Shown: positions 1 to 64,000, counted from the first letter of the stretch. The stretch is DNA of 64,000 nucleotides from a virus (IMGVR_UViG_3300030099_007533:39547-103546); one strand, 5' to 3'. Program-made: numbers and translations. Notes: generated by a model from the letters alone, not told the origin.

Positions 1-872
1 GTGATACTCTCGGGCTTAAATCGATGCTTCGCGATGTCTACAGCCCTTCTCAGCCGTTCTAAGGCTATGTTAGACTTAGACACCAAACGAAGTCTCGCAC
101 CATCTGGACATTTAAAGCCTTTTGGAATTCTACCCGTCTTTGTTAAGTTGATTGTAATAAAAGGTTTTGGGTTTACAAAGTCAAACTTTTCTCTTGTAAA
201 TTCTGTCTTTGACTTAATATCCCAGATAAACATACCCTTATCTTGGGTTTCACCAAAGTTTTGTTGGATAGTTGAACCAGCATAGGCAATTGTGCCTTCT
301 TTGTTTAGAACCTGTGTTTTGTGAATATCGCCAAGCATTGAATAATCGCAATCATCAAAGATTGAAATGTCGTGCTCCCCGTGTTCCATAACAAAACCAA
401 TATCTGTTCGGCTATATTTGATCGCGCCGTGATAAAGTCCAATGTTAATCTTGTCAGGATTGCTTGGCTTGACCCAATTTTCTTCATCAAATACTGATAA
501 GGTGTTAAGACAAAACTCATCATTCAAGTGAGTTTCGCCTGCGTTCTTTAATAGATGTAGGCTTGGATGGTTCAGAGCGTCTACAATCGGTGTAATGGCA
601 TCTTGGCGGTAAGAATTACGCAAATTACCATCGTGATTGCCCAAAATAACGTAAGTTGGGGCAATATCTGCCATATTTTTGAGAAAATCAGAGCATAATT
701 CAACAAATTCTGGTGAAATTTGTGTCTTTGTATGGGCAATATCACCGCAATGGATGATATAATCAACCTTCTGATCCTTCAAAGTTTGGTATAACTGTTG
801 AAAAACAGCCTTATATTCTTTGTGATATTTTAAATTTTTTATGTGTGTATCTGCTATATGGGCAAATTTCAT
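1..872 (-). CDS. Mre11/SbcD-like (T4 gp47-like) metallophosphoesterase nuclease, 3'-truncated by window edge
   Basis: Absent from the ORF track because no stop lies in the window. Manual translation from ATG at 872 (ATGA overlap with primase stop) gives MKFAHIADTHIK...IIHCGDIAH...ILGNHDG...LYHG...MLGDIHK...YAGS, the full phosphoesterase motif set. Confidence 0.9.
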   Translation of the reverse strand, partial: MKFAHIADTHIKNLKYHKEYKAVFQQLYQTLKDQKVDYIIHCGDIAHTKTQISPEFVELCSDFLKNMADIAPTYVILGNHDGNLRNSYRQDAITPIVDALNHPSLHLLKNAGETHLNDEFCLNTLSVFDEENWVKPSNPDKINIGLYHGAIKYSRTDIGFVMEHGEHDISIFDDCDYSMLGDIHKTQVLNKEGTIAYAGSTIQQNFGETQDKGMFIWDIKSKTEFTREKFDFVNPKPFITINLTKTGRIPKGFKCPDGARLRLVSKSNIALERLRRAVDIAKHRFKPESI

Positions 873-1807
873 GCAACCTCTTCTATTAACTGATACAGAA
901 AGTTTAATCCCCCCATATCAGTTGCGTTTTCTATCCTCTCTTCTACAACTTCTCTTGGCATTGTGGCAATGTCCTCATAACCAGAAGTATCAACCTTTTT
1001 AACATCAATGCCATAATTCAAAAATAACTCAATTATTTTTTTCTCTTTTTTATGTGCGTCTTCATCCAACGCAATATAAACTGGTGTCCTATTCTCAACA
1101 ATCCTTTCAAACAATAAATGATCCGACTTAATTGTTGACCCCAAAATTGGAATTGCGTTCTGTCCCACACGCATTGCATCAAAAACACCCTCAACGATTA
1201 TTATAGGACGATTAAAGTTGATTGTCAACTCGTTAAAAATCATTGAAGACTTTGATACTTTTGGGTTCTTATATTTTGGAAAGTCATTAGCGTAAGTTCT
1301 GGCAATAAAATAATTTAAATCGCCTTGTTCATCAAATGAGGGGACAATAACTCTACCTTTATACTCGCCTTTTGTGCAAACGCCAGCTTTCATCCTAAAA
1401 ATCTGATCGTCGTCGTAACCGCGCTTACGCATATATTTTAATGCTCTTTGCCTATGATAAGATCTGCCGGGTGCAAATAAAGGAACAAACCCCTCTGGTA
1501 GAAAGATAGTTTCTTTTTTAACTTCTACTTTTTCTCCATAAAGAATAAACTCAATGTTCTCAAAATTTAATTCACGATCCAAGCCCCAATCTTTAAGGTC
1601 TTCTGTTGTTCCGAACTTCTTTACCAGAAAATCAATGGATCTGCCAGATGAATCACAAACCCAACACTTCCATACGTTTTTGTCAAGGTTGACGGACATT
1701 TTCTTTTTGTGGTGATCACAAAAAGGACAAGAGAACAACATCTCATTGTTGCTCTCATAATAATCGCCCAATATCTTTCTTAAGATTTTTTGTTCTTTTG
1801 TTGCCAT
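869..1807 (-). CDS. DNA primase (Zn finger + TOPRIM)
   Basis: CPFC...WKCWVC zinc finger; GRVIVP; IVEGVFDA and ALDEDA TOPRIM motifs. Confidence 0.9.
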   Translation of the reverse strand: MATKEQKILRKILGDYYESNNEMLFSCPFCDHHKKKMSVNLDKNVWKCWVCDSSGRSIDFLVKKFGTTEDLKDWGLDRELNFENIEFILYGEKVEVKKETIFLPEGFVPLFAPGRSYHRQRALKYMRKRGYDDDQIFRMKAGVCTKGEYKGRVIVPSFDEQGDLNYFIARTYANDFPKYKNPKVSKSSMIFNELTINFNRPIIIVEGVFDAMRVGQNAIPILGSTIKSDHLLFERIVENRTPVYIALDEDAHKKEKKIIELFLNYGIDVKKVDTSGYEDIATMPREVVEERIENATDMGGLNFLYQLIEEVA

Positions 1808-2310
1808 GTATCAAAACCAGCTTTGGCAATCACCCAACTATCTGCCTTATCATAACTGTCTGGGCGTGGATTACCTTTGTTGGTATATTCTACTACAAAC
1901 TGTGGCTCGTTGTCAAGCACAAATTGAAGTACAACTGGCTTGGCTTTAGTACCTCTTGGTACTTTTATCCCACAAATTCGCCTAGCTGAGACCGCAGCAA
2001 GGTACTCTGGTTCTAATTTAAATAAAGTAAAACAAATCCAACTAATCACGCCATTAAAGCGTGAAAGCGTTGAAAGAGTTTGTGCAGATGAAAATCCCGA
2101 TCTAAACGACTGTAAAGACTGTTCTATGTATATCTCTTGAACCGCGTAGGATTGTCTCAGAGAGATTAATTTCTCCTCAACCACCCCTACTTTGGTAAAA
2201 AAGTTTTTGTACTTTCTTGTGTCAATAGAGCCGTATTCTACAAGATTTCCACTGCCATCAAGGACTGTGTATCCTGTGATGCTGGTTGAAATATCTAATC
2301 CTAATATCAT
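1780..2310 (-). CDS. RuvC-like Holliday junction resolvase
   Basis: ILGLDISTSITGY, IYIEQ and DKADS acidic catalytic motifs. Confidence 0.85.
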   Translation of the reverse strand: MILGLDISTSITGYTVLDGSGNLVEYGSIDTRKYKNFFTKVGVVEEKLISLRQSYAVQEIYIEQSLQSFRSGFSSAQTLSTLSRFNGVISWICFTLFKLEPEYLAAVSARRICGIKVPRGTKAKPVVLQFVLDNEPQFVVEYTNKGNPRPDSYDKADSWVIAKAGFDTWQQKNKKS

Positions 2311-3650
2311 AAATCTATTTTTAACTTAAAGGTGTAATCTGTGCTATTTGTTTTAGTCACAGGTTTTGCTAATTTAGCAGTTCCTATAAGTATATCATTA
2401 TCATCATAAATATTAACCTTTGTTATGAAAGTTTGATCCTGATATGATGCAGAATAGTTTGCAAACGAGCTTGAGATTGTATTTTTAACCTCTATATATT
2501 CTTTTTCACGATAAACCGTAGAACCCGTTTCTGCAACAGCAATTTCTTGATAAGTTGATCCTGTTGCAAAGTTTCTATCCACATATGTTAAATTATTGCT
2601 CCAGTTAAATTCATTTTTATCTGCGTGTGCAAACATTGTAAGAGTTGGAATAGTGTTTGTGCCCTTAAATTTCAATTCATATGATGAAGATACTGGCGCA
2701 TAGCTTTGGGAAAAAACAGAGTCGGTCGGCTGAATGAAAGATTCATATGCTCCAAAATGTGCCCATTTTGGGTTATCTTTCCAAGCGTCTTGAAGTGTCA
2801 CTGCGCCGGGTCCTTTTATCGTTGTGGATGTACCTGTAACCGGACATAAATATCCATCTTGCACTGAACTGTCAAGACTATAATTACCTGTTAATAGTAA
2901 AATGCCCTCTTCGTATAAAACTGTTCCGACCACCCCATTAGTTCTTGGTCCGAGTGTCTCAATTATTTCACCATTTCTTTTGTTATCTTTAGCTGTTCCA
3001 ATAAGTGTCCCAGTAACATAAAAATTAAGTTCTAACGAACCGGGCTTAATTCTTTGAGCTTTAAATATTTCTGGAAATGAAAATAGCGCCATGTATTTTT
3101 GGCGTGGGGATGCCGCCCCCTCTATACTTGCTGCATTTGGAACTATATCTCCCAATATATAAAATTTCTTAAAATCAAATTTGGGACTACGCACCCTACC
3201 ATAGTCCATTACATTTTCAATAGCTATGAATTTGTGTACTGTATTCCTACTCGAAACTCCATCAATAATATCAAATCCGTTATAAGGGGCTGAACCATTT
3301 CCTATCAATCTCTCTCTGGTGACAAAAGACGTGAACGGGTATGCACCTGTAATTTGTGTGCCTGCGGCGAGTTCCAAATACTCATTAGTCTCTATTGTCC
3401 CAGTGACGTTATTGAAAACAAAATCATTTAAATTTTCACCTTTAATAATGAAAGGTTGAATTAAGTCACTCCCTTGAATCCTGTCAACATTAAGCTCGTA
3501 TAAAGAAATCGAACCACTTTGGACTCTATTGCCATCAGTTTGTCTGTTGTTAATATAAGATTGGTTAAAATAATATTTAAGAGTGTTTTGCGGATATGTT
3601 TTTACTGTATTGTAAAATATATCATCTGGTCCAAATTTCTTTTTTGGCAT
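2307..3650 (-). CDS. Virion structural protein (baseplate/tail-collar-like C-terminus)
   Basis: C-terminus FITKVNIYDDNDILIGTAKLAKPVTK...FKLKIDL is paralogous to that of 3662-4738; last gene of the tail module. Confidence 0.65.
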   Translation of the reverse strand: MPKKKFGPDDIFYNTVKTYPQNTLKYYFNQSYINNRQTDGNRVQSGSISLYELNVDRIQGSDLIQPFIIKGENLNDFVFNNVTGTIETNEYLELAAGTQITGAYPFTSFVTRERLIGNGSAPYNGFDIIDGVSSRNTVHKFIAIENVMDYGRVRSPKFDFKKFYILGDIVPNAASIEGAASPRQKYMALFSFPEIFKAQRIKPGSLELNFYVTGTLIGTAKDNKRNGEIIETLGPRTNGVVGTVLYEEGILLLTGNYSLDSSVQDGYLCPVTGTSTTIKGPGAVTLQDAWKDNPKWAHFGAYESFIQPTDSVFSQSYAPVSSSYELKFKGTNTIPTLTMFAHADKNEFNWSNNLTYVDRNFATGSTYQEIAVAETGSTVYREKEYIEVKNTISSSFANYSASYQDQTFITKVNIYDDNDILIGTAKLAKPVTKTNSTDYTFKLKIDL

Positions 3651-3661
3651 TTTTTCATCTC

Positions 3662-4738
3662 TTAGTAGTCCAATCTTACACGAATTGTCAAATCATTTGA
3701 AGGAGTTTTCTTAATTGGTTCGCTCAACTTAGCTGTTGCGACCAAAGCTCCATCGGCGGCATATAAGCCAACCGCTGTGATATAAGAAATAGGAGAATTC
3801 TCTGGATTGTTCTCTTTAACTCTAATTTGACTTGCTGATAAGTATGTGGGGTTAGAACTAAAATTAAATTCACCCGCGCCCGCCCGACAGAAGTACACTG
3901 TTGAATTCAACTCTGTTGAGTTGTTAAACTCAATATTATTAATTCTTTTTCTTAGAGCATCAGCAAGCTGTTCAATTGTACCTGATTCAATACTGCCGGT
4001 ATAGGTCAAATGTTGGGGTGAAGTTGTTGAGGATTTCACCCACTTAATGTGATCCGCGCCGCCTGTTTGGGGTTTGCCAGCAAGATTTATGGTTGCAGAT
4101 AAGTCAAGAACAGCAACACCAGCTTGATAATAAATTATTCCCAATGCATCGTTGTTCTCAGCCGCCGAGTCTGTTGTAGAAGAACCACTTCTTAAAATAC
4201 CATATTCGCCTGCTGGTGAGTTAGTATCATTAAAAGAAGATGTCGCGCCATAATCACCAATATGAAAAAGGTGGAGGTGCGGATTATAGTAATCGGTGCC
4301 AAGACCAAGCGTAAGTCTAAAAGTTCCTTTTTGGATTTCATCCTTACCAAGAAGTCTTGCAAGATTAATAAAACCGGGAGTTTGAATAACGGTTGCTGTC
4401 TCATCATATGAACCAGACACCTTAAAGGGGGTAACCGAAGCAGTCACGTCATAGCCGTATAATACCTGAGCCATTTCATGATATATATTTGCTTTTTCAA
4501 CGCTCTGGGATGCAACAGTCTGACTATTGATACCATATGTAATATCAAAAATATGGTTTGCAGAAGAACTTAAAAAGGGATAATCGTAGACAGATTGAAA
4601 CATTCCATGGGAATAATTTTTAATGTTGTCATCATTATAAGTTCCTGAGAGCAAACTTCCAGTAACTGGAATTGTCTCATGTAACAAAGTTTTAAGTGTT
4701 GTTATTTCTTCATTTTTAAGTGGTTTTAATGTGCTCAT
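3662..4738 (-). CDS. Virion structural protein (baseplate/tail-collar-like C-terminus)
   Basis: C-terminus YITAVGLYAADGALVATAKLSEPIKK...RVRLDY; Ser/Thr/Gly-rich; tail-module context. Confidence 0.65.
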   Translation of the reverse strand: MSTLKPLKNEEITTLKTLLHETIPVTGSLLSGTYNDDNIKNYSHGMFQSVYDYPFLSSSANHIFDITYGINSQTVASQSVEKANIYHEMAQVLYGYDVTASVTPFKVSGSYDETATVIQTPGFINLARLLGKDEIQKGTFRLTLGLGTDYYNPHLHLFHIGDYGATSSFNDTNSPAGEYGILRSGSSTTDSAAENNDALGIIYYQAGVAVLDLSATINLAGKPQTGGADHIKWVKSSTTSPQHLTYTGSIESGTIEQLADALRKRINNIEFNNSTELNSTVYFCRAGAGEFNFSSNPTYLSASQIRVKENNPENSPISYITAVGLYAADGALVATAKLSEPIKKTPSNDLTIRVRLDY

Positions 4739-4750
4739 TATTATTTCCTA

Positions 4751-5719
4751 TTAGCTTGTGGCTCTAACAATTCTAACTGGAACATCTATTGTTATTCCGG
4801 TTCTACCACCGGATACTCTTACAACAGTGTCAATTACCTTTGCGCTGGTTGAATCTGGGAAAAAGTCTGCTACAGTTGTTCCAATCTGATCAAACAAAAA
4901 ATCACTTGAAGCGATTGTTGATGGAACCACAAAAGATGTTAGAAGGCTTTTCCCTCTTGGACCCTGTATTGGACTAAACCCAAACTCTGACGACTCGCCT
5001 GAAGCAGCCTGTCGTAATGAAGCCTCTAATGTAACATACGTTGCGATGTTGTCAGTGTCCGTAAATGATTTTGGAAATTGTCGCGCTGTAGTTGGGTCAA
5101 CTGGGACCAATAGTCTGTCGTCAGACTGAATAAAAAATTCTGTTTCACTTAGATCAGGGTCTAAGACATTTTTAAAAGATAGTTGTGTAGTATCAAGCCC
5201 TTGGTCAATAACAATTGCCCTATTAGCAGCGCGTTCAACGTTAACTCCATTAATAAATCCATCTGGTAGAAAATTAAAACCGGTTGTTAAAGCTGATGTT
5301 GATGCTACATATTTATCAACTGCCAACTGGTTAGAGAGGACTACAAAACTATTAGTTGTTTTGGCGTTAGAAAGACTGGCATAGGGAAACCCCGGAAATT
5401 CTGATGAAGAACTCTTCAAGTTTAATCTTGCAACTGGTAAGAACAAAGTTTGATTTCTTCCGCTTAAAGTTAGTAATTTGTACTTCATCGCGGAGGAGCT
5501 ATTTGTGAAAGCCTCAAATACCGGAGTTTTTAAAATGTTTATATCCTTCTCTGCTGTTGACTTTGTTGTATCATAAAGTTTGTAATTAATTTCATCATCC
5601 CCAAAGGCAAAAAAAGAAATTTTGAATGAACCATCGGCTCTTGCTAATCTTTGACGACCAATATCTGTTAGAACCGCGTCTAAAATAATATCGCCACTGT
5701 TATCTAAAAAACTTGACAT
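4751..5719 (-). CDS. Virion structural protein (tail-collar-like N-terminus)
   Basis: N-terminus DAVLTDIGRQRLARADGSFKISFFAFGDDEINY; AGGAG RBS upstream. Confidence 0.6.
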   Translation of the reverse strand: MSSFLDNSGDIILDAVLTDIGRQRLARADGSFKISFFAFGDDEINYKLYDTTKSTAEKDINILKTPVFEAFTNSSSAMKYKLLTLSGRNQTLFLPVARLNLKSSSSEFPGFPYASLSNAKTTNSFVVLSNQLAVDKYVASTSALTTGFNFLPDGFINGVNVERAANRAIVIDQGLDTTQLSFKNVLDPDLSETEFFIQSDDRLLVPVDPTTARQFPKSFTDTDNIATYVTLEASLRQAASGESSEFGFSPIQGPRGKSLLTSFVVPSTIASSDFLFDQIGTTVADFFPDSTSAKVIDTVVRVSGGRTGITIDVPVRIVRATS

Positions 5720-5737
5720 GCTTCTCTCCTAAACATA

Positions 5738-5746
5738 ATAAATAGT
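5738..5746 (-). promoter_or_regulatory. Candidate phage late promoter ACTATTTAT
   Basis: Intergenic, 18 nt before ATG 5719; the same motif recurs in other gaps. Confidence 0.55.
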
Positions 5747-5780
5747 TTTAAAATGCAAAATAACTTTATTCAGCATTCGT

Positions 5781-8333
5781 TTATTCTTCATCCACCCTAT
5801 AACTAATAAGTACCTTGTCTTTTGTTGTCTGGTCTAAATTAAGAACCCCCGCATTTTCACTTGCTTCTTTAAAGTTCTTTTTATAAATAATATTAAAATC
5901 AACTTTTCTGCCAGTTTTTTTAGAAGTTAATCTAATCTTAAACTGCGGTCGTGTCTCCGTGACAGGCGAAAAAACAGTAGGACTCAAATATCCAATTCCA
6001 TTTTTTTCTGGGTTGGGGGCTTGTTGTAATAACGCTGGTTCAATCCTAAATTTATTTCCAAAATTCAACTCTTTTGTTCTTTTTTCTTTACTTGACAAAT
6101 CATCATAAAGTTGAATTATTGGGAATATTGTGCCGCCGTCGTCAACTATCTCGACCTCGTATACTTGACTAAAATAAGATTCTAACCCTGTATAAGATTC
6201 ACTTTTTGAAGCAAAATAATATTTTGTATCTGGCTCTATGTTAACAACTTTTCCATAACCTTCTGAAAAAACATCTATTTTTTTAAATAATTTTAAATCA
6301 TTTAGATCTTTTGGTGGAGTTTTTGAAAAATATATTTTTATGTTTTTTAATACTTGTTTGAAAAAATACATTTGTTCTTCAATTGGGTTTACAATCCCCT
6401 GTTGTTTTTCATAATATTCTTTTGCTTCTTCATAGCCCTCTGTCCAAAGTTTTTTTGGAACATTTTTTGTCACAACACCACCAGAAACAAGATTCTCAAA
6501 AATAAAAATTAATTTGTTATTCACACCTGTGATTGGAAACACGTTCATAAAAGTCGGTAATGGCGGCAAATCAACAAAAGAAAACTCTGTATCTACCTTA
6601 GATTTACCGACTTTTTTTAAGGAATTTTTTGTGAATCCGCTCTGTTTTGCTTTTAAGCCTATAGATGTGTAGTTCGCAGGCGAATTTGTTACAACAACTT
6701 CAGCGCTATATTTATATTCATATGTTTCTTGTTGGATCAACTCTTGCAATTCATATCCGTATTTTGTTCCATACCTTACTTGTGAATCGTATAAAATGAA
6801 ATTATTTTCCTGTCCCAAATTATCAACTACAAAGTAAGATTGCGAACCATCATTGGAGAAAGTCGCAGCAAGTCTTTTTTTCCGAACAATATTTCCAACA
6901 CTAAGTTGTCCAAAAAACGGAACAAAGTTTCTTGATAGATCAAGCGTTGAAGTTGTGTTGGCGGATTCAATAATGTTGGACATGAGTTTAATAAGACTTC
7001 CATCCAAGAATGTATCTAAATCCTTATCAACAAGGACATCAAAAAAGCTTTTTCCTATGAGCGTCAAATATAAATTTTGTTTGTATAGTTTTACAGTTTT
7101 ATCAGTTGCGCCTATTATTTGAGATAAAGAAATACCATTATCAGCCTGTTTTGGGATCGCAGTATTGTTCTTGATACTTAATTCATTATAATAAGGTAAC
7201 GATAGATTAATTCTAAGAATGTTTGATTTCACGTTTTCAATATCAAATATTTGATTTTGGGCGGCGGTCCAAGATAAAACACTTGTTTGGCACCCCAACC
7301 CACCTTCAGGCACATCTTTATTTAAAATATTGTCATTGCCTTCCTTATAAAAAAGCCTTAAACCGGTTTCAACTTTATCAGCAAGGGCGTTTTTGCACTT
7401 TTTAACCTCTTTTGGTGTGCTAAAAAACTTTTTTTCTGATTCAGGCACATTTTGTAAACTATTATTAAAAAATGGAGAGTTTATATAATTTACCGTGCTA
7501 AACCCTTCTATTGAAGAAGGCGGGTTTATTTGCAAATAATTATTTTTATTTTCATAAGTTCTTTTATTAACTTGGTCTTTTATAAGCCCTAATAAGGCTG
7601 GGAAACCAAAACCCGGATTCTTTAAATAATCTAATAGTGGTTCTTTAGGATTGCCTGTTGCATAATAATCGCACAGGAAAAAAGCAGCTAATGTCAAAGG
7701 TTTTGCTGATTCCGCGTTACCTTTGAAGGTTAAATCGTCTCCAGTCTTTTTTTCAATATTGTAAGAAAAGATCTGTGAACACCAAAGCCAAAAATAATTT
7801 TCTATTAATTTTAATTGTTCATCAGTCTGTTTTGGTCCTGATGTATGGCTTATCGCTGTACCGCCTATTGTTTCAATAAATTTTTGTTTTATTCCCTCTT
7901 CATCAAGGATGACTGGTTCTAAATCTTTTAAAACTTTTTCTATCGCCAAATTAGTGATAAAATTTATATCTGTATCACCCGAGAGCCGATAATCAAATAC
8001 CAAGGTGTTATTGTTTAAATTAAAATTTGGTGCCCAAACATAGTTTTTCATAAAGGCGATTGGGTCCTCAAGATATTTATTTATGTCAAAAAAGTTTCTT
8101 AAATTTGTTATGTTGTAATCTTTATAATTGGTAATTGTAAATTTTGGTGAATAAAATTTTTCCTCTTTAACTTCCGGTGGGGACGCCTCAGAGGCAAATT
8201 TGTCAACCTCTGTTAGATCTATAGTTTCAAAATCTATCTTTAATTCATCTTCTTTTTCGGTTGAAAGGCTTTCATCTGTTGGATTTTCGGAGCCGTAAAG
8301 AACATTTTCAACATTTTCTATTTCTATTGTCAT
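5781..8333 (-). CDS. Hypothetical 850-aa protein, probable virion protein
   Basis: Long ORF within the structural operon; C-terminus FKIRLTSKKTGRKVDFNI; beta-rich segments. Confidence 0.55.
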   Translation of the reverse strand: MTIEIENVENVLYGSENPTDESLSTEKEDELKIDFETIDLTEVDKFASEASPPEVKEEKFYSPKFTITNYKDYNITNLRNFFDINKYLEDPIAFMKNYVWAPNFNLNNNTLVFDYRLSGDTDINFITNLAIEKVLKDLEPVILDEEGIKQKFIETIGGTAISHTSGPKQTDEQLKLIENYFWLWCSQIFSYNIEKKTGDDLTFKGNAESAKPLTLAAFFLCDYYATGNPKEPLLDYLKNPGFGFPALLGLIKDQVNKRTYENKNNYLQINPPSSIEGFSTVNYINSPFFNNSLQNVPESEKKFFSTPKEVKKCKNALADKVETGLRLFYKEGNDNILNKDVPEGGLGCQTSVLSWTAAQNQIFDIENVKSNILRINLSLPYYNELSIKNNTAIPKQADNGISLSQIIGATDKTVKLYKQNLYLTLIGKSFFDVLVDKDLDTFLDGSLIKLMSNIIESANTTSTLDLSRNFVPFFGQLSVGNIVRKKRLAATFSNDGSQSYFVVDNLGQENNFILYDSQVRYGTKYGYELQELIQQETYEYKYSAEVVVTNSPANYTSIGLKAKQSGFTKNSLKKVGKSKVDTEFSFVDLPPLPTFMNVFPITGVNNKLIFIFENLVSGGVVTKNVPKKLWTEGYEEAKEYYEKQQGIVNPIEEQMYFFKQVLKNIKIYFSKTPPKDLNDLKLFKKIDVFSEGYGKVVNIEPDTKYYFASKSESYTGLESYFSQVYEVEIVDDGGTIFPIIQLYDDLSSKEKRTKELNFGNKFRIEPALLQQAPNPEKNGIGYLSPTVFSPVTETRPQFKIRLTSKKTGRKVDFNIIYKKNFKEASENAGVLNLDQTTKDKVLISYRVDEE

Positions 8334-8335
8334 TA

Positions 8336-10039
8336 TTAAATACCACTTCCTACAATGTAAAAGTATGAATCGTAAAACTCTTCATAATTATCAAGTCGCG
8401 CCAATATTCTCTGCCCCGGCTCTATAAGATCTAAAACTTCTTGTGTTAATTTTTTAAAATTTAATGCAGAAACTGTTTCTCCAATGTTGTCTAAATAAGA
8501 CACCTCAACGTCTTGTTCCTTCGTTGTTACAAGCTCTAAAATGCTTTGAGGAATTTGAAATCCGATTTTTTCATCCCTTTTTTGATCTGAGTCTCCACAA
8601 TTAACTTTATTAGTTAAACCACCCTGATTAATTTCATCCTCCTTGGTGGATACAACTGAAAAGACTGGTATGGCTTTTAAATTGTTAATTTTTTTAAACG
8701 ATTGTGCAAGAGCGCTTACATACTTTTTATTGCCATCTTCAACATCAGCGGATAAAATACTTTTAAAAAATGTTTGGTTGGTTAAGTTAAAAAACTTGTT
8801 GTTTTTGTCGCTTTTTATTTTTATTTTTTTCTCAAAATTTTGCTCAAAATAATTTGGAAAATAATTTGACGAATAAAAAGAAGGCTTTGTGTATTGTGAG
8901 GATATATGTTGATTTGCCACGACTCTTTCTGTTGCGGAGTCAAGTTTCTCTGAAATTAAAGATGTAATTCCACCAACTAAAAACTCAAAGTCAGCATCAG
9001 AAATTATTTCATAATTGTCAAATAAGCTCTTATATTCACTTGGTATTTGTTCGCCAAAAAATTGTGAAATAATATTAACGACCTCTTGTCTGTTTTTTTC
9101 TTGTTCGGCTCCCAGCATTTGTGTTAGAAGCTTTTCTGCAATGCCAATTGTTATGTCATTAAAATATAATATAATTTTAAGCTCATAATTTGCAAATGGA
9201 TTTAATGTCGGTGTAAAAAAATTGTAAAACTTATATTGATCAGTATTTTGTACTTTAAGTTGTTCAACGCTTTGACTATCAACAATTGCAAGAATATCCT
9301 CAAATTCGTATCCAAAATTTGCTGAATCATAAGTTGAAATTTGCACTTTTGTAGATATTAAAAATTGAGTAAATTGTTGTTCATCTTCTATTTGAATTAA
9401 ATTCGGAAATTTTGTTCTTTCATTAATAAATTTTTGTGCGTCTAAGACATAAAATCCATCAAGATTGTTTTGATTTGAAAACGAGTAAAGAATATCTGAA
9501 GTGTAAGAATTTTCTTTTATAAAATCTGATATAGTCGTTGAATCGCTTTGTTTAAAAACTTGTAGATCTTTTTGCGATACTGATGTGTTTTCTGTTTTAT
9601 CAATTATGTCTTGCCTGTTTACCGAAAACAGAAAAACTTGTCCTGTTTCTATCCCATTGCCAGTTAAAGAAATTAGTATTTTAAAATTTTGACCCGGCGT
9701 TTCTTTCAAATCAACCCTGATGGATCGTATCAACTCTTCAGCCTTAAAAATTATTTCATTTTTATCAAGAGAAAAAAGTTTTTTCCTTGCCGACTTGTTC
9801 AGGATGGACGGAAAGCCAGACTTTTGTAAAGAGATCAAATCATTTTCAGAAAGAGACATAATTTTTACAGTGTCAAAAAACTCATTAATGTTTGTTATGT
9901 TTAAGTCCAAATATAATTTGCCATCTACTTTATAAATATTTGAAGCACTAACGGATGTATCCGCTTCCTCCAATGGAAAAACTTGAATACCAGTTAGATT
10001 ATTTTTTGCTTCAAAATATTTTGTATTATTAACAATCAT
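8336..10039 (-). CDS. Hypothetical 567-aa protein, probable virion protein
   Basis: Long ORF coupled within the structural operon; no recognisable motif. Confidence 0.5.
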   Translation of the reverse strand: MIVNNTKYFEAKNNLTGIQVFPLEEADTSVSASNIYKVDGKLYLDLNITNINEFFDTVKIMSLSENDLISLQKSGFPSILNKSARKKLFSLDKNEIIFKAEELIRSIRVDLKETPGQNFKILISLTGNGIETGQVFLFSVNRQDIIDKTENTSVSQKDLQVFKQSDSTTISDFIKENSYTSDILYSFSNQNNLDGFYVLDAQKFINERTKFPNLIQIEDEQQFTQFLISTKVQISTYDSANFGYEFEDILAIVDSQSVEQLKVQNTDQYKFYNFFTPTLNPFANYELKIILYFNDITIGIAEKLLTQMLGAEQEKNRQEVVNIISQFFGEQIPSEYKSLFDNYEIISDADFEFLVGGITSLISEKLDSATERVVANQHISSQYTKPSFYSSNYFPNYFEQNFEKKIKIKSDKNNKFFNLTNQTFFKSILSADVEDGNKKYVSALAQSFKKINNLKAIPVFSVVSTKEDEINQGGLTNKVNCGDSDQKRDEKIGFQIPQSILELVTTKEQDVEVSYLDNIGETVSALNFKKLTQEVLDLIEPGQRILARLDNYEEFYDSYFYIVGSGI

Positions 10040-10050
10040 ATTCTACTTCC

Positions 10051-10986
10051 CTACACATCAACACATTCATCGTCTACTTTTTCAATTTCCACTTCCTCGT
10101 CTACAAAAGTGAATCCCTCTCTTGCCGCTTCCACTTCCTCATCAGTTGAAATGTTAAAATACCACCCAACAGAAGTTGGATTTAAATTTTCCTCTTCAAA
10201 GTAAAGCTGATCTAAGCTGGCTGTTTGAAAATTGTCTGTGTATCGGTATTTAAACACTTCTAATGTAAAATCCTCTTTACCACTTAAAACATTTTTTTCT
10301 TCGACTGATATTGTAAAATCATTAAACGCTTTATTAAATAAAATAAACGTGTTGTCCCCAGACTTTCTGAAAAGATCTTTAAAATCTATATTTAAATTTT
10401 CTTGAACATCAGAATAGTAAACTGATTCTGTATCATTTTTATCAAACGAAAATTGATTGTAGTCATAACTACAACTTAAAGATAACTGTGGAATTTTTTC
10501 GAAAGATGGTCCAATAGTCCCACCGTGAATGTCGGATGAAGTGAAAGATATTTCTGTTGAGCCTGTGAAAAGAGTTCCGTCGTCAGCAAGTACTTCCCAC
10601 GCAGGTTTATAGTTTGAATATGGAGTAAAAGTCCCCAAACCCTCTATTTGTTTATTTTCTTTTTTAAAGGTGGGAAGGACTGTTATTCCAACCCCTTTTA
10701 AAAACTCATCAAGGAATAATGATAAAGCTTCCTCTTGTAAAACTTGATAGTTTTTTACGCCCTGCTTGGCTGTCGGGGATCTAAGAGTTAATTTATCTTT
10801 TATTCTTGTTTTTATTTCGTTCTGTTCTTCCACAGAGCCAGACCTTATATATTGCAAGTCATAAACAACGTCGTCATCCATAAATTCGTAGTGAGTTGGC
10901 TTAAACCTACCTTGAGATAAAAGCTGACGACCCAATCGTGTTAATTGAACTTCTATTACTTCCTCTTTTTTGTTAAAAAACGTCAT
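10051..10986 (-). CDS. Virion structural protein; N-terminus paralogous to 4751-5719
   Basis: EVQLTRLGRQLLSQGRFKPTHYEFMDDDVVYD aligns with DAVLTDIGRQRLA..F...F.FGDDEINY. Confidence 0.6.
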   Translation of the reverse strand: MTFFNKKEEVIEVQLTRLGRQLLSQGRFKPTHYEFMDDDVVYDLQYIRSGSVEEQNEIKTRIKDKLTLRSPTAKQGVKNYQVLQEEALSLFLDEFLKGVGITVLPTFKKENKQIEGLGTFTPYSNYKPAWEVLADDGTLFTGSTEISFTSSDIHGGTIGPSFEKIPQLSLSCSYDYNQFSFDKNDTESVYYSDVQENLNIDFKDLFRKSGDNTFILFNKAFNDFTISVEEKNVLSGKEDFTLEVFKYRYTDNFQTASLDQLYFEEENLNPTSVGWYFNISTDEEVEAAREGFTFVDEEVEIEKVDDECVDV

Positions 10987-10999
10987 AATTTTTCTCTAT

Positions 11000-11008
11000 A
11001 TAATTAGT
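11000..11008 (-). promoter_or_regulatory. Candidate phage late promoter ACTAATTAT
   Basis: In a 26-nt intergenic gap, 13 nt before ATG 10986. Confidence 0.55.
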
Positions 11009-11012
11009 TGTC

Positions 11013-14000
11013 CTAACATTTCCCTTGAAGTTCCTGCAATCGCCTCAAAGCTTCTGGATCCATAGCATCTCCAACCTCGTTCTGAATTTCTGATAAGATT
11101 TGCAGTTCCGCAAGTTCCTCGTCTGTGCATAACTCTGGGTCACCTGCCTCAACGGATTCGGGGTCTGGACTGTCTGCGTCTATAGCGCCAAAGTCCACTG
11201 CTTCAAAACTGGCAACTGCCGCTGTTGCAAAAGTTGTTGCTGGTGTAGAAACCACTGCCGCAGTTCTTTCTGGCTCAGGAGAAGTAAATTCTGGCTCCCG
11301 CTCTGGCTCTCTTTCTGGCTCAGGCTCTGGTGAGGTAAATGGTATGAAAGTTTCTGGTAGTGGAACAAATTCAAAGCTCTCTGGCTGTTCTGTCACAGGC
11401 TCTGGTCTTGGGCATTTTCTTAATAATTCTTGCAGTCTGTTGGATTCTCTTGGAGTTAGCGTACCCCCAATAGGACCACCCAATGCGCTCTGAGTAGGCT
11501 GGCTTTTATTTATGAGAAGCTGCAACTCTCTTGCGTCCTCGTCAGAACAAACACTTGTTTCTACTTGGCTTGTTGGTTGTAGTTGCGTATTTACTTCTAT
11601 GGGCTGTCCCAAATTAAGTGCTTTAGCCAGTGCGTCTTCTGGTTTGATATATCCTCCACCAGCAATCTGTTTAATTCTATTTGGATTATCGTTCCGCACT
11701 TCAAATTCTACGTCCATCTTTCCAAGCTCAACTAAGCTAAATTGATCGTATGGATAGTTGTAAGAAAAGCGGGATGCACCTGATGTTTTATAGGCGCGGA
11801 CCCCTGTTTTATTTTCAAGCATCTTGTAATAATCGTAGTTTGCCCTCTTTTTGACTTTAAACATTTTCCAGCGTATGTCGTTTGGAATTGAATTTAGACC
11901 ATTATATCTAAAAATTGTTGGTGATAATAATTCTCCATCAACAATCGGGTGTTCTAAGACTACTTTTTGTTTTTGTGCTTTGGTAGCTATTTCTGGCATC
12001 ACTCCTTGCCAGATATTTGCCAAGTCTTGTTTAGTTAAATCACTTGAGAATTCAAAGAAATACATGGCAAAGGGCGGATAAGCTGGTTCAAATGATTGCT
12101 TTGTTCTAAGAATTTGTCTTGCTTCGTCTCTCGTATGAACAAAATCATAGACGGGAGGCAAAACATACTTATCCATTTTCGTGATCATGTTAGAAATTGA
12201 ATCTTCTGTTACTTGGTTATTTCTTACTAAACTATATCTATTTTCAAAAATGTTTATTGGCAATTCAAAAAATTTCTCTTCGCCAGTTTTACAGTCAACA
12301 AAGAAGGGGACCGCACAAACTGCTTCTTCAATCACTTGTCGCGGCTTAATTTTTCCAAACGCTTTAGCCGTTGGTTCAAACCCAACCGCCTGTATTAACG
12401 AACCTGTTAGAGCAGGATTGGTGGTCGTAGTTTCATCCAAACTTATATGAACACGCTTTCTATCAACTGCTGATGCAAGTTCGCCATATTGATGCCACAT
12501 ACCTTGTGTTGCTTCGCCGGGACCAAAAGTTGTAGCGGTGACGTTTACAAAATTTAAAACTGGGCATTCCCATTTAGATCTAATTGTCCATCTATCCTCT
12601 TCTCCTAATTCAAACATGTCAATACTTGCAGTTATTTTCATAAAGTCTGCGCCAGCCACAGCCTCTGATAAATAAGAGGTGTGCTCTATTGTTGAATTGG
12701 CGACAATATCTGCCAAACTAAATGTTGTCTGCCCTCTTCTGTTTGTTGTGGATAGAAGGTTGGTTGGGTCAAACACTAAAGTTGCTTTTGTAAAACCGCC
12801 GCGTGTTACGCCAACGTTTTGTATATTTTTTACAGGACTTGCAGTTGCCTGTGTATAAGAGCCCGGTGGTGCGTGATGATTATATGGGAACGGTCCAAAC
12901 GCTGCTGGGTTACCATATTGTATAAACTCGGATGGGCTTACTATTGTAATATCCATTGCAAATTTTTTGACTTCTGAGCCAACGCTAAGTGGACCTTCAA
13001 ACTGCCATTGTTCTTCAGGTGAAGATTTAAAATTTGTTAAATCATCCAAGAAAAACTCTGGTACCTCAGCAAAAAAGTTGTGTGCCATCAATTCATATAT
13101 GCCGTCACTTCTATTGACAGAACCACTACTATCAATTTGTGTCGATCCGCTGTTAACTATGTGCTCAATCCTACTAACATATTCGCTTGGAGTAATGATC
13201 GCTTCAAATGGGGCAATTGAATTATAGGCTTCTGTCATGCTGGCTGACGGATTTTGTGCTGTAGCGGATTTGTATGGGAACTCGACTGCAAAACCAGCTT
13301 TAATTGAATTTAATCCAATCCCCGGTGCCCAGAACGGCATTAATGTAGTCTCTTGCGAAGCATTGCTCCCCAAAGGAACTGGATCTCCTGAGAAGGCTCC
13401 CGGCAAAGCATATTCTGAATTTGCATGAGAGGATGAAAACTGTTGGGCTAATTGAATAACCCTTTGTTGCGGATAAAATCCTGTCTTTGGAAGTAATTTT
13501 TTAGTTGTATCAAATGTCAGTCTAATTGCAGTTGGTTCGCCATAAAAATCTTTTAATTGTTCAAGGTAAGTTATTTTTTCAGTTTTTCCATAACGCTCAG
13601 AAAAAGAATTGCCAGATAGAGTATCGCTTCCAGTTAAAGAAAAACCATATACCTCTTCTTTAAGAAAGTCACCATCATTTTCACTAATGATCGTGTGAAT
13701 AAAGTCTGAGATGGCAAATTCTGGAATTATTGTCTGATCCTGTCCGATTAGTCTTGTATCTTCTGCAAATTTGTCATAACTTGTGTAAAAAGCTCCAGTC
13801 CCTGCTTGAGCTTGAACTAAATTGTTTGGACGACCCGACCCAGTTGACTCAAACATGTATCTTGCATTTGCCTCTCCATGGCGTTGTGGATCGCCATTTG
13901 AGCCAGTATTTCTCATCAATTCGCCTGATTTCTCTTCTTGAAAAGAACCAGATATACTAACGTCCATGGACCACTGACTGCCATTTATTGTGTAGCCCTG

Positions 14001-17000
14001 TGAGTTAACAAATGTGCTTGCAGTTCGAACCTCTAAATCATCGCTTATCCAGAAAGATACATAGTCTAAACGCTCTCTTGTAGATTCCTTGTAAACATTT
14101 TCATCTTTCGGGTAAACAGTTTCTTTATAATTTATAATATTAAACTTTTGGCTAAACTTATAGAAATCTGTGTTATAGATGTTGACTGCCGGTGTGTCTA
14201 ATTCCAGACTGTAATCTTTAATCTCATTAGACGGGGCTTCATAAACATTGGCATAATAACAAAGATCATTGCCAAGTTCATATTGAATTGTGCCGGTTCC
14301 CTCATCAATAAACTGTTGAACTGGCTTAAATTTAGAAGTGACGGGCGTCTGATTAACAGAGAACTGTGCGCCAAATCTCTCTAATCTCTGTCGGTCATCA
14401 CTTAGCACATCAATTTGATTTCTATATATGTTTTTTCTCTTGTATTCTCTTCCAACTCTATGTTCGCCACCTCTTATTTGTTTAAATGTTGGGTGTTGGT
14501 ATGGACCATTATTGCTCAACAATAGACCGTTTAAAACGTAGGGTGCTGTCGCTGCTGAAAATTCCGGCAAATTATAATAATCACCGGGTCCATCAGAAGT
14601 AGAGGCGGTTGTAAATAAGTTTTTATCCAAAATGACATCGCCAACAATAACGTAATTTGTCCCATTAAATGCAACAGAAACTGGTATATTGCTACCCACA
14701 CCATACTCAATATGACCTTCAGCAATGTATCTTATGTTATCTGAGAAAATATATCCATAGATAGGGGAATAATCACTTGACGAAATATCGGGATTGAAAT
14801 CGCTCGTATTTTGATGGAAAGCTGGGTTTACATTCGTCCCGGTTAACAGACCTGATGTGGAATGCAATGTAGCGTTATTTGGGTATCCTGTTTTTCTTGC
14901 AATCCACGAACTTGCCACCCAACGATATTGCACGTCTGTTCTTGGTATGCCATGACCAACATAAGAATTATCAAAAATAGGCTGAGGTGTATCTAAGGTA
15001 TCTGATAACCTATACACTCCGTTTCTTTGAGTCTTGTAGAAAGCTCCTGATGGCTGTAATAGAACAGAATCATAGCCTCCACTTAAAGTGTGGCGTGTTA
15101 ACAACTCATTGTTGTCTAAGCGAACAATAAGATTCCTATAATTTAGATTGTTGTATGCCGAATATTCTGCTGCCTCCACATCAAGATATGCTAAAGAATT
15201 TACTTCTGGTCCACCGGGGGCGCTAAACCTATTAACAATAACAAACTTATTGCTACCTGTGTGTTCTCTATCTAAGATTCTAAAGTCTTTAAAGAAAAAT
15301 AATCCATCTTCATCATAGCTTAAACTACTTGAAGCATTAACCGAGCCAGTAAAACCATTAGATTTAACGTAGTATCTATTATTTTCTCGACGCCCACTTG
15401 TCTGAATTATTTCATAATCTTTAAAATAATTTGACCCGCTAATATTTTTAATGTTTACAGGTCTTTTAGCTGCTGTTTCTCTTAGCCAAAAACCAAGGGG
15501 TCTATCACTCAAATATTCAGGCTCTGGATTGGATGAAGCGCTGACCATACGAGGGTTGTTAAGATGTATGGTTGTTGGGGTGCTCTCAACTATGTTTAGC
15601 TGGTATCCCTCCTTTCTGATGCGCGGATCAGTTTCTAATAAATTGCCATGGCGATACATATAACCGCCAACATTTTCCTCTGTAAATGGACCTTGAAGAT
15701 TACTGCCCTCGACCCCATTAAAGTCTCTATGTTTTGTCTCAATTTTTATTTCTAAGTTCCTATCAAACAAATATTGTTGATAAGCAGATGTAACTTTAGA
15801 CGCGCTTAAAACATCAAACGGCAAGTATTTTTGTCCAGACAACACTCTTTCGTTTGTTTGGTCTATAATACTTAAAGGAGTTATCCTATTGTCATCATAT
15901 GTTTTATCTGGTGCTTCTTCATAATCATAATATGGTTTCCCATGAACATTTGTGACAGTGGATCTCACATGCATAGAAATTCCATCTTGTCCAACTGTTC
16001 CACTTGACACCCTAAATGAATTTGGAAAATAATTTTTTCTATTTTCACCAGCGAAGCCAACATTCGTTCCAATCGCTCTTGTAGCATCGGCTCTAAAAAC
16101 ATATGGTGTTTGACGGGATCCAGTAACTACTTGGAATTGATTTATTCTTGTTTGTGCTCTATTAACATCAACACTATCAACACCACTCGCTAAAAACTCG
16201 CCGGGACCTCTTTCAACTCTGGTGTTGTACCAAAAAGTTGCATCGCCTTGCCTCATGGTTGAGACTTCATTTGGCGCTCTAATTTCTTGAGTTATATAAG
16301 GTAATTCAGAGGCTTTTGGCTTCGGTCTAAGACTTGTTCTTTCTCGACGGCGTTTTGCCTTTCTAATTTCCTCTGGTAATTTCTTAGAAATGTTTATATT
16401 ATTACCAGCCGGAATGGTTAAATCGAGGTCGGGTGATGCGGGGATTGTTAAACTGGGATCATTACAATTTTCTCCCTTGCAGGGATTGTCCTCTGGGGGC
16501 TTTATAAAGTCTTCTTTTTTATATTCTTTAAGGGAAATATATTTATGAATATATTTGCTTCTTTCCAATATATGGCTTTCAACTATATTTCTAACTTTGT
16601 CAGAAGTTTTTGAAGACGCCGGAATTAAGTTTGATATCACGCTTTCTAAAGCGCCATCAAGCCACTTATATAAATTAACAAATTTATCTAAATCAGGATC
16701 ATTTTTAATATTTTCAAAAAATAATTCTCTTAGTTTTTCCAAGTTTTTGTAATTTGGTCTGTACATGTTGACCGGGTTGCCAATCAAACTATTGAAATCA
16801 CTAATTGACGCAAAGAAGCCCAACATTTCTCTTGAGATTGTATCGTACAAGCTTGTTTCAACTGCAAAATAATATTTGCTTGGGCGGCTCTCTCTTGTAA
16901 ACAAAGAATCATCACCTTCCCTGATTTCAACTAAATCTGAACTGTATAAATTCTCTGGCAACTGTTGTTTTGCAGCATCGACAAATAAGAAGTCTACGAC

Positions 17001-19847
17001 TTTAGTTGAATTAGGGGCAACACCTGCACCTTGACCACTATAGTTCGGACCAACAAATTTAGAGTAATTGCCCGCGCCATATCTATCATCTACTGTTATG
17101 CTTGAACCAGATGTTATATCCTGCACTAAAAATTTACCAGTTGTGCCAGAACCAGTAATATTTTCATAATTCCAGTGCAGACCCAAGGTTTGTATTCTTG
17201 GAATATAGTTTATTTTTTCATCACCTTCAAATATAAAAGAATTGCGCTGAGGTGTTAAACGACCAAAGCCGCTTACATCTCTCGCATGGTTACTTAATTC
17301 ATTGTTTGTCAGGTAATCAAACCACACTCTTGATGAAACAAGCCTTGTGTTCGATTTGTAATTTAATGATCCTGTTATGTTTTCTCTATCAGCGCCAACA
17401 TACATTCTCTTATTAGAGCCTGTTAAAAATTGACCTATCCCGTCACTTATATTCACCTCTGATGAGACAGTAAATTCATTAAGCTTATAACCAGCAACAT
17501 AATTTACACCATAGAACTCTAAATTTAATATATCGGATTGAATAACCTCTTTTGCATACGGATAACCTTTTGGTTTAGTTCTAACTGCAAACGTCCAGTT
17601 TGTGTTATCATACACATCCTCATAGAAAGATGATGTTAAAGAACCAATAGACCCAATGTTAGTTTCTAATACAAATTGAGTTTTGTTAATACTGTTGGTA
17701 TCGGCGTAGACTTTAAAATACACATCTCCGACCGGAATTGTCGTCTGAGTTGTGTCAGCACTTGCGCTGTGGACTCCAAACAAAGAAGCCCTTTCTAACT
17801 TGTCCAAGTAGCCATTTGGAAAATTTACAAATTTTGGAAATTGAAATTGATTTTCAAAGGTTAATGGAATATACGCATTTACTGACGATGACAAGTATCC
17901 GCTATCGCCTGTCTCGGCAGCACTTTTTGATGGATCCGCAAATTGATAGACTACAACTTCTCTATTTTGACCGTCGTTGTAACCAGATAAATCAACCACA
18001 TTTCTTTTAACTAATGATGTTTCGTAGTTTTCCCTAATTTCGTACTCTTGATTATCTGCGTACATGTTCAAGCGAACAAGTTCATCATCAACCCCAAAGC
18101 ATCTAAATAAGTTTCTAAATGATTTTTCAGTTCCTTTTGATTTATTAATGTAATTTAAGTTGTTAAAGATATTTTGAAAAATTAAATTTTTTAAATTAAA
18201 AATCTTATCTTCGTATAAACGTTTTTCATCTTTAAAATATATTTCCTCAATAACGCCGGGGTCAATAAATACATCTGGAATATCAAATCCATAAGAAATT
18301 AAGTTTCTTTTTGAAAATGGATTGGGTTTAGCATTTGAGCCGCTAACATAAGAACCATCTTGTAGTTGTGAAATCGCCGTAATCTGTGCGTGAAGCGTGT
18401 CTAAGTAAGTAGACATAATCTGCACCATCTTACGAATTAAAAGCCCGTTAGCGGCATCGTCGTCCCTTATCCACTGTGGCATCATATTGTACATATTGCC
18501 AAGGTTTTCAGCATCATAATTCGAGCCAGAGGCTTGTTTATCCGCCCTGTATGCTACCACATCTGGGTTCGTGGAATATATAATTGGTGAAGCAACCTCA
18601 GTGGCGACTCCAGATTCCGTAATTGCACTACCCGTTGGACGCGATGTGTGACCGTCTGTATTATATCCAACCCAGACAGCATCAGTTAGCCTCCCTGAAT
18701 AGTCCAGTACGATGCTATCAACTGATGAATCTCCCGTATTACCTTCATTAAATTTATAATATAGAGATAATTCCAGCGGGCTGTCTTCGTTCACCTTCGC
18801 AGTATCAGTATTGCCGCCGCCGCCAACGTCGAAAAAATAATTGATGCCTATCTGTTTAGCATCTCTATTCGTCTTCCAAAGTCTTACCTCGTCAATTTCG
18901 CCAAGTAAGCCGCCTTCGCCCAAATATCCAGATAGGGATGAGGCTGCAACAGTCGCGTCTAACGTACCTGTTAGAAGTAAAACGGGGCTTGCTTTAGTTT
19001 GATATTTCTTTTCTTGAAAATTACCATCAACATAAATTTCTCCAACATACCCTGCCGAGTTGGTTGAAAAAGTTAGTGCATAATGGTGCCATGTATTGTC
19101 TGCTATATTAGATAAGTTAGTTTCAAAATTGTAAGAAAATTCTGTGTTTGTTAACGCCTTGGAAAAGGAAGTTAAAATCTTTGTGGAGGCAGTAACATCC
19201 GTGGTGATTTGAAAAAGGTCATTTTCGGTGTTACTAATCGAGAAAATAACCTCATTTTTGGTGTCAGTGGCATCGGGGAATGTGCCTTTTTTTAACCAAA
19301 ACTCAACTGTTACACCATCCGAGAAGTCCAACTCTACGCTGCCAACTTGATTGGAACCGGTGTTGTAAACTAATTTGTTTGAATAATTATCAGTTAGAAT
19401 ATAGTGACCGTTTCCCTCTGAGCCGCCGAAAGTGAATGTTGTACTACCAACTGTGAACGGCGTCGAAAGAGACCCATCATATATGGAATCTGTAAAATCA
19501 GCATAACCAGTTGTTCTTGGATAATTTTTATCAAATTCGTGTTTTTGGATTGCAGGCAAACCATTACGATATTTCAATCTCTCTGCAAGTGATCCATCAT
19601 ATGGATAAGATTGAACAATACTGTCTACTAAATCAACATAATAATCTTCTGCCAAGCCATATTTTACAAAGTTGGATGGATCTTGAAAATCTAATTCTGG
19701 TATAAAATTTAATTTGTCTTCTGTATATTCTTTAATATAGTTGATAGACTCAACATTTTGCCCAGCGTCATTAATTGTTGATTTTTCTTGACCGCGTATT
19801 TTTGCTTCTTGCGACTTTTGCTTATTGAAAAAACTTTTTGTACCCAT
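11013..19847 (-). CDS. Giant 2944-aa baseplate/tail protein with LamG (concanavalin-like) domain
   Basis: TVEFWLK...WHHYALT...IYVDG...GEIDEVRLW LamG motifs; NKSKGTEKSFRNLFRCFG resembles the KGT wedge/tail-protein-I motif; acidic Pro-rich C-terminal tail. Confidence 0.75.
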   Translation of the reverse strand: MGTKSFFNKQKSQEAKIRGQEKSTINDAGQNVESINYIKEYTEDKLNFIPELDFQDPSNFVKYGLAEDYYVDLVDSIVQSYPYDGSLAERLKYRNGLPAIQKHEFDKNYPRTTGYADFTDSIYDGSLSTPFTVGSTTFTFGGSEGNGHYILTDNYSNKLVYNTGSNQVGSVELDFSDGVTVEFWLKKGTFPDATDTKNEVIFSISNTENDLFQITTDVTASTKILTSFSKALTNTEFSYNFETNLSNIADNTWHHYALTFSTNSAGYVGEIYVDGNFQEKKYQTKASPVLLLTGTLDATVAASSLSGYLGEGGLLGEIDEVRLWKTNRDAKQIGINYFFDVGGGGNTDTAKVNEDSPLELSLYYKFNEGNTGDSSVDSIVLDYSGRLTDAVWVGYNTDGHTSRPTGSAITESGVATEVASPIIYSTNPDVVAYRADKQASGSNYDAENLGNMYNMMPQWIRDDDAANGLLIRKMVQIMSTYLDTLHAQITAISQLQDGSYVSGSNAKPNPFSKRNLISYGFDIPDVFIDPGVIEEIYFKDEKRLYEDKIFNLKNLIFQNIFNNLNYINKSKGTEKSFRNLFRCFGVDDELVRLNMYADNQEYEIRENYETSLVKRNVVDLSGYNDGQNREVVVYQFADPSKSAAETGDSGYLSSSVNAYIPLTFENQFQFPKFVNFPNGYLDKLERASLFGVHSASADTTQTTIPVGDVYFKVYADTNSINKTQFVLETNIGSIGSLTSSFYEDVYDNTNWTFAVRTKPKGYPYAKEVIQSDILNLEFYGVNYVAGYKLNEFTVSSEVNISDGIGQFLTGSNKRMYVGADRENITGSLNYKSNTRLVSSRVWFDYLTNNELSNHARDVSGFGRLTPQRNSFIFEGDEKINYIPRIQTLGLHWNYENITGSGTTGKFLVQDITSGSSITVDDRYGAGNYSKFVGPNYSGQGAGVAPNSTKVVDFLFVDAAKQQLPENLYSSDLVEIREGDDSLFTRESRPSKYYFAVETSLYDTISREMLGFFASISDFNSLIGNPVNMYRPNYKNLEKLRELFFENIKNDPDLDKFVNLYKWLDGALESVISNLIPASSKTSDKVRNIVESHILERSKYIHKYISLKEYKKEDFIKPPEDNPCKGENCNDPSLTIPASPDLDLTIPAGNNINISKKLPEEIRKAKRRRERTSLRPKPKASELPYITQEIRAPNEVSTMRQGDATFWYNTRVERGPGEFLASGVDSVDVNRAQTRINQFQVVTGSRQTPYVFRADATRAIGTNVGFAGENRKNYFPNSFRVSSGTVGQDGISMHVRSTVTNVHGKPYYDYEEAPDKTYDDNRITPLSIIDQTNERVLSGQKYLPFDVLSASKVTSAYQQYLFDRNLEIKIETKHRDFNGVEGSNLQGPFTEENVGGYMYRHGNLLETDPRIRKEGYQLNIVESTPTTIHLNNPRMVSASSNPEPEYLSDRPLGFWLRETAAKRPVNIKNISGSNYFKDYEIIQTSGRRENNRYYVKSNGFTGSVNASSSLSYDEDGLFFFKDFRILDREHTGSNKFVIVNRFSAPGGPEVNSLAYLDVEAAEYSAYNNLNYRNLIVRLDNNELLTRHTLSGGYDSVLLQPSGAFYKTQRNGVYRLSDTLDTPQPIFDNSYVGHGIPRTDVQYRWVASSWIARKTGYPNNATLHSTSGLLTGTNVNPAFHQNTSDFNPDISSSDYSPIYGYIFSDNIRYIAEGHIEYGVGSNIPVSVAFNGTNYVIVGDVILDKNLFTTASTSDGPGDYYNLPEFSAATAPYVLNGLLLSNNGPYQHPTFKQIRGGEHRVGREYKRKNIYRNQIDVLSDDRQRLERFGAQFSVNQTPVTSKFKPVQQFIDEGTGTIQYELGNDLCYYANVYEAPSNEIKDYSLELDTPAVNIYNTDFYKFSQKFNIINYKETVYPKDENVYKESTRERLDYVSFWISDDLEVRTASTFVNSQGYTINGSQWSMDVSISGSFQEEKSGELMRNTGSNGDPQRHGEANARYMFESTGSGRPNNLVQAQAGTGAFYTSYDKFAEDTRLIGQDQTIIPEFAISDFIHTIISENDGDFLKEEVYGFSLTGSDTLSGNSFSERYGKTEKITYLEQLKDFYGEPTAIRLTFDTTKKLLPKTGFYPQQRVIQLAQQFSSSHANSEYALPGAFSGDPVPLGSNASQETTLMPFWAPGIGLNSIKAGFAVEFPYKSATAQNPSASMTEAYNSIAPFEAIITPSEYVSRIEHIVNSGSTQIDSSGSVNRSDGIYELMAHNFFAEVPEFFLDDLTNFKSSPEEQWQFEGPLSVGSEVKKFAMDITIVSPSEFIQYGNPAAFGPFPYNHHAPPGSYTQATASPVKNIQNVGVTRGGFTKATLVFDPTNLLSTTNRRGQTTFSLADIVANSTIEHTSYLSEAVAGADFMKITASIDMFELGEEDRWTIRSKWECPVLNFVNVTATTFGPGEATQGMWHQYGELASAVDRKRVHISLDETTTTNPALTGSLIQAVGFEPTAKAFGKIKPRQVIEEAVCAVPFFVDCKTGEEKFFELPINIFENRYSLVRNNQVTEDSISNMITKMDKYVLPPVYDFVHTRDEARQILRTKQSFEPAYPPFAMYFFEFSSDLTKQDLANIWQGVMPEIATKAQKQKVVLEHPIVDGELLSPTIFRYNGLNSIPNDIRWKMFKVKKRANYDYYKMLENKTGVRAYKTSGASRFSYNYPYDQFSLVELGKMDVEFEVRNDNPNRIKQIAGGGYIKPEDALAKALNLGQPIEVNTQLQPTSQVETSVCSDEDARELQLLINKSQPTQSALGGPIGGTLTPRESNRLQELLRKCPRPEPVTEQPESFEFVPLPETFIPFTSPEPEPEREPEREPEFTSPEPERTAAVVSTPATTFATAAVASFEAVDFGAIDADSPDPESVEAGDPELCTDEELAELQILSEIQNEVGDAMDPEALRRLQELQGKC
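11016..11549 (-). repeat. Duplicated Cys-bounded helical module flanking a PE/EPER low-complexity linker
   Basis: CSDEDARELQLL...RLQELLRKC (11412-11549) and CTDEELAELQIL...RLQELQGKC (11016-11129); between them FTSPEPEPEREPEREPEFTSPEPER, with ~12-bp DNA repeats near 11270-11335. Confidence 0.75.
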
Positions 19848-19853
19848 ATCTTT

Positions 19854-19862
19854 ATAATTATT
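19854..19862 (-). promoter_or_regulatory. Candidate phage late promoter AATAATTAT (variant)
   Basis: Intergenic, 6 nt before ATG 19847; one mismatch to consensus. Confidence 0.45.
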
Positions 19863-19879
19863 TTGCTATTAAATTTTCA

Positions 19880-22174
19880 TTAACCCGGTAGGTCGTTTTC
19901 ATCTATTACTCTAAATTTAAATTTGTCCTTGAGTTCATAGTAATTACCTGCATCATTAATTAAAAAGCATATCTGGTATGAAAAATCTGGTTCAAATATA
20001 CTCATATCTAAATCAAAATAATTGCCAGCAGAGTCGTAAGAAAGCTGAGTATATGACCCCTCTCCTGAACCTGTTCCATAATTAATTACAATCTCTTCAT
20101 CGACACGTCTTTGTACCTTATAATACATTTTCTCAATTATTGTTGGCTCAACCACTGTTGAAGCGACGGTATAAACTGTTGCTTCAAAATTTTTATTTTG
20201 AACAAACACTCTAAAATTAGCGACATCAGTTTTACCATATTCTGCTTGTAAATTTGTTATATTTACCTTATAAGAATTAATTGGATAGGAAGTTTGTGTA
20301 TCAAAAGTGTTTACAGACACGGCAGAGGCAGTTAAATATTCTGTTGAGCCGCTGTGCCAAACGGGGTATAGTTCTGTTACATTAGAGTTGGCATAAGCAA
20401 ACGATGCAGAATAAATACCTGTTGAAACTTTACTACCTGTTGCGTGTGTGTCATTGTTCGCAACAACGCCACCCCCCGCTGGGAGTTGTAGTTTATTGCC
20501 CGCTGGGGCGGCGCTGGAGCCCGAATAAACACTTATAAATATTTTATTCTCTACTCCAAGACCCGGTATGTCTTGCAGTTGTCCTCTAACATAATTGTAC
20601 AGATAGAGAGTGTTTAAATTATCTGCTGCGGGCACTCTTGAAGAGCTTAAATAAAAGTTGGAAGCGTCGTCAGTTCTGTTATCGTTCCAACGAGCCTCAA
20701 TAACCGGTCTCTTTAAAAAGTATTGACTATCTCTCGCAAAGAATTTTTTTGTGTAATATGATCTATTAGCAGCTTCTAAACTGGATGATAGAAATACACC
20801 AAAACCAAAGCTGGCAGTATTGTTGTTAAGCCACTCTTCAACCTGATGTGTCACATCCACTTCTAAGTCTTCTAATCCAGTTGCAAAAGTTTGTGAATAC
20901 ACTGTAGTCTGGCTACCTGTGCTAAAACGCCCACCTTCATCAAGCCAATATAAAGCAGTGTTTACAGCATTTGCGACACCATTGCCAGCAAAATCTGTTG
21001 TAGAAAAATTAGAGGTTGCTAATCCATTGCCTGTTCCATTATGACCATTACCAGATCGGTCTCTTATTGTTGATGCTGTATCAACATCTATAACTTTGTT
21101 GGCATCTGTTTCTATTTGCCACCAAGCGACCAACTTTTTTGTAGCATCTGTCGTATACGCTTTCGTTTTCACTAAATTGTTTGGAACGCCCTCATTATAA
21201 ATTTCAAGGATCTGAGTTGAGCTTAACTCTTTGTTCCAAACAGATATTTCATCTATTTTTCCATCAAAAAAGTTAGAATCTACAGTCATTGCACCAATTT
21301 GCACTGGAGCAGTGGTATTTGCCATTGCAACATAACTTGCATCAGTGCCTAAAGTTAAAGTTTGTGACACTCCATTAATATAGAGTTTCATTCCAGAGGT
21401 AGCTGCTGAACCGCCGCGACCATCGTATGTTGCTGCAACATGATACCACCTCCCTGTTGCAATTGAACTTGCGGGGGATTGTGCGATCATACGAGGGGTG
21501 CTGCCAACAGTCTCATCTTCAAACTCAAGATATAGTTGTCCCGTCGATAACACAAAAAATTGCCATTCGCGCTGACCTGACGCACGCTTAGTAATAATTG
21601 GTCTGTGGTCCGAGAGACTATCAATATTGATCCATGCGCTTAGTGAAAAAGGGTTATCATTCGCGCCATCGCCATAAGAAAATGCATTGTTGTCTGCCAC
21701 TTGAACATATTCATCAGAACCATTCAATTCTAATGAACAATCACTGAAAGATCCTGCTTTGCGAGTTAGCCAAGTTGAGCCTTGACCGCCATTACCAATG
21801 CCGGGGTCACTATAATCTTCCATATCCAGACCATCGCCTTCATCCCAAGATTGAGAGATGGCTGCAATCGAAAGAGTGAAATTTGTTGGTGTTGTTGACG
21901 TATGTTCGGCATTAAACATACGAAGATAGAAATCAACAGAACCGGATTCTGGGATATTTCCATCATTTCTTGATGCGGAAAGGGTATCAAGGTCAAATTC
22001 GATTAAGGCTCTTGATAATTCCCCAGAGGATGTTGTCGCTTGTGCGTATAGACTAAACACTTCTAACACATCTGACTGCCCCATATTTGCAGTTGTACCA
22101 CGAGTAGTTAAGTTCTCCTTAAAAGCATTAGTAATTGTATTGTCTTTTGTTGCTTTAAACCTTCTAATTGCCAT
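19880..22174 (-). CDS. Virion protein with inserted LamG domain
   Basis: LamG motifs LNGSDEYVQV, FSLSAWI, GRWYHVAATYDG, LYINGV and FFDGKIDEISVWN sit inside a scaffold carrying SRALIEFDL...QSWDEG...LEVDVTHQVEEWL. Confidence 0.75.
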   Translation of the reverse strand: MAIRRFKATKDNTITNAFKENLTTRGTTANMGQSDVLEVFSLYAQATTSSGELSRALIEFDLDTLSASRNDGNIPESGSVDFYLRMFNAEHTSTTPTNFTLSIAAISQSWDEGDGLDMEDYSDPGIGNGGQGSTWLTRKAGSFSDCSLELNGSDEYVQVADNNAFSYGDGANDNPFSLSAWINIDSLSDHRPIITKRASGQREWQFFVLSTGQLYLEFEDETVGSTPRMIAQSPASSIATGRWYHVAATYDGRGGSAATSGMKLYINGVSQTLTLGTDASYVAMANTTAPVQIGAMTVDSNFFDGKIDEISVWNKELSSTQILEIYNEGVPNNLVKTKAYTTDATKKLVAWWQIETDANKVIDVDTASTIRDRSGNGHNGTGNGLATSNFSTTDFAGNGVANAVNTALYWLDEGGRFSTGSQTTVYSQTFATGLEDLEVDVTHQVEEWLNNNTASFGFGVFLSSSLEAANRSYYTKKFFARDSQYFLKRPVIEARWNDNRTDDASNFYLSSSRVPAADNLNTLYLYNYVRGQLQDIPGLGVENKIFISVYSGSSAAPAGNKLQLPAGGGVVANNDTHATGSKVSTGIYSASFAYANSNVTELYPVWHSGSTEYLTASAVSVNTFDTQTSYPINSYKVNITNLQAEYGKTDVANFRVFVQNKNFEATVYTVASTVVEPTIIEKMYYKVQRRVDEEIVINYGTGSGEGSYTQLSYDSAGNYFDLDMSIFEPDFSYQICFLINDAGNYYELKDKFKFRVIDENDLPG

Positions 22175-23970
22175 TAGACTACCACTCCAATAATATTTTC
22201 ATCTGGAAACTTTAATTCCATAACTACGTTTTCTGGGACAATGATGAATCTACCATCATCTGTTGTCGCACCATCAATATCAAAAGAGAATCCGCTATAG
22301 TTTGTGCCAAACTTCTGCTTTATTCTTACATCTTGAGTGTCAATGACAGAATCTAAATCATTTAGAATTCTATATATTTCTGAAATATAAAATGGTGCTC
22401 CAAACAAAGATTGTACTGCATAAAAACTTTTTAATGCGTTGTTACATTGTTCCAAAACTTCAGTTTGATTGTAGTCTAAAGCTCCCAATACTTTATATTC
22501 AATGCTAAAGTTAACAACTTGACCATCTAAAATATCAATTGTGTCGTTAATCATTTTGTATTGACTTAACCAAACTTTTAAATTTTCTTTTGTTGTTGAT
22601 GGTGTTGTTGTTAAGTTGCCATCCAAGCCTTGTGACAAAACAAACAAATTTAAATTTCTTTTAAACGAGTCTTTGTCCTGCACAATGTTGGTTCTTTTAA
22701 CAGAGCCAAATTTTGCTGGCATTCTATACACTAAACTTACATAGTCTTGCTGTGTAACTGCTCTATTCTGTGAAGAATAAGCATTAAGGGCTCGGACTCT
22801 TATTTCATCTGATACCAAACTATTTGTTGAGCCAAGAATTGGTTCCTCGTTTTCAACATCTAAAGAATTTTGAGCAAAAACTAAGTTTTCATTAGATACA
22901 GCGGAACTGTTTGGAAATGACAATATCGCGTCAACAATCGTATTTACTGAATTGACTGGGATGTTGACGGTGCTTTGATCATTTTTTCTATACGTTACCA
23001 CCAAGTCTCCAGAAGGTGGCACAACGCCAAACTTGTCATTTTTTAATAAAACCGATGGGTCAAAACTATCATCAGAATAATAATCACGCGCATATCTTTG
23101 CAACGCTACAGAGGAAGGGTCAGGATATTCATCGCTTTTTAAACTATTTTCCGATCCAAAGCCAAACTGAATTGATACAGTCCCATCCTCTTCAACTTCT
23201 GTAATAAATCTTCTTGAAGCCAACTTTTCCCTTAAAACATATGGTGCGTCATCCTCTCCATCCTTGTTTGGATTTCTTATTGGTTGCAAGGTTACGTTGT
23301 GGGATAAATAAGGGACTTCAAAATACTCATTACCCTCAGAATCAACAATTGAAATTATCTCTGTAATATTTTCATCTGATAAAGAAATTTTTAGAAATTT
23401 CTGGTATTCTCCAACCGTCAGAATTTCTGTGTTTATAAAACCAGATATGACATCGCCATATGCCTTAAAAGCAAAAGATGTTGGATCACCATTTGCATCA
23501 GTCTGTGCAACAACAACCTCTGCATCAGATTTATTAAAATCAACATCAGAGGTTAAGATGAGGGAAGTCCCATTGTTGCTTGATAAAGTTGTACCTTCTT
23601 TTAATATTGGTATTAAATCTGTATTTGGTGTTTTATTTGTATTTGCTGGCACTTGTACATAAAATGCCGCTTTCCCATTAGCAGAAAAAGCCATGGGGTT
23701 TTTGTATCCAAATTGTTTGGCAATTTTTAATAAATTTTTAGTTTCAATCGCACTGTCAACAAATGACTCGTTTGTTTGATAGTCTATGTAAAAAGATAAC
23801 ATGTCACCAACATAAGCAACAGTGTCCAACATTAATGAGCCAAACGATGAGGCATTAAAATCTTTAAAAGTATCAGGGTAGTATGTCTTCGCATAATTTA
23901 CTAAAGAATCTTTAATAGTGTCAAATTCTTTACTGGAATATTTTACTGGTTTTGTTTTCTTATCCGCCAT
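22174..23970 (-). CDS. Baseplate wedge subunit (T4 gp6-like)
   Basis: EFDTIKDSL..Y..TFKDFNASSFG.LMLD.VAYVGD.LSFYID...NESF.DSA; IQFGFG; QNRAVTQQDY. Confidence 0.9.
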   Translation of the reverse strand: MADKKTKPVKYSSKEFDTIKDSLVNYAKTYYPDTFKDFNASSFGSLMLDTVAYVGDMLSFYIDYQTNESFVDSAIETKNLLKIAKQFGYKNPMAFSANGKAAFYVQVPANTNKTPNTDLIPILKEGTTLSSNNGTSLILTSDVDFNKSDAEVVVAQTDANGDPTSFAFKAYGDVISGFINTEILTVGEYQKFLKISLSDENITEIISIVDSEGNEYFEVPYLSHNVTLQPIRNPNKDGEDDAPYVLREKLASRRFITEVEEDGTVSIQFGFGSENSLKSDEYPDPSSVALQRYARDYYSDDSFDPSVLLKNDKFGVVPPSGDLVVTYRKNDQSTVNIPVNSVNTIVDAILSFPNSSAVSNENLVFAQNSLDVENEEPILGSTNSLVSDEIRVRALNAYSSQNRAVTQQDYVSLVYRMPAKFGSVKRTNIVQDKDSFKRNLNLFVLSQGLDGNLTTTPSTTKENLKVWLSQYKMINDTIDILDGQVVNFSIEYKVLGALDYNQTEVLEQCNNALKSFYAVQSLFGAPFYISEIYRILNDLDSVIDTQDVRIKQKFGTNYSGFSFDIDGATTDDGRFIIVPENVVMELKFPDENIIGVVV

Positions 23971-23971
23971 A

Positions 23972-24349
23972 TTAAATGAACCCCTTTACATCCAAATTTA
24001 ATGTATCACTCACTGATAAAGTAGGTATAATATATTCAACTCTCAAATTTGCCGTATTTTCCTCTATTTTTGTAGTCACATCTAATATTTGCACAAATGG
24101 CAAATATTTGCCCACTTGTGTAAATAGTCTTTCTTTCAAGTCTTCTAAAATATCATCTGTTGCATTTTCAAATAAAAGAGCATAAAACCCAACACCAAAA
24201 TCAGGATCCATGACTCTCTCACCGGGATTAGTAAAAATTAAATTTTTTAAGTTCTGTTTTGTATTCTCTGTTAAATCTTGCGTTAAAAGATATGGACCAT
24301 CACTTTTTGTGTACGCCAAAGGTAATTTTGCGGAAATGCCTGTTGTCAT
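23972..24349 (-). CDS. Baseplate wedge/sheath initiator (T4 gp25 / GPW family)
   Basis: KQNLKNLIFTNPGERVMDPDFGVG signature. Confidence 0.92.
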   Translation of the reverse strand: MTTGISAKLPLAYTKSDGPYLLTQDLTENTKQNLKNLIFTNPGERVMDPDFGVGFYALLFENATDDILEDLKERLFTQVGKYLPFVQILDVTTKIEENTANLRVEYIIPTLSVSDTLNLDVKGFI

Positions 24350-26107
24350 TTATGAAACCTCTATAGAATCTACTAAAGTAATTAGATTTTGATCAATAAT
24401 ATCGTCCATTTTGTTAGCCTCGGAAATAAAATTGTCAAGTAGTTCTGTTTTAGAGCCATTTAAAATTGTTCCCTGTGTCGCTGCGTCATAAGAGCTTTGA
24501 TTGTCTACAGTAGCTGTTACGACTCCATTTGTAGAGTTGGTTTTAGAAGCAAAATAATCTTTCACGATTTGACTATTAAACAGACCGTCTAAAACTTGTT
24601 GTGAATATGGGGCAATAATTTCTTGGTCTACAAGATAGTCGTATGCATTTCTCCATGACGAAATATCGACAATTGGACTCTCAAGCTTTGCCAGTATGAC
24701 TGGTACTGTAGAACCTTGAACTTCCTCAGTTGGCAAGCTTATTTCATACTCTGCCAATGGGAAAGTTTCATATTGTTCTACTTTAAAAAATTCGCTCGCA
24801 GCGTGAGTTGCATCTTTATTAGAAAAAAGTGTGGATCCAAATGTTTGTTCTATTAAATTGTATACAAAAGTTTTATTGTTATAAGCACTTTTAATGTTAT
24901 CTTTAGAATATTTTTCTATATCGCTGTTTAGAGCTTCTCTATTTACTCCAGATTTATGAGAGTCTACATCGGAGGCTTCCTGCGTGGCATATGTCTTGTT
25001 TGTATCGCCAAATTTAATTTTATTAGGTGTAAAATTATCTAACGATGGGGCGCGAACAACAAGTCTGGCTCCAAATTTCAAATCAAGATTGTCCAAAATG
25101 TCTGTTTTGCTTAGTGTTTTAATGGAAGATTGTAGAGTATATCCAGTATATATTATTTTTAAAAACAATAACAGTAATGTCGCTTCCCTAAAAGAATAAT
25201 AATTATGATTTTTTAATCCTTTTCTTTCATAATATGTCAACTCAGTTTGGTCAGGGATTGAAAACCCTTCAAATTTTGAAAGTAAATCATAATTAAATTT
25301 AAAATAATATTCAACATAAGCGCCAGAATCAAGAAGCTCGGAGTGATTTGCATTTTTAGTTGTTTCTAAAAGAAATTTTTGTAAATCATTTGTTGATGAG
25401 GTGCCTATAACTCCTTTAACGACACCATCATCAATCAATTTAATTCTTTTTTCTATGGCTTCTTCGTTAAAAATTCTATTTTGAAATAAGATGGTCCTAT
25501 CGTTGTAATATGATGATTTCTGTTCAAGTGGTAGATTGTCGAAGCCGCCAATATAAGATTGATCATTCGTCAAAGTACCAAATCTAAGAAAATCAGTTAT
25601 AGCCGGTGTGATATTATAAGAGATGGCGTCTGGGACAAAAGACTTTGCAATTTGTTTTTTAGTTTCAGCTAATGTGTTTTGTTGCTTATCTGATGGTTTT
25701 GATACAGATAAGATTGATAAATGCTTATAAAGTTCGTTAGCAAAAATTTCTTTAAGAGCAAGGCTTGCATTTTGTTGTTTAGGCAGATCTTTTTTTAGTG
25801 GTTCTATGCCTTTTGGCACTCCAGCCTGTTTTAAATAATAACAGGCAAACCTATAATATTCTTTATTTTTAGAATCTGTTAAAAAACTATTAAACAAAGA
25901 AGTGTATGGTTCTTCTGTTTCTATTAAATTAACAAAATATTTTATTGCTTCAGAATTATTACCGTTATCTGTCAAGCTTGCCAAATAATCAGGATTTAAA
26001 TTAAATTTAAACAAGTTTCTGCGGGCTTGTTTCAAAAAATGGTTCTTAAACCTTTCTTCAAAAAGATTTTGAAAACTCATTATTGTGTATTCTTTAAAAT
26101 TAAGCAT
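24350..26107 (-). CDS. Hypothetical protein of baseplate module (start uncertain: 26119/26107/26080)
   Basis: ~585-aa ORF abutting gp25; no recognisable motif. Confidence 0.5.
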   Translation of the reverse strand: MLNFKEYTIMSFQNLFEERFKNHFLKQARRNLFKFNLNPDYLASLTDNGNNSEAIKYFVNLIETEEPYTSLFNSFLTDSKNKEYYRFACYYLKQAGVPKGIEPLKKDLPKQQNASLALKEIFANELYKHLSILSVSKPSDKQQNTLAETKKQIAKSFVPDAISYNITPAITDFLRFGTLTNDQSYIGGFDNLPLEQKSSYYNDRTILFQNRIFNEEAIEKRIKLIDDGVVKGVIGTSSTNDLQKFLLETTKNANHSELLDSGAYVEYYFKFNYDLLSKFEGFSIPDQTELTYYERKGLKNHNYYSFREATLLLLFLKIIYTGYTLQSSIKTLSKTDILDNLDLKFGARLVVRAPSLDNFTPNKIKFGDTNKTYATQEASDVDSHKSGVNREALNSDIEKYSKDNIKSAYNNKTFVYNLIEQTFGSTLFSNKDATHAASEFFKVEQYETFPLAEYEISLPTEEVQGSTVPVILAKLESPIVDISSWRNAYDYLVDQEIIAPYSQQVLDGLFNSQIVKDYFASKTNSTNGVVTATVDNQSSYDAATQGTILNGSKTELLDNFISEANKMDDIIDQNLITLVDSIEVS

Positions 26108-26108
26108 T

Positions 26109-28124
26109 CTATAACCCAAAGTCCTTTTTTAAATTAGCAAATTTTGCTTCTTCGTTTAACGTTTCTTTGTTGTTAGTATCAATTATACTATCTTTTTGCA
26201 ATTCAATCAACTGGTCTCTCAATATTTGCTTTGTATATTTTAAATATCCGTTAAATTTAACATCCAAATTTAAATCTTTTGGATTGTAAAAATCTTTTTC
26301 AGTGTCTGCAAATTGTTGACCTTCTGCGTTCCACCCATCATAAAAGTTTAAAAAATCAAAATTTTGAGGAATCAACTGGCTCACTAAACTTAGTACTGCA
26401 AATGGATAGCTTGCTTCTAAATACCTTTTAACAAAATCACTTAAATTTTGCGCTTGTGATTCCTTTGTCTGTTTTTGTTGTTCTTTATCGCTAATGTAAT
26501 TAGAGATTAAGAGGCTGTCACCGCCAAATATTAAAGACTCATCTTCTATCCAGTATTTTTGTATTGAATTGTTTATCTTTTTAAAATTGATCGTTTCATC
26601 ACTAAACAATTCTTGCTGTTTTGTTATTTTTGTCAATACCACAGAATTTCCGTCTATCACTTCGCTCTTGTTATATATCGATAAATTTATGCCCTCTTGT
26701 TCAACACCGATGGCAATAAATGAATTTGCTCCGAGATTTAAATTAATTAATTTTGGAATAATTTGTGTTTCTGCATCAACGTATAGTTCGTTAATGTAGC
26801 CTTGATAGGATTTATTTAATGTTGGGATTGTTTTATAAGATTCATATGTATTATCAACTATAAAATCGTTTACACCCGCTGCCTCCATTAAAGAACCCAG
26901 CGGCAGTGGTGGAAGACCCAATTGTGGGTTAAGAAGAGCGCATAGGTCATTAACACTTGAAAGTATTCCATCTAACTGCTCAGGTTTTATATCACATGGG
27001 TCTGGGAGGCATATATCAGCTTTTGAATCATTTAATAATTCAATAAAATTTATAAAACTTCCTAAAGCCTGAAAAAAGGTAAGGATCTCTTGTTCGTTAT
27101 TTAATTTAACTCCTCTCTGCTGCAACGATAAAGTAGTACTTTGATTTAATATTTTATTTATAATATTGCAGTTGCCCTGACCTAAAAACAGAAATATAAA
27201 TTCTTCTTGCTGTATAGATGGGTTTTGCTGTGTTTGTTTAATATAGGTACGGATATCATTATTGCTTACACTTTTTGGTGTCAAGCCAATATTTTTTGTA
27301 TTTTCTATTGCAGCGTTTGTTATGTAGGGGTCAATAGAGATTTTTTTCAAAGGCGGATAGGCATTATAAAAATCCGTATCATCAGGTTCAGCCCATTGGT
27401 TCGCCAAGTCTAAAAGAACAGTTGAGACTGTGTTTATTATGGGGGTTGTTACTAAACAAAGACTAACGCACAGAGCTTCAGATTTGATGTTGTCTATTAT
27501 ATCGCTAAAATCGGGGATATTAATATATGGTAATTCTGGTATCAAAGGAATTTCAAAATTAGGCAAACGATTTTCAAATGTTTCAGACTGTTCAAGCCTT
27601 GTACCGCAGGGCGTATCAACCTCATTTAATAACAAAGATGAATCTGCCACTTGTTTCGCCAATTTATTCAACCCAATTAAAAGATAATATTGCACTGGCA
27701 ATACGGACAAAAACTTTCTATATTGATCCTCCATACAGGTTGGAAATCTTGGCTCCCCTGATAAAGCTTTTGTGAGTTCAAACACCGCGCTAATAATGCT
27801 TGAAGCAACTTCTTGTTTTGATTTACTATCATCCTTGGCTGCATCTATAGCGTTTTTTGCCGATTGCAGGTAGGGGGCGCAGCCCTCTATCCCCGCGAAA
27901 GTCTCCTCAAGTGTTGGAGTCAGGCTTTGCCCTTGTTTAATTTGCTTACATTTACCTGACAACTCCACGTTTGCCAAACGAGCGACTGCATCATCCAAAC
28001 TTTGAATAAGTTCAAGCCCGGTTGTTCCGTATGCCCAAGCAGATGCTAAGACACCACCAGCAGTTACCTGTGAATTGACTTTTGTTTCAGCCGCTTTTTG
28101 TTTTGTATTTGGGTTATCTGCCAT
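26109..28124 (-). CDS. Hypothetical Cys-containing helical protein of baseplate module
   Basis: 671-aa ORF with PNFEIPLIPELPYINIPDF and scattered Cys; coupled to neighbours. Confidence 0.5.
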   Translation of the reverse strand: MADNPNTKQKAAETKVNSQVTAGGVLASAWAYGTTGLELIQSLDDAVARLANVELSGKCKQIKQGQSLTPTLEETFAGIEGCAPYLQSAKNAIDAAKDDSKSKQEVASSIISAVFELTKALSGEPRFPTCMEDQYRKFLSVLPVQYYLLIGLNKLAKQVADSSLLLNEVDTPCGTRLEQSETFENRLPNFEIPLIPELPYINIPDFSDIIDNIKSEALCVSLCLVTTPIINTVSTVLLDLANQWAEPDDTDFYNAYPPLKKISIDPYITNAAIENTKNIGLTPKSVSNNDIRTYIKQTQQNPSIQQEEFIFLFLGQGNCNIINKILNQSTTLSLQQRGVKLNNEQEILTFFQALGSFINFIELLNDSKADICLPDPCDIKPEQLDGILSSVNDLCALLNPQLGLPPLPLGSLMEAAGVNDFIVDNTYESYKTIPTLNKSYQGYINELYVDAETQIIPKLINLNLGANSFIAIGVEQEGINLSIYNKSEVIDGNSVVLTKITKQQELFSDETINFKKINNSIQKYWIEDESLIFGGDSLLISNYISDKEQQKQTKESQAQNLSDFVKRYLEASYPFAVLSLVSQLIPQNFDFLNFYDGWNAEGQQFADTEKDFYNPKDLNLDVKFNGYLKYTKQILRDQLIELQKDSIIDTNNKETLNEEAKFANLKKDFGL

Positions 28125-28125
28125 T

Positions 28126-29133
28126 TTAGTTCGTAAAGTTAAATTTGCTGTTAAATCCGCCTTGTGAGATATCGGATGTGTTAATTCTTAAAGCCACCTG
28201 ATTGTATTTAGCAGTAATATTTCTTAATACATTAAATATGTCCAAAGGAGTTTTTACTGCTCCAATTGCAATCGCCAAGTCGATACTGGGGAGCGTAACA
28301 GGACTTAGTGGCGGAATAATTGGGTGAACATGCAGTGCCAGAGCGCTCTCCAGAACTTTTTGAGCCTTCATAACCTTTAAAAGAACCTTGTTAACATCGG
28401 AGATTCTTGAAGATACCTCTCTCATTCTTTTTTCTAAAGCATATCCTTTTACTATCGGTTGTAGCCCAAAAACGGATTTTTCATCTTTTAATATTTCCTC
28501 ATCTGGGTTACCAAAGATAAGACTAACACCAACATAATCAGTATTTGACCTCTCATTTTTAAATTGAGAACCGTAATTTGGCAAAGTTGGATCATAACCT
28601 GCAACGATGTTAACACCGCCATTTCTTGCCTTTACCTCCACAACATCAGCATTGATCTCAAAAACTGAAACCGCCGATTGAGGAGATTTAGTTGTTGCTT
28701 TTCTATCTGTATTTTTTGGATTAGAAGTATCAACAACTGCGTCTTTCCCCGTATCTGTTCTCTGATAAATTGTCAGCCCAGCGCCATATCTTAAATCTGG
28801 TTTTGATAAGTCAATTTTATCACCATCTTTTTGCCCATCATTTAAAAAACCCACTCCTAAAACAATTTTATTTGCAAAATCGCCGCCTGAACCAGTAGCC
28901 GTTAGCGTTGTTCCATAGCGAGCGTCTTGCCCAAGATATAAAACTGAATCAGCCTCGCCATCGATGATGATCGCGCCTCTTTTTTTGTTGTCAGAAAAGT
29001 CGGGGGTGTGAAGACCTTTAAAGGTCCTATCTCCATCGCCAATATTGTTAGAGGCTTGCTGGGCTGCTTGATTTTTAGGAGTTAAATTGTTTGTCTTTCT
29101 TGATTTTACTGATGATACTGCGTTGCCTGCCAT
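28126..29133 (-). CDS. Putative baseplate central spike (beta-rich, C-terminal HxH)
   Basis: INADVVEVKARNGGVNIVAG beta segment, QPIVKG, ALHVHP metal-binding tip motif; position upstream of gp25. Confidence 0.5.
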   Translation of the reverse strand: MAGNAVSSVKSRKTNNLTPKNQAAQQASNNIGDGDRTFKGLHTPDFSDNKKRGAIIIDGEADSVLYLGQDARYGTTLTATGSGGDFANKIVLGVGFLNDGQKDGDKIDLSKPDLRYGAGLTIYQRTDTGKDAVVDTSNPKNTDRKATTKSPQSAVSVFEINADVVEVKARNGGVNIVAGYDPTLPNYGSQFKNERSNTDYVGVSLIFGNPDEEILKDEKSVFGLQPIVKGYALEKRMREVSSRISDVNKVLLKVMKAQKVLESALALHVHPIIPPLSPVTLPSIDLAIAIGAVKTPLDIFNVLRNITAKYNQVALRINTSDISQGGFNSKFNFTN

Positions 29134-29684
29134 TATGCCCCCTGTGGAAAAAACTGTCTTGCAGACTTGTTTTCCTTTTGTACATACTCACTTAATTTAG
29201 GATCCATTTCTGGCTTTAGTGAGGGATAACCAATAAATTTTATTGTTTTAAATTCTTGTGGGTCTTCATAATCAACTATGACGATTTCATTACTTTTAGG
29301 TAACCTATTGTTTGAAGCCGCAGGATTAACATAAACCTTTAAAAGCGAACCATAATATTGTTCTTTTGTGATGACCTTGTTAAAATAGTCCTCAAAATAA
29401 TCTGTCAATCCTTCTATTTCTAAATAAACCATGTAAAATGTATTATCTTCTGAATCTAAAATTAAATTTTGCATTTCACGACCTGAGATTTCAGAAGTAT
29501 CTTGGACCTCTTCCACGAATCTCGCAATGGCGACTAAGGGAAAATTAAAATCATTTTCAGTTGTTTGAACCTCTCTTGATGCTTTATTACCAAGCAATTG
29601 GAGCAGATCGTTTGTTTTAATAGTAGCGCCGGGATCTAAATTATAAGGCAATAAATCTAATTGATTATAACGGTTTACTGACAT
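29133..29684 (-). CDS. Putative spike-associated OB-fold protein (gp5 N-terminal-like)
   Basis: LPKSNEIVIVDYEDP resembles the P..G..V.V.F..D OB-fold motif; directly upstream of the spike candidate. Confidence 0.4.
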   Translation of the reverse strand: MSVNRYNQLDLLPYNLDPGATIKTNDLLQLLGNKASREVQTTENDFNFPLVAIARFVEEVQDTSEISGREMQNLILDSEDNTFYMVYLEIEGLTDYFEDYFNKVITKEQYYGSLLKVYVNPAASNNRLPKSNEIVIVDYEDPQEFKTIKFIGYPSLKPEMDPKLSEYVQKENKSARQFFPQGA

Positions 29685-29995
29685 TAATCTTCACCCGATG
29701 CCCTTTCGTTCATCTCACCCTGTATTAATTCAAAAAGGTTATCTTTCTCATTGTCTGATAACTCAACGCTCCCGCTTTGCTGTTCAGCTTTTTGAATGAG
29801 ATGAAGAACTTTAACAAGCTGCTCGTTTGAGCGTTGCAAAGTCTCAACATATTTTGCTGCTACTAAACCAGCCCTTACATTTTCAACTTGATTTTGTTGT
29901 ATTTCTTGTTGAAGATCTATCAAGAGACTTTCTGTTGTAGTTCTATCAGTTCTAATATTATCAAGAGCTTCTTCAATTAACTTGTTTTTATCCAT
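29684..29995 (-). CDS. Hypothetical coiled-coil protein, first gene of the late operon
   Basis: 103 aa, helical; preceded by the late motif. Confidence 0.6.
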   Translation of the reverse strand: MDKNKLIEEALDNIRTDRTTTESLLIDLQQEIQQNQVENVRAGLVAAKYVETLQRSNEQLVKVLHLIQKAEQQSGSVELSDNEKDNLFELIQGEMNERASGED

Positions 29996-30012
29996 TAATA
30001 ACTACCCCATAG

Positions 30013-30021
30013 ATAATTAGG
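30013..30021 (-). promoter_or_regulatory. Candidate phage late promoter CCTAATTAT
   Basis: Gap between the sigma gene and the structural operon, 17 nt before ATG 29995. Confidence 0.55.
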
Positions 30022-30034
30022 CTAACGGTCAAAA

Positions 30035-30724
30035 TTAATTATTCCAGTCTTTAATGAAGTATTTGTATTCAACTTTTATTTTTCTAAGTGTTGGTGCTAA
30101 CTGCTTAGTCGTCATGCCTGTCATTTCTCTCAAATAGAGATAAATTGCTTTTTTGTTAAGAATTTCAAGCTTATTCATATTTTCAAGCATGTATTCTATT
30201 GAAGAAATCACTTTTCTGTCATTGTCATTTTTTATGATCGTACTATCTTTTTCTAAATTTTTAACAAAAGTGAGCAGCGCTTCCCAGAACTCTCTTTTCT
30301 CCCTATCCCGCTCATAGGGGTGGGAGATCATTACAAATTGATTGTGAGGCGATTTTAGAGCATCATCTAAAGCAATCTCGCGGCGTGCAGCCTGAGCATT
30401 CTTTTTTACTTTATGAATAAACCAGTTTTTTGTAATAACACTAAAATAAGAGAATGCTTTTGAACCTCTATTTGGATCATATTTGTTTAGAATAGTTGTA
30501 AGCCAAACTTTGCAATCATCTTTTAAATAATCAATATTTGGTAGATTATTAAATTTATATGTATAAACAATTTTATCGACAAGTTCACTAAACGCCGGTT
30601 GGATCAAAGTTGAATACAATTTTGTCTTTACCGCATTATCATCTGATAACGCATATTGTATTATTGCTTCTTCATGTATTTTTGTAAAATACATGTTTTT
30701 TGTTCTCTTTCTTCTTTTTCTCAT
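30035..30724 (-). CDS. Phage sigma factor (T4 gp55-like late transcription factor)
   Basis: Sigma region-2-like KYDPNRGSKAFSYFSVITKNWF; C-terminal helical NKKAIYLYLREMTG. Confidence 0.7.
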   Translation of the reverse strand: MRKRRKRTKNMYFTKIHEEAIIQYALSDDNAVKTKLYSTLIQPAFSELVDKIVYTYKFNNLPNIDYLKDDCKVWLTTILNKYDPNRGSKAFSYFSVITKNWFIHKVKKNAQAARREIALDDALKSPHNQFVMISHPYERDREKREFWEALLTFVKNLEKDSTIIKNDNDRKVISSIEYMLENMNKLEILNKKAIYLYLREMTGMTTKQLAPTLRKIKVEYKYFIKDWNN

Positions 30725-30993
30725 TCTGAATACCTGTTTTGGAAGTCTACTAAATCTTGTTTTAACTCCCTTGAATGGCTTATTAAGTTTGAGAGATTTT
30801 CATCGCCATAAAACATCGGTAATTCATAAATTGCCTCCAAATGCTTATTAAATTCTGCAATTGCTAAGTTGACCTGTTCAAAATTCTCATTGAAATATAA
30901 CAACTTTTTTAAAAGATATAAATTAAACCAAACCGAAAAAATAAGACCAGAAACAAATAGTATTGTCCCCACTATAGCTAAACTTTCAATCAT
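30721..30993 (-). CDS. Small membrane-anchored protein
   Basis: N-terminal hydrophobic helix LAIVGTILFVSGLIFSVWFNLYLL followed by a coiled coil. Confidence 0.6.
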   Translation of the reverse strand: MIESLAIVGTILFVSGLIFSVWFNLYLLKKLLYFNENFEQVNLAIAEFNKHLEAIYELPMFYGDENLSNLISHSRELKQDLVDFQNRYSE

Positions 30994-31249
30994 TATTTAT
31001 TACCATCTCCTCAGAAGACTGTTCCTTTATTTTTTTGAGGATTGATTTGTTCTCCTCAATATGTTCTACGACATTTTCTTTTGCTGTTTTGTTTGAACCC
31101 TGCTTTATTTTTACCACAGTAAAGCTTGAAGGTAGTTTTTTAATATTTTTACTAAAACAGTGGGGACACTCTACAGCATCAACGCCCATTGAATTCCACT
31201 GTGACCATTCTCTATCACAGGAAGAGCAACTATAGTTGTATTTAGGCAT
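30986..31249 (-). CDS. FmdB-family zinc-ribbon protein
   Basis: MPKYNYSCSSC...CPHC.S.NIKKL; start re-called at ATG 31249. Confidence 0.8.
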   Translation of the reverse strand: MPKYNYSCSSCDREWSQWNSMGVDAVECPHCFSKNIKKLPSSFTVVKIKQGSNKTAKENVVEHIEENKSILKKIKEQSSEEMVINND

Positions 31250-31430
31250 ATCTAATAAACGCCTCTTCAAGTCTCTTCAACATACATCTTGACTCTGTTA
31301 CTTTAAAAAATTTGTCCCAATCTTCCTTTTCCTCATTGTTAATTGATGCCTTTAAAACTTCATCCTTATCTTTTACATAACGACGAAAATGTCGTAATAG
31401 GAAAACAATATCATCTTTATTTAATCTCAT
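31242..31430 (-). CDS. Hypothetical protein (62 aa)
   Basis: Fills the operon and overlaps both neighbours. Confidence 0.5.
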   Translation of the reverse strand: MRLNKDDIVFLLRHFRRYVKDKDEVLKASINNEEKEDWDKFFKVTESRCMLKRLEEAFIRYA

Positions 31431-31785
31431 TCATTCTCCCATAATCATCAGAAAGTCTTACAACATCGTCTAATTCTGGAGTTGACACCTCAAACAATTC
31501 AACACACCCAAATTCAGGTGCTGTAAATCTATGAACTGTTTTTGGAGTTATTCGCCAAGATCTGCCCTCTCCAAGCTTAATTATATTACTTTCGCCGGGG
31601 GCGTCCGATAAGTCTAATAGTAAAAGCCCTTTTGATACATATATCGTCTCATCTTTTTTAACATGAAACTGTTTTGAAAGACGGTGACCAGCTTTAATGA
31701 AAAGTTTTTTCATTACATACTTATCAGTCTGAACTATTATTTCTTCATGTCCCCAAGGTTTTTCAACTATCTTCGGCGCCATCAA
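31417..31785 (-). CDS. Cupin, mannose-6-phosphate isomerase type II-like
   Basis: KPWGHE, LSKQFHVKKDET, VHRF, EVSTPELDDVVRLSDDYGR. Confidence 0.8.
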   Translation of the reverse strand: MMAPKIVEKPWGHEEIIVQTDKYVMKKLFIKAGHRLSKQFHVKKDETIYVSKGLLLLDLSDAPGESNIIKLGEGRSWRITPKTVHRFTAPEFGCVELFEVSTPELDDVVRLSDDYGRMNEIK

Positions 31786-31954
31786 ATTCTTCCATTTTAA
31801 ATGTTGGCGGGTTAGTTACCATCAATTCATCCTGCGAGTCTCCTTGAACTACAAGATTGAATTCTTGTAACACGGGAACAATGTCTGTCTCCTCTAACAA
31901 TGATTTTTGAAGAGCCATCATTATAGCCCCTAATGCTTGATCCGATAATCTCAT
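31763..31954 (-). CDS. Hypothetical protein (63 aa)
   Basis: Fills the gap between gmd and the cupin; AAGGA upstream. Confidence 0.55.
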   Translation of the reverse strand: MRLSDQALGAIMMALQKSLLEETDIVPVLQEFNLVVQGDSQDELMVTNPPTFKMEEFDGAEDS

Positions 31955-31955
31955 C

Positions 31956-32948
31956 TTATTTCCATCCTTTTTTTGATACTATTTTATTGAAATCATGATT
32001 ATACATATCTCTTGCCAAAGACGTAAAATCATACTTTGGTTTCCACCCCAAAACTCTTTTTGCCTTAGAACAATTTCCCAGCAAATAAGGAACTTCTTGA
32101 GGGCGAAAATACTTTTTATTTATTTTTAAATGTCTTTTTGGGTTACCCAGTTCTGCAACTGACCATACTCTCTCTAAAAACTCTTCTACCGAATGAGTTT
32201 CCCCTGTTGAAATAACATAATCATCGGGAATTTCTTGTTGCAACATTAACCACATTGCTTCTACATAATCTTTTGCGTGACCCCAATCTCTTTTTGCTGA
32301 TAAATTACCCAACTCAATGTTTTTTTGATGACCCAATCTAATATTGGCTGCTGCCAATGTTATTTTTCTTGTTACGAATGTCTCTCCACGTCGCGGAGAC
32401 TCGTGATTGAATAGAATACCGCTCGATGCGTGCAGCCCATATGAGGCGCGATAATTCCGCACTAAATTATGGGCACAAACTTTTGCACAAGCATATGGTG
32501 AAGCAGGCATTAAACGTGAAGACTCATCATATCCCTCTGGTGGGATATCTGGGTTGTCTCCAAACATCTCTGATGAGCTTGCCTGATAAAACCTGCATGA
32601 TGGGTGTACGTTTCTAATCGCCTCTAAAATCTTGTGAGTCCCCAGTGCAATGCCAGATAATGTATCCTCTGGCACCTCAAAAGACACCCTAACGTGAGAT
32701 TGTGCTGCCAAATTATAGAATTCGTCTGGTTTGTATTTTAATAGTAATCTATAAGTGGCTGATGAGTCATTTAGATCCCAATATTCCATCTTAAAATTAT
32801 CATTTTTATAAATATGATCGATTCTTTCAGTACAAATTGTAGAGGTCCTTCTCTTAAGACCTACCACATGATAACCTTTTCTTAATAATAATTCTGCTAA
32901 ATAAGAACCGTCTTGTCCTGTTATGCCACTAACAAATGCTGTTTTCAA
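31956..32948 (-). CDS. gmd: GDP-mannose 4,6-dehydratase
   Basis: GITGQDGSYLAELLL, LAAQSHVRVSF, YQASSSEMFG, SPYACAK, FNHESPRRGETFVTRKI, RDWGHAKDY. Confidence 0.96.
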   Translation of the reverse strand: MKTAFVSGITGQDGSYLAELLLRKGYHVVGLKRRTSTICTERIDHIYKNDNFKMEYWDLNDSSATYRLLLKYKPDEFYNLAAQSHVRVSFEVPEDTLSGIALGTHKILEAIRNVHPSCRFYQASSSEMFGDNPDIPPEGYDESSRLMPASPYACAKVCAHNLVRNYRASYGLHASSGILFNHESPRRGETFVTRKITLAAANIRLGHQKNIELGNLSAKRDWGHAKDYVEAMWLMLQQEIPDDYVISTGETHSVEEFLERVWSVAELGNPKRHLKINKKYFRPQEVPYLLGNCSKAKRVLGWKPKYDFTSLARDMYNHDFNKIVSKKGWK

Positions 32949-33847
32949 TTTATTCCCCTAACATTCGGATAATTCATTATAAACCATTTGCAAGTCTTTT
33001 TTAAACCTTCTTTTAATGGTGTGTAGTTTTCTTTGTTCCAACCTAAGTCAAGCAGCCTTTGGTTTGAGCTTGGCTTTCTGTGCTGTCCAGATGGTTGGTC
33101 TGTTTGCCACTCTAGCTCACCATCATATCCCAGAATATCACATATCATCTCCACAACTTCTTTGATGGAATATTCATCTGTGTTGCCGATATTAATTGGC
33201 TCTGGCTCATTGTAGTTCTCCATAAGAAATAGAAGAATGCGTGCGATATCTTCTGAATAAGTGAACTCACGGAGTGGTGAGCCGTCGCCCCAGCAGAATA
33301 CAGAAGGTTCTTTATTTATTTTTGCCTCCCAAACTTTGCGGATAAGAGCGGGAATAACATGACTGTTTTCTAAGTCAAAGTTATCGTTCTCACCATAGAG
33401 GTTGTTTGGGATGGCTGTGATAAAGTTGCAGCCGTATTGTTGTCTGTATGCTCTGGACATAACGTCAACCATTCTCTTGGCGTAAGCATAGCCAAAGTTG
33501 GAGTGATGTGGTGGTCCAAGGTGTAGCTGGTCTTCTGTGAGCGGATAGTTGATATATGGAGCGTCTGGATAAACACAAGTTGATAGGAGAGACAAAACCT
33601 TGTTTGCTCCGCGAAGATGTGCGTCGTGAAGTATTTTTTGGTTTATGTTTGAGTTCTCGTAATAGAACTGCGCCATCTCTTCTGTATTTGCCTTAACACC
33701 ACCAACTTTGGCTGCGAGGTGAATGATACCTTTGCCTCGGGGGTCAAACAGCAGGCTGTGGAACTGTTCTCTATTTGGGTATTCTGCTTCTGGCAAGACT
33801 CGCTTGAACGCAGAACCTACCATACCTGTGCCGCCAGTGATAATCAT
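32945..33847 (-). CDS. fcl: GDP-L-fucose synthase
   Basis: TGGTGMVG, HLAAKVGG, STCVYP, YAYAKR, NLYGENDNF, SHVIPALI, WGDGSPLREF. Confidence 0.93.
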   Translation of the reverse strand: MIITGGTGMVGSAFKRVLPEAEYPNREQFHSLLFDPRGKGIIHLAAKVGGVKANTEEMAQFYYENSNINQKILHDAHLRGANKVLSLLSTCVYPDAPYINYPLTEDQLHLGPPHHSNFGYAYAKRMVDVMSRAYRQQYGCNFITAIPNNLYGENDNFDLENSHVIPALIRKVWEAKINKEPSVFCWGDGSPLREFTYSEDIARILLFLMENYNEPEPINIGNTDEYSIKEVVEMICDILGYDGELEWQTDQPSGQHRKPSSNQRLLDLGWNKENYTPLKEGLKKTCKWFIMNYPNVRGIN

Positions 33848-33860
33848 TATTTACTTTTTC

Positions 33861-34697
33861 CTACCTCTCTCTTTCTTTAATCTTATATAATAATTCAATT
33901 ATTTGATTCACAGCATTCGGGTCACGGTTGAGTGGTTTATATGTAATTTCAGAAAATTCTCCCGCCTCAATCTGTGATAGTGAGTAGTTTTTTGGTCGTA
34001 TTCCTAAATGAATCCTCCTATTTTCATACCATTCCCGACCGCCCGTTACATACTCTATTTCATTTTGATTTTCGTATATAGAAATCTTTTCTGATGAATA
34101 ACATTCATCCAGTCCCCATCCATTCATCATTCTTCCGCGAGCAGCATTGTGCGAAGGGATAAAACCATACCTGCTCATAGAATCAAAATAAGCTTTAGCC
34201 TCATCTGCCCACTCTTCTTCTAAGCCATAAAGTTTCTTGAACATCTTTCCTTTGCCAACGTGATGAGATGTTGGAAACATAATGTTTGTTTGAGTATTAT
34301 AATATCCCAAAGTATTCACTGAATAACCTTTGTAAATATCAGATAGACCTACAACATATTTTTTGGTTTTTTCAAGTTTCTCAAGCATGTCAAAAAAAGT
34401 GTAATTTAAAGGTATTTGATCTATTCCGTGGGTTATGCAAACGTCTTCTGGGAATTTTTGTGCTGCCCAAAATGGCAACCATGTAACTTGAGAAAGAGGT
34501 AAATTAAGTTGCGGTTCAGCATTTATTATGTTTTCTTTATAAACAAAATTATATTTTTCTTGAGACTCACGAGAGCCTAAAAAAACAAGAAAAGGTTCTA
34601 TCTCATAAATTTCTTTCCACACCCTTGCAACTGTATTCCAATACCCAGCATACTGCTGATTATCGTCACAGCACAAAATAACTTTATCGATTTTCAT
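33861..34697 (-). CDS. Putative glycosyltransferase of unclassified family (paralog of 38621-39445)
   Basis: Start re-called at MKIDK (GGAG RBS); TWLPFWAA..FPEDVC.T.GID.IP and WGLDE.Y are shared with the paralog. Confidence 0.5.
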   Translation of the reverse strand: MKIDKVILCCDDNQQYAGYWNTVARVWKEIYEIEPFLVFLGSRESQEKYNFVYKENIINAEPQLNLPLSQVTWLPFWAAQKFPEDVCITHGIDQIPLNYTFFDMLEKLEKTKKYVVGLSDIYKGYSVNTLGYYNTQTNIMFPTSHHVGKGKMFKKLYGLEEEWADEAKAYFDSMSRYGFIPSHNAARGRMMNGWGLDECYSSEKISIYENQNEIEYVTGGREWYENRRIHLGIRPKNYSLSQIEAGEFSEITYKPLNRDPNAVNQIIELLYKIKERER

Positions 34698-34745
34698 TTT
34701 TTCTCCACCTTTTGTAAGTTTCAAACTTAGCTAACATCTTTTTTT

Positions 34746-34841
34746 CTAAATTTTCTTTGCTATTGTTTTAGCGATTACTATTTTAGCATAATCACTATAA
34801 AAATTAATATTTTTTGGAAAGCCATTTAAACATCTGCTCAT
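34746..34841 (-). pseudogene. 31-aa micro-ORF / gene remnant [31 protein letters not shown]
   Basis: ATGA overlap with the DegT stop and an AAGGAG RBS upstream; fills most of a ~140-nt gap. Confidence 0.4.
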
Positions 34842-35671
34842 TGTTCGTTCTCCTTAAAAGACATGTTAGATTTCTCTTTAATTTCGTGGGCAGCGCGTTC
34901 CGCCACAGGACAGTTGCCAACAATACCCCTCTCAATATAAGCCGGCTGGTGGTACACAACGCGTGGATAATGCCCTTGCTCTGGACCTCTTAATCCTAGT
35001 TCTGCTTTGATTCCGGTCATATGAATCTTCATTTGTTCCAAAGCCATCAGGCATAATGGTTCAGCAAGTCTAAAATTAAAGCCCACGTATTTGTGATTAT
35101 ATTTACCCACTTGACCTTGATCACATATGGACCTTATTTTTTTGCCATCAAGTCTTGATCCTTTAGGGATACAAATCATTCCCCCCTCAAAGGTGGAGAT
35201 GTTTTTTGTTTTATAAAAAGAAAATGTTCCAGCGTCGGATAACATACCTGCCATTTTTCCAGAGGAATGTTCTGCTCCGAAAGCCTGCGCAGTGTCCTCT
35301 ATAACTATCAAATTGTGCTTTTTTGCTATGGTACTAATTTTTTTCATATCACATATTCTACCATAGAGGTGTACCGGAATTATCGCTTTTGTTTTTGACG
35401 TTATTGCCTGTTCTATTTTGTTGGGGTCTAACAGCAATGTTTTGGGACATATATCCACAAATACTGGTGTGGCGCCGGCAATAATTATTGCGTTAGTCGT
35501 AGCAATAAAGGTAAATGGGGTGGTGATTATCTCATCACCCGGTTTGAGATCCATGGACCACAAAGACGCTATGAGGGCAGACGTTCCATTGTTGACTGCT
35601 ATACACTCTTCCACGTCAAATGTCTTCTTTACATACTGTTCAAAAATGTCTCTTACAATTGCTGGCATCAT
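34838..35671 (-). CDS. DegT/DnrJ/EryC1/StrS sugar aminotransferase (shortened)
   Basis: [36 protein letters not shown] (PLP Lys), EGG, GFNFRL. Confidence 0.9.
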
Positions 35672-36150
35672 TTTTCCCTGTGATATTTGGCAGGATTTCC
35701 AAAAACAACTACGTTAGGTGGCACATCCTTTGTAACCACAGAGCCGGCTCCAACTAAGCAATTTTCCCCAATAACATTGCCACATATTATGGTAGAGCTT
35801 GCTCCAATGCTAGCACCTTTTTTAAACAACGTTTTTCTAAAGCGCTCTTTCCAACTCCCTGTAGCTGTGGGGCTTATGTCATTTGTTGTTACTACATTAG
35901 GTCCGATAAAAACCTCGTCTTCTATTGTTACACCCTCGTATATTATTGAGTTATTTTGTATTTTTACGTTATTTCCAATGACTACATTTTTTCCTATATG
36001 AACGCCCTCACCAATTACACAATTTTTTCCTATTTTCGCACCACTCATAATATGTGAGAAAGCCCATATTTTTGTGTTATCTCCGATTTGGACGTCAGGG
36101 TCAAGTATTGAAGTCTCATGTAAAAAATATTTTTTTTCTGTTGTGGTCAT
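35668..36150 (-). CDS. Hexapeptide-repeat sugar N-acetyltransferase (WbpD/WlbB-like)
   Basis: [55 protein letters not shown]. Confidence 0.88.
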
Positions 36151-36187
36151 TAAACAATTATAATATTGGCTGTCTTAAATTTTAAAT
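36121..36187 (-). repeat. Copy 1 of a ~67-bp imperfect direct repeat (promoter + first 10 codons of the acetyltransferase)
   Basis: Ungapped match to 37149-37215, 53/67 identical by manual alignment (27/30 in the coding part). Confidence 0.8.
36157..36186 (-). promoter_or_regulatory. Sigma70-type promoter, leaderless layout
   Basis: TTTAAA-N18-TATAAT-N6-ATG(36150). Confidence 0.5.
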
Positions 36188-36274
36188 TTGTATTCCCTGT
36201 TGCGATCTTCAATGTTAAAAATCGTAAACAAAGACTCCTATTTCATTTATAGAAATTTCTTCGATAAATAAAAA

Positions 36275-37126
36275 CTATTTTTTATCATGTGAATTAGATA
36301 ACATAAGAATTGCGTCGTTAAGACACGTTGATTTAATCTCCTCTGAAGAAGACTTAAAAAGTTCTTTTAAGCGATCTCCGGTTCTTGGTTTCATGAAAGA
36401 CTTTTCACGCTGTGGATAAAACACGTTGGCAATGTCAGACATTGAACGGCTATTTGGCGAATTAACAATATATCTACCGGGCTTGTTGTTCATGGTATAG
36501 ATTATTAGACCAACTGATTCTTCCAATGAAATAAAATGTCTTTCGCATTCTTCAGCAACTTTTAAAGGCTCGCTGATTGGTGTTTTTTGCCATATTTCAA
36601 AAACATTACCAACTGTTTCAACCACATTAAAAAATCTTGCAACACTTCCACCAGAACTTAAAGTCATCTTTTCAGCAATTAATTTTGAAGCACCATACAC
36701 AACCTCTGGATTATTCCCCTTGCATGTTGATGTTAAGATAAGTTTACAACCCGATGGAGATGCATCAATGAGATTCATAGTTCCTATAGTGTTGATCGAC
36801 AATGTTTTCCATATTTCTCGTTCGCCCAAAGGGGCGTGTTTTGCACCAGCTATATTTACTATAATAGTTGGTTTAAATTTATTTATTACTGAGAAAGTAT
36901 TCTGAAAATCAGTTACATCTAGATAAGTGTGGTCACCCACTATATCTGTTGTCATGACAGTTATGTTTTCATAACTATCCAACCTATTAGTTAAAGCCCT
37001 TCCAATACTTCCATCAGCGCCTGTAATTAGAATTCTTGCGCCTGCTTCTATATGCAGATTTTCCTTTTTTAGCAAACTATCATAAATTTTTCTGTTTAAA
37101 ATTTTTTCAACTTTTTCTTTTTTCAC
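36275..37126 (-). CDS. CapD/PglF-type UDP-HexNAc 4,6-dehydratase-like protein (soluble domain only)
   Basis: ITGADGSIG, AGAKHAPLGE, STCK..NP.VVYGASKL.AE, RFFNV, RTGDRLKE; GTG start. Confidence 0.75.
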   Translation of the reverse strand: MKKEKVEKILNRKIYDSLLKKENLHIEAGARILITGADGSIGRALTNRLDSYENITVMTTDIVGDHTYLDVTDFQNTFSVINKFKPTIIVNIAGAKHAPLGEREIWKTLSINTIGTMNLIDASPSGCKLILTSTCKGNNPEVVYGASKLIAEKMTLSSGGSVARFFNVVETVGNVFEIWQKTPISEPLKVAEECERHFISLEESVGLIIYTMNNKPGRYIVNSPNSRSMSDIANVFYPQREKSFMKPRTGDRLKELFKSSSEEIKSTCLNDAILMLSNSHDKK

Positions 37127-37178
37127 TCATCTCTTCCCGTTGCTTAAATAAAAAATAATTTTTTTCTTTTGTAGTCAT
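37107..37178 (-). pseudogene. 5' stub duplicate of the acetyltransferase gene (MTTKEKNYFLFKQREEMSEKRKS)
   Basis: First 10 residues are 8/10 identical to [10 protein letters not shown] of 35668-36150; the stub then diverges and stops, overlapping the CapD start. Confidence 0.7.
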
Positions 37179-37215
37179 TAGCTAATTATAACATTAATAA
37201 TTTTAAAATTTAAAT
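37149..37215 (-). repeat. Copy 2 of the ~67-bp direct repeat, including promoter TTTAAA-N18-(TGn)TATAAT-N6-ATG
   Basis: Offset 1028 bp from copy 1; the two copies flank the CapD-like gene. Confidence 0.8.
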
Positions 37216-37227
37216 CTCTTAAACTTT

Positions 37228-38508
37228 TTAACCAACCAACTTATTAACCAGAGATGGTGAGTTGGTTATATCTTTTATTTTTATAGACTCGGGAAAATAT
37301 TTTCCTATATTATTCATATAATCAAGCCTTGTTTGTTTAACAAAATTATTAAAATTTTTATAGTTAGCTTGAAAACGACCATTAACCATGAGGGTCCCAA
37401 AACCCCATGAATTTTTCATAACATTTAGTAAAGATTCTGATGACATTAACAAATCACATTCTTTTTGCGTTGTCTTTGCCTCCTTTAATTCACCTAATAT
37501 ATTAAAGCTAAAAGATTTGTTCAAGTCAGTTAAAAATATTATTGATGGTTTAAAATCATTAACTTTTAATGAAAACAAAGACATGTTATTATTTTTATAT
37601 ATTCTCTGTTTCATTACTTGAAATGACTTTTTAAGTTCCGTGACGCCAACAGTCTTTGTTTTAGTTAAAGACTTTTTATTGATATTGTCAAAACGGCTTC
37701 TCCAAAAACTAATGTTTCTATCATTGTGTTCCCACGGATCAGATATTTCCCATTGATCTTCTGGTTTCATTACAATTATTTTTTCTTTTGAAAAATAGTT
37801 AATAAAATCGTCAATCTTAATTGAATTATCGTTCAAATAAAAATTCTCTTCATGTGAAAAATATACAAAAGAGGCGAAGGGAATTATATACTTTGGCTTA
37901 ATTATATTAAATATTCTTTCTAAGTTATTAAAAATAATTTTTTTAGCTCGTTGGGGGGTTTTGTTGTCGCCTCTATTACCCGTCCAATTGGCAAAAGAAA
38001 ATTGAGCCAGTAATACATCAATATCACCTACTTTATTTTTTATTTCTTGTATTTCAGAGTCTGTTTTAAAACTTATACAATCGTTTAAATTTAATATTGT
38101 TTTGTTGCCAGATTTAAAACACACCCATGAATCAAAATCATAATTTAGGTCTCCACACAATTTAAAATTATTATCCATGTATAGATAACCATCATCGGGA
38201 ATTTCTAAAACATCGTATCCTCTATTTTCAAACCAATTATGTAGTTTTTTATCTTTTGGTCTACTTTGCAAAATTATTTTTTTTTGATTTGAAATTTTAT
38301 TATCACAAAACAAGCCCGGTCGAAAATGGTCTGGGTGTTCATGAGATATCCAAACATGATCATAATCGTAGTCACATTCCGATAATCGATCCTCTAATAA
38401 TGACCAACCATTATCAAATATACTTCCCTTAAACCACGGGTCACACATAACTTTTTTACTGTTATTTTCTACAATGAAGCAGGCATGATTAATAAATTTA
38501 ATTTTCAT
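37228..38508 (-). CDS. Metallo-beta-lactamase-fold protein, CMP-Neu5Ac hydroxylase/NamH-like, no Rieske domain
   Basis: HAC..CDPWF.GS.F..GW, WISHEHPDHF, DS...ILNLNDC, DVLLAQFS.A, PKYIIPFASFVYF.HEENFYLND. Confidence 0.7.
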   Translation of the reverse strand: MKIKFINHACFIVENNSKKVMCDPWFKGSIFDNGWSLLEDRLSECDYDYDHVWISHEHPDHFRPGLFCDNKISNQKKIILQSRPKDKKLHNWFENRGYDVLEIPDDGYLYMDNNFKLCGDLNYDFDSWVCFKSGNKTILNLNDCISFKTDSEIQEIKNKVGDIDVLLAQFSFANWTGNRGDNKTPQRAKKIIFNNLERIFNIIKPKYIIPFASFVYFSHEENFYLNDNSIKIDDFINYFSKEKIIVMKPEDQWEISDPWEHNDRNISFWRSRFDNINKKSLTKTKTVGVTELKKSFQVMKQRIYKNNNMSLFSLKVNDFKPSIIFLTDLNKSFSFNILGELKEAKTTQKECDLLMSSESLLNVMKNSWGFGTLMVNGRFQANYKNFNNFVKQTRLDYMNNIGKYFPESIKIKDITNSPSLVNKLVG

Positions 38509-38567
38509 TTATAATAACTTATCCCCGCCGCGCCGCAGCCAATAATCCCAACACGGTATTTTAACAT
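38505..38567 (-). pseudogene. 20-aa 5' stub of a Gfo/Idh/MocA-type oxidoreductase (MLKYRVGIIGCGAAGISYYK)
   Basis: GAGGA RBS, Rossmann start YRVGIIGCG, then a stop in ATGA overlap with the MBL gene. Confidence 0.7.
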
Positions 38568-38620
38568 TTTATAGATCCTCTATTCGTATTCCCTTTATTA
38601 ACGTTCTAAAACTTATAAAA

Positions 38621-39445
38621 TTAATTGCTGTTATCAAAATATTTTAACGTTAACCCCATATCTTTTATCAAGTCTTGAACTATTTTATAATTTTGCGGGT
38701 TTGTAATCGGTCTTACTATATGTGCGTGCCAATAGTCCTTACTTTTTAACCTATCTAAATCATATCTACAACGAAACATTCGATCAATTTTTTTTGATGA
38801 AAGATTGTTTAAAACCCACTCGGCATCAATAAAAACAACATCTTTATTTTCATAAACTTTGCTTGATATATATGCCTCGTCCAAACCCCACCACTTTTGA
38901 TTTTTTAAATTCCAATTAAACCCTTCTCTTGCTTGCAAGTCCATTCTTAAATTCCAGATTTTAATTAACTCTTTTTCAAAGTCATCCTCTATCTCTAAAA
39001 CTCTTTTGAATGTTTTTCCTTTAGCAATGTTTCTGCCAGATGCAACATGCCCAATATTTCCATAAGGCTTTGCGCCTCGACCAACAACATATTTATCATC
39101 TTTAATTTCATCAATTTTTTTCCACAAAATGTCAGAGATTGGTATTACATCAATTCCTGAAGTGCAGCAAACATCATCAGGAAAAAGATTAGACGCTGCC
39201 CAAAAAGGTGCCCATGTGACTGACCAATCCATGTTGGGGTCCTGTACTACATTTGGATATTTATTCAAACGATAAACTTCACCAAAGCCTGATTTGACCT
39301 CCATGTCTAATTCTTCTTTAGTCCCACAGAATATTAATGTTGGTATAATATCAGTTGTTTTTTCATAAATTTCTGCTACCATATCCCACATGCCAGAATA
39401 TAGTTTAGAGTTGTTTAAAGACATTATCATTCTTTTTATTTTCAT
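38621..39445 (-). CDS. Putative glycosyltransferase of unclassified family (paralog of 33861-34697)
   Basis: VTWAPFWAASNLFPDDVCCTSGIDVIPI, AKGKTFKRVL, WGLDEAYISSKV. Confidence 0.5.
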   Translation of the reverse strand: MKIKRMIMSLNNSKLYSGMWDMVAEIYEKTTDIIPTLIFCGTKEELDMEVKSGFGEVYRLNKYPNVVQDPNMDWSVTWAPFWAASNLFPDDVCCTSGIDVIPISDILWKKIDEIKDDKYVVGRGAKPYGNIGHVASGRNIAKGKTFKRVLEIEDDFEKELIKIWNLRMDLQAREGFNWNLKNQKWWGLDEAYISSKVYENKDVVFIDAEWVLNNLSSKKIDRMFRCRYDLDRLKSKDYWHAHIVRPITNPQNYKIVQDLIKDMGLTLKYFDNSN

Positions 39446-39496
39446 TATTTATACCTATCTTGTTTTAAATCAATAATATACGTTATAATGGTTGCT

Positions 39497-40405
39497 TTAA
39501 ATTTTTTCTCCCACACTTATAACAGTTTTGCAATCATACTCCGTAACCAATAGAGTGCCATCAGCCGTTTTAACCAAAAACGTTTTATCTTCAAAAATTT
39601 CTACCACTTCTCCAACATTATATTGTCCATACTCAATTTTTGTATCAAAAGGAACCGCTTTCCATATCATGATTTTTCTAACTGGGCTAAACGCGCCGGG
39701 ATAAGGATGGGTTACCGCCCTCACAAGGTTATATATCTCTACTGTAGAACTGGACCAATTTATTTTGCCATCTTCTGGAGTTCTTTTTGGATAATATGTC
39801 GCGTCGTGTTCATTTTGCTTAGTTGTTGCAGCAGTGCCATTTTCAATTAATGGCATGTTTTTTAACAACATTTTTCGCAAACAAATTTGAACTTTCTTAT
39901 AAATTGTTTGACAAGTGTCCCAGTTATTTATATCAAACTCATAAAAATCGATAATATCTCCAGAATCAACACCTGCATCTATGTAAAACAAGTGAAGTAT
40001 AAACCGGTCTTTTCCCTCAATCAGAGACCAGTTTATTGGAGAGCGACCTCGACCCTTTGGAAGTGGCTCAGAACTGCCATGAGCGCCGAGACAACCACAG
40101 TTAACACTTTTAATAATATCATCTGGTATTAATCTTTGCCACCCAAAAACCATTAGGATGTCAAACTTGTTTTGTTCAAAAAATAGTTTATCTTGTTTGC
40201 TTTTTAAATTAAATTTTTCTGGATAATAAATTGGAATATTATATTTCTGCGCGATTGTTGAGAAATCTTTATAACCTGAAACTTTATGTTTGATTGCCTG
40301 CTCTGAATCTAAAGTTATGATATAATCAATTTTTAAACCATTTTCTAATAAATGTGCCAACAGGCTGTGCCCCGACTCAATACAATTAACATACCCAATT
40401 TTCAT
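39497..40405 (-). CDS. Sugar N-formyltransferase (ArnA/Fmt-like)
   Basis: GWQRLIP, H.S..PLPKGRGRSPINW, GVDSGDI, KRTPEDGKINW, RAVTHPYPGAF. Confidence 0.88.
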   Translation of the reverse strand: MKIGYVNCIESGHSLLAHLLENGLKIDYIITLDSEQAIKHKVSGYKDFSTIAQKYNIPIYYPEKFNLKSKQDKLFFEQNKFDILMVFGWQRLIPDDIIKSVNCGCLGAHGSSEPLPKGRGRSPINWSLIEGKDRFILHLFYIDAGVDSGDIIDFYEFDINNWDTCQTIYKKVQICLRKMLLKNMPLIENGTAATTKQNEHDATYYPKRTPEDGKINWSSSTVEIYNLVRAVTHPYPGAFSPVRKIMIWKAVPFDTKIEYGQYNVGEVVEIFEDKTFLVKTADGTLLVTEYDCKTVISVGEKI

Positions 40406-40407
40406 TA

Positions 40408-41058
40408 TTAGTAATTCTCCAATGGTGTTGTTTCATACCACCAAACTGGGTGTGTGAGAACGTAAAGTTTATCTTCCCCCTTATTTATCCAGTTAAGCAT
40501 ATCTCCCTCTCTCCAACGACACCCAGAATCAGATATATATTTAGCGTTATCCGTAAGAGATGGACAATAAGCCTCATAACTTAAATTAAAATAATTTAAG
40601 TTATCATTAGTAATTTGAAATCCGGTTCTGGCTGGTTCATGTGTTGAAACGCCACATATTTCTATATCAAACAAGTTCATGAAACATTGTATTTGATTTT
40701 TTACATATTCATTTCTAGAATTTTCAAAAAATATCATTGAAAAATCAGGTTCTTGATGGAACCCAATTTCATGTCCAAGAGATGCTATTTTTTTTATAAT
40801 TTTATAATTCTTATAATCTAATGGGTTGTAGTGTGTAGAATGCATCCTTATAAAATAAGATGCGCTTATACCTAAATCACTTTCTATTGTTGCCATTTTT
40901 AGAGCATTGTCGAGCGAATAATCTACATCGTGACGTAGAATTATTATTTTTTCGTGCTTTTGTATTAATTCATGTTCTTTGCACATTAAAAATTTATATT
41001 TCTTCTCTAATGCCGCCTGTAACGTTCTTTTATAATAGTCATAAGTAAACATGCTCAT
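40408..41058 (-). CDS. Polysaccharide deacetylase-like (NodB/WbmS-type)
   Basis: ILRHDVD, ASYFI, GHEIGFH, STHEP, YISDSG..WRE, LTHPVWW. Confidence 0.78.
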   Translation of the reverse strand: MSMFTYDYYKRTLQAALEKKYKFLMCKEHELIQKHEKIIILRHDVDYSLDNALKMATIESDLGISASYFIRMHSTHYNPLDYKNYKIIKKIASLGHEIGFHQEPDFSMIFFENSRNEYVKNQIQCFMNLFDIEICGVSTHEPARTGFQITNDNLNYFNLSYEAYCPSLTDNAKYISDSGCRWREGDMLNWINKGEDKLYVLTHPVWWYETTPLENY

Positions 41059-41060
41059 TC

Positions 41061-41822
41061 CTATTTTATCTCCTTTTTCTCACACTTGCAAAGTTCTTTC
41101 ATCCAACCAGCATTGCTATATTCAATTAGCGGCACATCTATCAAAATAGATTTGTTAAAAGTATAAAGGGTCTCCATACAAAATTCATAATCTTCAGCAG
41201 GTGCCCACAGATCTTGCCAATCTTTCCAAACAATCTCTTTGAGAACTTCTTTTTTAATAGCAAAACTTCCTGTAAGCGTGCATTTCATAATGTCGCTGCC
41301 GTAAGACTTAGATATATCAACACACCCCTTTAAACCGTTTTTTGAGAAATAGCGAGTGTGTAATTCATTTGAACTAAAATACTTAATATCTTTTAAGATA
41401 AAGTTTTTACTTTTTTCAATATCGCCCACCCAACGATGATTTAAATGAACAATGTCATAATTTTTAAAAAAATATTTAATTATTTCTACTCTTTGTGGAT
41501 GTGCCAAGTCATCGGCGTCTCCATAAATAATAACATCTCCTGTAGATTCCATAGAACCTGCTTGTCTATTGGGTCCATGTGTCTTTTTCTCTTTGTGGCT
41601 GATTATTTTAAATTTTTTAAACACTTTCCCCTTAGAACACAAAGAAAAATACTTTAAGTATTCTGGGTCTATTTTATAGTTTTTTAATAATGGAGATTGG
41701 CTTAGAGAGATAATCACCTCGTCTGGCTCAACTGTGCCGTTCTCGTAAGATTTTAAAACTGAAAATAAATTATTTGCAAAGTGGTTAGGTGTGCAGGGTA
41801 TAACTAAACTTGTTTTCATCAT
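41061..41822 (-). CDS. GT2-like glycosyltransferase
   Basis: SLVIP, PDEVII, NRQAG, DADDLAHPQR, AEDYEF. Confidence 0.8.
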   Translation of the reverse strand: MMKTSLVIPCTPNHFANNLFSVLKSYENGTVEPDEVIISLSQSPLLKNYKIDPEYLKYFSLCSKGKVFKKFKIISHKEKKTHGPNRQAGSMESTGDVIIYGDADDLAHPQRVEIIKYFFKNYDIVHLNHRWVGDIEKSKNFILKDIKYFSSNELHTRYFSKNGLKGCVDISKSYGSDIMKCTLTGSFAIKKEVLKEIVWKDWQDLWAPAEDYEFCMETLYTFNKSILIDVPLIEYSNAGWMKELCKCEKKEIK

Positions 41823-41827
41823 TATTC

Positions 41828-42451
41828 TTAGAGCACTACATGGCTATAAAGACCAGTCAACTTATTTTTAATTACTAATTTAAGATCTGGGTATCTTTCT
41901 ACAAAATTTTTAGGAGTTAAATCTGGTTGAAGGTGTTCTTCCCACTGGTTTCCGCCCTCGGGTCCTTGGACGTAATTATATGGCACCGCTACGAGTAAAC
42001 AATCACATTTTTTTAAAAGCTTCTTTATTAATTTTTGAGCCTGTTTTACCTCTATATGTTCTAATATATCTCCCATTATTATTAAATCATAATGGTCAAA
42101 TTCAAAATCTAATATGTTACAATTAAAAACATTTGAATAATACTTTTCATACTGATAGTATTCGATGTGTGGTGTATAAACTTCTACACAATCAATATTT
42201 TTTATGTTTAAAAATCTATCTAAAAGTGCTTGATATCCACCCGCGCCGGGTCCAACATCTAAAACTTTTATGTTTGCGACTTTATCTTCTCCATATTTGT
42301 GAGTAAAAACACCCTTTATATGAACCAATGATTCATATTTAAAATACTCATAGCTGCAACCTCCTTTGTTTAGGATTCTTCCAAGACTGGGTGCATTAAA
42401 CTTAAATTTGTGAAAATAATCTTGCACTTCTTGTTTATTAAATTCTTTCAT
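41828..42451 (-). CDS. Class I SAM-dependent methyltransferase
   Basis: VLDVGPGAG, YDLIIMGDILEH, LLVAVP. Confidence 0.85.
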   Translation of the reverse strand: MKEFNKQEVQDYFHKFKFNAPSLGRILNKGGCSYEYFKYESLVHIKGVFTHKYGEDKVANIKVLDVGPGAGGYQALLDRFLNIKNIDCVEVYTPHIEYYQYEKYYSNVFNCNILDFEFDHYDLIIMGDILEHIEVKQAQKLIKKLLKKCDCLLVAVPYNYVQGPEGGNQWEEHLQPDLTPKNFVERYPDLKLVIKNKLTGLYSHVVL

Positions 42452-42472
42452 GTTTTTTCTCTATACAGGCGT

Positions 42473-43168
42473 TTACAAAAGATCTCTATGGTGCTCTGGT
42501 TTGTTATTTTCATTAAAGATTTCTCCGATAAACCCTTCCTTCTTGTTCTTTCTTATTATAGGATAATTTTTTGATTTTGTTAAATATTTATTTCCATTAT
42601 TATCTACCGAAGACCGTGTATAACTATCATGACTCACGCTGCTATTGTAAAAGTTTTCATACAAACTTTTCAGAAAAATCATATCATCCATCTTTTTAAA
42701 TGAATAGTTTGGACTAATAAACCTTTTGTAGTCCTTTATAAAATTATAATTGCCGTTGACTTTATTAAATCCAAACATCCCACCCATAACAACATAATTG
42801 TGGTGTGGGTGGTCTCTCATGGTGTGCAAAGATTTTGAAGAAGCCAGCCATTCATCAACAGCGGCTTTCTCTCTTATTGACGGTCGTGAATCAGCGTCTC
42901 TAACACAAAAAATATCCACAGTAGTGTCTGTGAACGGCATAAACCTCCAAAACATTCCCGGCATGTTTATATTTGTCATATCTACAACTTCAATCCCTTC
43001 AAGTTTTTTAAAGTAACTTAAGCTTTCTTGATCTACAGTATTATCAACATAAATTCTTACAACCCAATCATCGCCGTAAATTTTTGGAACCATATCAATA
43101 TTTTGTTTCATCCCTTCGATGTATTTTGGATCCGAACCATAAAGAGAAAATGAGATAATTTTTTTCAT
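42473..43168 (-). CDS. Uncharacterised GT-A-like protein
   Basis: ISFSLYG..PKY, MFWRF, RDADSR...RE..AVDEWL, MRDHPHH, MGGMFG; DxD motif. Confidence 0.55.
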   Translation of the reverse strand: MKKIISFSLYGSDPKYIEGMKQNIDMVPKIYGDDWVVRIYVDNTVDQESLSYFKKLEGIEVVDMTNINMPGMFWRFMPFTDTTVDIFCVRDADSRPSIREKAAVDEWLASSKSLHTMRDHPHHNYVVMGGMFGFNKVNGNYNFIKDYKRFISPNYSFKKMDDMIFLKSLYENFYNSSVSHDSYTRSSVDNNGNKYLTKSKNYPIIRKNKKEGFIGEIFNENNKPEHHRDLL

Positions 43169-43170
43169 TT

Positions 43171-43815
43171 TTATATTATATCATACAATTCTACTGTTTT
43201 AAGTTGTTCAACACGATTAAAGCCCTTTTTCGCCAACTGATAATTAATATGAAAGGCATCAATTGCGGCTTTAGAAAAATAACTTTTTTGTAATTGAGAT
43301 TTAAAACAATTTAAACATTTAATTTTTGTGTCGTATTGTTCTTCTATGTCAACATATAGGTTTGGCACCCAAGAGGTAAGAGTGCTCGGCGTCTTATATT
43401 CAATTATCGAAATTGCAGTATGTCTGGCTAACGGTGCTGCTAAATTATTAACAAAGCGATGCTCAAACATAGAGTCATCTTTTGTCGGTACAAACAAACA
43501 ATCAAACTTTTGGTTTTTAAGAACATTTTTTTCCATATAATTGACCCATTCAGAGTCACGATCTTTTTCCTCAAAATATTCACAATCAGTAAAAATTAGT
43601 TTTGAGTTTTTAATATTAGCAGTTTTCCATGCATTTCTAACTTCGTCCCATCTTGTTCGATCAACAGAGTTCATAAATTTTATACCACCCATTGTCATGC
43701 AAAATATATGAAAATTTGTTTCATGGTATTTTATTATAGTACCAATCAACCCATATTCAACATCATCTGGATGGGGGGACACACACAACACATTATCGTA
43801 ACCTAAAAATTTCAT
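43171..43815 (-). CDS. PIG-L/LmbE family de-N-acetylase
   Basis: SPHPDDVE, R.DE..NA, D.MFEHR, KIKCLNCFKSQ. Confidence 0.85.
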   Translation of the reverse strand: MKFLGYDNVLCVSPHPDDVEYGLIGTIIKYHETNFHIFCMTMGGIKFMNSVDRTRWDEVRNAWKTANIKNSKLIFTDCEYFEEKDRDSEWVNYMEKNVLKNQKFDCLFVPTKDDSMFEHRFVNNLAAPLARHTAISIIEYKTPSTLTSWVPNLYVDIEEQYDTKIKCLNCFKSQLQKSYFSKAAIDAFHINYQLAKKGFNRVEQLKTVELYDII

Positions 43816-43823
43816 TATACTTT

Positions 43824-44579
43824 TTATTCCACATCCTTAAAAAATATTTTTCCTTCTCCAAGAAAGGGTATTGTTGGTGGTAGTTTTTTATTTTTATAAA
43901 GTTCAATATTGCTTTTATATTTTTGTTCATCGCCATTATAGTGAATGGCTTTTTTAGGAATGTCGTAGGAGAAAACTTTTGTATCATATAAACTTTTATG
44001 TTTATATCCGAAGAGCCATGCTCGTTCTGCCATATCGCCATCTGTATAATAATATTTAAACTTCATGTCGTACATGCCAATTTCTTTAAATATTTTTTTG
44101 TGGTACAGTCCAAAATTTAAAACTAACTCGCCTTCTATATTGTGTTCGCTTTTTGTATCGTGCAAAAACCACCTTTCTTTTTTTCCATTACCACGAAGCC
44201 ATTCTTCATCGAGTATGTCTAATTTGCTTCTGCCATATTTCCAATTAAATGGATAAAATTCAGCGTCACCAGCAGCAATCTCGTTTATAACTTCCTGCCA
44301 ATTTGTGATTAATAGAACATCATCATTCCATTGGCATATCCAATCGTGAGTTGCATGTAATATTCCCAAATTCATAAAATGAGGATAATGGCTTCTCTTA
44401 CCAAAGTTTATAAACTTAACTCTTGGATGGTTTAATTCATTAAAAAAATCTACAGTGCCATCAGTTGAGCCGCCATCAACAACTACAAGTTCTACTTCAT
44501 CATTTGACAATACTGTATTCTCTAATAAGTCTTGAATATATTGTTTTCTGTTTAATGTACCAGTAACGATGCTAATCAT
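43824..44579 (-). CDS. GT2 glycosyltransferase
   Basis: ISIVT.TLNR, VVVDGGSTDGT, NLGI, WNDD, GMYD..F..Y.TDGD. Confidence 0.88.
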   Translation of the reverse strand: MISIVTGTLNRKQYIQDLLENTVLSNDEVELVVVDGGSTDGTVDFFNELNHPRVKFINFGKRSHYPHFMNLGILHATHDWICQWNDDVLLITNWQEVINEIAAGDAEFYPFNWKYGRSKLDILDEEWLRGNGKKERWFLHDTKSEHNIEGELVLNFGLYHKKIFKEIGMYDMKFKYYYTDGDMAERAWLFGYKHKSLYDTKVFSYDIPKKAIHYNGDEQKYKSNIELYKNKKLPPTIPFLGEGKIFFKDVE

Positions 44580-45204
44580 TTATTTCTTCCTTAATATAAA
44601 CTGCATCTCCCCATGTTTGTCCGACCCAGTTAGTTTCTACTCTTTTAAAATTAAATCTTTCTAAAAATTTATCAAGATCGTTAACATATGCATTACCTTT
44701 ATATAATTCAGCGCGATTTACTTCTGATATAATCAGATCAATGTTCTTTAAACTTTTTTCTGCACCTTTAAAAACTTCTAATTCATATCCTTGAACATCG
44801 ATGCACATCACATTATGTTTCTGTTCAACATTGGTAAAAAAATCATCTAAAGTTGTTATTTTTACTTTTTCTTTTTTATTAAATTTAATATGTGGATATT
44901 GATATTTATGCCCTCTCGGCTTCAATATGGAGCTTGACTGGCTTTTATTTGCAGTTTCAACAAACATCTCTACTTCTCCAACAAAATTTCCTAAAGCGCT
45001 ATTGATTAATAAAATATCATCGCTCTTTGGAACATTACTGGACAAGACCGAAAAAATCTCTTTTAATGGTTCAAAAAAAATTAAATTTTCAATACCGCTC
45101 TTTTTATATATTTTGTATTCTTGCCCATAATGAGCACCAATCTGGACCACACCAGTCGGCGTTATATTATATTCTTTTAAAACTTTTTCAAACTCTATAA
45201 ACAT
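44572..45204 (-). CDS. FkbM-family methyltransferase
   Basis: IGAHYGQE, FFEP, SSSIL, TLDD, IDVQGYELEVFKG. Confidence 0.9.
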   Translation of the reverse strand: MFIEFEKVLKEYNITPTGVVQIGAHYGQEYKIYKKSGIENLIFFEPLKEIFSVLSSNVPKSDDILLINSALGNFVGEVEMFVETANKSQSSSILKPRGHKYQYPHIKFNKKEKVKITTLDDFFTNVEQKHNVMCIDVQGYELEVFKGAEKSLKNIDLIISEVNRAELYKGNAYVNDLDKFLERFNFKRVETNWVGQTWGDAVYIKEEIND

Positions 45205-45207
45205 TTT

Positions 45208-46158
45208 TCACCATATAAAATTGTTTTTGTAAAATTTAACAATTTCTCCTATTTCATCATCAAACCGTCTTTTTGGCTCCCAGCCAATAGATCTCAAACG
45301 TTCATCATCCAAAGCATATCTAATATCTTGACCAGTTCTACTATAAGAAAAATCAACATAATCTTCAATATCAATTTTGTTTTTAAAAAAACTTTTTAAT
45401 ATTTGTGAGACAGTTGTCAGATTATTTTGCTCAAAACCGCCAGATACATTAAAAATTTTGTTAGTTTGTCTTGATTCAATAATTTTTATAACTGCTCTGG
45501 CTGTGTCATCTGCGTGTAACCAAGTCCTAATTGGTTTTCCACCATCATGCAATCTAATCTTTTTACCACGAACTAAATTTTTAACTGCTAAAGGAATAAG
45601 CTTTTCTGGATATTGTCCTATTCCATAATTGTTGGTAGGTCGCAAAATAATATATTTTACATGATAAGTTCTTGCCCAAGCATAAACCAGCATGTCCGCT
45701 GCTGCTTTAGCTGCTGAATAAGGATTGCTTGGCTTTAAAAGGTCGTCCTCTTTATGGAAGCCATCATCAATATCACCATAAACTTCATCAGTACTAAAGT
45801 GAAAAAATATTGGTCTCTCATTGCAATTCTCCTGCTTGTGCCTTATTAATTCTAATAGATTCTGAACACCGGTAACATTACTATCTAAAAATTTCTTGCT
45901 ATCAACTATACTATTCCCAACATGTGATTCCGCAGCAAGGTTAATAACATAATCGCAATCATATAGATGGTTCAAATCCTTGATATCAATCTCTTCAAAA
46001 GTAAAATTATTATACCTATTGAATTCGTCCAGAATGCCCCTATTTGCTGCGTATGTGCATTTATCGATTCCATATACCATCCAGCCTTTTTCAAGGCATC
46101 TGCGGGTCACATAGGACCCTATAAAGCCCAAACAGCCTGTGATATATACCACCTTCAT
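45208..46158 (-). CDS. rfbB: NDP-glucose 4,6-dehydratase (RmlB/RfbB-like)
   Basis: TGCLGFIGS, DKCTYAA, AAESHV, STDEVYG, PSNPYSAAK, NNYG..QYPEKLIP. Confidence 0.9.
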   Translation of the reverse strand: MKVVYITGCLGFIGSYVTRRCLEKGWMVYGIDKCTYAANRGILDEFNRYNNFTFEEIDIKDLNHLYDCDYVINLAAESHVGNSIVDSKKFLDSNVTGVQNLLELIRHKQENCNERPIFFHFSTDEVYGDIDDGFHKEDDLLKPSNPYSAAKAAADMLVYAWARTYHVKYIILRPTNNYGIGQYPEKLIPLAVKNLVRGKKIRLHDGGKPIRTWLHADDTARAVIKIIESRQTNKIFNVSGGFEQNNLTTVSQILKSFFKNKIDIEDYVDFSYSRTGQDIRYALDDERLRSIGWEPKRRFDDEIGEIVKFYKNNFIW

Positions 46159-47510
46159 AATTTCCGCTCCTTGAAAAATGAATCAACAACTTTTTGTATA
46201 TATTCAATCTTCTCATCTGTTATGCCTATGTAAGTTCCAAGAAAAAAAGTATTGCCTGTAACATAAGATGCAACTGGGAATGATTTTGTTATATCGTCAT
46301 AATCCGCTGACAGCTTCTCATAAGCTGGATGTGCTAATGCGTTCCCCGTAAAATAAGATCTCGTTTGAATTTTATTTTTTTCAAGGTGATTTACAAATTC
46401 CTGTTTATCAAAAACACAATCTTTTTTTAAAGTTAAAAGGAATCCAAACCAACAAGGATCAGAGTTTTTAGTAGCATACGGCAAATGAAAATATTTTTCA
46501 TATTTTAAGAAGATATTTTTCAATTTAGTAAAGTTTTCTCTCCTCGCAGAATCCATGGCAGGGAGTTTTTTTAACTGTTCAAGTCCCATCGCTCCTTGCA
46601 GATCTAAAGGTTTTAAATTATATCCGATCTCATCAAAAACATATCTATGATCGTAGATAGCCTCTGGCATTTTATCAAACCAAGCTTTAAACCTATTACC
46701 GCAGGCTGTGCCATCGATCACACAGCCGGGTTTGATATCGTTGCAATAGCAAGCTCTCCCCCAGTCGCGAAAACTTGCTAAAGACTTTCGTATTTTTCCG
46801 CTATTAGTGGCGACAAAACCGCCCTCAGCCATGGACATGTGGTGCGCAGGAAAAAACGAACAAGTGGATATGTGCCCATATGAACCAAGCTTTTTATTAT
46901 TATATGTAGATCCAAGAGCATCACAAGCATCTTCTATAAAAATTAGATCATGCTTTTCTACAAGATTCATTAATCGCTCCATATCTGGAGGGTTCCCCAA
47001 AACATGTGCAAACATTATACCCCTAATATCAGGATCTTCCTTTAATTTTTGTTCAACCTGATCTAAATTTAAATTTAGGTTTGGCAGTTCGACATCAACA
47101 AAAACTGGCTTGAACCCATTTTGAATAATGGGGTTTATTGTTGTTGGGAAACAAACTACCGGGGTTATAAACTTGTCACCCTCTTTTAAAGAAAATGTAT
47201 TTTTTGATTTAAGACATGAAACGGCTAACAAGTTTGCAGAACTGCCAGAATTAGTTAATATGCCTCTCTTTTTTCCAAGATATTTTGGGAACTGTATCTC
47301 AAACAACTTATTATTTTTACCAAAAATTACCCAATCGTTTGAAAAGTCATCAAGTATCACTTTTACGGCTGCTAATATTTCATCTTTATCGTAATTGAGA
47401 CCAGAATAAGAAACCCAATCTGTACCGGGGTTCCAAGTATCCTTGCTTCTTTTTTCCTCATAATACTCAGAAACAAGTTCTAATATCTGTTTTCTTTTTT
47501 GATCAAACAT
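46155..47510 (-). CDS. rfbH: NDP-4-keto-6-deoxyglucose 3-dehydrase (E1; RfbH/DdhC)
   Basis: NSGSSANL, FPTT.NPI, EDACDALG, SFFPAHH (His replaces the PLP Lys), RDWGRACYC...C Fe-S cluster motif, GYNLKP. Confidence 0.92.
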   Translation of the reverse strand: MFDQKRKQILELVSEYYEEKRSKDTWNPGTDWVSYSGLNYDKDEILAAVKVILDDFSNDWVIFGKNNKLFEIQFPKYLGKKRGILTNSGSSANLLAVSCLKSKNTFSLKEGDKFITPVVCFPTTINPIIQNGFKPVFVDVELPNLNLNLDQVEQKLKEDPDIRGIMFAHVLGNPPDMERLMNLVEKHDLIFIEDACDALGSTYNNKKLGSYGHISTCSFFPAHHMSMAEGGFVATNSGKIRKSLASFRDWGRACYCNDIKPGCVIDGTACGNRFKAWFDKMPEAIYDHRYVFDEIGYNLKPLDLQGAMGLEQLKKLPAMDSARRENFTKLKNIFLKYEKYFHLPYATKNSDPCWFGFLLTLKKDCVFDKQEFVNHLEKNKIQTRSYFTGNALAHPAYEKLSADYDDITKSFPVASYVTGNTFFLGTYIGITDEKIEYIQKVVDSFFKERKL

Positions 47511-48347
47511 TTAAATAAATTTTCCAATAATGTTTTTTAGTTCTCTTTCTAAGCCAGAAAGTTCTATGTTCATAGTATCTAACTTATTCGATTTTCCAGT
47601 GTATGAGTTTGCCATCTCTCTTTGTTGAACTAATATTTTGCTTTTACTTTTTAAGTTAGATTTTATCATTTTTGCCATCTGTTTTAAAGTATATTTCTTT
47701 TTATATACAGCGTTTAGGTCTTTTGGTAACGATTCTTTCTCATTATCAAAATAAAATTTCAATATTTTACAAAGATCATCTGATGATATGAAATCCATAA
47801 ATTTATCTTGATGTATTATGAGAGGTTCACCTTTCAAAGCATTCTTTATGTTTGTCTTCAAAAACCTACTTTCTTTTTCATATATGCCAAAGCAACCAAA
47901 TATTCTTATGTTGAAAAGCTTATCATACTTGTATATTTCTTTGGTTATGATGTTTTTTGACAATCCATAATAATCTTTTGGGTTTTTCTCGTAGATTTCG
48001 TTCTCTGAACAATCGCTTATTTCTGATGCTCTGTCAAACTCTGCTCCAGAACCAAAGTTTATCAGTTTGCCAAAAGCATCTCTATTGTCTACAAGATTCT
48101 TAAACATTTGTATGTTATTTAAAAAATCTTGTAGAGTGTCTTCTCTGCCTCTAACACCGCCGTTTATTGCACAATTGATGACGACATCGTAATACCGAAT
48201 ATTAAAAAATTTACGAGTTTGTTCGGCAGATGTTAAATCAAAATCCTTTCTTGTAGAAAAACATAAGTCATACTCGCTGTTAAAAAAGTAGTCTTTAATC
48301 TGCTTTGCCAAAAAGCTATTTTCAGCAATTACTAATATCTTTTTCAT
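47511..48347 (-). CDS. NAD-dependent epimerase/reductase (SDR)
   Basis: NSFLAK, FDLT, INCA..GG, GSGAEFD, YGLSK, RIFGCFG. Confidence 0.8.
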   Translation of the reverse strand: MKKILVIAENSFLAKQIKDYFFNSEYDLCFSTRKDFDLTSAEQTRKFFNIRYYDVVINCAINGGVRGREDTLQDFLNNIQMFKNLVDNRDAFGKLINFGSGAEFDRASEISDCSENEIYEKNPKDYYGLSKNIITKEIYKYDKLFNIRIFGCFGIYEKESRFLKTNIKNALKGEPLIIHQDKFMDFISSDDLCKILKFYFDNEKESLPKDLNAVYKKKYTLKQMAKMIKSNLKSKSKILVQQREMANSYTGKSNKLDTMNIELSGLERELKNIIGKFI

Positions 48348-57210: not shown

Positions 57211-58526
57211 TATAAAACCTTTGCTGCTAATGTCGCGACCTTTGATCTTTCACCCTTTTGCAGTGAAATATGTCCTGCGAGGTCGTGCTCCTTAAATTTT
57301 TCTACAGCATAAGACAACCCATTGCTTGTTGCGTCCAAATATACTGTATCAATTTGTTCAATGTCGCCGGTTAGAACAATCTTTGTGCCTTCTCCAACAC
57401 GAGTAATAATAGTTTTTAATTCGTGAACTGATAAATTCTGAGCCTCATCAATAATAATAAAAGCCTTTGCAATAGATCGTCCACGAATATATGTCAAAGC
57501 CTCAATCTCGATTATCCCTCTTTCAGCATACATCTCTAATGCTACTTTATCATTTCCCATTAAAAATTGTAAGTTGTCTTGCACTGGAGCCAACCATGGA
57601 GCCATCTTTTCCTCTAATGTACCCGGTAGAAAACCAATATCTCTGCCCATCGGCATCACTGGTCTTGAAACTACAAGCTTATTGTAGATTGGTTCTTTAC
57701 CACTTTCATCTAAGACCTGTTCCAATCCAGCAGCAACAGCCAGTAAAGTTTTACCGCAACCAGCGGCACCAATGAGGGATACGATTGGCACGTTTGGATC
57801 AAGTAGCAAATCAATTGCAAATGATTGTTCTTTGTTCCTTGCGGTAATTCCCCAGACTCCATGTTTATGAATTCCTGCTTTAATAAGCGGTTTGTTGTAT
57901 GCTAAGAATCTTGCTAATGCAGTTTTCTTTTCATTAGAATTAGAGATCAGCATAACAAATTGGTTGGGTAATAATAACTTTTCTTCTTTTTCAATAAAAA
58001 TTTTCTCACCGGAGTAGAAATGGTCGATAATCTGATCATCTACCAAATGCTTTTCTAAGCCCGTATAAAGCTTGCTACGGTCGCTTACGACTTGGTTTAT
58101 GTCATACCCCTCACAAGGTATACCAAGGGCGTCACAACGCACTCTGAGGTTAATATCGCGGGAAACAACAACAACTCTTTTTCCATCATTTACTTCGTTC
58201 AGCGCACAAGCTAAAATAATATTATCTGGGTCTCTTTTATTGGATTCCGCTGGCAACGAAGAAACATCTGAGATTCTTGCTCTGAGTAGCCCTTTGCCTT
58301 TTTCAATGCGGACGCCCTTTTCAATAGAACCTTTGCCACGATATTCATCTAAAAGACGAATGGTGTGGCGAGCATTAGCCCCCACACCATCTTGCCTCTT
58401 TTTGTGTTTATCAATCTCTTCTAAAACTTTTAATGGAATAACAATATCATTTCTTCCAAAGTTCTTAAAAGCTGTTGGGTCTGAAAGGTAAACATTTGTA
58501 TCTAAGATATAAGTCTTTTTAGCCAT
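57210..58526 (-). CDS. phoH: PIN-domain PhoH-family ATPase (PhoH2/YlaK-type)
   Basis: ILDTNV PIN domain; GAAGCGKT Walker A; GFLPG; YIRGRS; DEAQN; TRVGEG; GD..QID. Confidence 0.93.
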   Translation of the reverse strand: MAKKTYILDTNVYLSDPTAFKNFGRNDIVIPLKVLEEIDKHKKRQDGVGANARHTIRLLDEYRGKGSIEKGVRIEKGKGLLRARISDVSSLPAESNKRDPDNIILACALNEVNDGKRVVVVSRDINLRVRCDALGIPCEGYDINQVVSDRSKLYTGLEKHLVDDQIIDHFYSGEKIFIEKEEKLLLPNQFVMLISNSNEKKTALARFLAYNKPLIKAGIHKHGVWGITARNKEQSFAIDLLLDPNVPIVSLIGAAGCGKTLLAVAAGLEQVLDESGKEPIYNKLVVSRPVMPMGRDIGFLPGTLEEKMAPWLAPVQDNLQFLMGNDKVALEMYAERGIIEIEALTYIRGRSIAKAFIIIDEAQNLSVHELKTIITRVGEGTKIVLTGDIEQIDTVYLDATSNGLSYAVEKFKEHDLAGHISLQKGERSKVATLAAKVL

Positions 58527-59184
58527 TCTCTACGATCTCGTCAACGAGTCCGATCTCAACACACTTTTCAGCATCAAACCACTTATCTCTTTTAAGAATT
58601 TCTGTGATTTGTCTCATTGATAAATTAGTTCTTTCCTTGTAAATTTTCTTGATTTTTGTCATGATCAAGTCAAGGTTTTCCATCTCATCTTTGAAATCTT
58701 CAAACTTACCCCACATAGCAGAGGAAAGCTGATGAATAAGCATGTGTGAGTGCTCGTAAATAAATCTTTTGTCTCCAACGACGCTAATTAAGGTTGCCGC
58801 TGAAGCAGCAGAGCCGTCGATGTATGTGTGAACTGGTGTCTTACAGTTTAAAATTACATCAACTGTTGAAAACCCCGCAAAAACAGAGCCCCCGTATGAA
58901 TTAATATGTAATTTGATTGGTGGTGGGTTTGTATCATATTTTACTTTGAATACTTGTAGATCTTTATCAACTGCTCTGAGTGCTTTATTGAGAAGTTTTG
59001 CATTTTTTTCACTAACCTCTCCATAAAACATAATCACGTTGTCTACTACGTCTACGCACTCTAAAGCAGGTGGTGGTCCATTTTCGCCGCCCATAAGAAT
59101 AATTGGTGTTACTCCACCCTCTTCTTGAGACTCTTCTTCAATTTTCTCTTTGGTTTTATCGTCGCACCAATAATATCTTGTCAT
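58519..59184 (-). CDS. ClpP-like (S14) serine protease
   Basis: HINSYGG.V..G, AASAA (Ser), MLIHQ (His), RDKWF.A..C..IGLVD.I. Confidence 0.9.
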   Translation of the reverse strand: MTRYYWCDDKTKEKIEEESQEEGGVTPIILMGGENGPPPALECVDVVDNVIMFYGEVSEKNAKLLNKALRAVDKDLQVFKVKYDTNPPPIKLHINSYGGSVFAGFSTVDVILNCKTPVHTYIDGSAASAATLISVVGDKRFIYEHSHMLIHQLSSAMWGKFEDFKDEMENLDLIMTKIKKIYKERTNLSMRQITEILKRDKWFDAEKCVEIGLVDEIVENG

Positions 59185-59197
59185 GTTGTTTCCTTTT

Positions 59198-59206
59198 ATA
59201 ATTAGT
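59198..59206 (-). promoter_or_regulatory. Candidate phage late promoter ACTAATTAT upstream of the ClpP-like gene
   Basis: Identical to the 11000-11008 motif; 13 nt before ATG 59184, followed by an AAGGA RBS. Confidence 0.5.
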
Positions 59207-59426
59207 TGAGTTCACTTGGAACTGAATTATCATGTGTATATAAAATTTCATAAACACCTATAATCCTATATTGACCCGAATCTGAGTCGGGTTCACCATT
59301 AAGTTTGTCAAGATAATCGTAAGCAAAATTCATTGCTTCAGTAAAATTATCTAAATTTTTATGGCAACTTGTGCCTCGCTTAGTTTTATCATTCTTAAAA
59401 TGAAATTTAAAAAATTTATTATTCAT
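59202..59426 (-). CDS. Hypothetical protein (74 aa)
   Basis: Start re-called at MNNKFF with a GGGAG RBS just after the purA stop. Confidence 0.55.
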   Translation of the reverse strand: MNNKFFKFHFKNDKTKRGTSCHKNLDNFTEAMNFAYDYLDKLNGEPDSDSGQYRIIGVYEILYTHDNSVPSELN

Positions 59427-59436
59427 TTTATTCTCC

Positions 59437-60447
59437 CTAAATTTTGTGTGGGCTGTCTGAAAAGAAAATATCCATATCCTTCCCAGTGCCAGCCAAGAAT
59501 TCTTCAATTCTGTTAGTAAAGTCTTCTTCTGTTGAAAAATATTCAAAGAAGTCTGATTTACCATCGTTGTTTCTAAGACTCCAGTTACTAACCTGCCGCA
59601 TAATATCCATCTTGTTAATCACAACACGGTTCACAGCGTTCAGTTGAACTGACTTCTTAAGAAATGGAAGACTAAGCCAGTTACACTGCCTAACTCTTCC
59701 AGTTGTAGCGCCAAATTCCTGTCCTGCTTCTTGTATATGAGCAAAAACTTTATTATGTGGTGGTTGGAACTGCTTTGTACCAACATAAGTCTCATAAGCT
59801 TTGGCAACTCCCCAGACATCACGGATGGCATAATGAGGAATGGCATTTAAAAGCACCGAGGATGTCAGACAATGGCTTGAAGTAACGTAAGGGTAGTCTC
59901 CCCAGTCAATATCCAATCCAAAGCCTTGAGCGCCTTCACAGAGGATTTTAACATCAGACTGATTCCAGAACTCATCATGTAGATCAATCAAGTACGGCTT
60001 AAGCTCTGGAACATCTTTAGCCATGATACCTGTTCTGGCATATTTATCTCTGTAAGCAGGACCATTGCCTCGCTTGGTAGTACCAATCTTTTTATCTTTA
60101 CCATCTTCTTCTTTGTGGTCATCTGTAATTACATGACAGTTTTTAGCGACATAAATAAGTCCCGTGGTGTCAATCCCACCTGACTTAAGTTCATCTAACT
60201 CTTTAAAAAACTGTACAGGATCAAGTACACAGCCATTGCCAATGATACTTTTGATCCCAAAAAAGACCCCTGCTGGGATGTGATGCGTAACAAACTTACG
60301 ACCCTCATGGAAAATAGTATGACCAGCATTGCAGCCACCATTGTAGCGTAGGACATGAGTATACCCTCCTGTCTTACATAGGTGGTGAGTTACTTTTCCT
60401 TTACCCTCATCACCATATTGAAGTCCAACAACGACATCAGCGATCAT
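59437..60447 (-). CDS. purA: Adenylosuccinate synthetase (short form)
   Basis: GLQYGDEGKGK, GGCNAGHT, IGTTKRGNGPAY.DK, EGAQGF.LDID.G.YPYVTSS, EFGATTGR.R. Confidence 0.95.
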   Translation of the reverse strand: MIADVVVGLQYGDEGKGKVTHHLCKTGGYTHVLRYNGGCNAGHTIFHEGRKFVTHHIPAGVFFGIKSIIGNGCVLDPVQFFKELDELKSGGIDTTGLIYVAKNCHVITDDHKEEDGKDKKIGTTKRGNGPAYRDKYARTGIMAKDVPELKPYLIDLHDEFWNQSDVKILCEGAQGFGLDIDWGDYPYVTSSHCLTSSVLLNAIPHYAIRDVWGVAKAYETYVGTKQFQPPHNKVFAHIQEAGQEFGATTGRVRQCNWLSLPFLKKSVQLNAVNRVVINKMDIMRQVSNWSLRNNDGKSDFFEYFSTEEDFTNRIEEFLAGTGKDMDIFFSDSPHKI

Positions 60448-60664
60448 TCATCTTCTCCTTGCGTTGCTTCTTGCGACTAAGCCGCTTTGGTTCTTCAGTG
60501 TTAGTTGATCTGGTTTTTACCACATAACCCTTCAACTGCTTTTTAACTTTAACTTGTAAATTTTTTTCTGAGGAAAGCTGCTTTCTTTTTCTATCCGCAC
60601 CCTCAAAAGTTTCAAAACGACCTGCAATCTTCCACGGTCGTCCAAATAATGGATTTGCCTCCAT
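60437..60664 (-). CDS. Small basic hypothetical protein
   Basis: GGAGG RBS; overlaps the purA start. Confidence 0.6.
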   Translation of the reverse strand: MEANPLFGRPWKIAGRFETFEGADRKRKQLSSEKNLQVKVKKQLKGYVVKTRSTNTEEPKRLSRKKQRKEKMNDR

Positions 60665-60673
60665 AGTAACCTC

Positions 60674-60985
60674 CTATTTCTTTGGCTTAATAAAATATGT
60701 CTGAATATAATAACCAGCTACTTTAAATTTTTCACCAGTCTTTACACACAACATAATGTGTGGTTTATAAGTATAAACTTCTTTTCTCTTACTGTCAACC
60801 TTTTTAACTACCTTCTCTGTTTCCTGACCAGCATAAATGAAAAGAGATTGTTTATAATCTAAATTTTCTTGAAACACAGGAGAAAAACCTCCTAATGTTA
60901 ATCTATCTTTTTTTACTATTACTTGTTTCTTAGTAGTAGGTTTGATAATGTAGAATTCTCCAACTACTAACTCTGAAATCTTCAT
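60674..60985 (-). CDS. Basic hypothetical protein
   Basis: 103 aa; directly preceded by a sigma70-type promoter. Confidence 0.6.
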   Translation of the reverse strand: MKISELVVGEFYIIKPTTKKQVIVKKDRLTLGGFSPVFQENLDYKQSLFIYAGQETEKVVKKVDSKRKEVYTYKPHIMLCVKTGEKFKVAGYYIQTYFIKPKK

Positions 60986-60987
60986 AA

Positions 60988-61356
60988 TCAGATTGTATCA
61001 TCATAAGGTTTATCTGTTAAGTGTGTTGTGTCAAAGTAGTCCTCCAATTCATAACCTTTCTGAATATATTTAAGTTGTTTGTACGATATACCTAAAATAT
61101 AAGAAGCTTTGATCTTAGAGTTTGTAGCTGCTATGGCAAACTTAACAACTGCATTTCTTGCAATGTCTTGAATATATTTATACAACTGAAGTCCATAGAA
61201 TTTACCTTTGAAAGTTTTGCTTGACAACTCTAATTTAAGGGCTATAATATCTTCTAAGGTAAGATTACTTAATCTAACTTCAAAATCTTCATCTATCTTA
61301 TTTTCTAATTTTAACTTCTTACTTATAGAATAATTCTTCTTAGGATCTTTCTTCAT
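60988..61356 (-). CDS. Fis-type HTH DNA-binding protein
   Basis: C-terminal AIAATNSKIKASYILGISYKQL resembles the Fis HTH. Confidence 0.6.
   Translation of the reverse strand: MKKDPKKNYSISKKLKLENKIDEDFEVRLSNLTLEDIIALKLELSSKTFKGKFYGLQLYKYIQDIARNAVVKFAIAATNSKIKASYILGISYKQLKYIQKGYELEDYFDTTHLTDKPYDDTI
60992..61020 (-). promoter_or_regulatory. Sigma70-type promoter, leaderless layout
   Basis: TTAACA-N17-TACAAT with TGn extended -10, then 6 nt to ATG 60985. Confidence 0.6.
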
Positions 61357-63995
61357 TGAAATAGACTATTTTTTAAAGTCTCTTTTACTGCTTTCTTTAT
61401 TTCTTCAGATACTGTCTCTTCACCTTTAGCAGTAAACTGAGCTTTATCTGCTGTTTGTTTTTCATACTCAGGTGTAGTAACAGGTTCTAATTCAGGGGCA
61501 ATATCATTTTCAAATTTATCAAAGTATAGTAAAAGATTTGTTACAAGATACTCTTTAAATTCTTTTCTATCGCTTTCGTTATGTAGAGTTCTGTAGTTTC
61601 TTGTTACTGCATCAACAGTCTTTTTGTAGACATCTACTGATTCATCTCTACCAGTCTCATCTAAACCGGGAATTTGTGGGATTGGAATATCAGTTTTCTT
61701 ACCTTCAATATCTTTGAGTGTAACACCAGCATCTTTTGTGATTTGAGCATCGTCACCAAGCTCCTCATCTTCAATTTCAGCACTGAGATCAGCTTCTGGT
61801 GTTTCCTCATCAGTTACAGTTACTTCAATTTGATCCTGTTCTTCAAGGGCAGAGCCACCAAGCATACCAACAGATTCACCACCAGACGCCGCTCTGATTG
61901 CATCCTGTGGAGAAAGAGTGTCAATAATAGCTTTGAGATAATGTTGCTTGAAAGAGTCTCTCTGTTCTTTATCAGTGGTTAAAGATTTATATCCACTTTC
62001 TACTGTTGGTAGAATAATTTTCAACGCTTGAATTAATTTATTTAATCCAGTTGATTTTGTTGGCGTATCCTGTTCCTTAATGATTTGTCGGATAAGTTCT
62101 CTTAATTGTTTTTCTTCATTTAGCATATTGTTTCTCTCTTTATTAACAAGATGTCTTATTACTTGACGTAATTGTTCCTTATAAATAGTTTGTTCGCACC
62201 TCTTTTTACCCGAAGTAAAAGGGAGTGGGTAGCCCGCAACATTTGCAGCGACGGATGCTTCACCCATAACGCCCCCAAGCATTTCAAATATTTCTTTTGT
62301 TTCATCATCAGAAAGTTTTTCTGGCATAAAAGCCTTAAATGTATCAAAGTCGCCTTCGCTAATCGCCTTTCTCATTTGAGTAGCAGAAAATTTAACACCG
62401 GGTTCAACTTCAATTTTTTCTGCTTTTAATGGTTCAAAAGTGAAATTCTTTGGATTTTTTTTCTTATTATTTAAATAAGTTGCTGCATTCTTTACAAAAT
62501 TAATATGCTCATCTTCTGAAGAGACAGCAACAATCTTTGAATTTGGGTTAATGTTTTCAATATCATTTTCCATTCTAAGACCAATTCTTAAGAATGGACT
62601 TGATGAAGTTATTACAGAACCATCTTCTTTCTTTCTATTCGTCTTAAAACGATCAAAATAATCAAGTTTTACTTCATTATTAATGCCATATTTTTCAATG
62701 TATTTTTCCCAAACTTGCTTTGCTTGTTCAGCACTAATTTCTAAATCACCTGCTGCACGCTTTGTTGGACCACTTGTAATATGAACAATCGCATCAGGGT
62801 ACTTCTGAATTGCTTGAAGAAGTAGTGAAAGATGTCCCTTATGAGGAGGTTTAAAGCCGCCGGGAATAAAGACGTGTGTTTCAACGTCTTCAATGTCAGC
62901 AATTTGAGCTTCTAAATCATCTTCATAATCAGGATCAAGTTCATTTTGCTCTCTTACGGCGGCACGATTTGCTCTTGTAAATTTGGATCTATCAACCAAT
63001 TTGATTAATTTGCCATCGTCAGATAGAACATAACCCTCACCAACTTCTTCACCGCCGAGGGATTGACTAAACGGCAAGCCTCCTTGAGTGTCAATGCTTC
63101 TAATAATGTCGTCTTTAATCTGCATTATTCTGGTGACAACATCCCAAACCAAGGTGTATGTTTCCAGATTTTCAGAAATGTAATTCTTTACGTTTAGTTT
63201 TTTGCCATCTGAGACACTGCCTTTGCTGACAAGCCAATCATTAAAGTCTTCACCCAAACTTTCTAAGCCTGTGTCAACTTTGCTGTTTAAGTATCCATAG
63301 AATAAGTTTGGTAAATCTGAAATGCCGAGCTTCTTTAGGCGCCCAGCATTAAAAAACTCATCTAATTTTGACATATTTTGTTCAACTAAATTAATAATTG
63401 CTTCAATCTCGTCATCATTAACGGCGACGGGCTTCTCAATAAAAGTTTTACCAAAAAACAAAATGTCTGGATCTGGTGACATACCGTCAAAATTTAGTGG
63501 CTGATTTTCAAGAGTTTCAACATCTTTCTTCAAGTGAAGCACAATGCCTACATCTGATTTTTCAATCTTTTTACCCATTTCTGAGTTTTTGTCAACCTTA
63601 TACTTTACCATATTTGGCTTGAATACAAACTTATCATCTTCAATCTCTGGCTTATCAAAGTATAGAACTTCACCAAAGAAATAACCTCTATGATCAGGGT
63701 CAACCGATTTTTCTGCAAGCCTAAATGCTTTTTGCATTAAAGGTGAAATCTTGGAATATCTTTTCTCAAAAACTTCATCTGGGGTCATGCCCATCTTTTT
63801 GGCAGCACGAGCAGCACGGGAACGGTACATTTGTTCCATTTCTTCTTCAGAACCAACCTTTCCTTTATAAGATTTTACACCAAAGCCGCTTTTATCAGTG
63901 AAAATAAAGTTTCCATCTACATCACGACCAAAAATAACAGCCGGGGAACCATCCCATTTGACTGATGTCTCAGGGCGACCCTCTGGATCGTTCAT
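61353..63995 (-). CDS. Multidomain protein: ligase-like nucleotidyltransferase (DUF6267-like) + HxGH cytidylyltransferase-like domain + acidic domain; probably 5'-truncated
   Basis: KWDG (motif I), FFGEVLY, EGYV, IKLV; then PGGFKPPHKGH and SATQMR; the frame is open to the window edge. Confidence 0.7.
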   Translation of the reverse strand: MNDPEGRPETSVKWDGSPAVIFGRDVDGNFIFTDKSGFGVKSYKGKVGSEEEMEQMYRSRAARAAKKMGMTPDEVFEKRYSKISPLMQKAFRLAEKSVDPDHRGYFFGEVLYFDKPEIEDDKFVFKPNMVKYKVDKNSEMGKKIEKSDVGIVLHLKKDVETLENQPLNFDGMSPDPDILFFGKTFIEKPVAVNDDEIEAIINLVEQNMSKLDEFFNAGRLKKLGISDLPNLFYGYLNSKVDTGLESLGEDFNDWLVSKGSVSDGKKLNVKNYISENLETYTLVWDVVTRIMQIKDDIIRSIDTQGGLPFSQSLGGEEVGEGYVLSDDGKLIKLVDRSKFTRANRAAVREQNELDPDYEDDLEAQIADIEDVETHVFIPGGFKPPHKGHLSLLLQAIQKYPDAIVHITSGPTKRAAGDLEISAEQAKQVWEKYIEKYGINNEVKLDYFDRFKTNRKKEDGSVITSSSPFLRIGLRMENDIENINPNSKIVAVSSEDEHINFVKNAATYLNNKKKNPKNFTFEPLKAEKIEVEPGVKFSATQMRKAISEGDFDTFKAFMPEKLSDDETKEIFEMLGGVMGEASVAANVAGYPLPFTSGKKRCEQTIYKEQLRQVIRHLVNKERNNMLNEEKQLRELIRQIIKEQDTPTKSTGLNKLIQALKIILPTVESGYKSLTTDKEQRDSFKQHYLKAIIDTLSPQDAIRAASGGESVGMLGGSALEEQDQIEVTVTDEETPEADLSAEIEDEELGDDAQITKDAGVTLKDIEGKKTDIPIPQIPGLDETGRDESVDVYKKTVDAVTRNYRTLHNESDRKEFKEYLVTNLLLYFDKFENDIAPELEPVTTPEYEKQTADKAQFTAKGEETVSEEIKKAVKETLKNSLFQ
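62181..62189 (-). promoter_or_regulatory. Intragenic copy of the late motif ACTATTTAT
   Basis: At a domain junction of the 880-aa ORF, 54 nt upstream of in-frame ATG 62126. Confidence 0.3.
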
Positions 63996-64000
63996 CTTCT

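What the first reader, a model, noticed from the sequence alone, without database searches (positions are those of the whole stretch)
2307..22174. [S/T]-G-S tripeptide strongly enriched in five virion proteins and absent from neighbours: candidate glycosylation sequon
Manual counts of [S/T]GS: ~19 in the 2944-aa protein (7 as [S/T]GSN), 6 in the 764-aa, 4 in the 358-aa, 3 in the 447-aa and 2 in the 311-aa protein, about 34 in 4824 aa. I found none in the 850-, 567-, 322-, 598-, 589- and 671-aa proteins of the same module (~3600 aa). Composition estimated by eye suggests only 2-3 by chance in the giant protein. The related [S/T]AS and TGT are also common in the same proteins. The motifs are scattered in unrelated contexts rather than in a tandem repeat. 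Inference: they arose independently under selection as modification sites. Established precedents for short O-glycosylation motifs are proteoglycan Ser-Gly and Bacteroidetes D-[S/T]-[A/I/L/V/M/T].
Basis: partly seen in the sequence, partly recalled or inferred. Interest (0 to 1): 0.85.

Follow-up and report, generated by a model that had tools for sequence, protein, structure and literature searches.

The report
Ser/Thr-Gly-Ser tag on phage tail proteins
The outward-facing tail proteins of this uncultured marine Far-T4 phage and its relatives carry the ordered tripeptide Ser/Thr-Gly-Ser about seven times too often, and this excess travels with one conserved phage sugar-transferase gene, so it is probably where a phage-made sugar coat is attached, though no chemistry shows this yet.

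Summary
[S/T]GS occurs 19, 6, 4, 3 and 2 times in the 2944-, 764-, 358-, 447- and 311-aa proteins: 34 observed against 5.2 expected (P about 4e-17). It is absent from the six neighbours. A sixth carrier, the tail sheath (9 against 1.1), lies outside the window.

An unbiased scan of all tripeptides ranks TGS first in the proteome. The residue order matters: TGS occurs 26 times against 2-10 for its permutations. Codons vary and flanks are free.

The excess holds in 75 sheath orthologs, in 120 homologs of the 358-aa protein, in four whole relatives, and in cultured Flavobacterium phage immuto, Microcystis phage Mel-JY01 and Rhodothermus phage RM378. It is absent or unspecific in T4, HTVC008M and a syntenic 484-kb phage that lacks the 428-aa glycosyltransferase.

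Sites turn over while their density is kept. The sugar-synthesis island is hypervariable, but the GT pair at its edge is a core gene, present in 15 of 15 long family contigs. Immuto DNA carries no sugar (published LC-MS).

Best reading (about 0.5): a sequon for cytoplasmic virion O-glycosylation. This is unproven, and a lineage-specific structural turn is the main rival. The scan has already noted this motif on at least 29 other genomes.

The parts
11013..19847 (-). 2944-aa giant tail/baseplate protein with 19 [S/T]GS sites (2.8 expected). It has a ConA-like/Laminin_G_3 domain at residues 165-333.
   Evidence: Orthologs at 57-71% identity carry 16-21 sites against 3-4 expected.
19880..22174 (-). 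764-aa tail protein with a Laminin_G_3 lectin-like domain; 6 sites (1.2 expected).
   Evidence: Orthologs carry 6-7 sites against 0.7-1.4 expected.
3662..4738 (-). 358-aa tail-module protein of a very large family (more than 7700 homologs); 4 sites (0.6 expected).
   Evidence: In 120 homologs there are 405 sites against 75 expected. Hot columns alternate TGS/TAS/TGT/TSS. The AF2 model has pLDDT 66.8.
2307..3650 (-). 447-aa tail-module protein that shares a C-terminal domain with the 358-aa protein; 3 sites (0.4 expected).
   Evidence: Orthologs: G001 has 4 against 0.54 and G006 has 4 against 0.36.
10051..10986 (-). 311-aa tail-module protein; 2 sites (0.2 expected).
   Evidence: Four orthologs carry 6 sites against 0.5 expected.
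52820..54106 (-). 428-aa GT-B glycosyltransferase (PF00534). It is a core gene of the family and the best candidate for the enzyme that reads the motif.
   Evidence: It is 74% identical in G001 and 50% in G002, with more than 5000 homologs. It is present in 12 of 12 long family contigs and in immuto, Mel-JY01 and RM378, but not in LR756508.1. Profile hits to solved structures: chlorovirus B736L (3oy2, E = 4e-5) and SdgB (E = 1.7e-3).
54103..55374 (-). 423-aa GT4 glycosyltransferase that overlaps the 428-aa gene by 4 nt. It is conserved, and it is also present in the relative that lacks the motif excess.
51966..52823 (-). 285-aa conserved protein with no Pfam hit. In relatives it forms the N-terminal part of multi-GT2 proteins, and its atlas neighbours are GT1-like.
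31956..51969 (-). Hypervariable sugar island. It encodes nucleotide-sugar dehydratases, epimerases, DegT aminotransferases, a formyltransferase, methyltransferases, a PIG-L deacetylase, and GT2 and GT1-like transferases. All are soluble.
   Evidence: Almost none has an ortholog in G001 or G002, which carry other sugar genes at the same place.
22174..23970 (-). 598-aa gp6-like baseplate wedge protein. It serves as an internal control with no motif.
   Evidence: phrog_219. It has 0 sites, and 8 orthologs have 0 against 3.6 expected.

Best explanation
[S/T]-G-S, more loosely [S/T]-[G/A/S]-[S/T], is a short acceptor tag on the outward-facing tail proteins of Far-T4 phages: the sheath insert domains, the giant baseplate protein, lectin-domain proteins and fibres.

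The proposed mechanism is as follows. During late infection a soluble phage GT-B enzyme, the 428-aa protein, puts a first sugar on a Ser or Thr of the tag in the cytoplasm. It probably works with the adjacent 423-aa GT4 and the 285-aa GT-like protein. The transferases and sugar-nucleotide enzymes of the neighbouring hypervariable island then extend the sugar into a strain-specific glycan. Selection keeps the number of tags per protein high but lets their positions drift.

Shown here: the motif statistics, their restriction to certain virion proteins, their conservation and turnover, the core status of the GT pair, the variability of the island, and the absence of phage-encoded export machinery.

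Inferred: that the tag is modified at all, which residue is modified, which enzyme acts first, and what the glycan is for (shielding, stability or adhesion).
For: 1. **Size and specificity of the excess.** It is 6.6- to 6.8-fold and order-specific, with free flanks and varied codons. D/N-G-S and [S/T]-G-D/N are not raised, so this is not a general turn preference.

2. **Restriction to exposed tail parts.** In the sheath all sites lie in residues 131-647, the variable insert domains. None lies in the conserved core at 648-986. Wedge, portal, terminase, tape measure and enzymes have none.

3. **Density kept while positions turn over**. Hot columns alternate between near-motif variants.

4. **The same excess in other genomes.** Whole relatives G001, G002, G015 and G018 show it. 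So do immuto (SGS 63 against 15, TGS 48 against 15), Mel-JY01 and RM378. These phages infect hosts of three phyla, and all carry the 428-aa GT ortholog.

5. **Negative controls.**
   - T4 tail and fibre proteins have 7 against 8.8.
   - HTVC008M reaches only 1.4-fold against permuted tripeptides.
   - LR756508.1 has a syntenic tail module and the GT4 but no 428-aa GT. Its two sheaths have 0 sites and TGS and SGS are not among its top tripeptides.

6. **Genome-wide ratio.** Observed over expected is 2.05-2.99 in GT-positive genomes and 0.72-1.62 in GT-negative ones.

7. **The GT pair is core while the island between it and the virion genes is replaced wholesale**. This is the layout expected of a fixed initiating enzyme with a variable glycan.

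8. **No polytopic membrane protein** is found in the island or in two complete relatives.

9. **Immuto DNA carries no sugar.** It shows canonical dA, dC and dT, with dG replaced by fdPreQ1 and no glycosyl nucleoside (PMC10516641).

10. **Nearest solved relatives of the 428-aa GT.** They are a chlorovirus GT (B736L) and SdgB, a cytoplasmic protein-Ser O-GlcNAc transferase with a minimal DSD acceptor. Both matches are weak.
Against: - There is no chemical evidence of any modification in any member.
- The association with the GT rests on few independent lineages and is confounded by shared ancestry. Within the family the GT never varies.
- In immuto the motif has hydrophobic flanks (I/V/F at -1, F/L at +3). 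It also sits in fibre repeats such as SGSFxGxFxGDGSxLTG, which looks structural.
- At one hot column SGS alternates with DGN and DGD, the classic turn residues.
- Motif residues are only slightly better conserved than other Gly, Ser or Thr of the same regions.
- The secondary-structure context is not significantly loop-biased.
- The major capsid protein is not enriched (1 against 0.74).
- The RM378 sheath is not enriched, although RM378 has the GT.
- The remaining proteome shows no avoidance of the motif.
- LR756508.1 still has one small enriched protein (3 against 0.34).
- The similarity to SdgB and B736L lies in the donor-binding half and says nothing about the acceptor.
Confidence: 0.5

Rival explanations
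1. The motif is a lineage-specific structural feature. [S/T]-G-S would be the preferred tight turn or strand cap of the beta-rich insert, lectin-like and fibre domains of this clade. It would be inherited and re-invented because it folds well. The glycosyltransferases would act on something else, such as the host envelope or a small molecule.
For: - Immuto sites have hydrophobic residues at -1 and +3 and occur in fibre repeats.
- SGS alternates with DGN and DGD at one column.
- Several sites sit at strand ends in the AF2 models, and two are conserved next to strands, for example TGS before the LAAxWY strand.
- HTVC008M fibre proteins show a 2-fold excess against composition without this GT.
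- LR756508.1 keeps 3 SGS in its 358-aa homolog.
Against: - T4 sheath, baseplate and fibres (6722 aa of comparable folds) show no excess.
- The generic turn tripeptides D/N-G-S and [S/T]-G-D/N are not raised.
- The own-clade sites have no flank pattern.
- Only about a quarter to a third of sites are shared between orthologs at 40-60% identity, yet density is kept. A fold requirement would conserve positions.
- The HTVC008M excess disappears against permuted tripeptides.
- Sheaths of the syntenic relative without the GT have none.
Confidence: 0.28
2. The tripeptide is a tag read by another factor. Candidates are a different modification (phosphorylation or acylation), an assembly chaperone, or a decoration protein that docks on exposed Ser/Thr-Gly-Ser loops. 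The co-occurrence with the GT would then be only shared ancestry.
For: The GT never varies within the family, so the link cannot be tested there.
Against: - No kinase, acyltransferase or other candidate is conserved next to the tail genes in the parts examined.
- The one relative that lacks the 428-aa GT also lacks the excess in its sheaths.
- A large soluble sugar pathway with no other evident acceptor sits beside the virion genes.
Confidence: 0.1
3. The excess is a by-product of composition or chance. Ser-, Thr- and Gly-rich proteins would throw up the tripeptide often, and the reader picked the winner after the fact.
For: The carrier proteins are richer in S, T and G (8.7, 8.0 and 7.5%) than the rest (6.7, 5.4 and 5.8%) and have higher GC.
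Against: - Per-protein shuffles, shuffles with Gly fixed and permuted-tripeptide controls all reject it.
- TGS ranks first of about 8000 tripeptides in an unbiased scan here. It ranks in the top three or four in G001, G002, G015 and G018 and in the top eight in immuto, Mel-JY01 and RM378.
Confidence: 0.02

Closest known systems
Virion glycosylation of mycobacteriophages by phage-encoded glycosyltransferases (Freeman et al. 2023, Cell Host Microbe). The paper is not held here. It is known only from its citation in PMC12619734 and from my own knowledge.
   Same: Phage-encoded soluble glycosyltransferases are thought to O-glycosylate the phage's own virion proteins in the cytoplasm before assembly.
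   Different: In mycobacteriophages the glycans sit at the C-termini of the capsid and tail-tube subunits. Here the candidate sites are dispersed tripeptides in the sheath insert domains and in baseplate and fibre proteins, and the capsid is not enriched. The phages are T4-like myoviruses of aquatic bacteria. A 20-kb variable sugar-synthesis island accompanies the GTs. Nothing is shown chemically.
Chlorovirus (PBCV-1 type) capsid glycosylation by virus-encoded cytoplasmic enzymes at atypical sequons, and the chlorovirus GT-B protein B736L (PDB 3oy2)
   Same: The virus makes its own sugars and transferases and does not use the host secretory route. B736L is the best solved-structure match of the 428-aa GT family profile (E = 4e-5).
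   Different: Chlorovirus glycans are N-linked to Asn of the major capsid protein of a eukaryotic virus (own knowledge and PMC9614988, listed). Here the candidate acceptor is Ser or Thr on tail proteins of a bacteriophage. The acceptor of B736L is unknown.
SdgB/SdgA and GtfA/GtfB: cytoplasmic GT-B (GT4) protein-Ser O-GlcNAc transferases of Gram-positive adhesins
   Same: These are soluble GT4-type enzymes that read a minimal tripeptide, DSD for SdgB (PMC8561734). They act in pairs. The SdgB sequence is the second-best solved-structure match (E = 1.7e-3).
   Different: Their substrates are long disordered Ser-Asp or Ser-rich repeats. They carry a DUF1975 insert domain that Pfam does not find here. 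The similarity is weak and confined to the donor-binding half.
General O-glycosylation of Bacteroidota at D-[S/T]-[A/I/L/V/M/T]
   Same: A three-residue sequon marks many unrelated proteins. The predicted hosts of Far-T4 phages are marine Bacteroidota (PMC7198788).
   Different: That motif is not enriched in the carrier proteins (20 against 17). That system assembles the glycan on a lipid carrier and transfers it in the periplasm, whereas no phage membrane protein of that kind exists here. Virion proteins assemble in the cytoplasm.
Host-surface (O-antigen) modification proposed for the glycosyltransferases in the host-recognition cluster of pelagimyophages and cyanomyophages (PMC7029224)
   Same: Large T4-like marine phages carry glycosyltransferases and deoxy-sugar genes among the tail-fibre genes.
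   Different: That paper assigns the enzymes to the host O-chain. Here the core GT is shared by phages of three host phyla and co-occurs with a motif on the phage's own tail proteins, which points to a phage acceptor. HTVC008M lacks this GT and shows no order-specific excess.

Membership tests
Phage-encoded virion glycosylation (mycobacteriophage type) | The phage encodes its own glycosyltransferases | tested here: met
   At least 7 GT-like genes lie at window 41061-55374. The 428-aa and 423-aa pair is core to the family.
Phage-encoded virion glycosylation (mycobacteriophage type) | Glycans are covalently attached to virion proteins | not testable with these tools
   This needs mass spectrometry or glycoprotein staining of virions. 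Cultured relatives exist: immuto, Mel-JY01 and RM378.
Phage-encoded virion glycosylation (mycobacteriophage type) | Sites lie at the C-termini of the capsid and tail-tube subunits | tested here: not met
   The motif is dispersed in sheath inserts and baseplate and fibre proteins. The capsid protein has 1 against 0.74 and the tube-like proteins have 0.
Bacteroidota general O-glycosylation | Sequon D-[S/T]-[A/I/L/V/M/T] | tested here: not met
   20 observed against 17.0 expected in the five proteins.
Bacteroidota general O-glycosylation | Lipid-linked glycan, flippase and periplasmic transfer | tested here: not met
   No polytopic membrane protein is found in the island or in two complete relatives. 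Use of host machinery cannot be excluded.
SdgB/GtfA-type protein-Ser O-GlcNAc transferases | GT-B fold of the GT4 type | tested here: met
   PF00534 hits. Profile matches to GT-B structures including SdgB.
SdgB/GtfA-type protein-Ser O-GlcNAc transferases | DUF1975 insert domain, and score above the family cut-off | tested here: not met
   Pfam finds no DUF1975. The NCBIfam SdgB model scores 16 bits against a cut-off of 800.
SdgB/GtfA-type protein-Ser O-GlcNAc transferases | The acceptor is a long disordered Ser-rich repeat | tested here: not met
   The sites are single tripeptides scattered in folded domains, with no tandem repeat.
Proteoglycan Ser-Gly xylosylation | Ser-Gly with acidic flanks | tested here: not met
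   The acidic fraction in the flanks is 0.105 against a background of 0.124. The enriched order is [S/T]-G-S, not S-G-x-G.
DNA glycosylation by phage GTs (T4 type) | Glycosylated bases in virion DNA | tested here: not met
   This was tested only through the literature for a relative. Immuto DNA holds dA, dC, dT and fdPreQ1 and no glycosyl nucleoside (PMC10516641). It was not tested for this phage itself.
Far-T4 phages (RM378-like T4 superfamily) | T4-type sheath, portal, capsid and terminase, with closest cultured relatives RM378, immuto and Mel-JY01 | tested here: met
   PHROG hits. tblastn against phage records. The sheath model matches T4 gp18-type sheaths. Literature on Far-T4.

The most novel reading that the evidence does not exclude
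Far-T4 phages are a globally abundant aquatic group. They may carry a self-contained, sequon-directed cytoplasmic O-glycosylation system. In this reading one core GT-B enzyme reads [S/T]-G-S on exposed tail proteins, and a hypervariable cassette of sugar-synthesis and transferase genes then writes a strain-specific glycan. The phage tails would thus have their own glycan serotypes. The GT clusters that the literature assigns to host O-antigen modification would instead dress the virion.
Probability: 0.4. Interest if true: 0.85.

Novelty: new variant of a known kind. Interest (0 to 1): 0.7.

Why it matters
If the tag is a real glycosylation site, it would be the first sequon described for a phage-encoded protein glycosylation system. 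It would also be the first case in T4-like phages.

It would give a function to the large glycosyltransferase and rare-sugar clusters that sit among the tail genes of abundant marine and freshwater myoviruses. The literature currently reads these clusters as host O-antigen modification (PMC7029224).

A three-residue tag with a soluble transferase would also be a handy tool for glyco-engineering proteins in the bacterial cytoplasm.

The idea is directly testable because three cultured phages (immuto, Mel-JY01 and RM378) carry both the motif and the enzyme. Within this scan it is not new: the same motif has been noted on at least 29 other genomes.

Tried and rejected
- **DNA-level motif.** Rejected because the codons at the sites vary.
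- **Internal repeats or shared domains as the source.** BLAST of the six proteins against each other finds only a shared C-terminal domain (447-aa and 358-aa proteins) and a shared LamG domain (giant and 764-aa proteins). It finds no repeats.
- **General turn propensity.** Rejected because D/N-G-S and [S/T]-G-D/N are not raised.
- **Avoidance of the motif in non-target proteins.** I looked for this as a signature of an enzyme-read tag and found nothing consistent. Ratios are 0.64-2.13 in GT-positive and 0.56-1.35 in GT-negative genomes.
- **Stronger positional conservation of motif residues.** The effect is only slight: Gly 0.60 against 0.48, and Ser/Thr 0.53 against 0.46.
- **Structure mapping.** The sheath model (pLDDT 79.7) and the 358-aa model (pLDDT 66.8) give secondary structure only. 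Seven of 9 sheath sites have Gly in coil, which is not significant, and exposure could not be computed.
- **Curated family assignment of the GTs.** All NCBIfam hits fall far below their cut-offs.
- **Search for family members without the GT.** All 12 long contigs have it, so there is no natural knock-out inside the family. Five fragmentary contigs were uninformative.
- **The Freeman 2023 paper** is not held.
- **tblastn of the giant protein against phage records** gave nothing.

Full report
**What the window is.** The window is the last 64 kb of a 103.5-kb single-contig virus record. All long ORFs lie on the minus strand.
- PHROG and Pfam searches find a T4-type tail sheath, tube-region proteins, a portal, the large terminase, a gp23-type capsid protein, a gp6-like baseplate wedge and a replication module.
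- The closest cultured relatives by tblastn are Microcystis phage Mel-JY01, Flavobacterium phage immuto and Rhodothermus phage RM378. This places the phage in the uncultivated Far-T4 group, which is widespread in aquatic samples and predicted to infect marine Bacteroidota (PMC7198788).
- CheckV estimates for relatives imply a full genome of about 180-190 kb. The record is therefore a fragment.

| Protein | [S/T]GS observed | Expected from 2000 shuffles |
|---|---|---|
| 2944 aa | 19 (7 as [S/T]GSN) | 2.8 |
| 764 aa | 6 | 1.2 |
| 358 aa | 4 | 0.6 |
| 447 aa | 3 | 0.4 |
| 311 aa | 2 | 0.2 |

- Pooled, the five proteins have 34 against 5.16, P = 3.9e-17. With Gly positions fixed, no shuffle of the giant protein reaches 19.
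- To remove the bias of choosing the motif after seeing it, I scanned all tripeptides over the whole record. TGS ranks first, 30 against 8.3, P = 5e-9.
- To remove composition altogether, I compared permutations of the same residues. In the carrier proteins TGS occurs 26 times against 8, 2, 10, 5 and 6 for TSG, GTS, GST, STG and SGT. SGS occurs 17 times against 4 and 3 for SSG and GSS. In the rest of the proteome TGS and SGS are, if anything, the rarest orders.
- Codons at the sites vary.
- Sixty-one percent of all GS dipeptides in these proteins follow Ser or Thr, against 8% elsewhere. Positions -6 to -1 and +3 to +9 show no strong preference.
- [S/T]AS is also raised 3.3-fold and [S/T]GT 2.3-fold. 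D/N-G-S and [S/T]-G-D/N are not raised.
- BLAST finds no internal repeats.
- A sixth carrier, the 986-aa tail sheath, lies outside the window and has 9 against 1.14. The capsid protein has 1 against 0.74.

**Where the sites lie.**
- In an alignment of 62 sheath orthologs every motif column falls in reference residues 131-647, the variable insert domains. None falls in the conserved C-terminal core.
- The AF2 sheath model (pLDDT 79.7) matches T4-type sheaths. In T4 gp18 the inserted domains form the outer surface of the tail. That statement rests on established knowledge and was not computed here.
- In the model, the central Gly of 7 of 9 sites lies in coil, usually just after or before a strand. 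One lies in a strand and one at a helix end.
- The 358-aa model is of moderate quality (pLDDT 66.8) and gives the same picture.
- The wedge, tape-measure-like, portal, terminase and enzyme proteins carry no excess.

**Conservation and turnover.** The excess is a family trait.

| Protein set | Observed | Expected |
|---|---|---|
| 75 sheath orthologs (42-82% identity) | 449 | 93 |
| Four giant-protein orthologs | 75 | 14 |
| 120 homologs of the 358-aa protein (family > 7700) | 405 | 75 |
| 8 wedge orthologs | 0 | 3.6 |

- In four whole relatives (G001, G002 and the complete G015 and G018) TGS is again among the top three or four tripeptides proteome-wide. Most carriers there are orthologs of the same tail proteins, and a few have no ortholog in this record.
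- The sites themselves move. Sheath pairs at 40-60% identity each keep about six sites but share only about 1.4 columns.
- Motif residues are only slightly better conserved than other Gly, Ser or Thr of the same region.
- At recurrent hot columns the variants are mostly near-motif: TGT, TAS, TSS, TGA and SGT. At one column they are DGN and DGD.
- Density kept while positions drift is what selection on the number of tags predicts. It is not what an inherited structural element predicts. Alignment error in the variable inserts may exaggerate the turnover.

**The sugar genes.**
- Window 31956-55374 encodes a GDP-mannose 4,6-dehydratase, several SDR epimerases or reductases, two DegT aminotransferases, a formyltransferase, methyltransferases, a PIG-L deacetylase and at least seven GT-like proteins.
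- None has more than one weak hydrophobic segment. The two complete relatives have no polytopic membrane protein of the flippase, polymerase or ligase kind.
- Comparison with G001 and G002 splits the region in two. The sugar-synthesis part (31956-51969) has almost no orthologs and is replaced by other pathways. In G001 this is an acetamidino/diacetamido-sugar set.
- The genes at the far edge are conserved. These are the 285-aa protein, the 428-aa GT-B enzyme (74% and 50% identity) and the 423-aa GT4 (75% and 51%).
- The 428-aa GT has more than 5000 homologs at structural-protein levels of identity. It is present in 12 of 12 long IMG/VR contigs that hold the 358-aa homolog, including all four complete ones.

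**Does the motif follow the enzyme?** Among 50,697 phage records the 428-aa GT hits immuto, Mel-JY01 and RM378 (21.8-32% identity, 88-99% of the query). It also hits the GT1 domain of seven Streptomyces phage GTs weakly (E = 3e-4 to 9e-4). The first three phages are the same cultured phages that share the 358-aa tail protein, and in each the GT sits beside the GT4 gene with a nuclease-type gene just upstream.

I ran the same unbiased scan on each.

| Genome | 428-aa GT | Result |
|---|---|---|
| immuto | present | SGS 63 against 15 (4e-20) and TGS 48 against 15 (3e-11) are the top two tripeptides, concentrated in sheath, spikes and fibres |
| Mel-JY01 | present | Tail proteins 11 against 1.4, 9 against 0.6, 13 against 2.5; sheath 4 against 0.95 |
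| RM378 (GT pair, no sugar island) | present | SGS and TGS in the top seven; a cluster of enriched proteins at 64.8-76 kb; its sheath is not enriched |
| T4 sheath, baseplate, fibres (6722 aa) | absent | 7 against 8.8 |
| HTVC008M | absent | 2-fold against composition, but only 1.4-fold against permuted tripeptides |
| LR756508.1 | absent | Two sheaths with 0 sites; 764-like protein with 0; TGS and SGS absent from its top list; its 358-aa homolog has 3 against 0.34 |

- LR756508.1 is the most informative control. This 484-kb uncultured phage has a syntenic tail module and an ortholog of the 423-aa GT4 next to the nuclease, but no 428-aa GT.
- On a uniform whole-genome measure, observed over expected is 2.05-2.99 in six GT-positive genomes and 0.72-1.62 in three GT-negative ones.
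- The association is real but rests on few independent lineages and is confounded by ancestry.

**What the enzyme's acceptor could be.**
- DNA is unlikely. Published LC-UV-MS/MS of immuto DNA shows canonical dA, dC and dT, with complete replacement of dG by fdPreQ1 and no glycosyl nucleoside (PMC10516641).
- A host-specific envelope glycan is hard to square with a core enzyme shared by phages of Bacteroidota, Cyanobacteria and Rhodothermus. The published reading of such clusters in pelagimyophages is host O-chain modification (PMC7029224).
- The family profile of the 428-aa GT matches best the chlorovirus GT B736L (E = 4e-5). Its next match is SdgB, a cytoplasmic protein-Ser O-GlcNAc transferase with a minimal DSD acceptor (E = 1.7e-3).
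- These matches lie in the donor-binding half and fall far below any curated cut-off. They are leads and not assignments.

**Verdict.**
- The claim that the sites arose independently under selection is supported.
- The claim that they are glycosylation sites is the best available explanation (about 0.5) but is unproven.
- The main rival is a clade-specific structural turn (about 0.28). It is helped by the hydrophobic flanks and fibre repeats in immuto and by the DGN/DGD alternation.
- The prediction that other clades would carry a different motif following their GT set failed. The motif is constant and follows the conserved 428-aa GT, while the variable genes presumably set the glycan.
- The same motif had already been reported by this scan on at least 29 other genomes, with similar verdicts. 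I read those notes only after reaching my own reading. They are not independent evidence.

**Limits.**
- ORFs were called mechanically (longest ORFs, table 11).
- Expectations are composition-based or permutation-based.
- The high and low protein sets were defined by the motif itself.
- Only secondary structure, not coordinates, was available from the models.

Noticed in passing
L136:20433-21749 (LR756508.1 305432-306748): The 484-kb uncultured phage keeps the PD-(D/E)XK nuclease plus GT4 pair but lacks the 428-aa GT and any adjacent sugar island. The GT4 must therefore have a role of its own, and it is not sufficient for the motif excess.
   Followed up: partly
L137/L139/L138 (RM378 whole genome): Besides SGS and TGS, the tripeptides TVS, TLS, TTS, TFS and TIS are all strongly over-represented proteome-wide in RM378. 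This is a general T-x-S pattern not seen in the marine relatives. It may reflect beta-strand usage in a thermophile or a looser tag.
   Followed up: no
window 39497-40405: A formyltransferase (PF00551 plus C-terminal domain) sits inside the sugar island. Immuto uses a PF00551 enzyme (DpdN) to formylate preQ1 in DNA (PMC10516641). This one could therefore be either a sugar N-formyltransferase or a base-modification enzyme.
   Followed up: no
window 11013-19847, residues about 2813-2880 of the 2944-aa protein: An acidic, proline-rich low-complexity stretch. It gives a weak Trypan_PARP hit, and EPE and PEP are among the enriched tripeptides. It is probably a flexible linker near the C-terminus.
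   Followed up: no
window 5781-10039 against 10051-22174: The motif-free 850- and 567-aa genes have 30-32% GC and diverge fast (22-36% identity to relatives). The motif-bearing genes beside them have 36-40% GC. The low-GC pair looks like exchangeable receptor-binding cassettes.
   Followed up: no
window 49427-50155 and 51966-52823; L092:12729-15164; L104:16911-18524: The separate 242-aa GT2 and 285-aa proteins of this phage correspond to parts of single fused proteins in relatives. These fusions are 811 aa with two GT2 domains and 537 aa with one. Some homologs of the 428-aa GT are likewise fused to a GT2 domain (663-698 aa).
   Followed up: partly
L131:635-3052 (Mel-JY01): A Ser/Gly/Thr low-complexity stretch gives huge SGT, TSG and GTS counts. 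The long plus-strand ORF I called there overlaps a CDS that the record annotates on the minus strand (739-2298), so it may be spurious. I excluded it from the statistics.
   Followed up: partly
window 61353-63995: An 880-aa protein with DUF6267 and a cytidylyltransferase-like domain. An 81%-identical ortholog is present in G001. Immuto annotates a 907-aa NadR-like NMN adenylyltransferase of similar length, whose homology I did not test.
   Followed up: no
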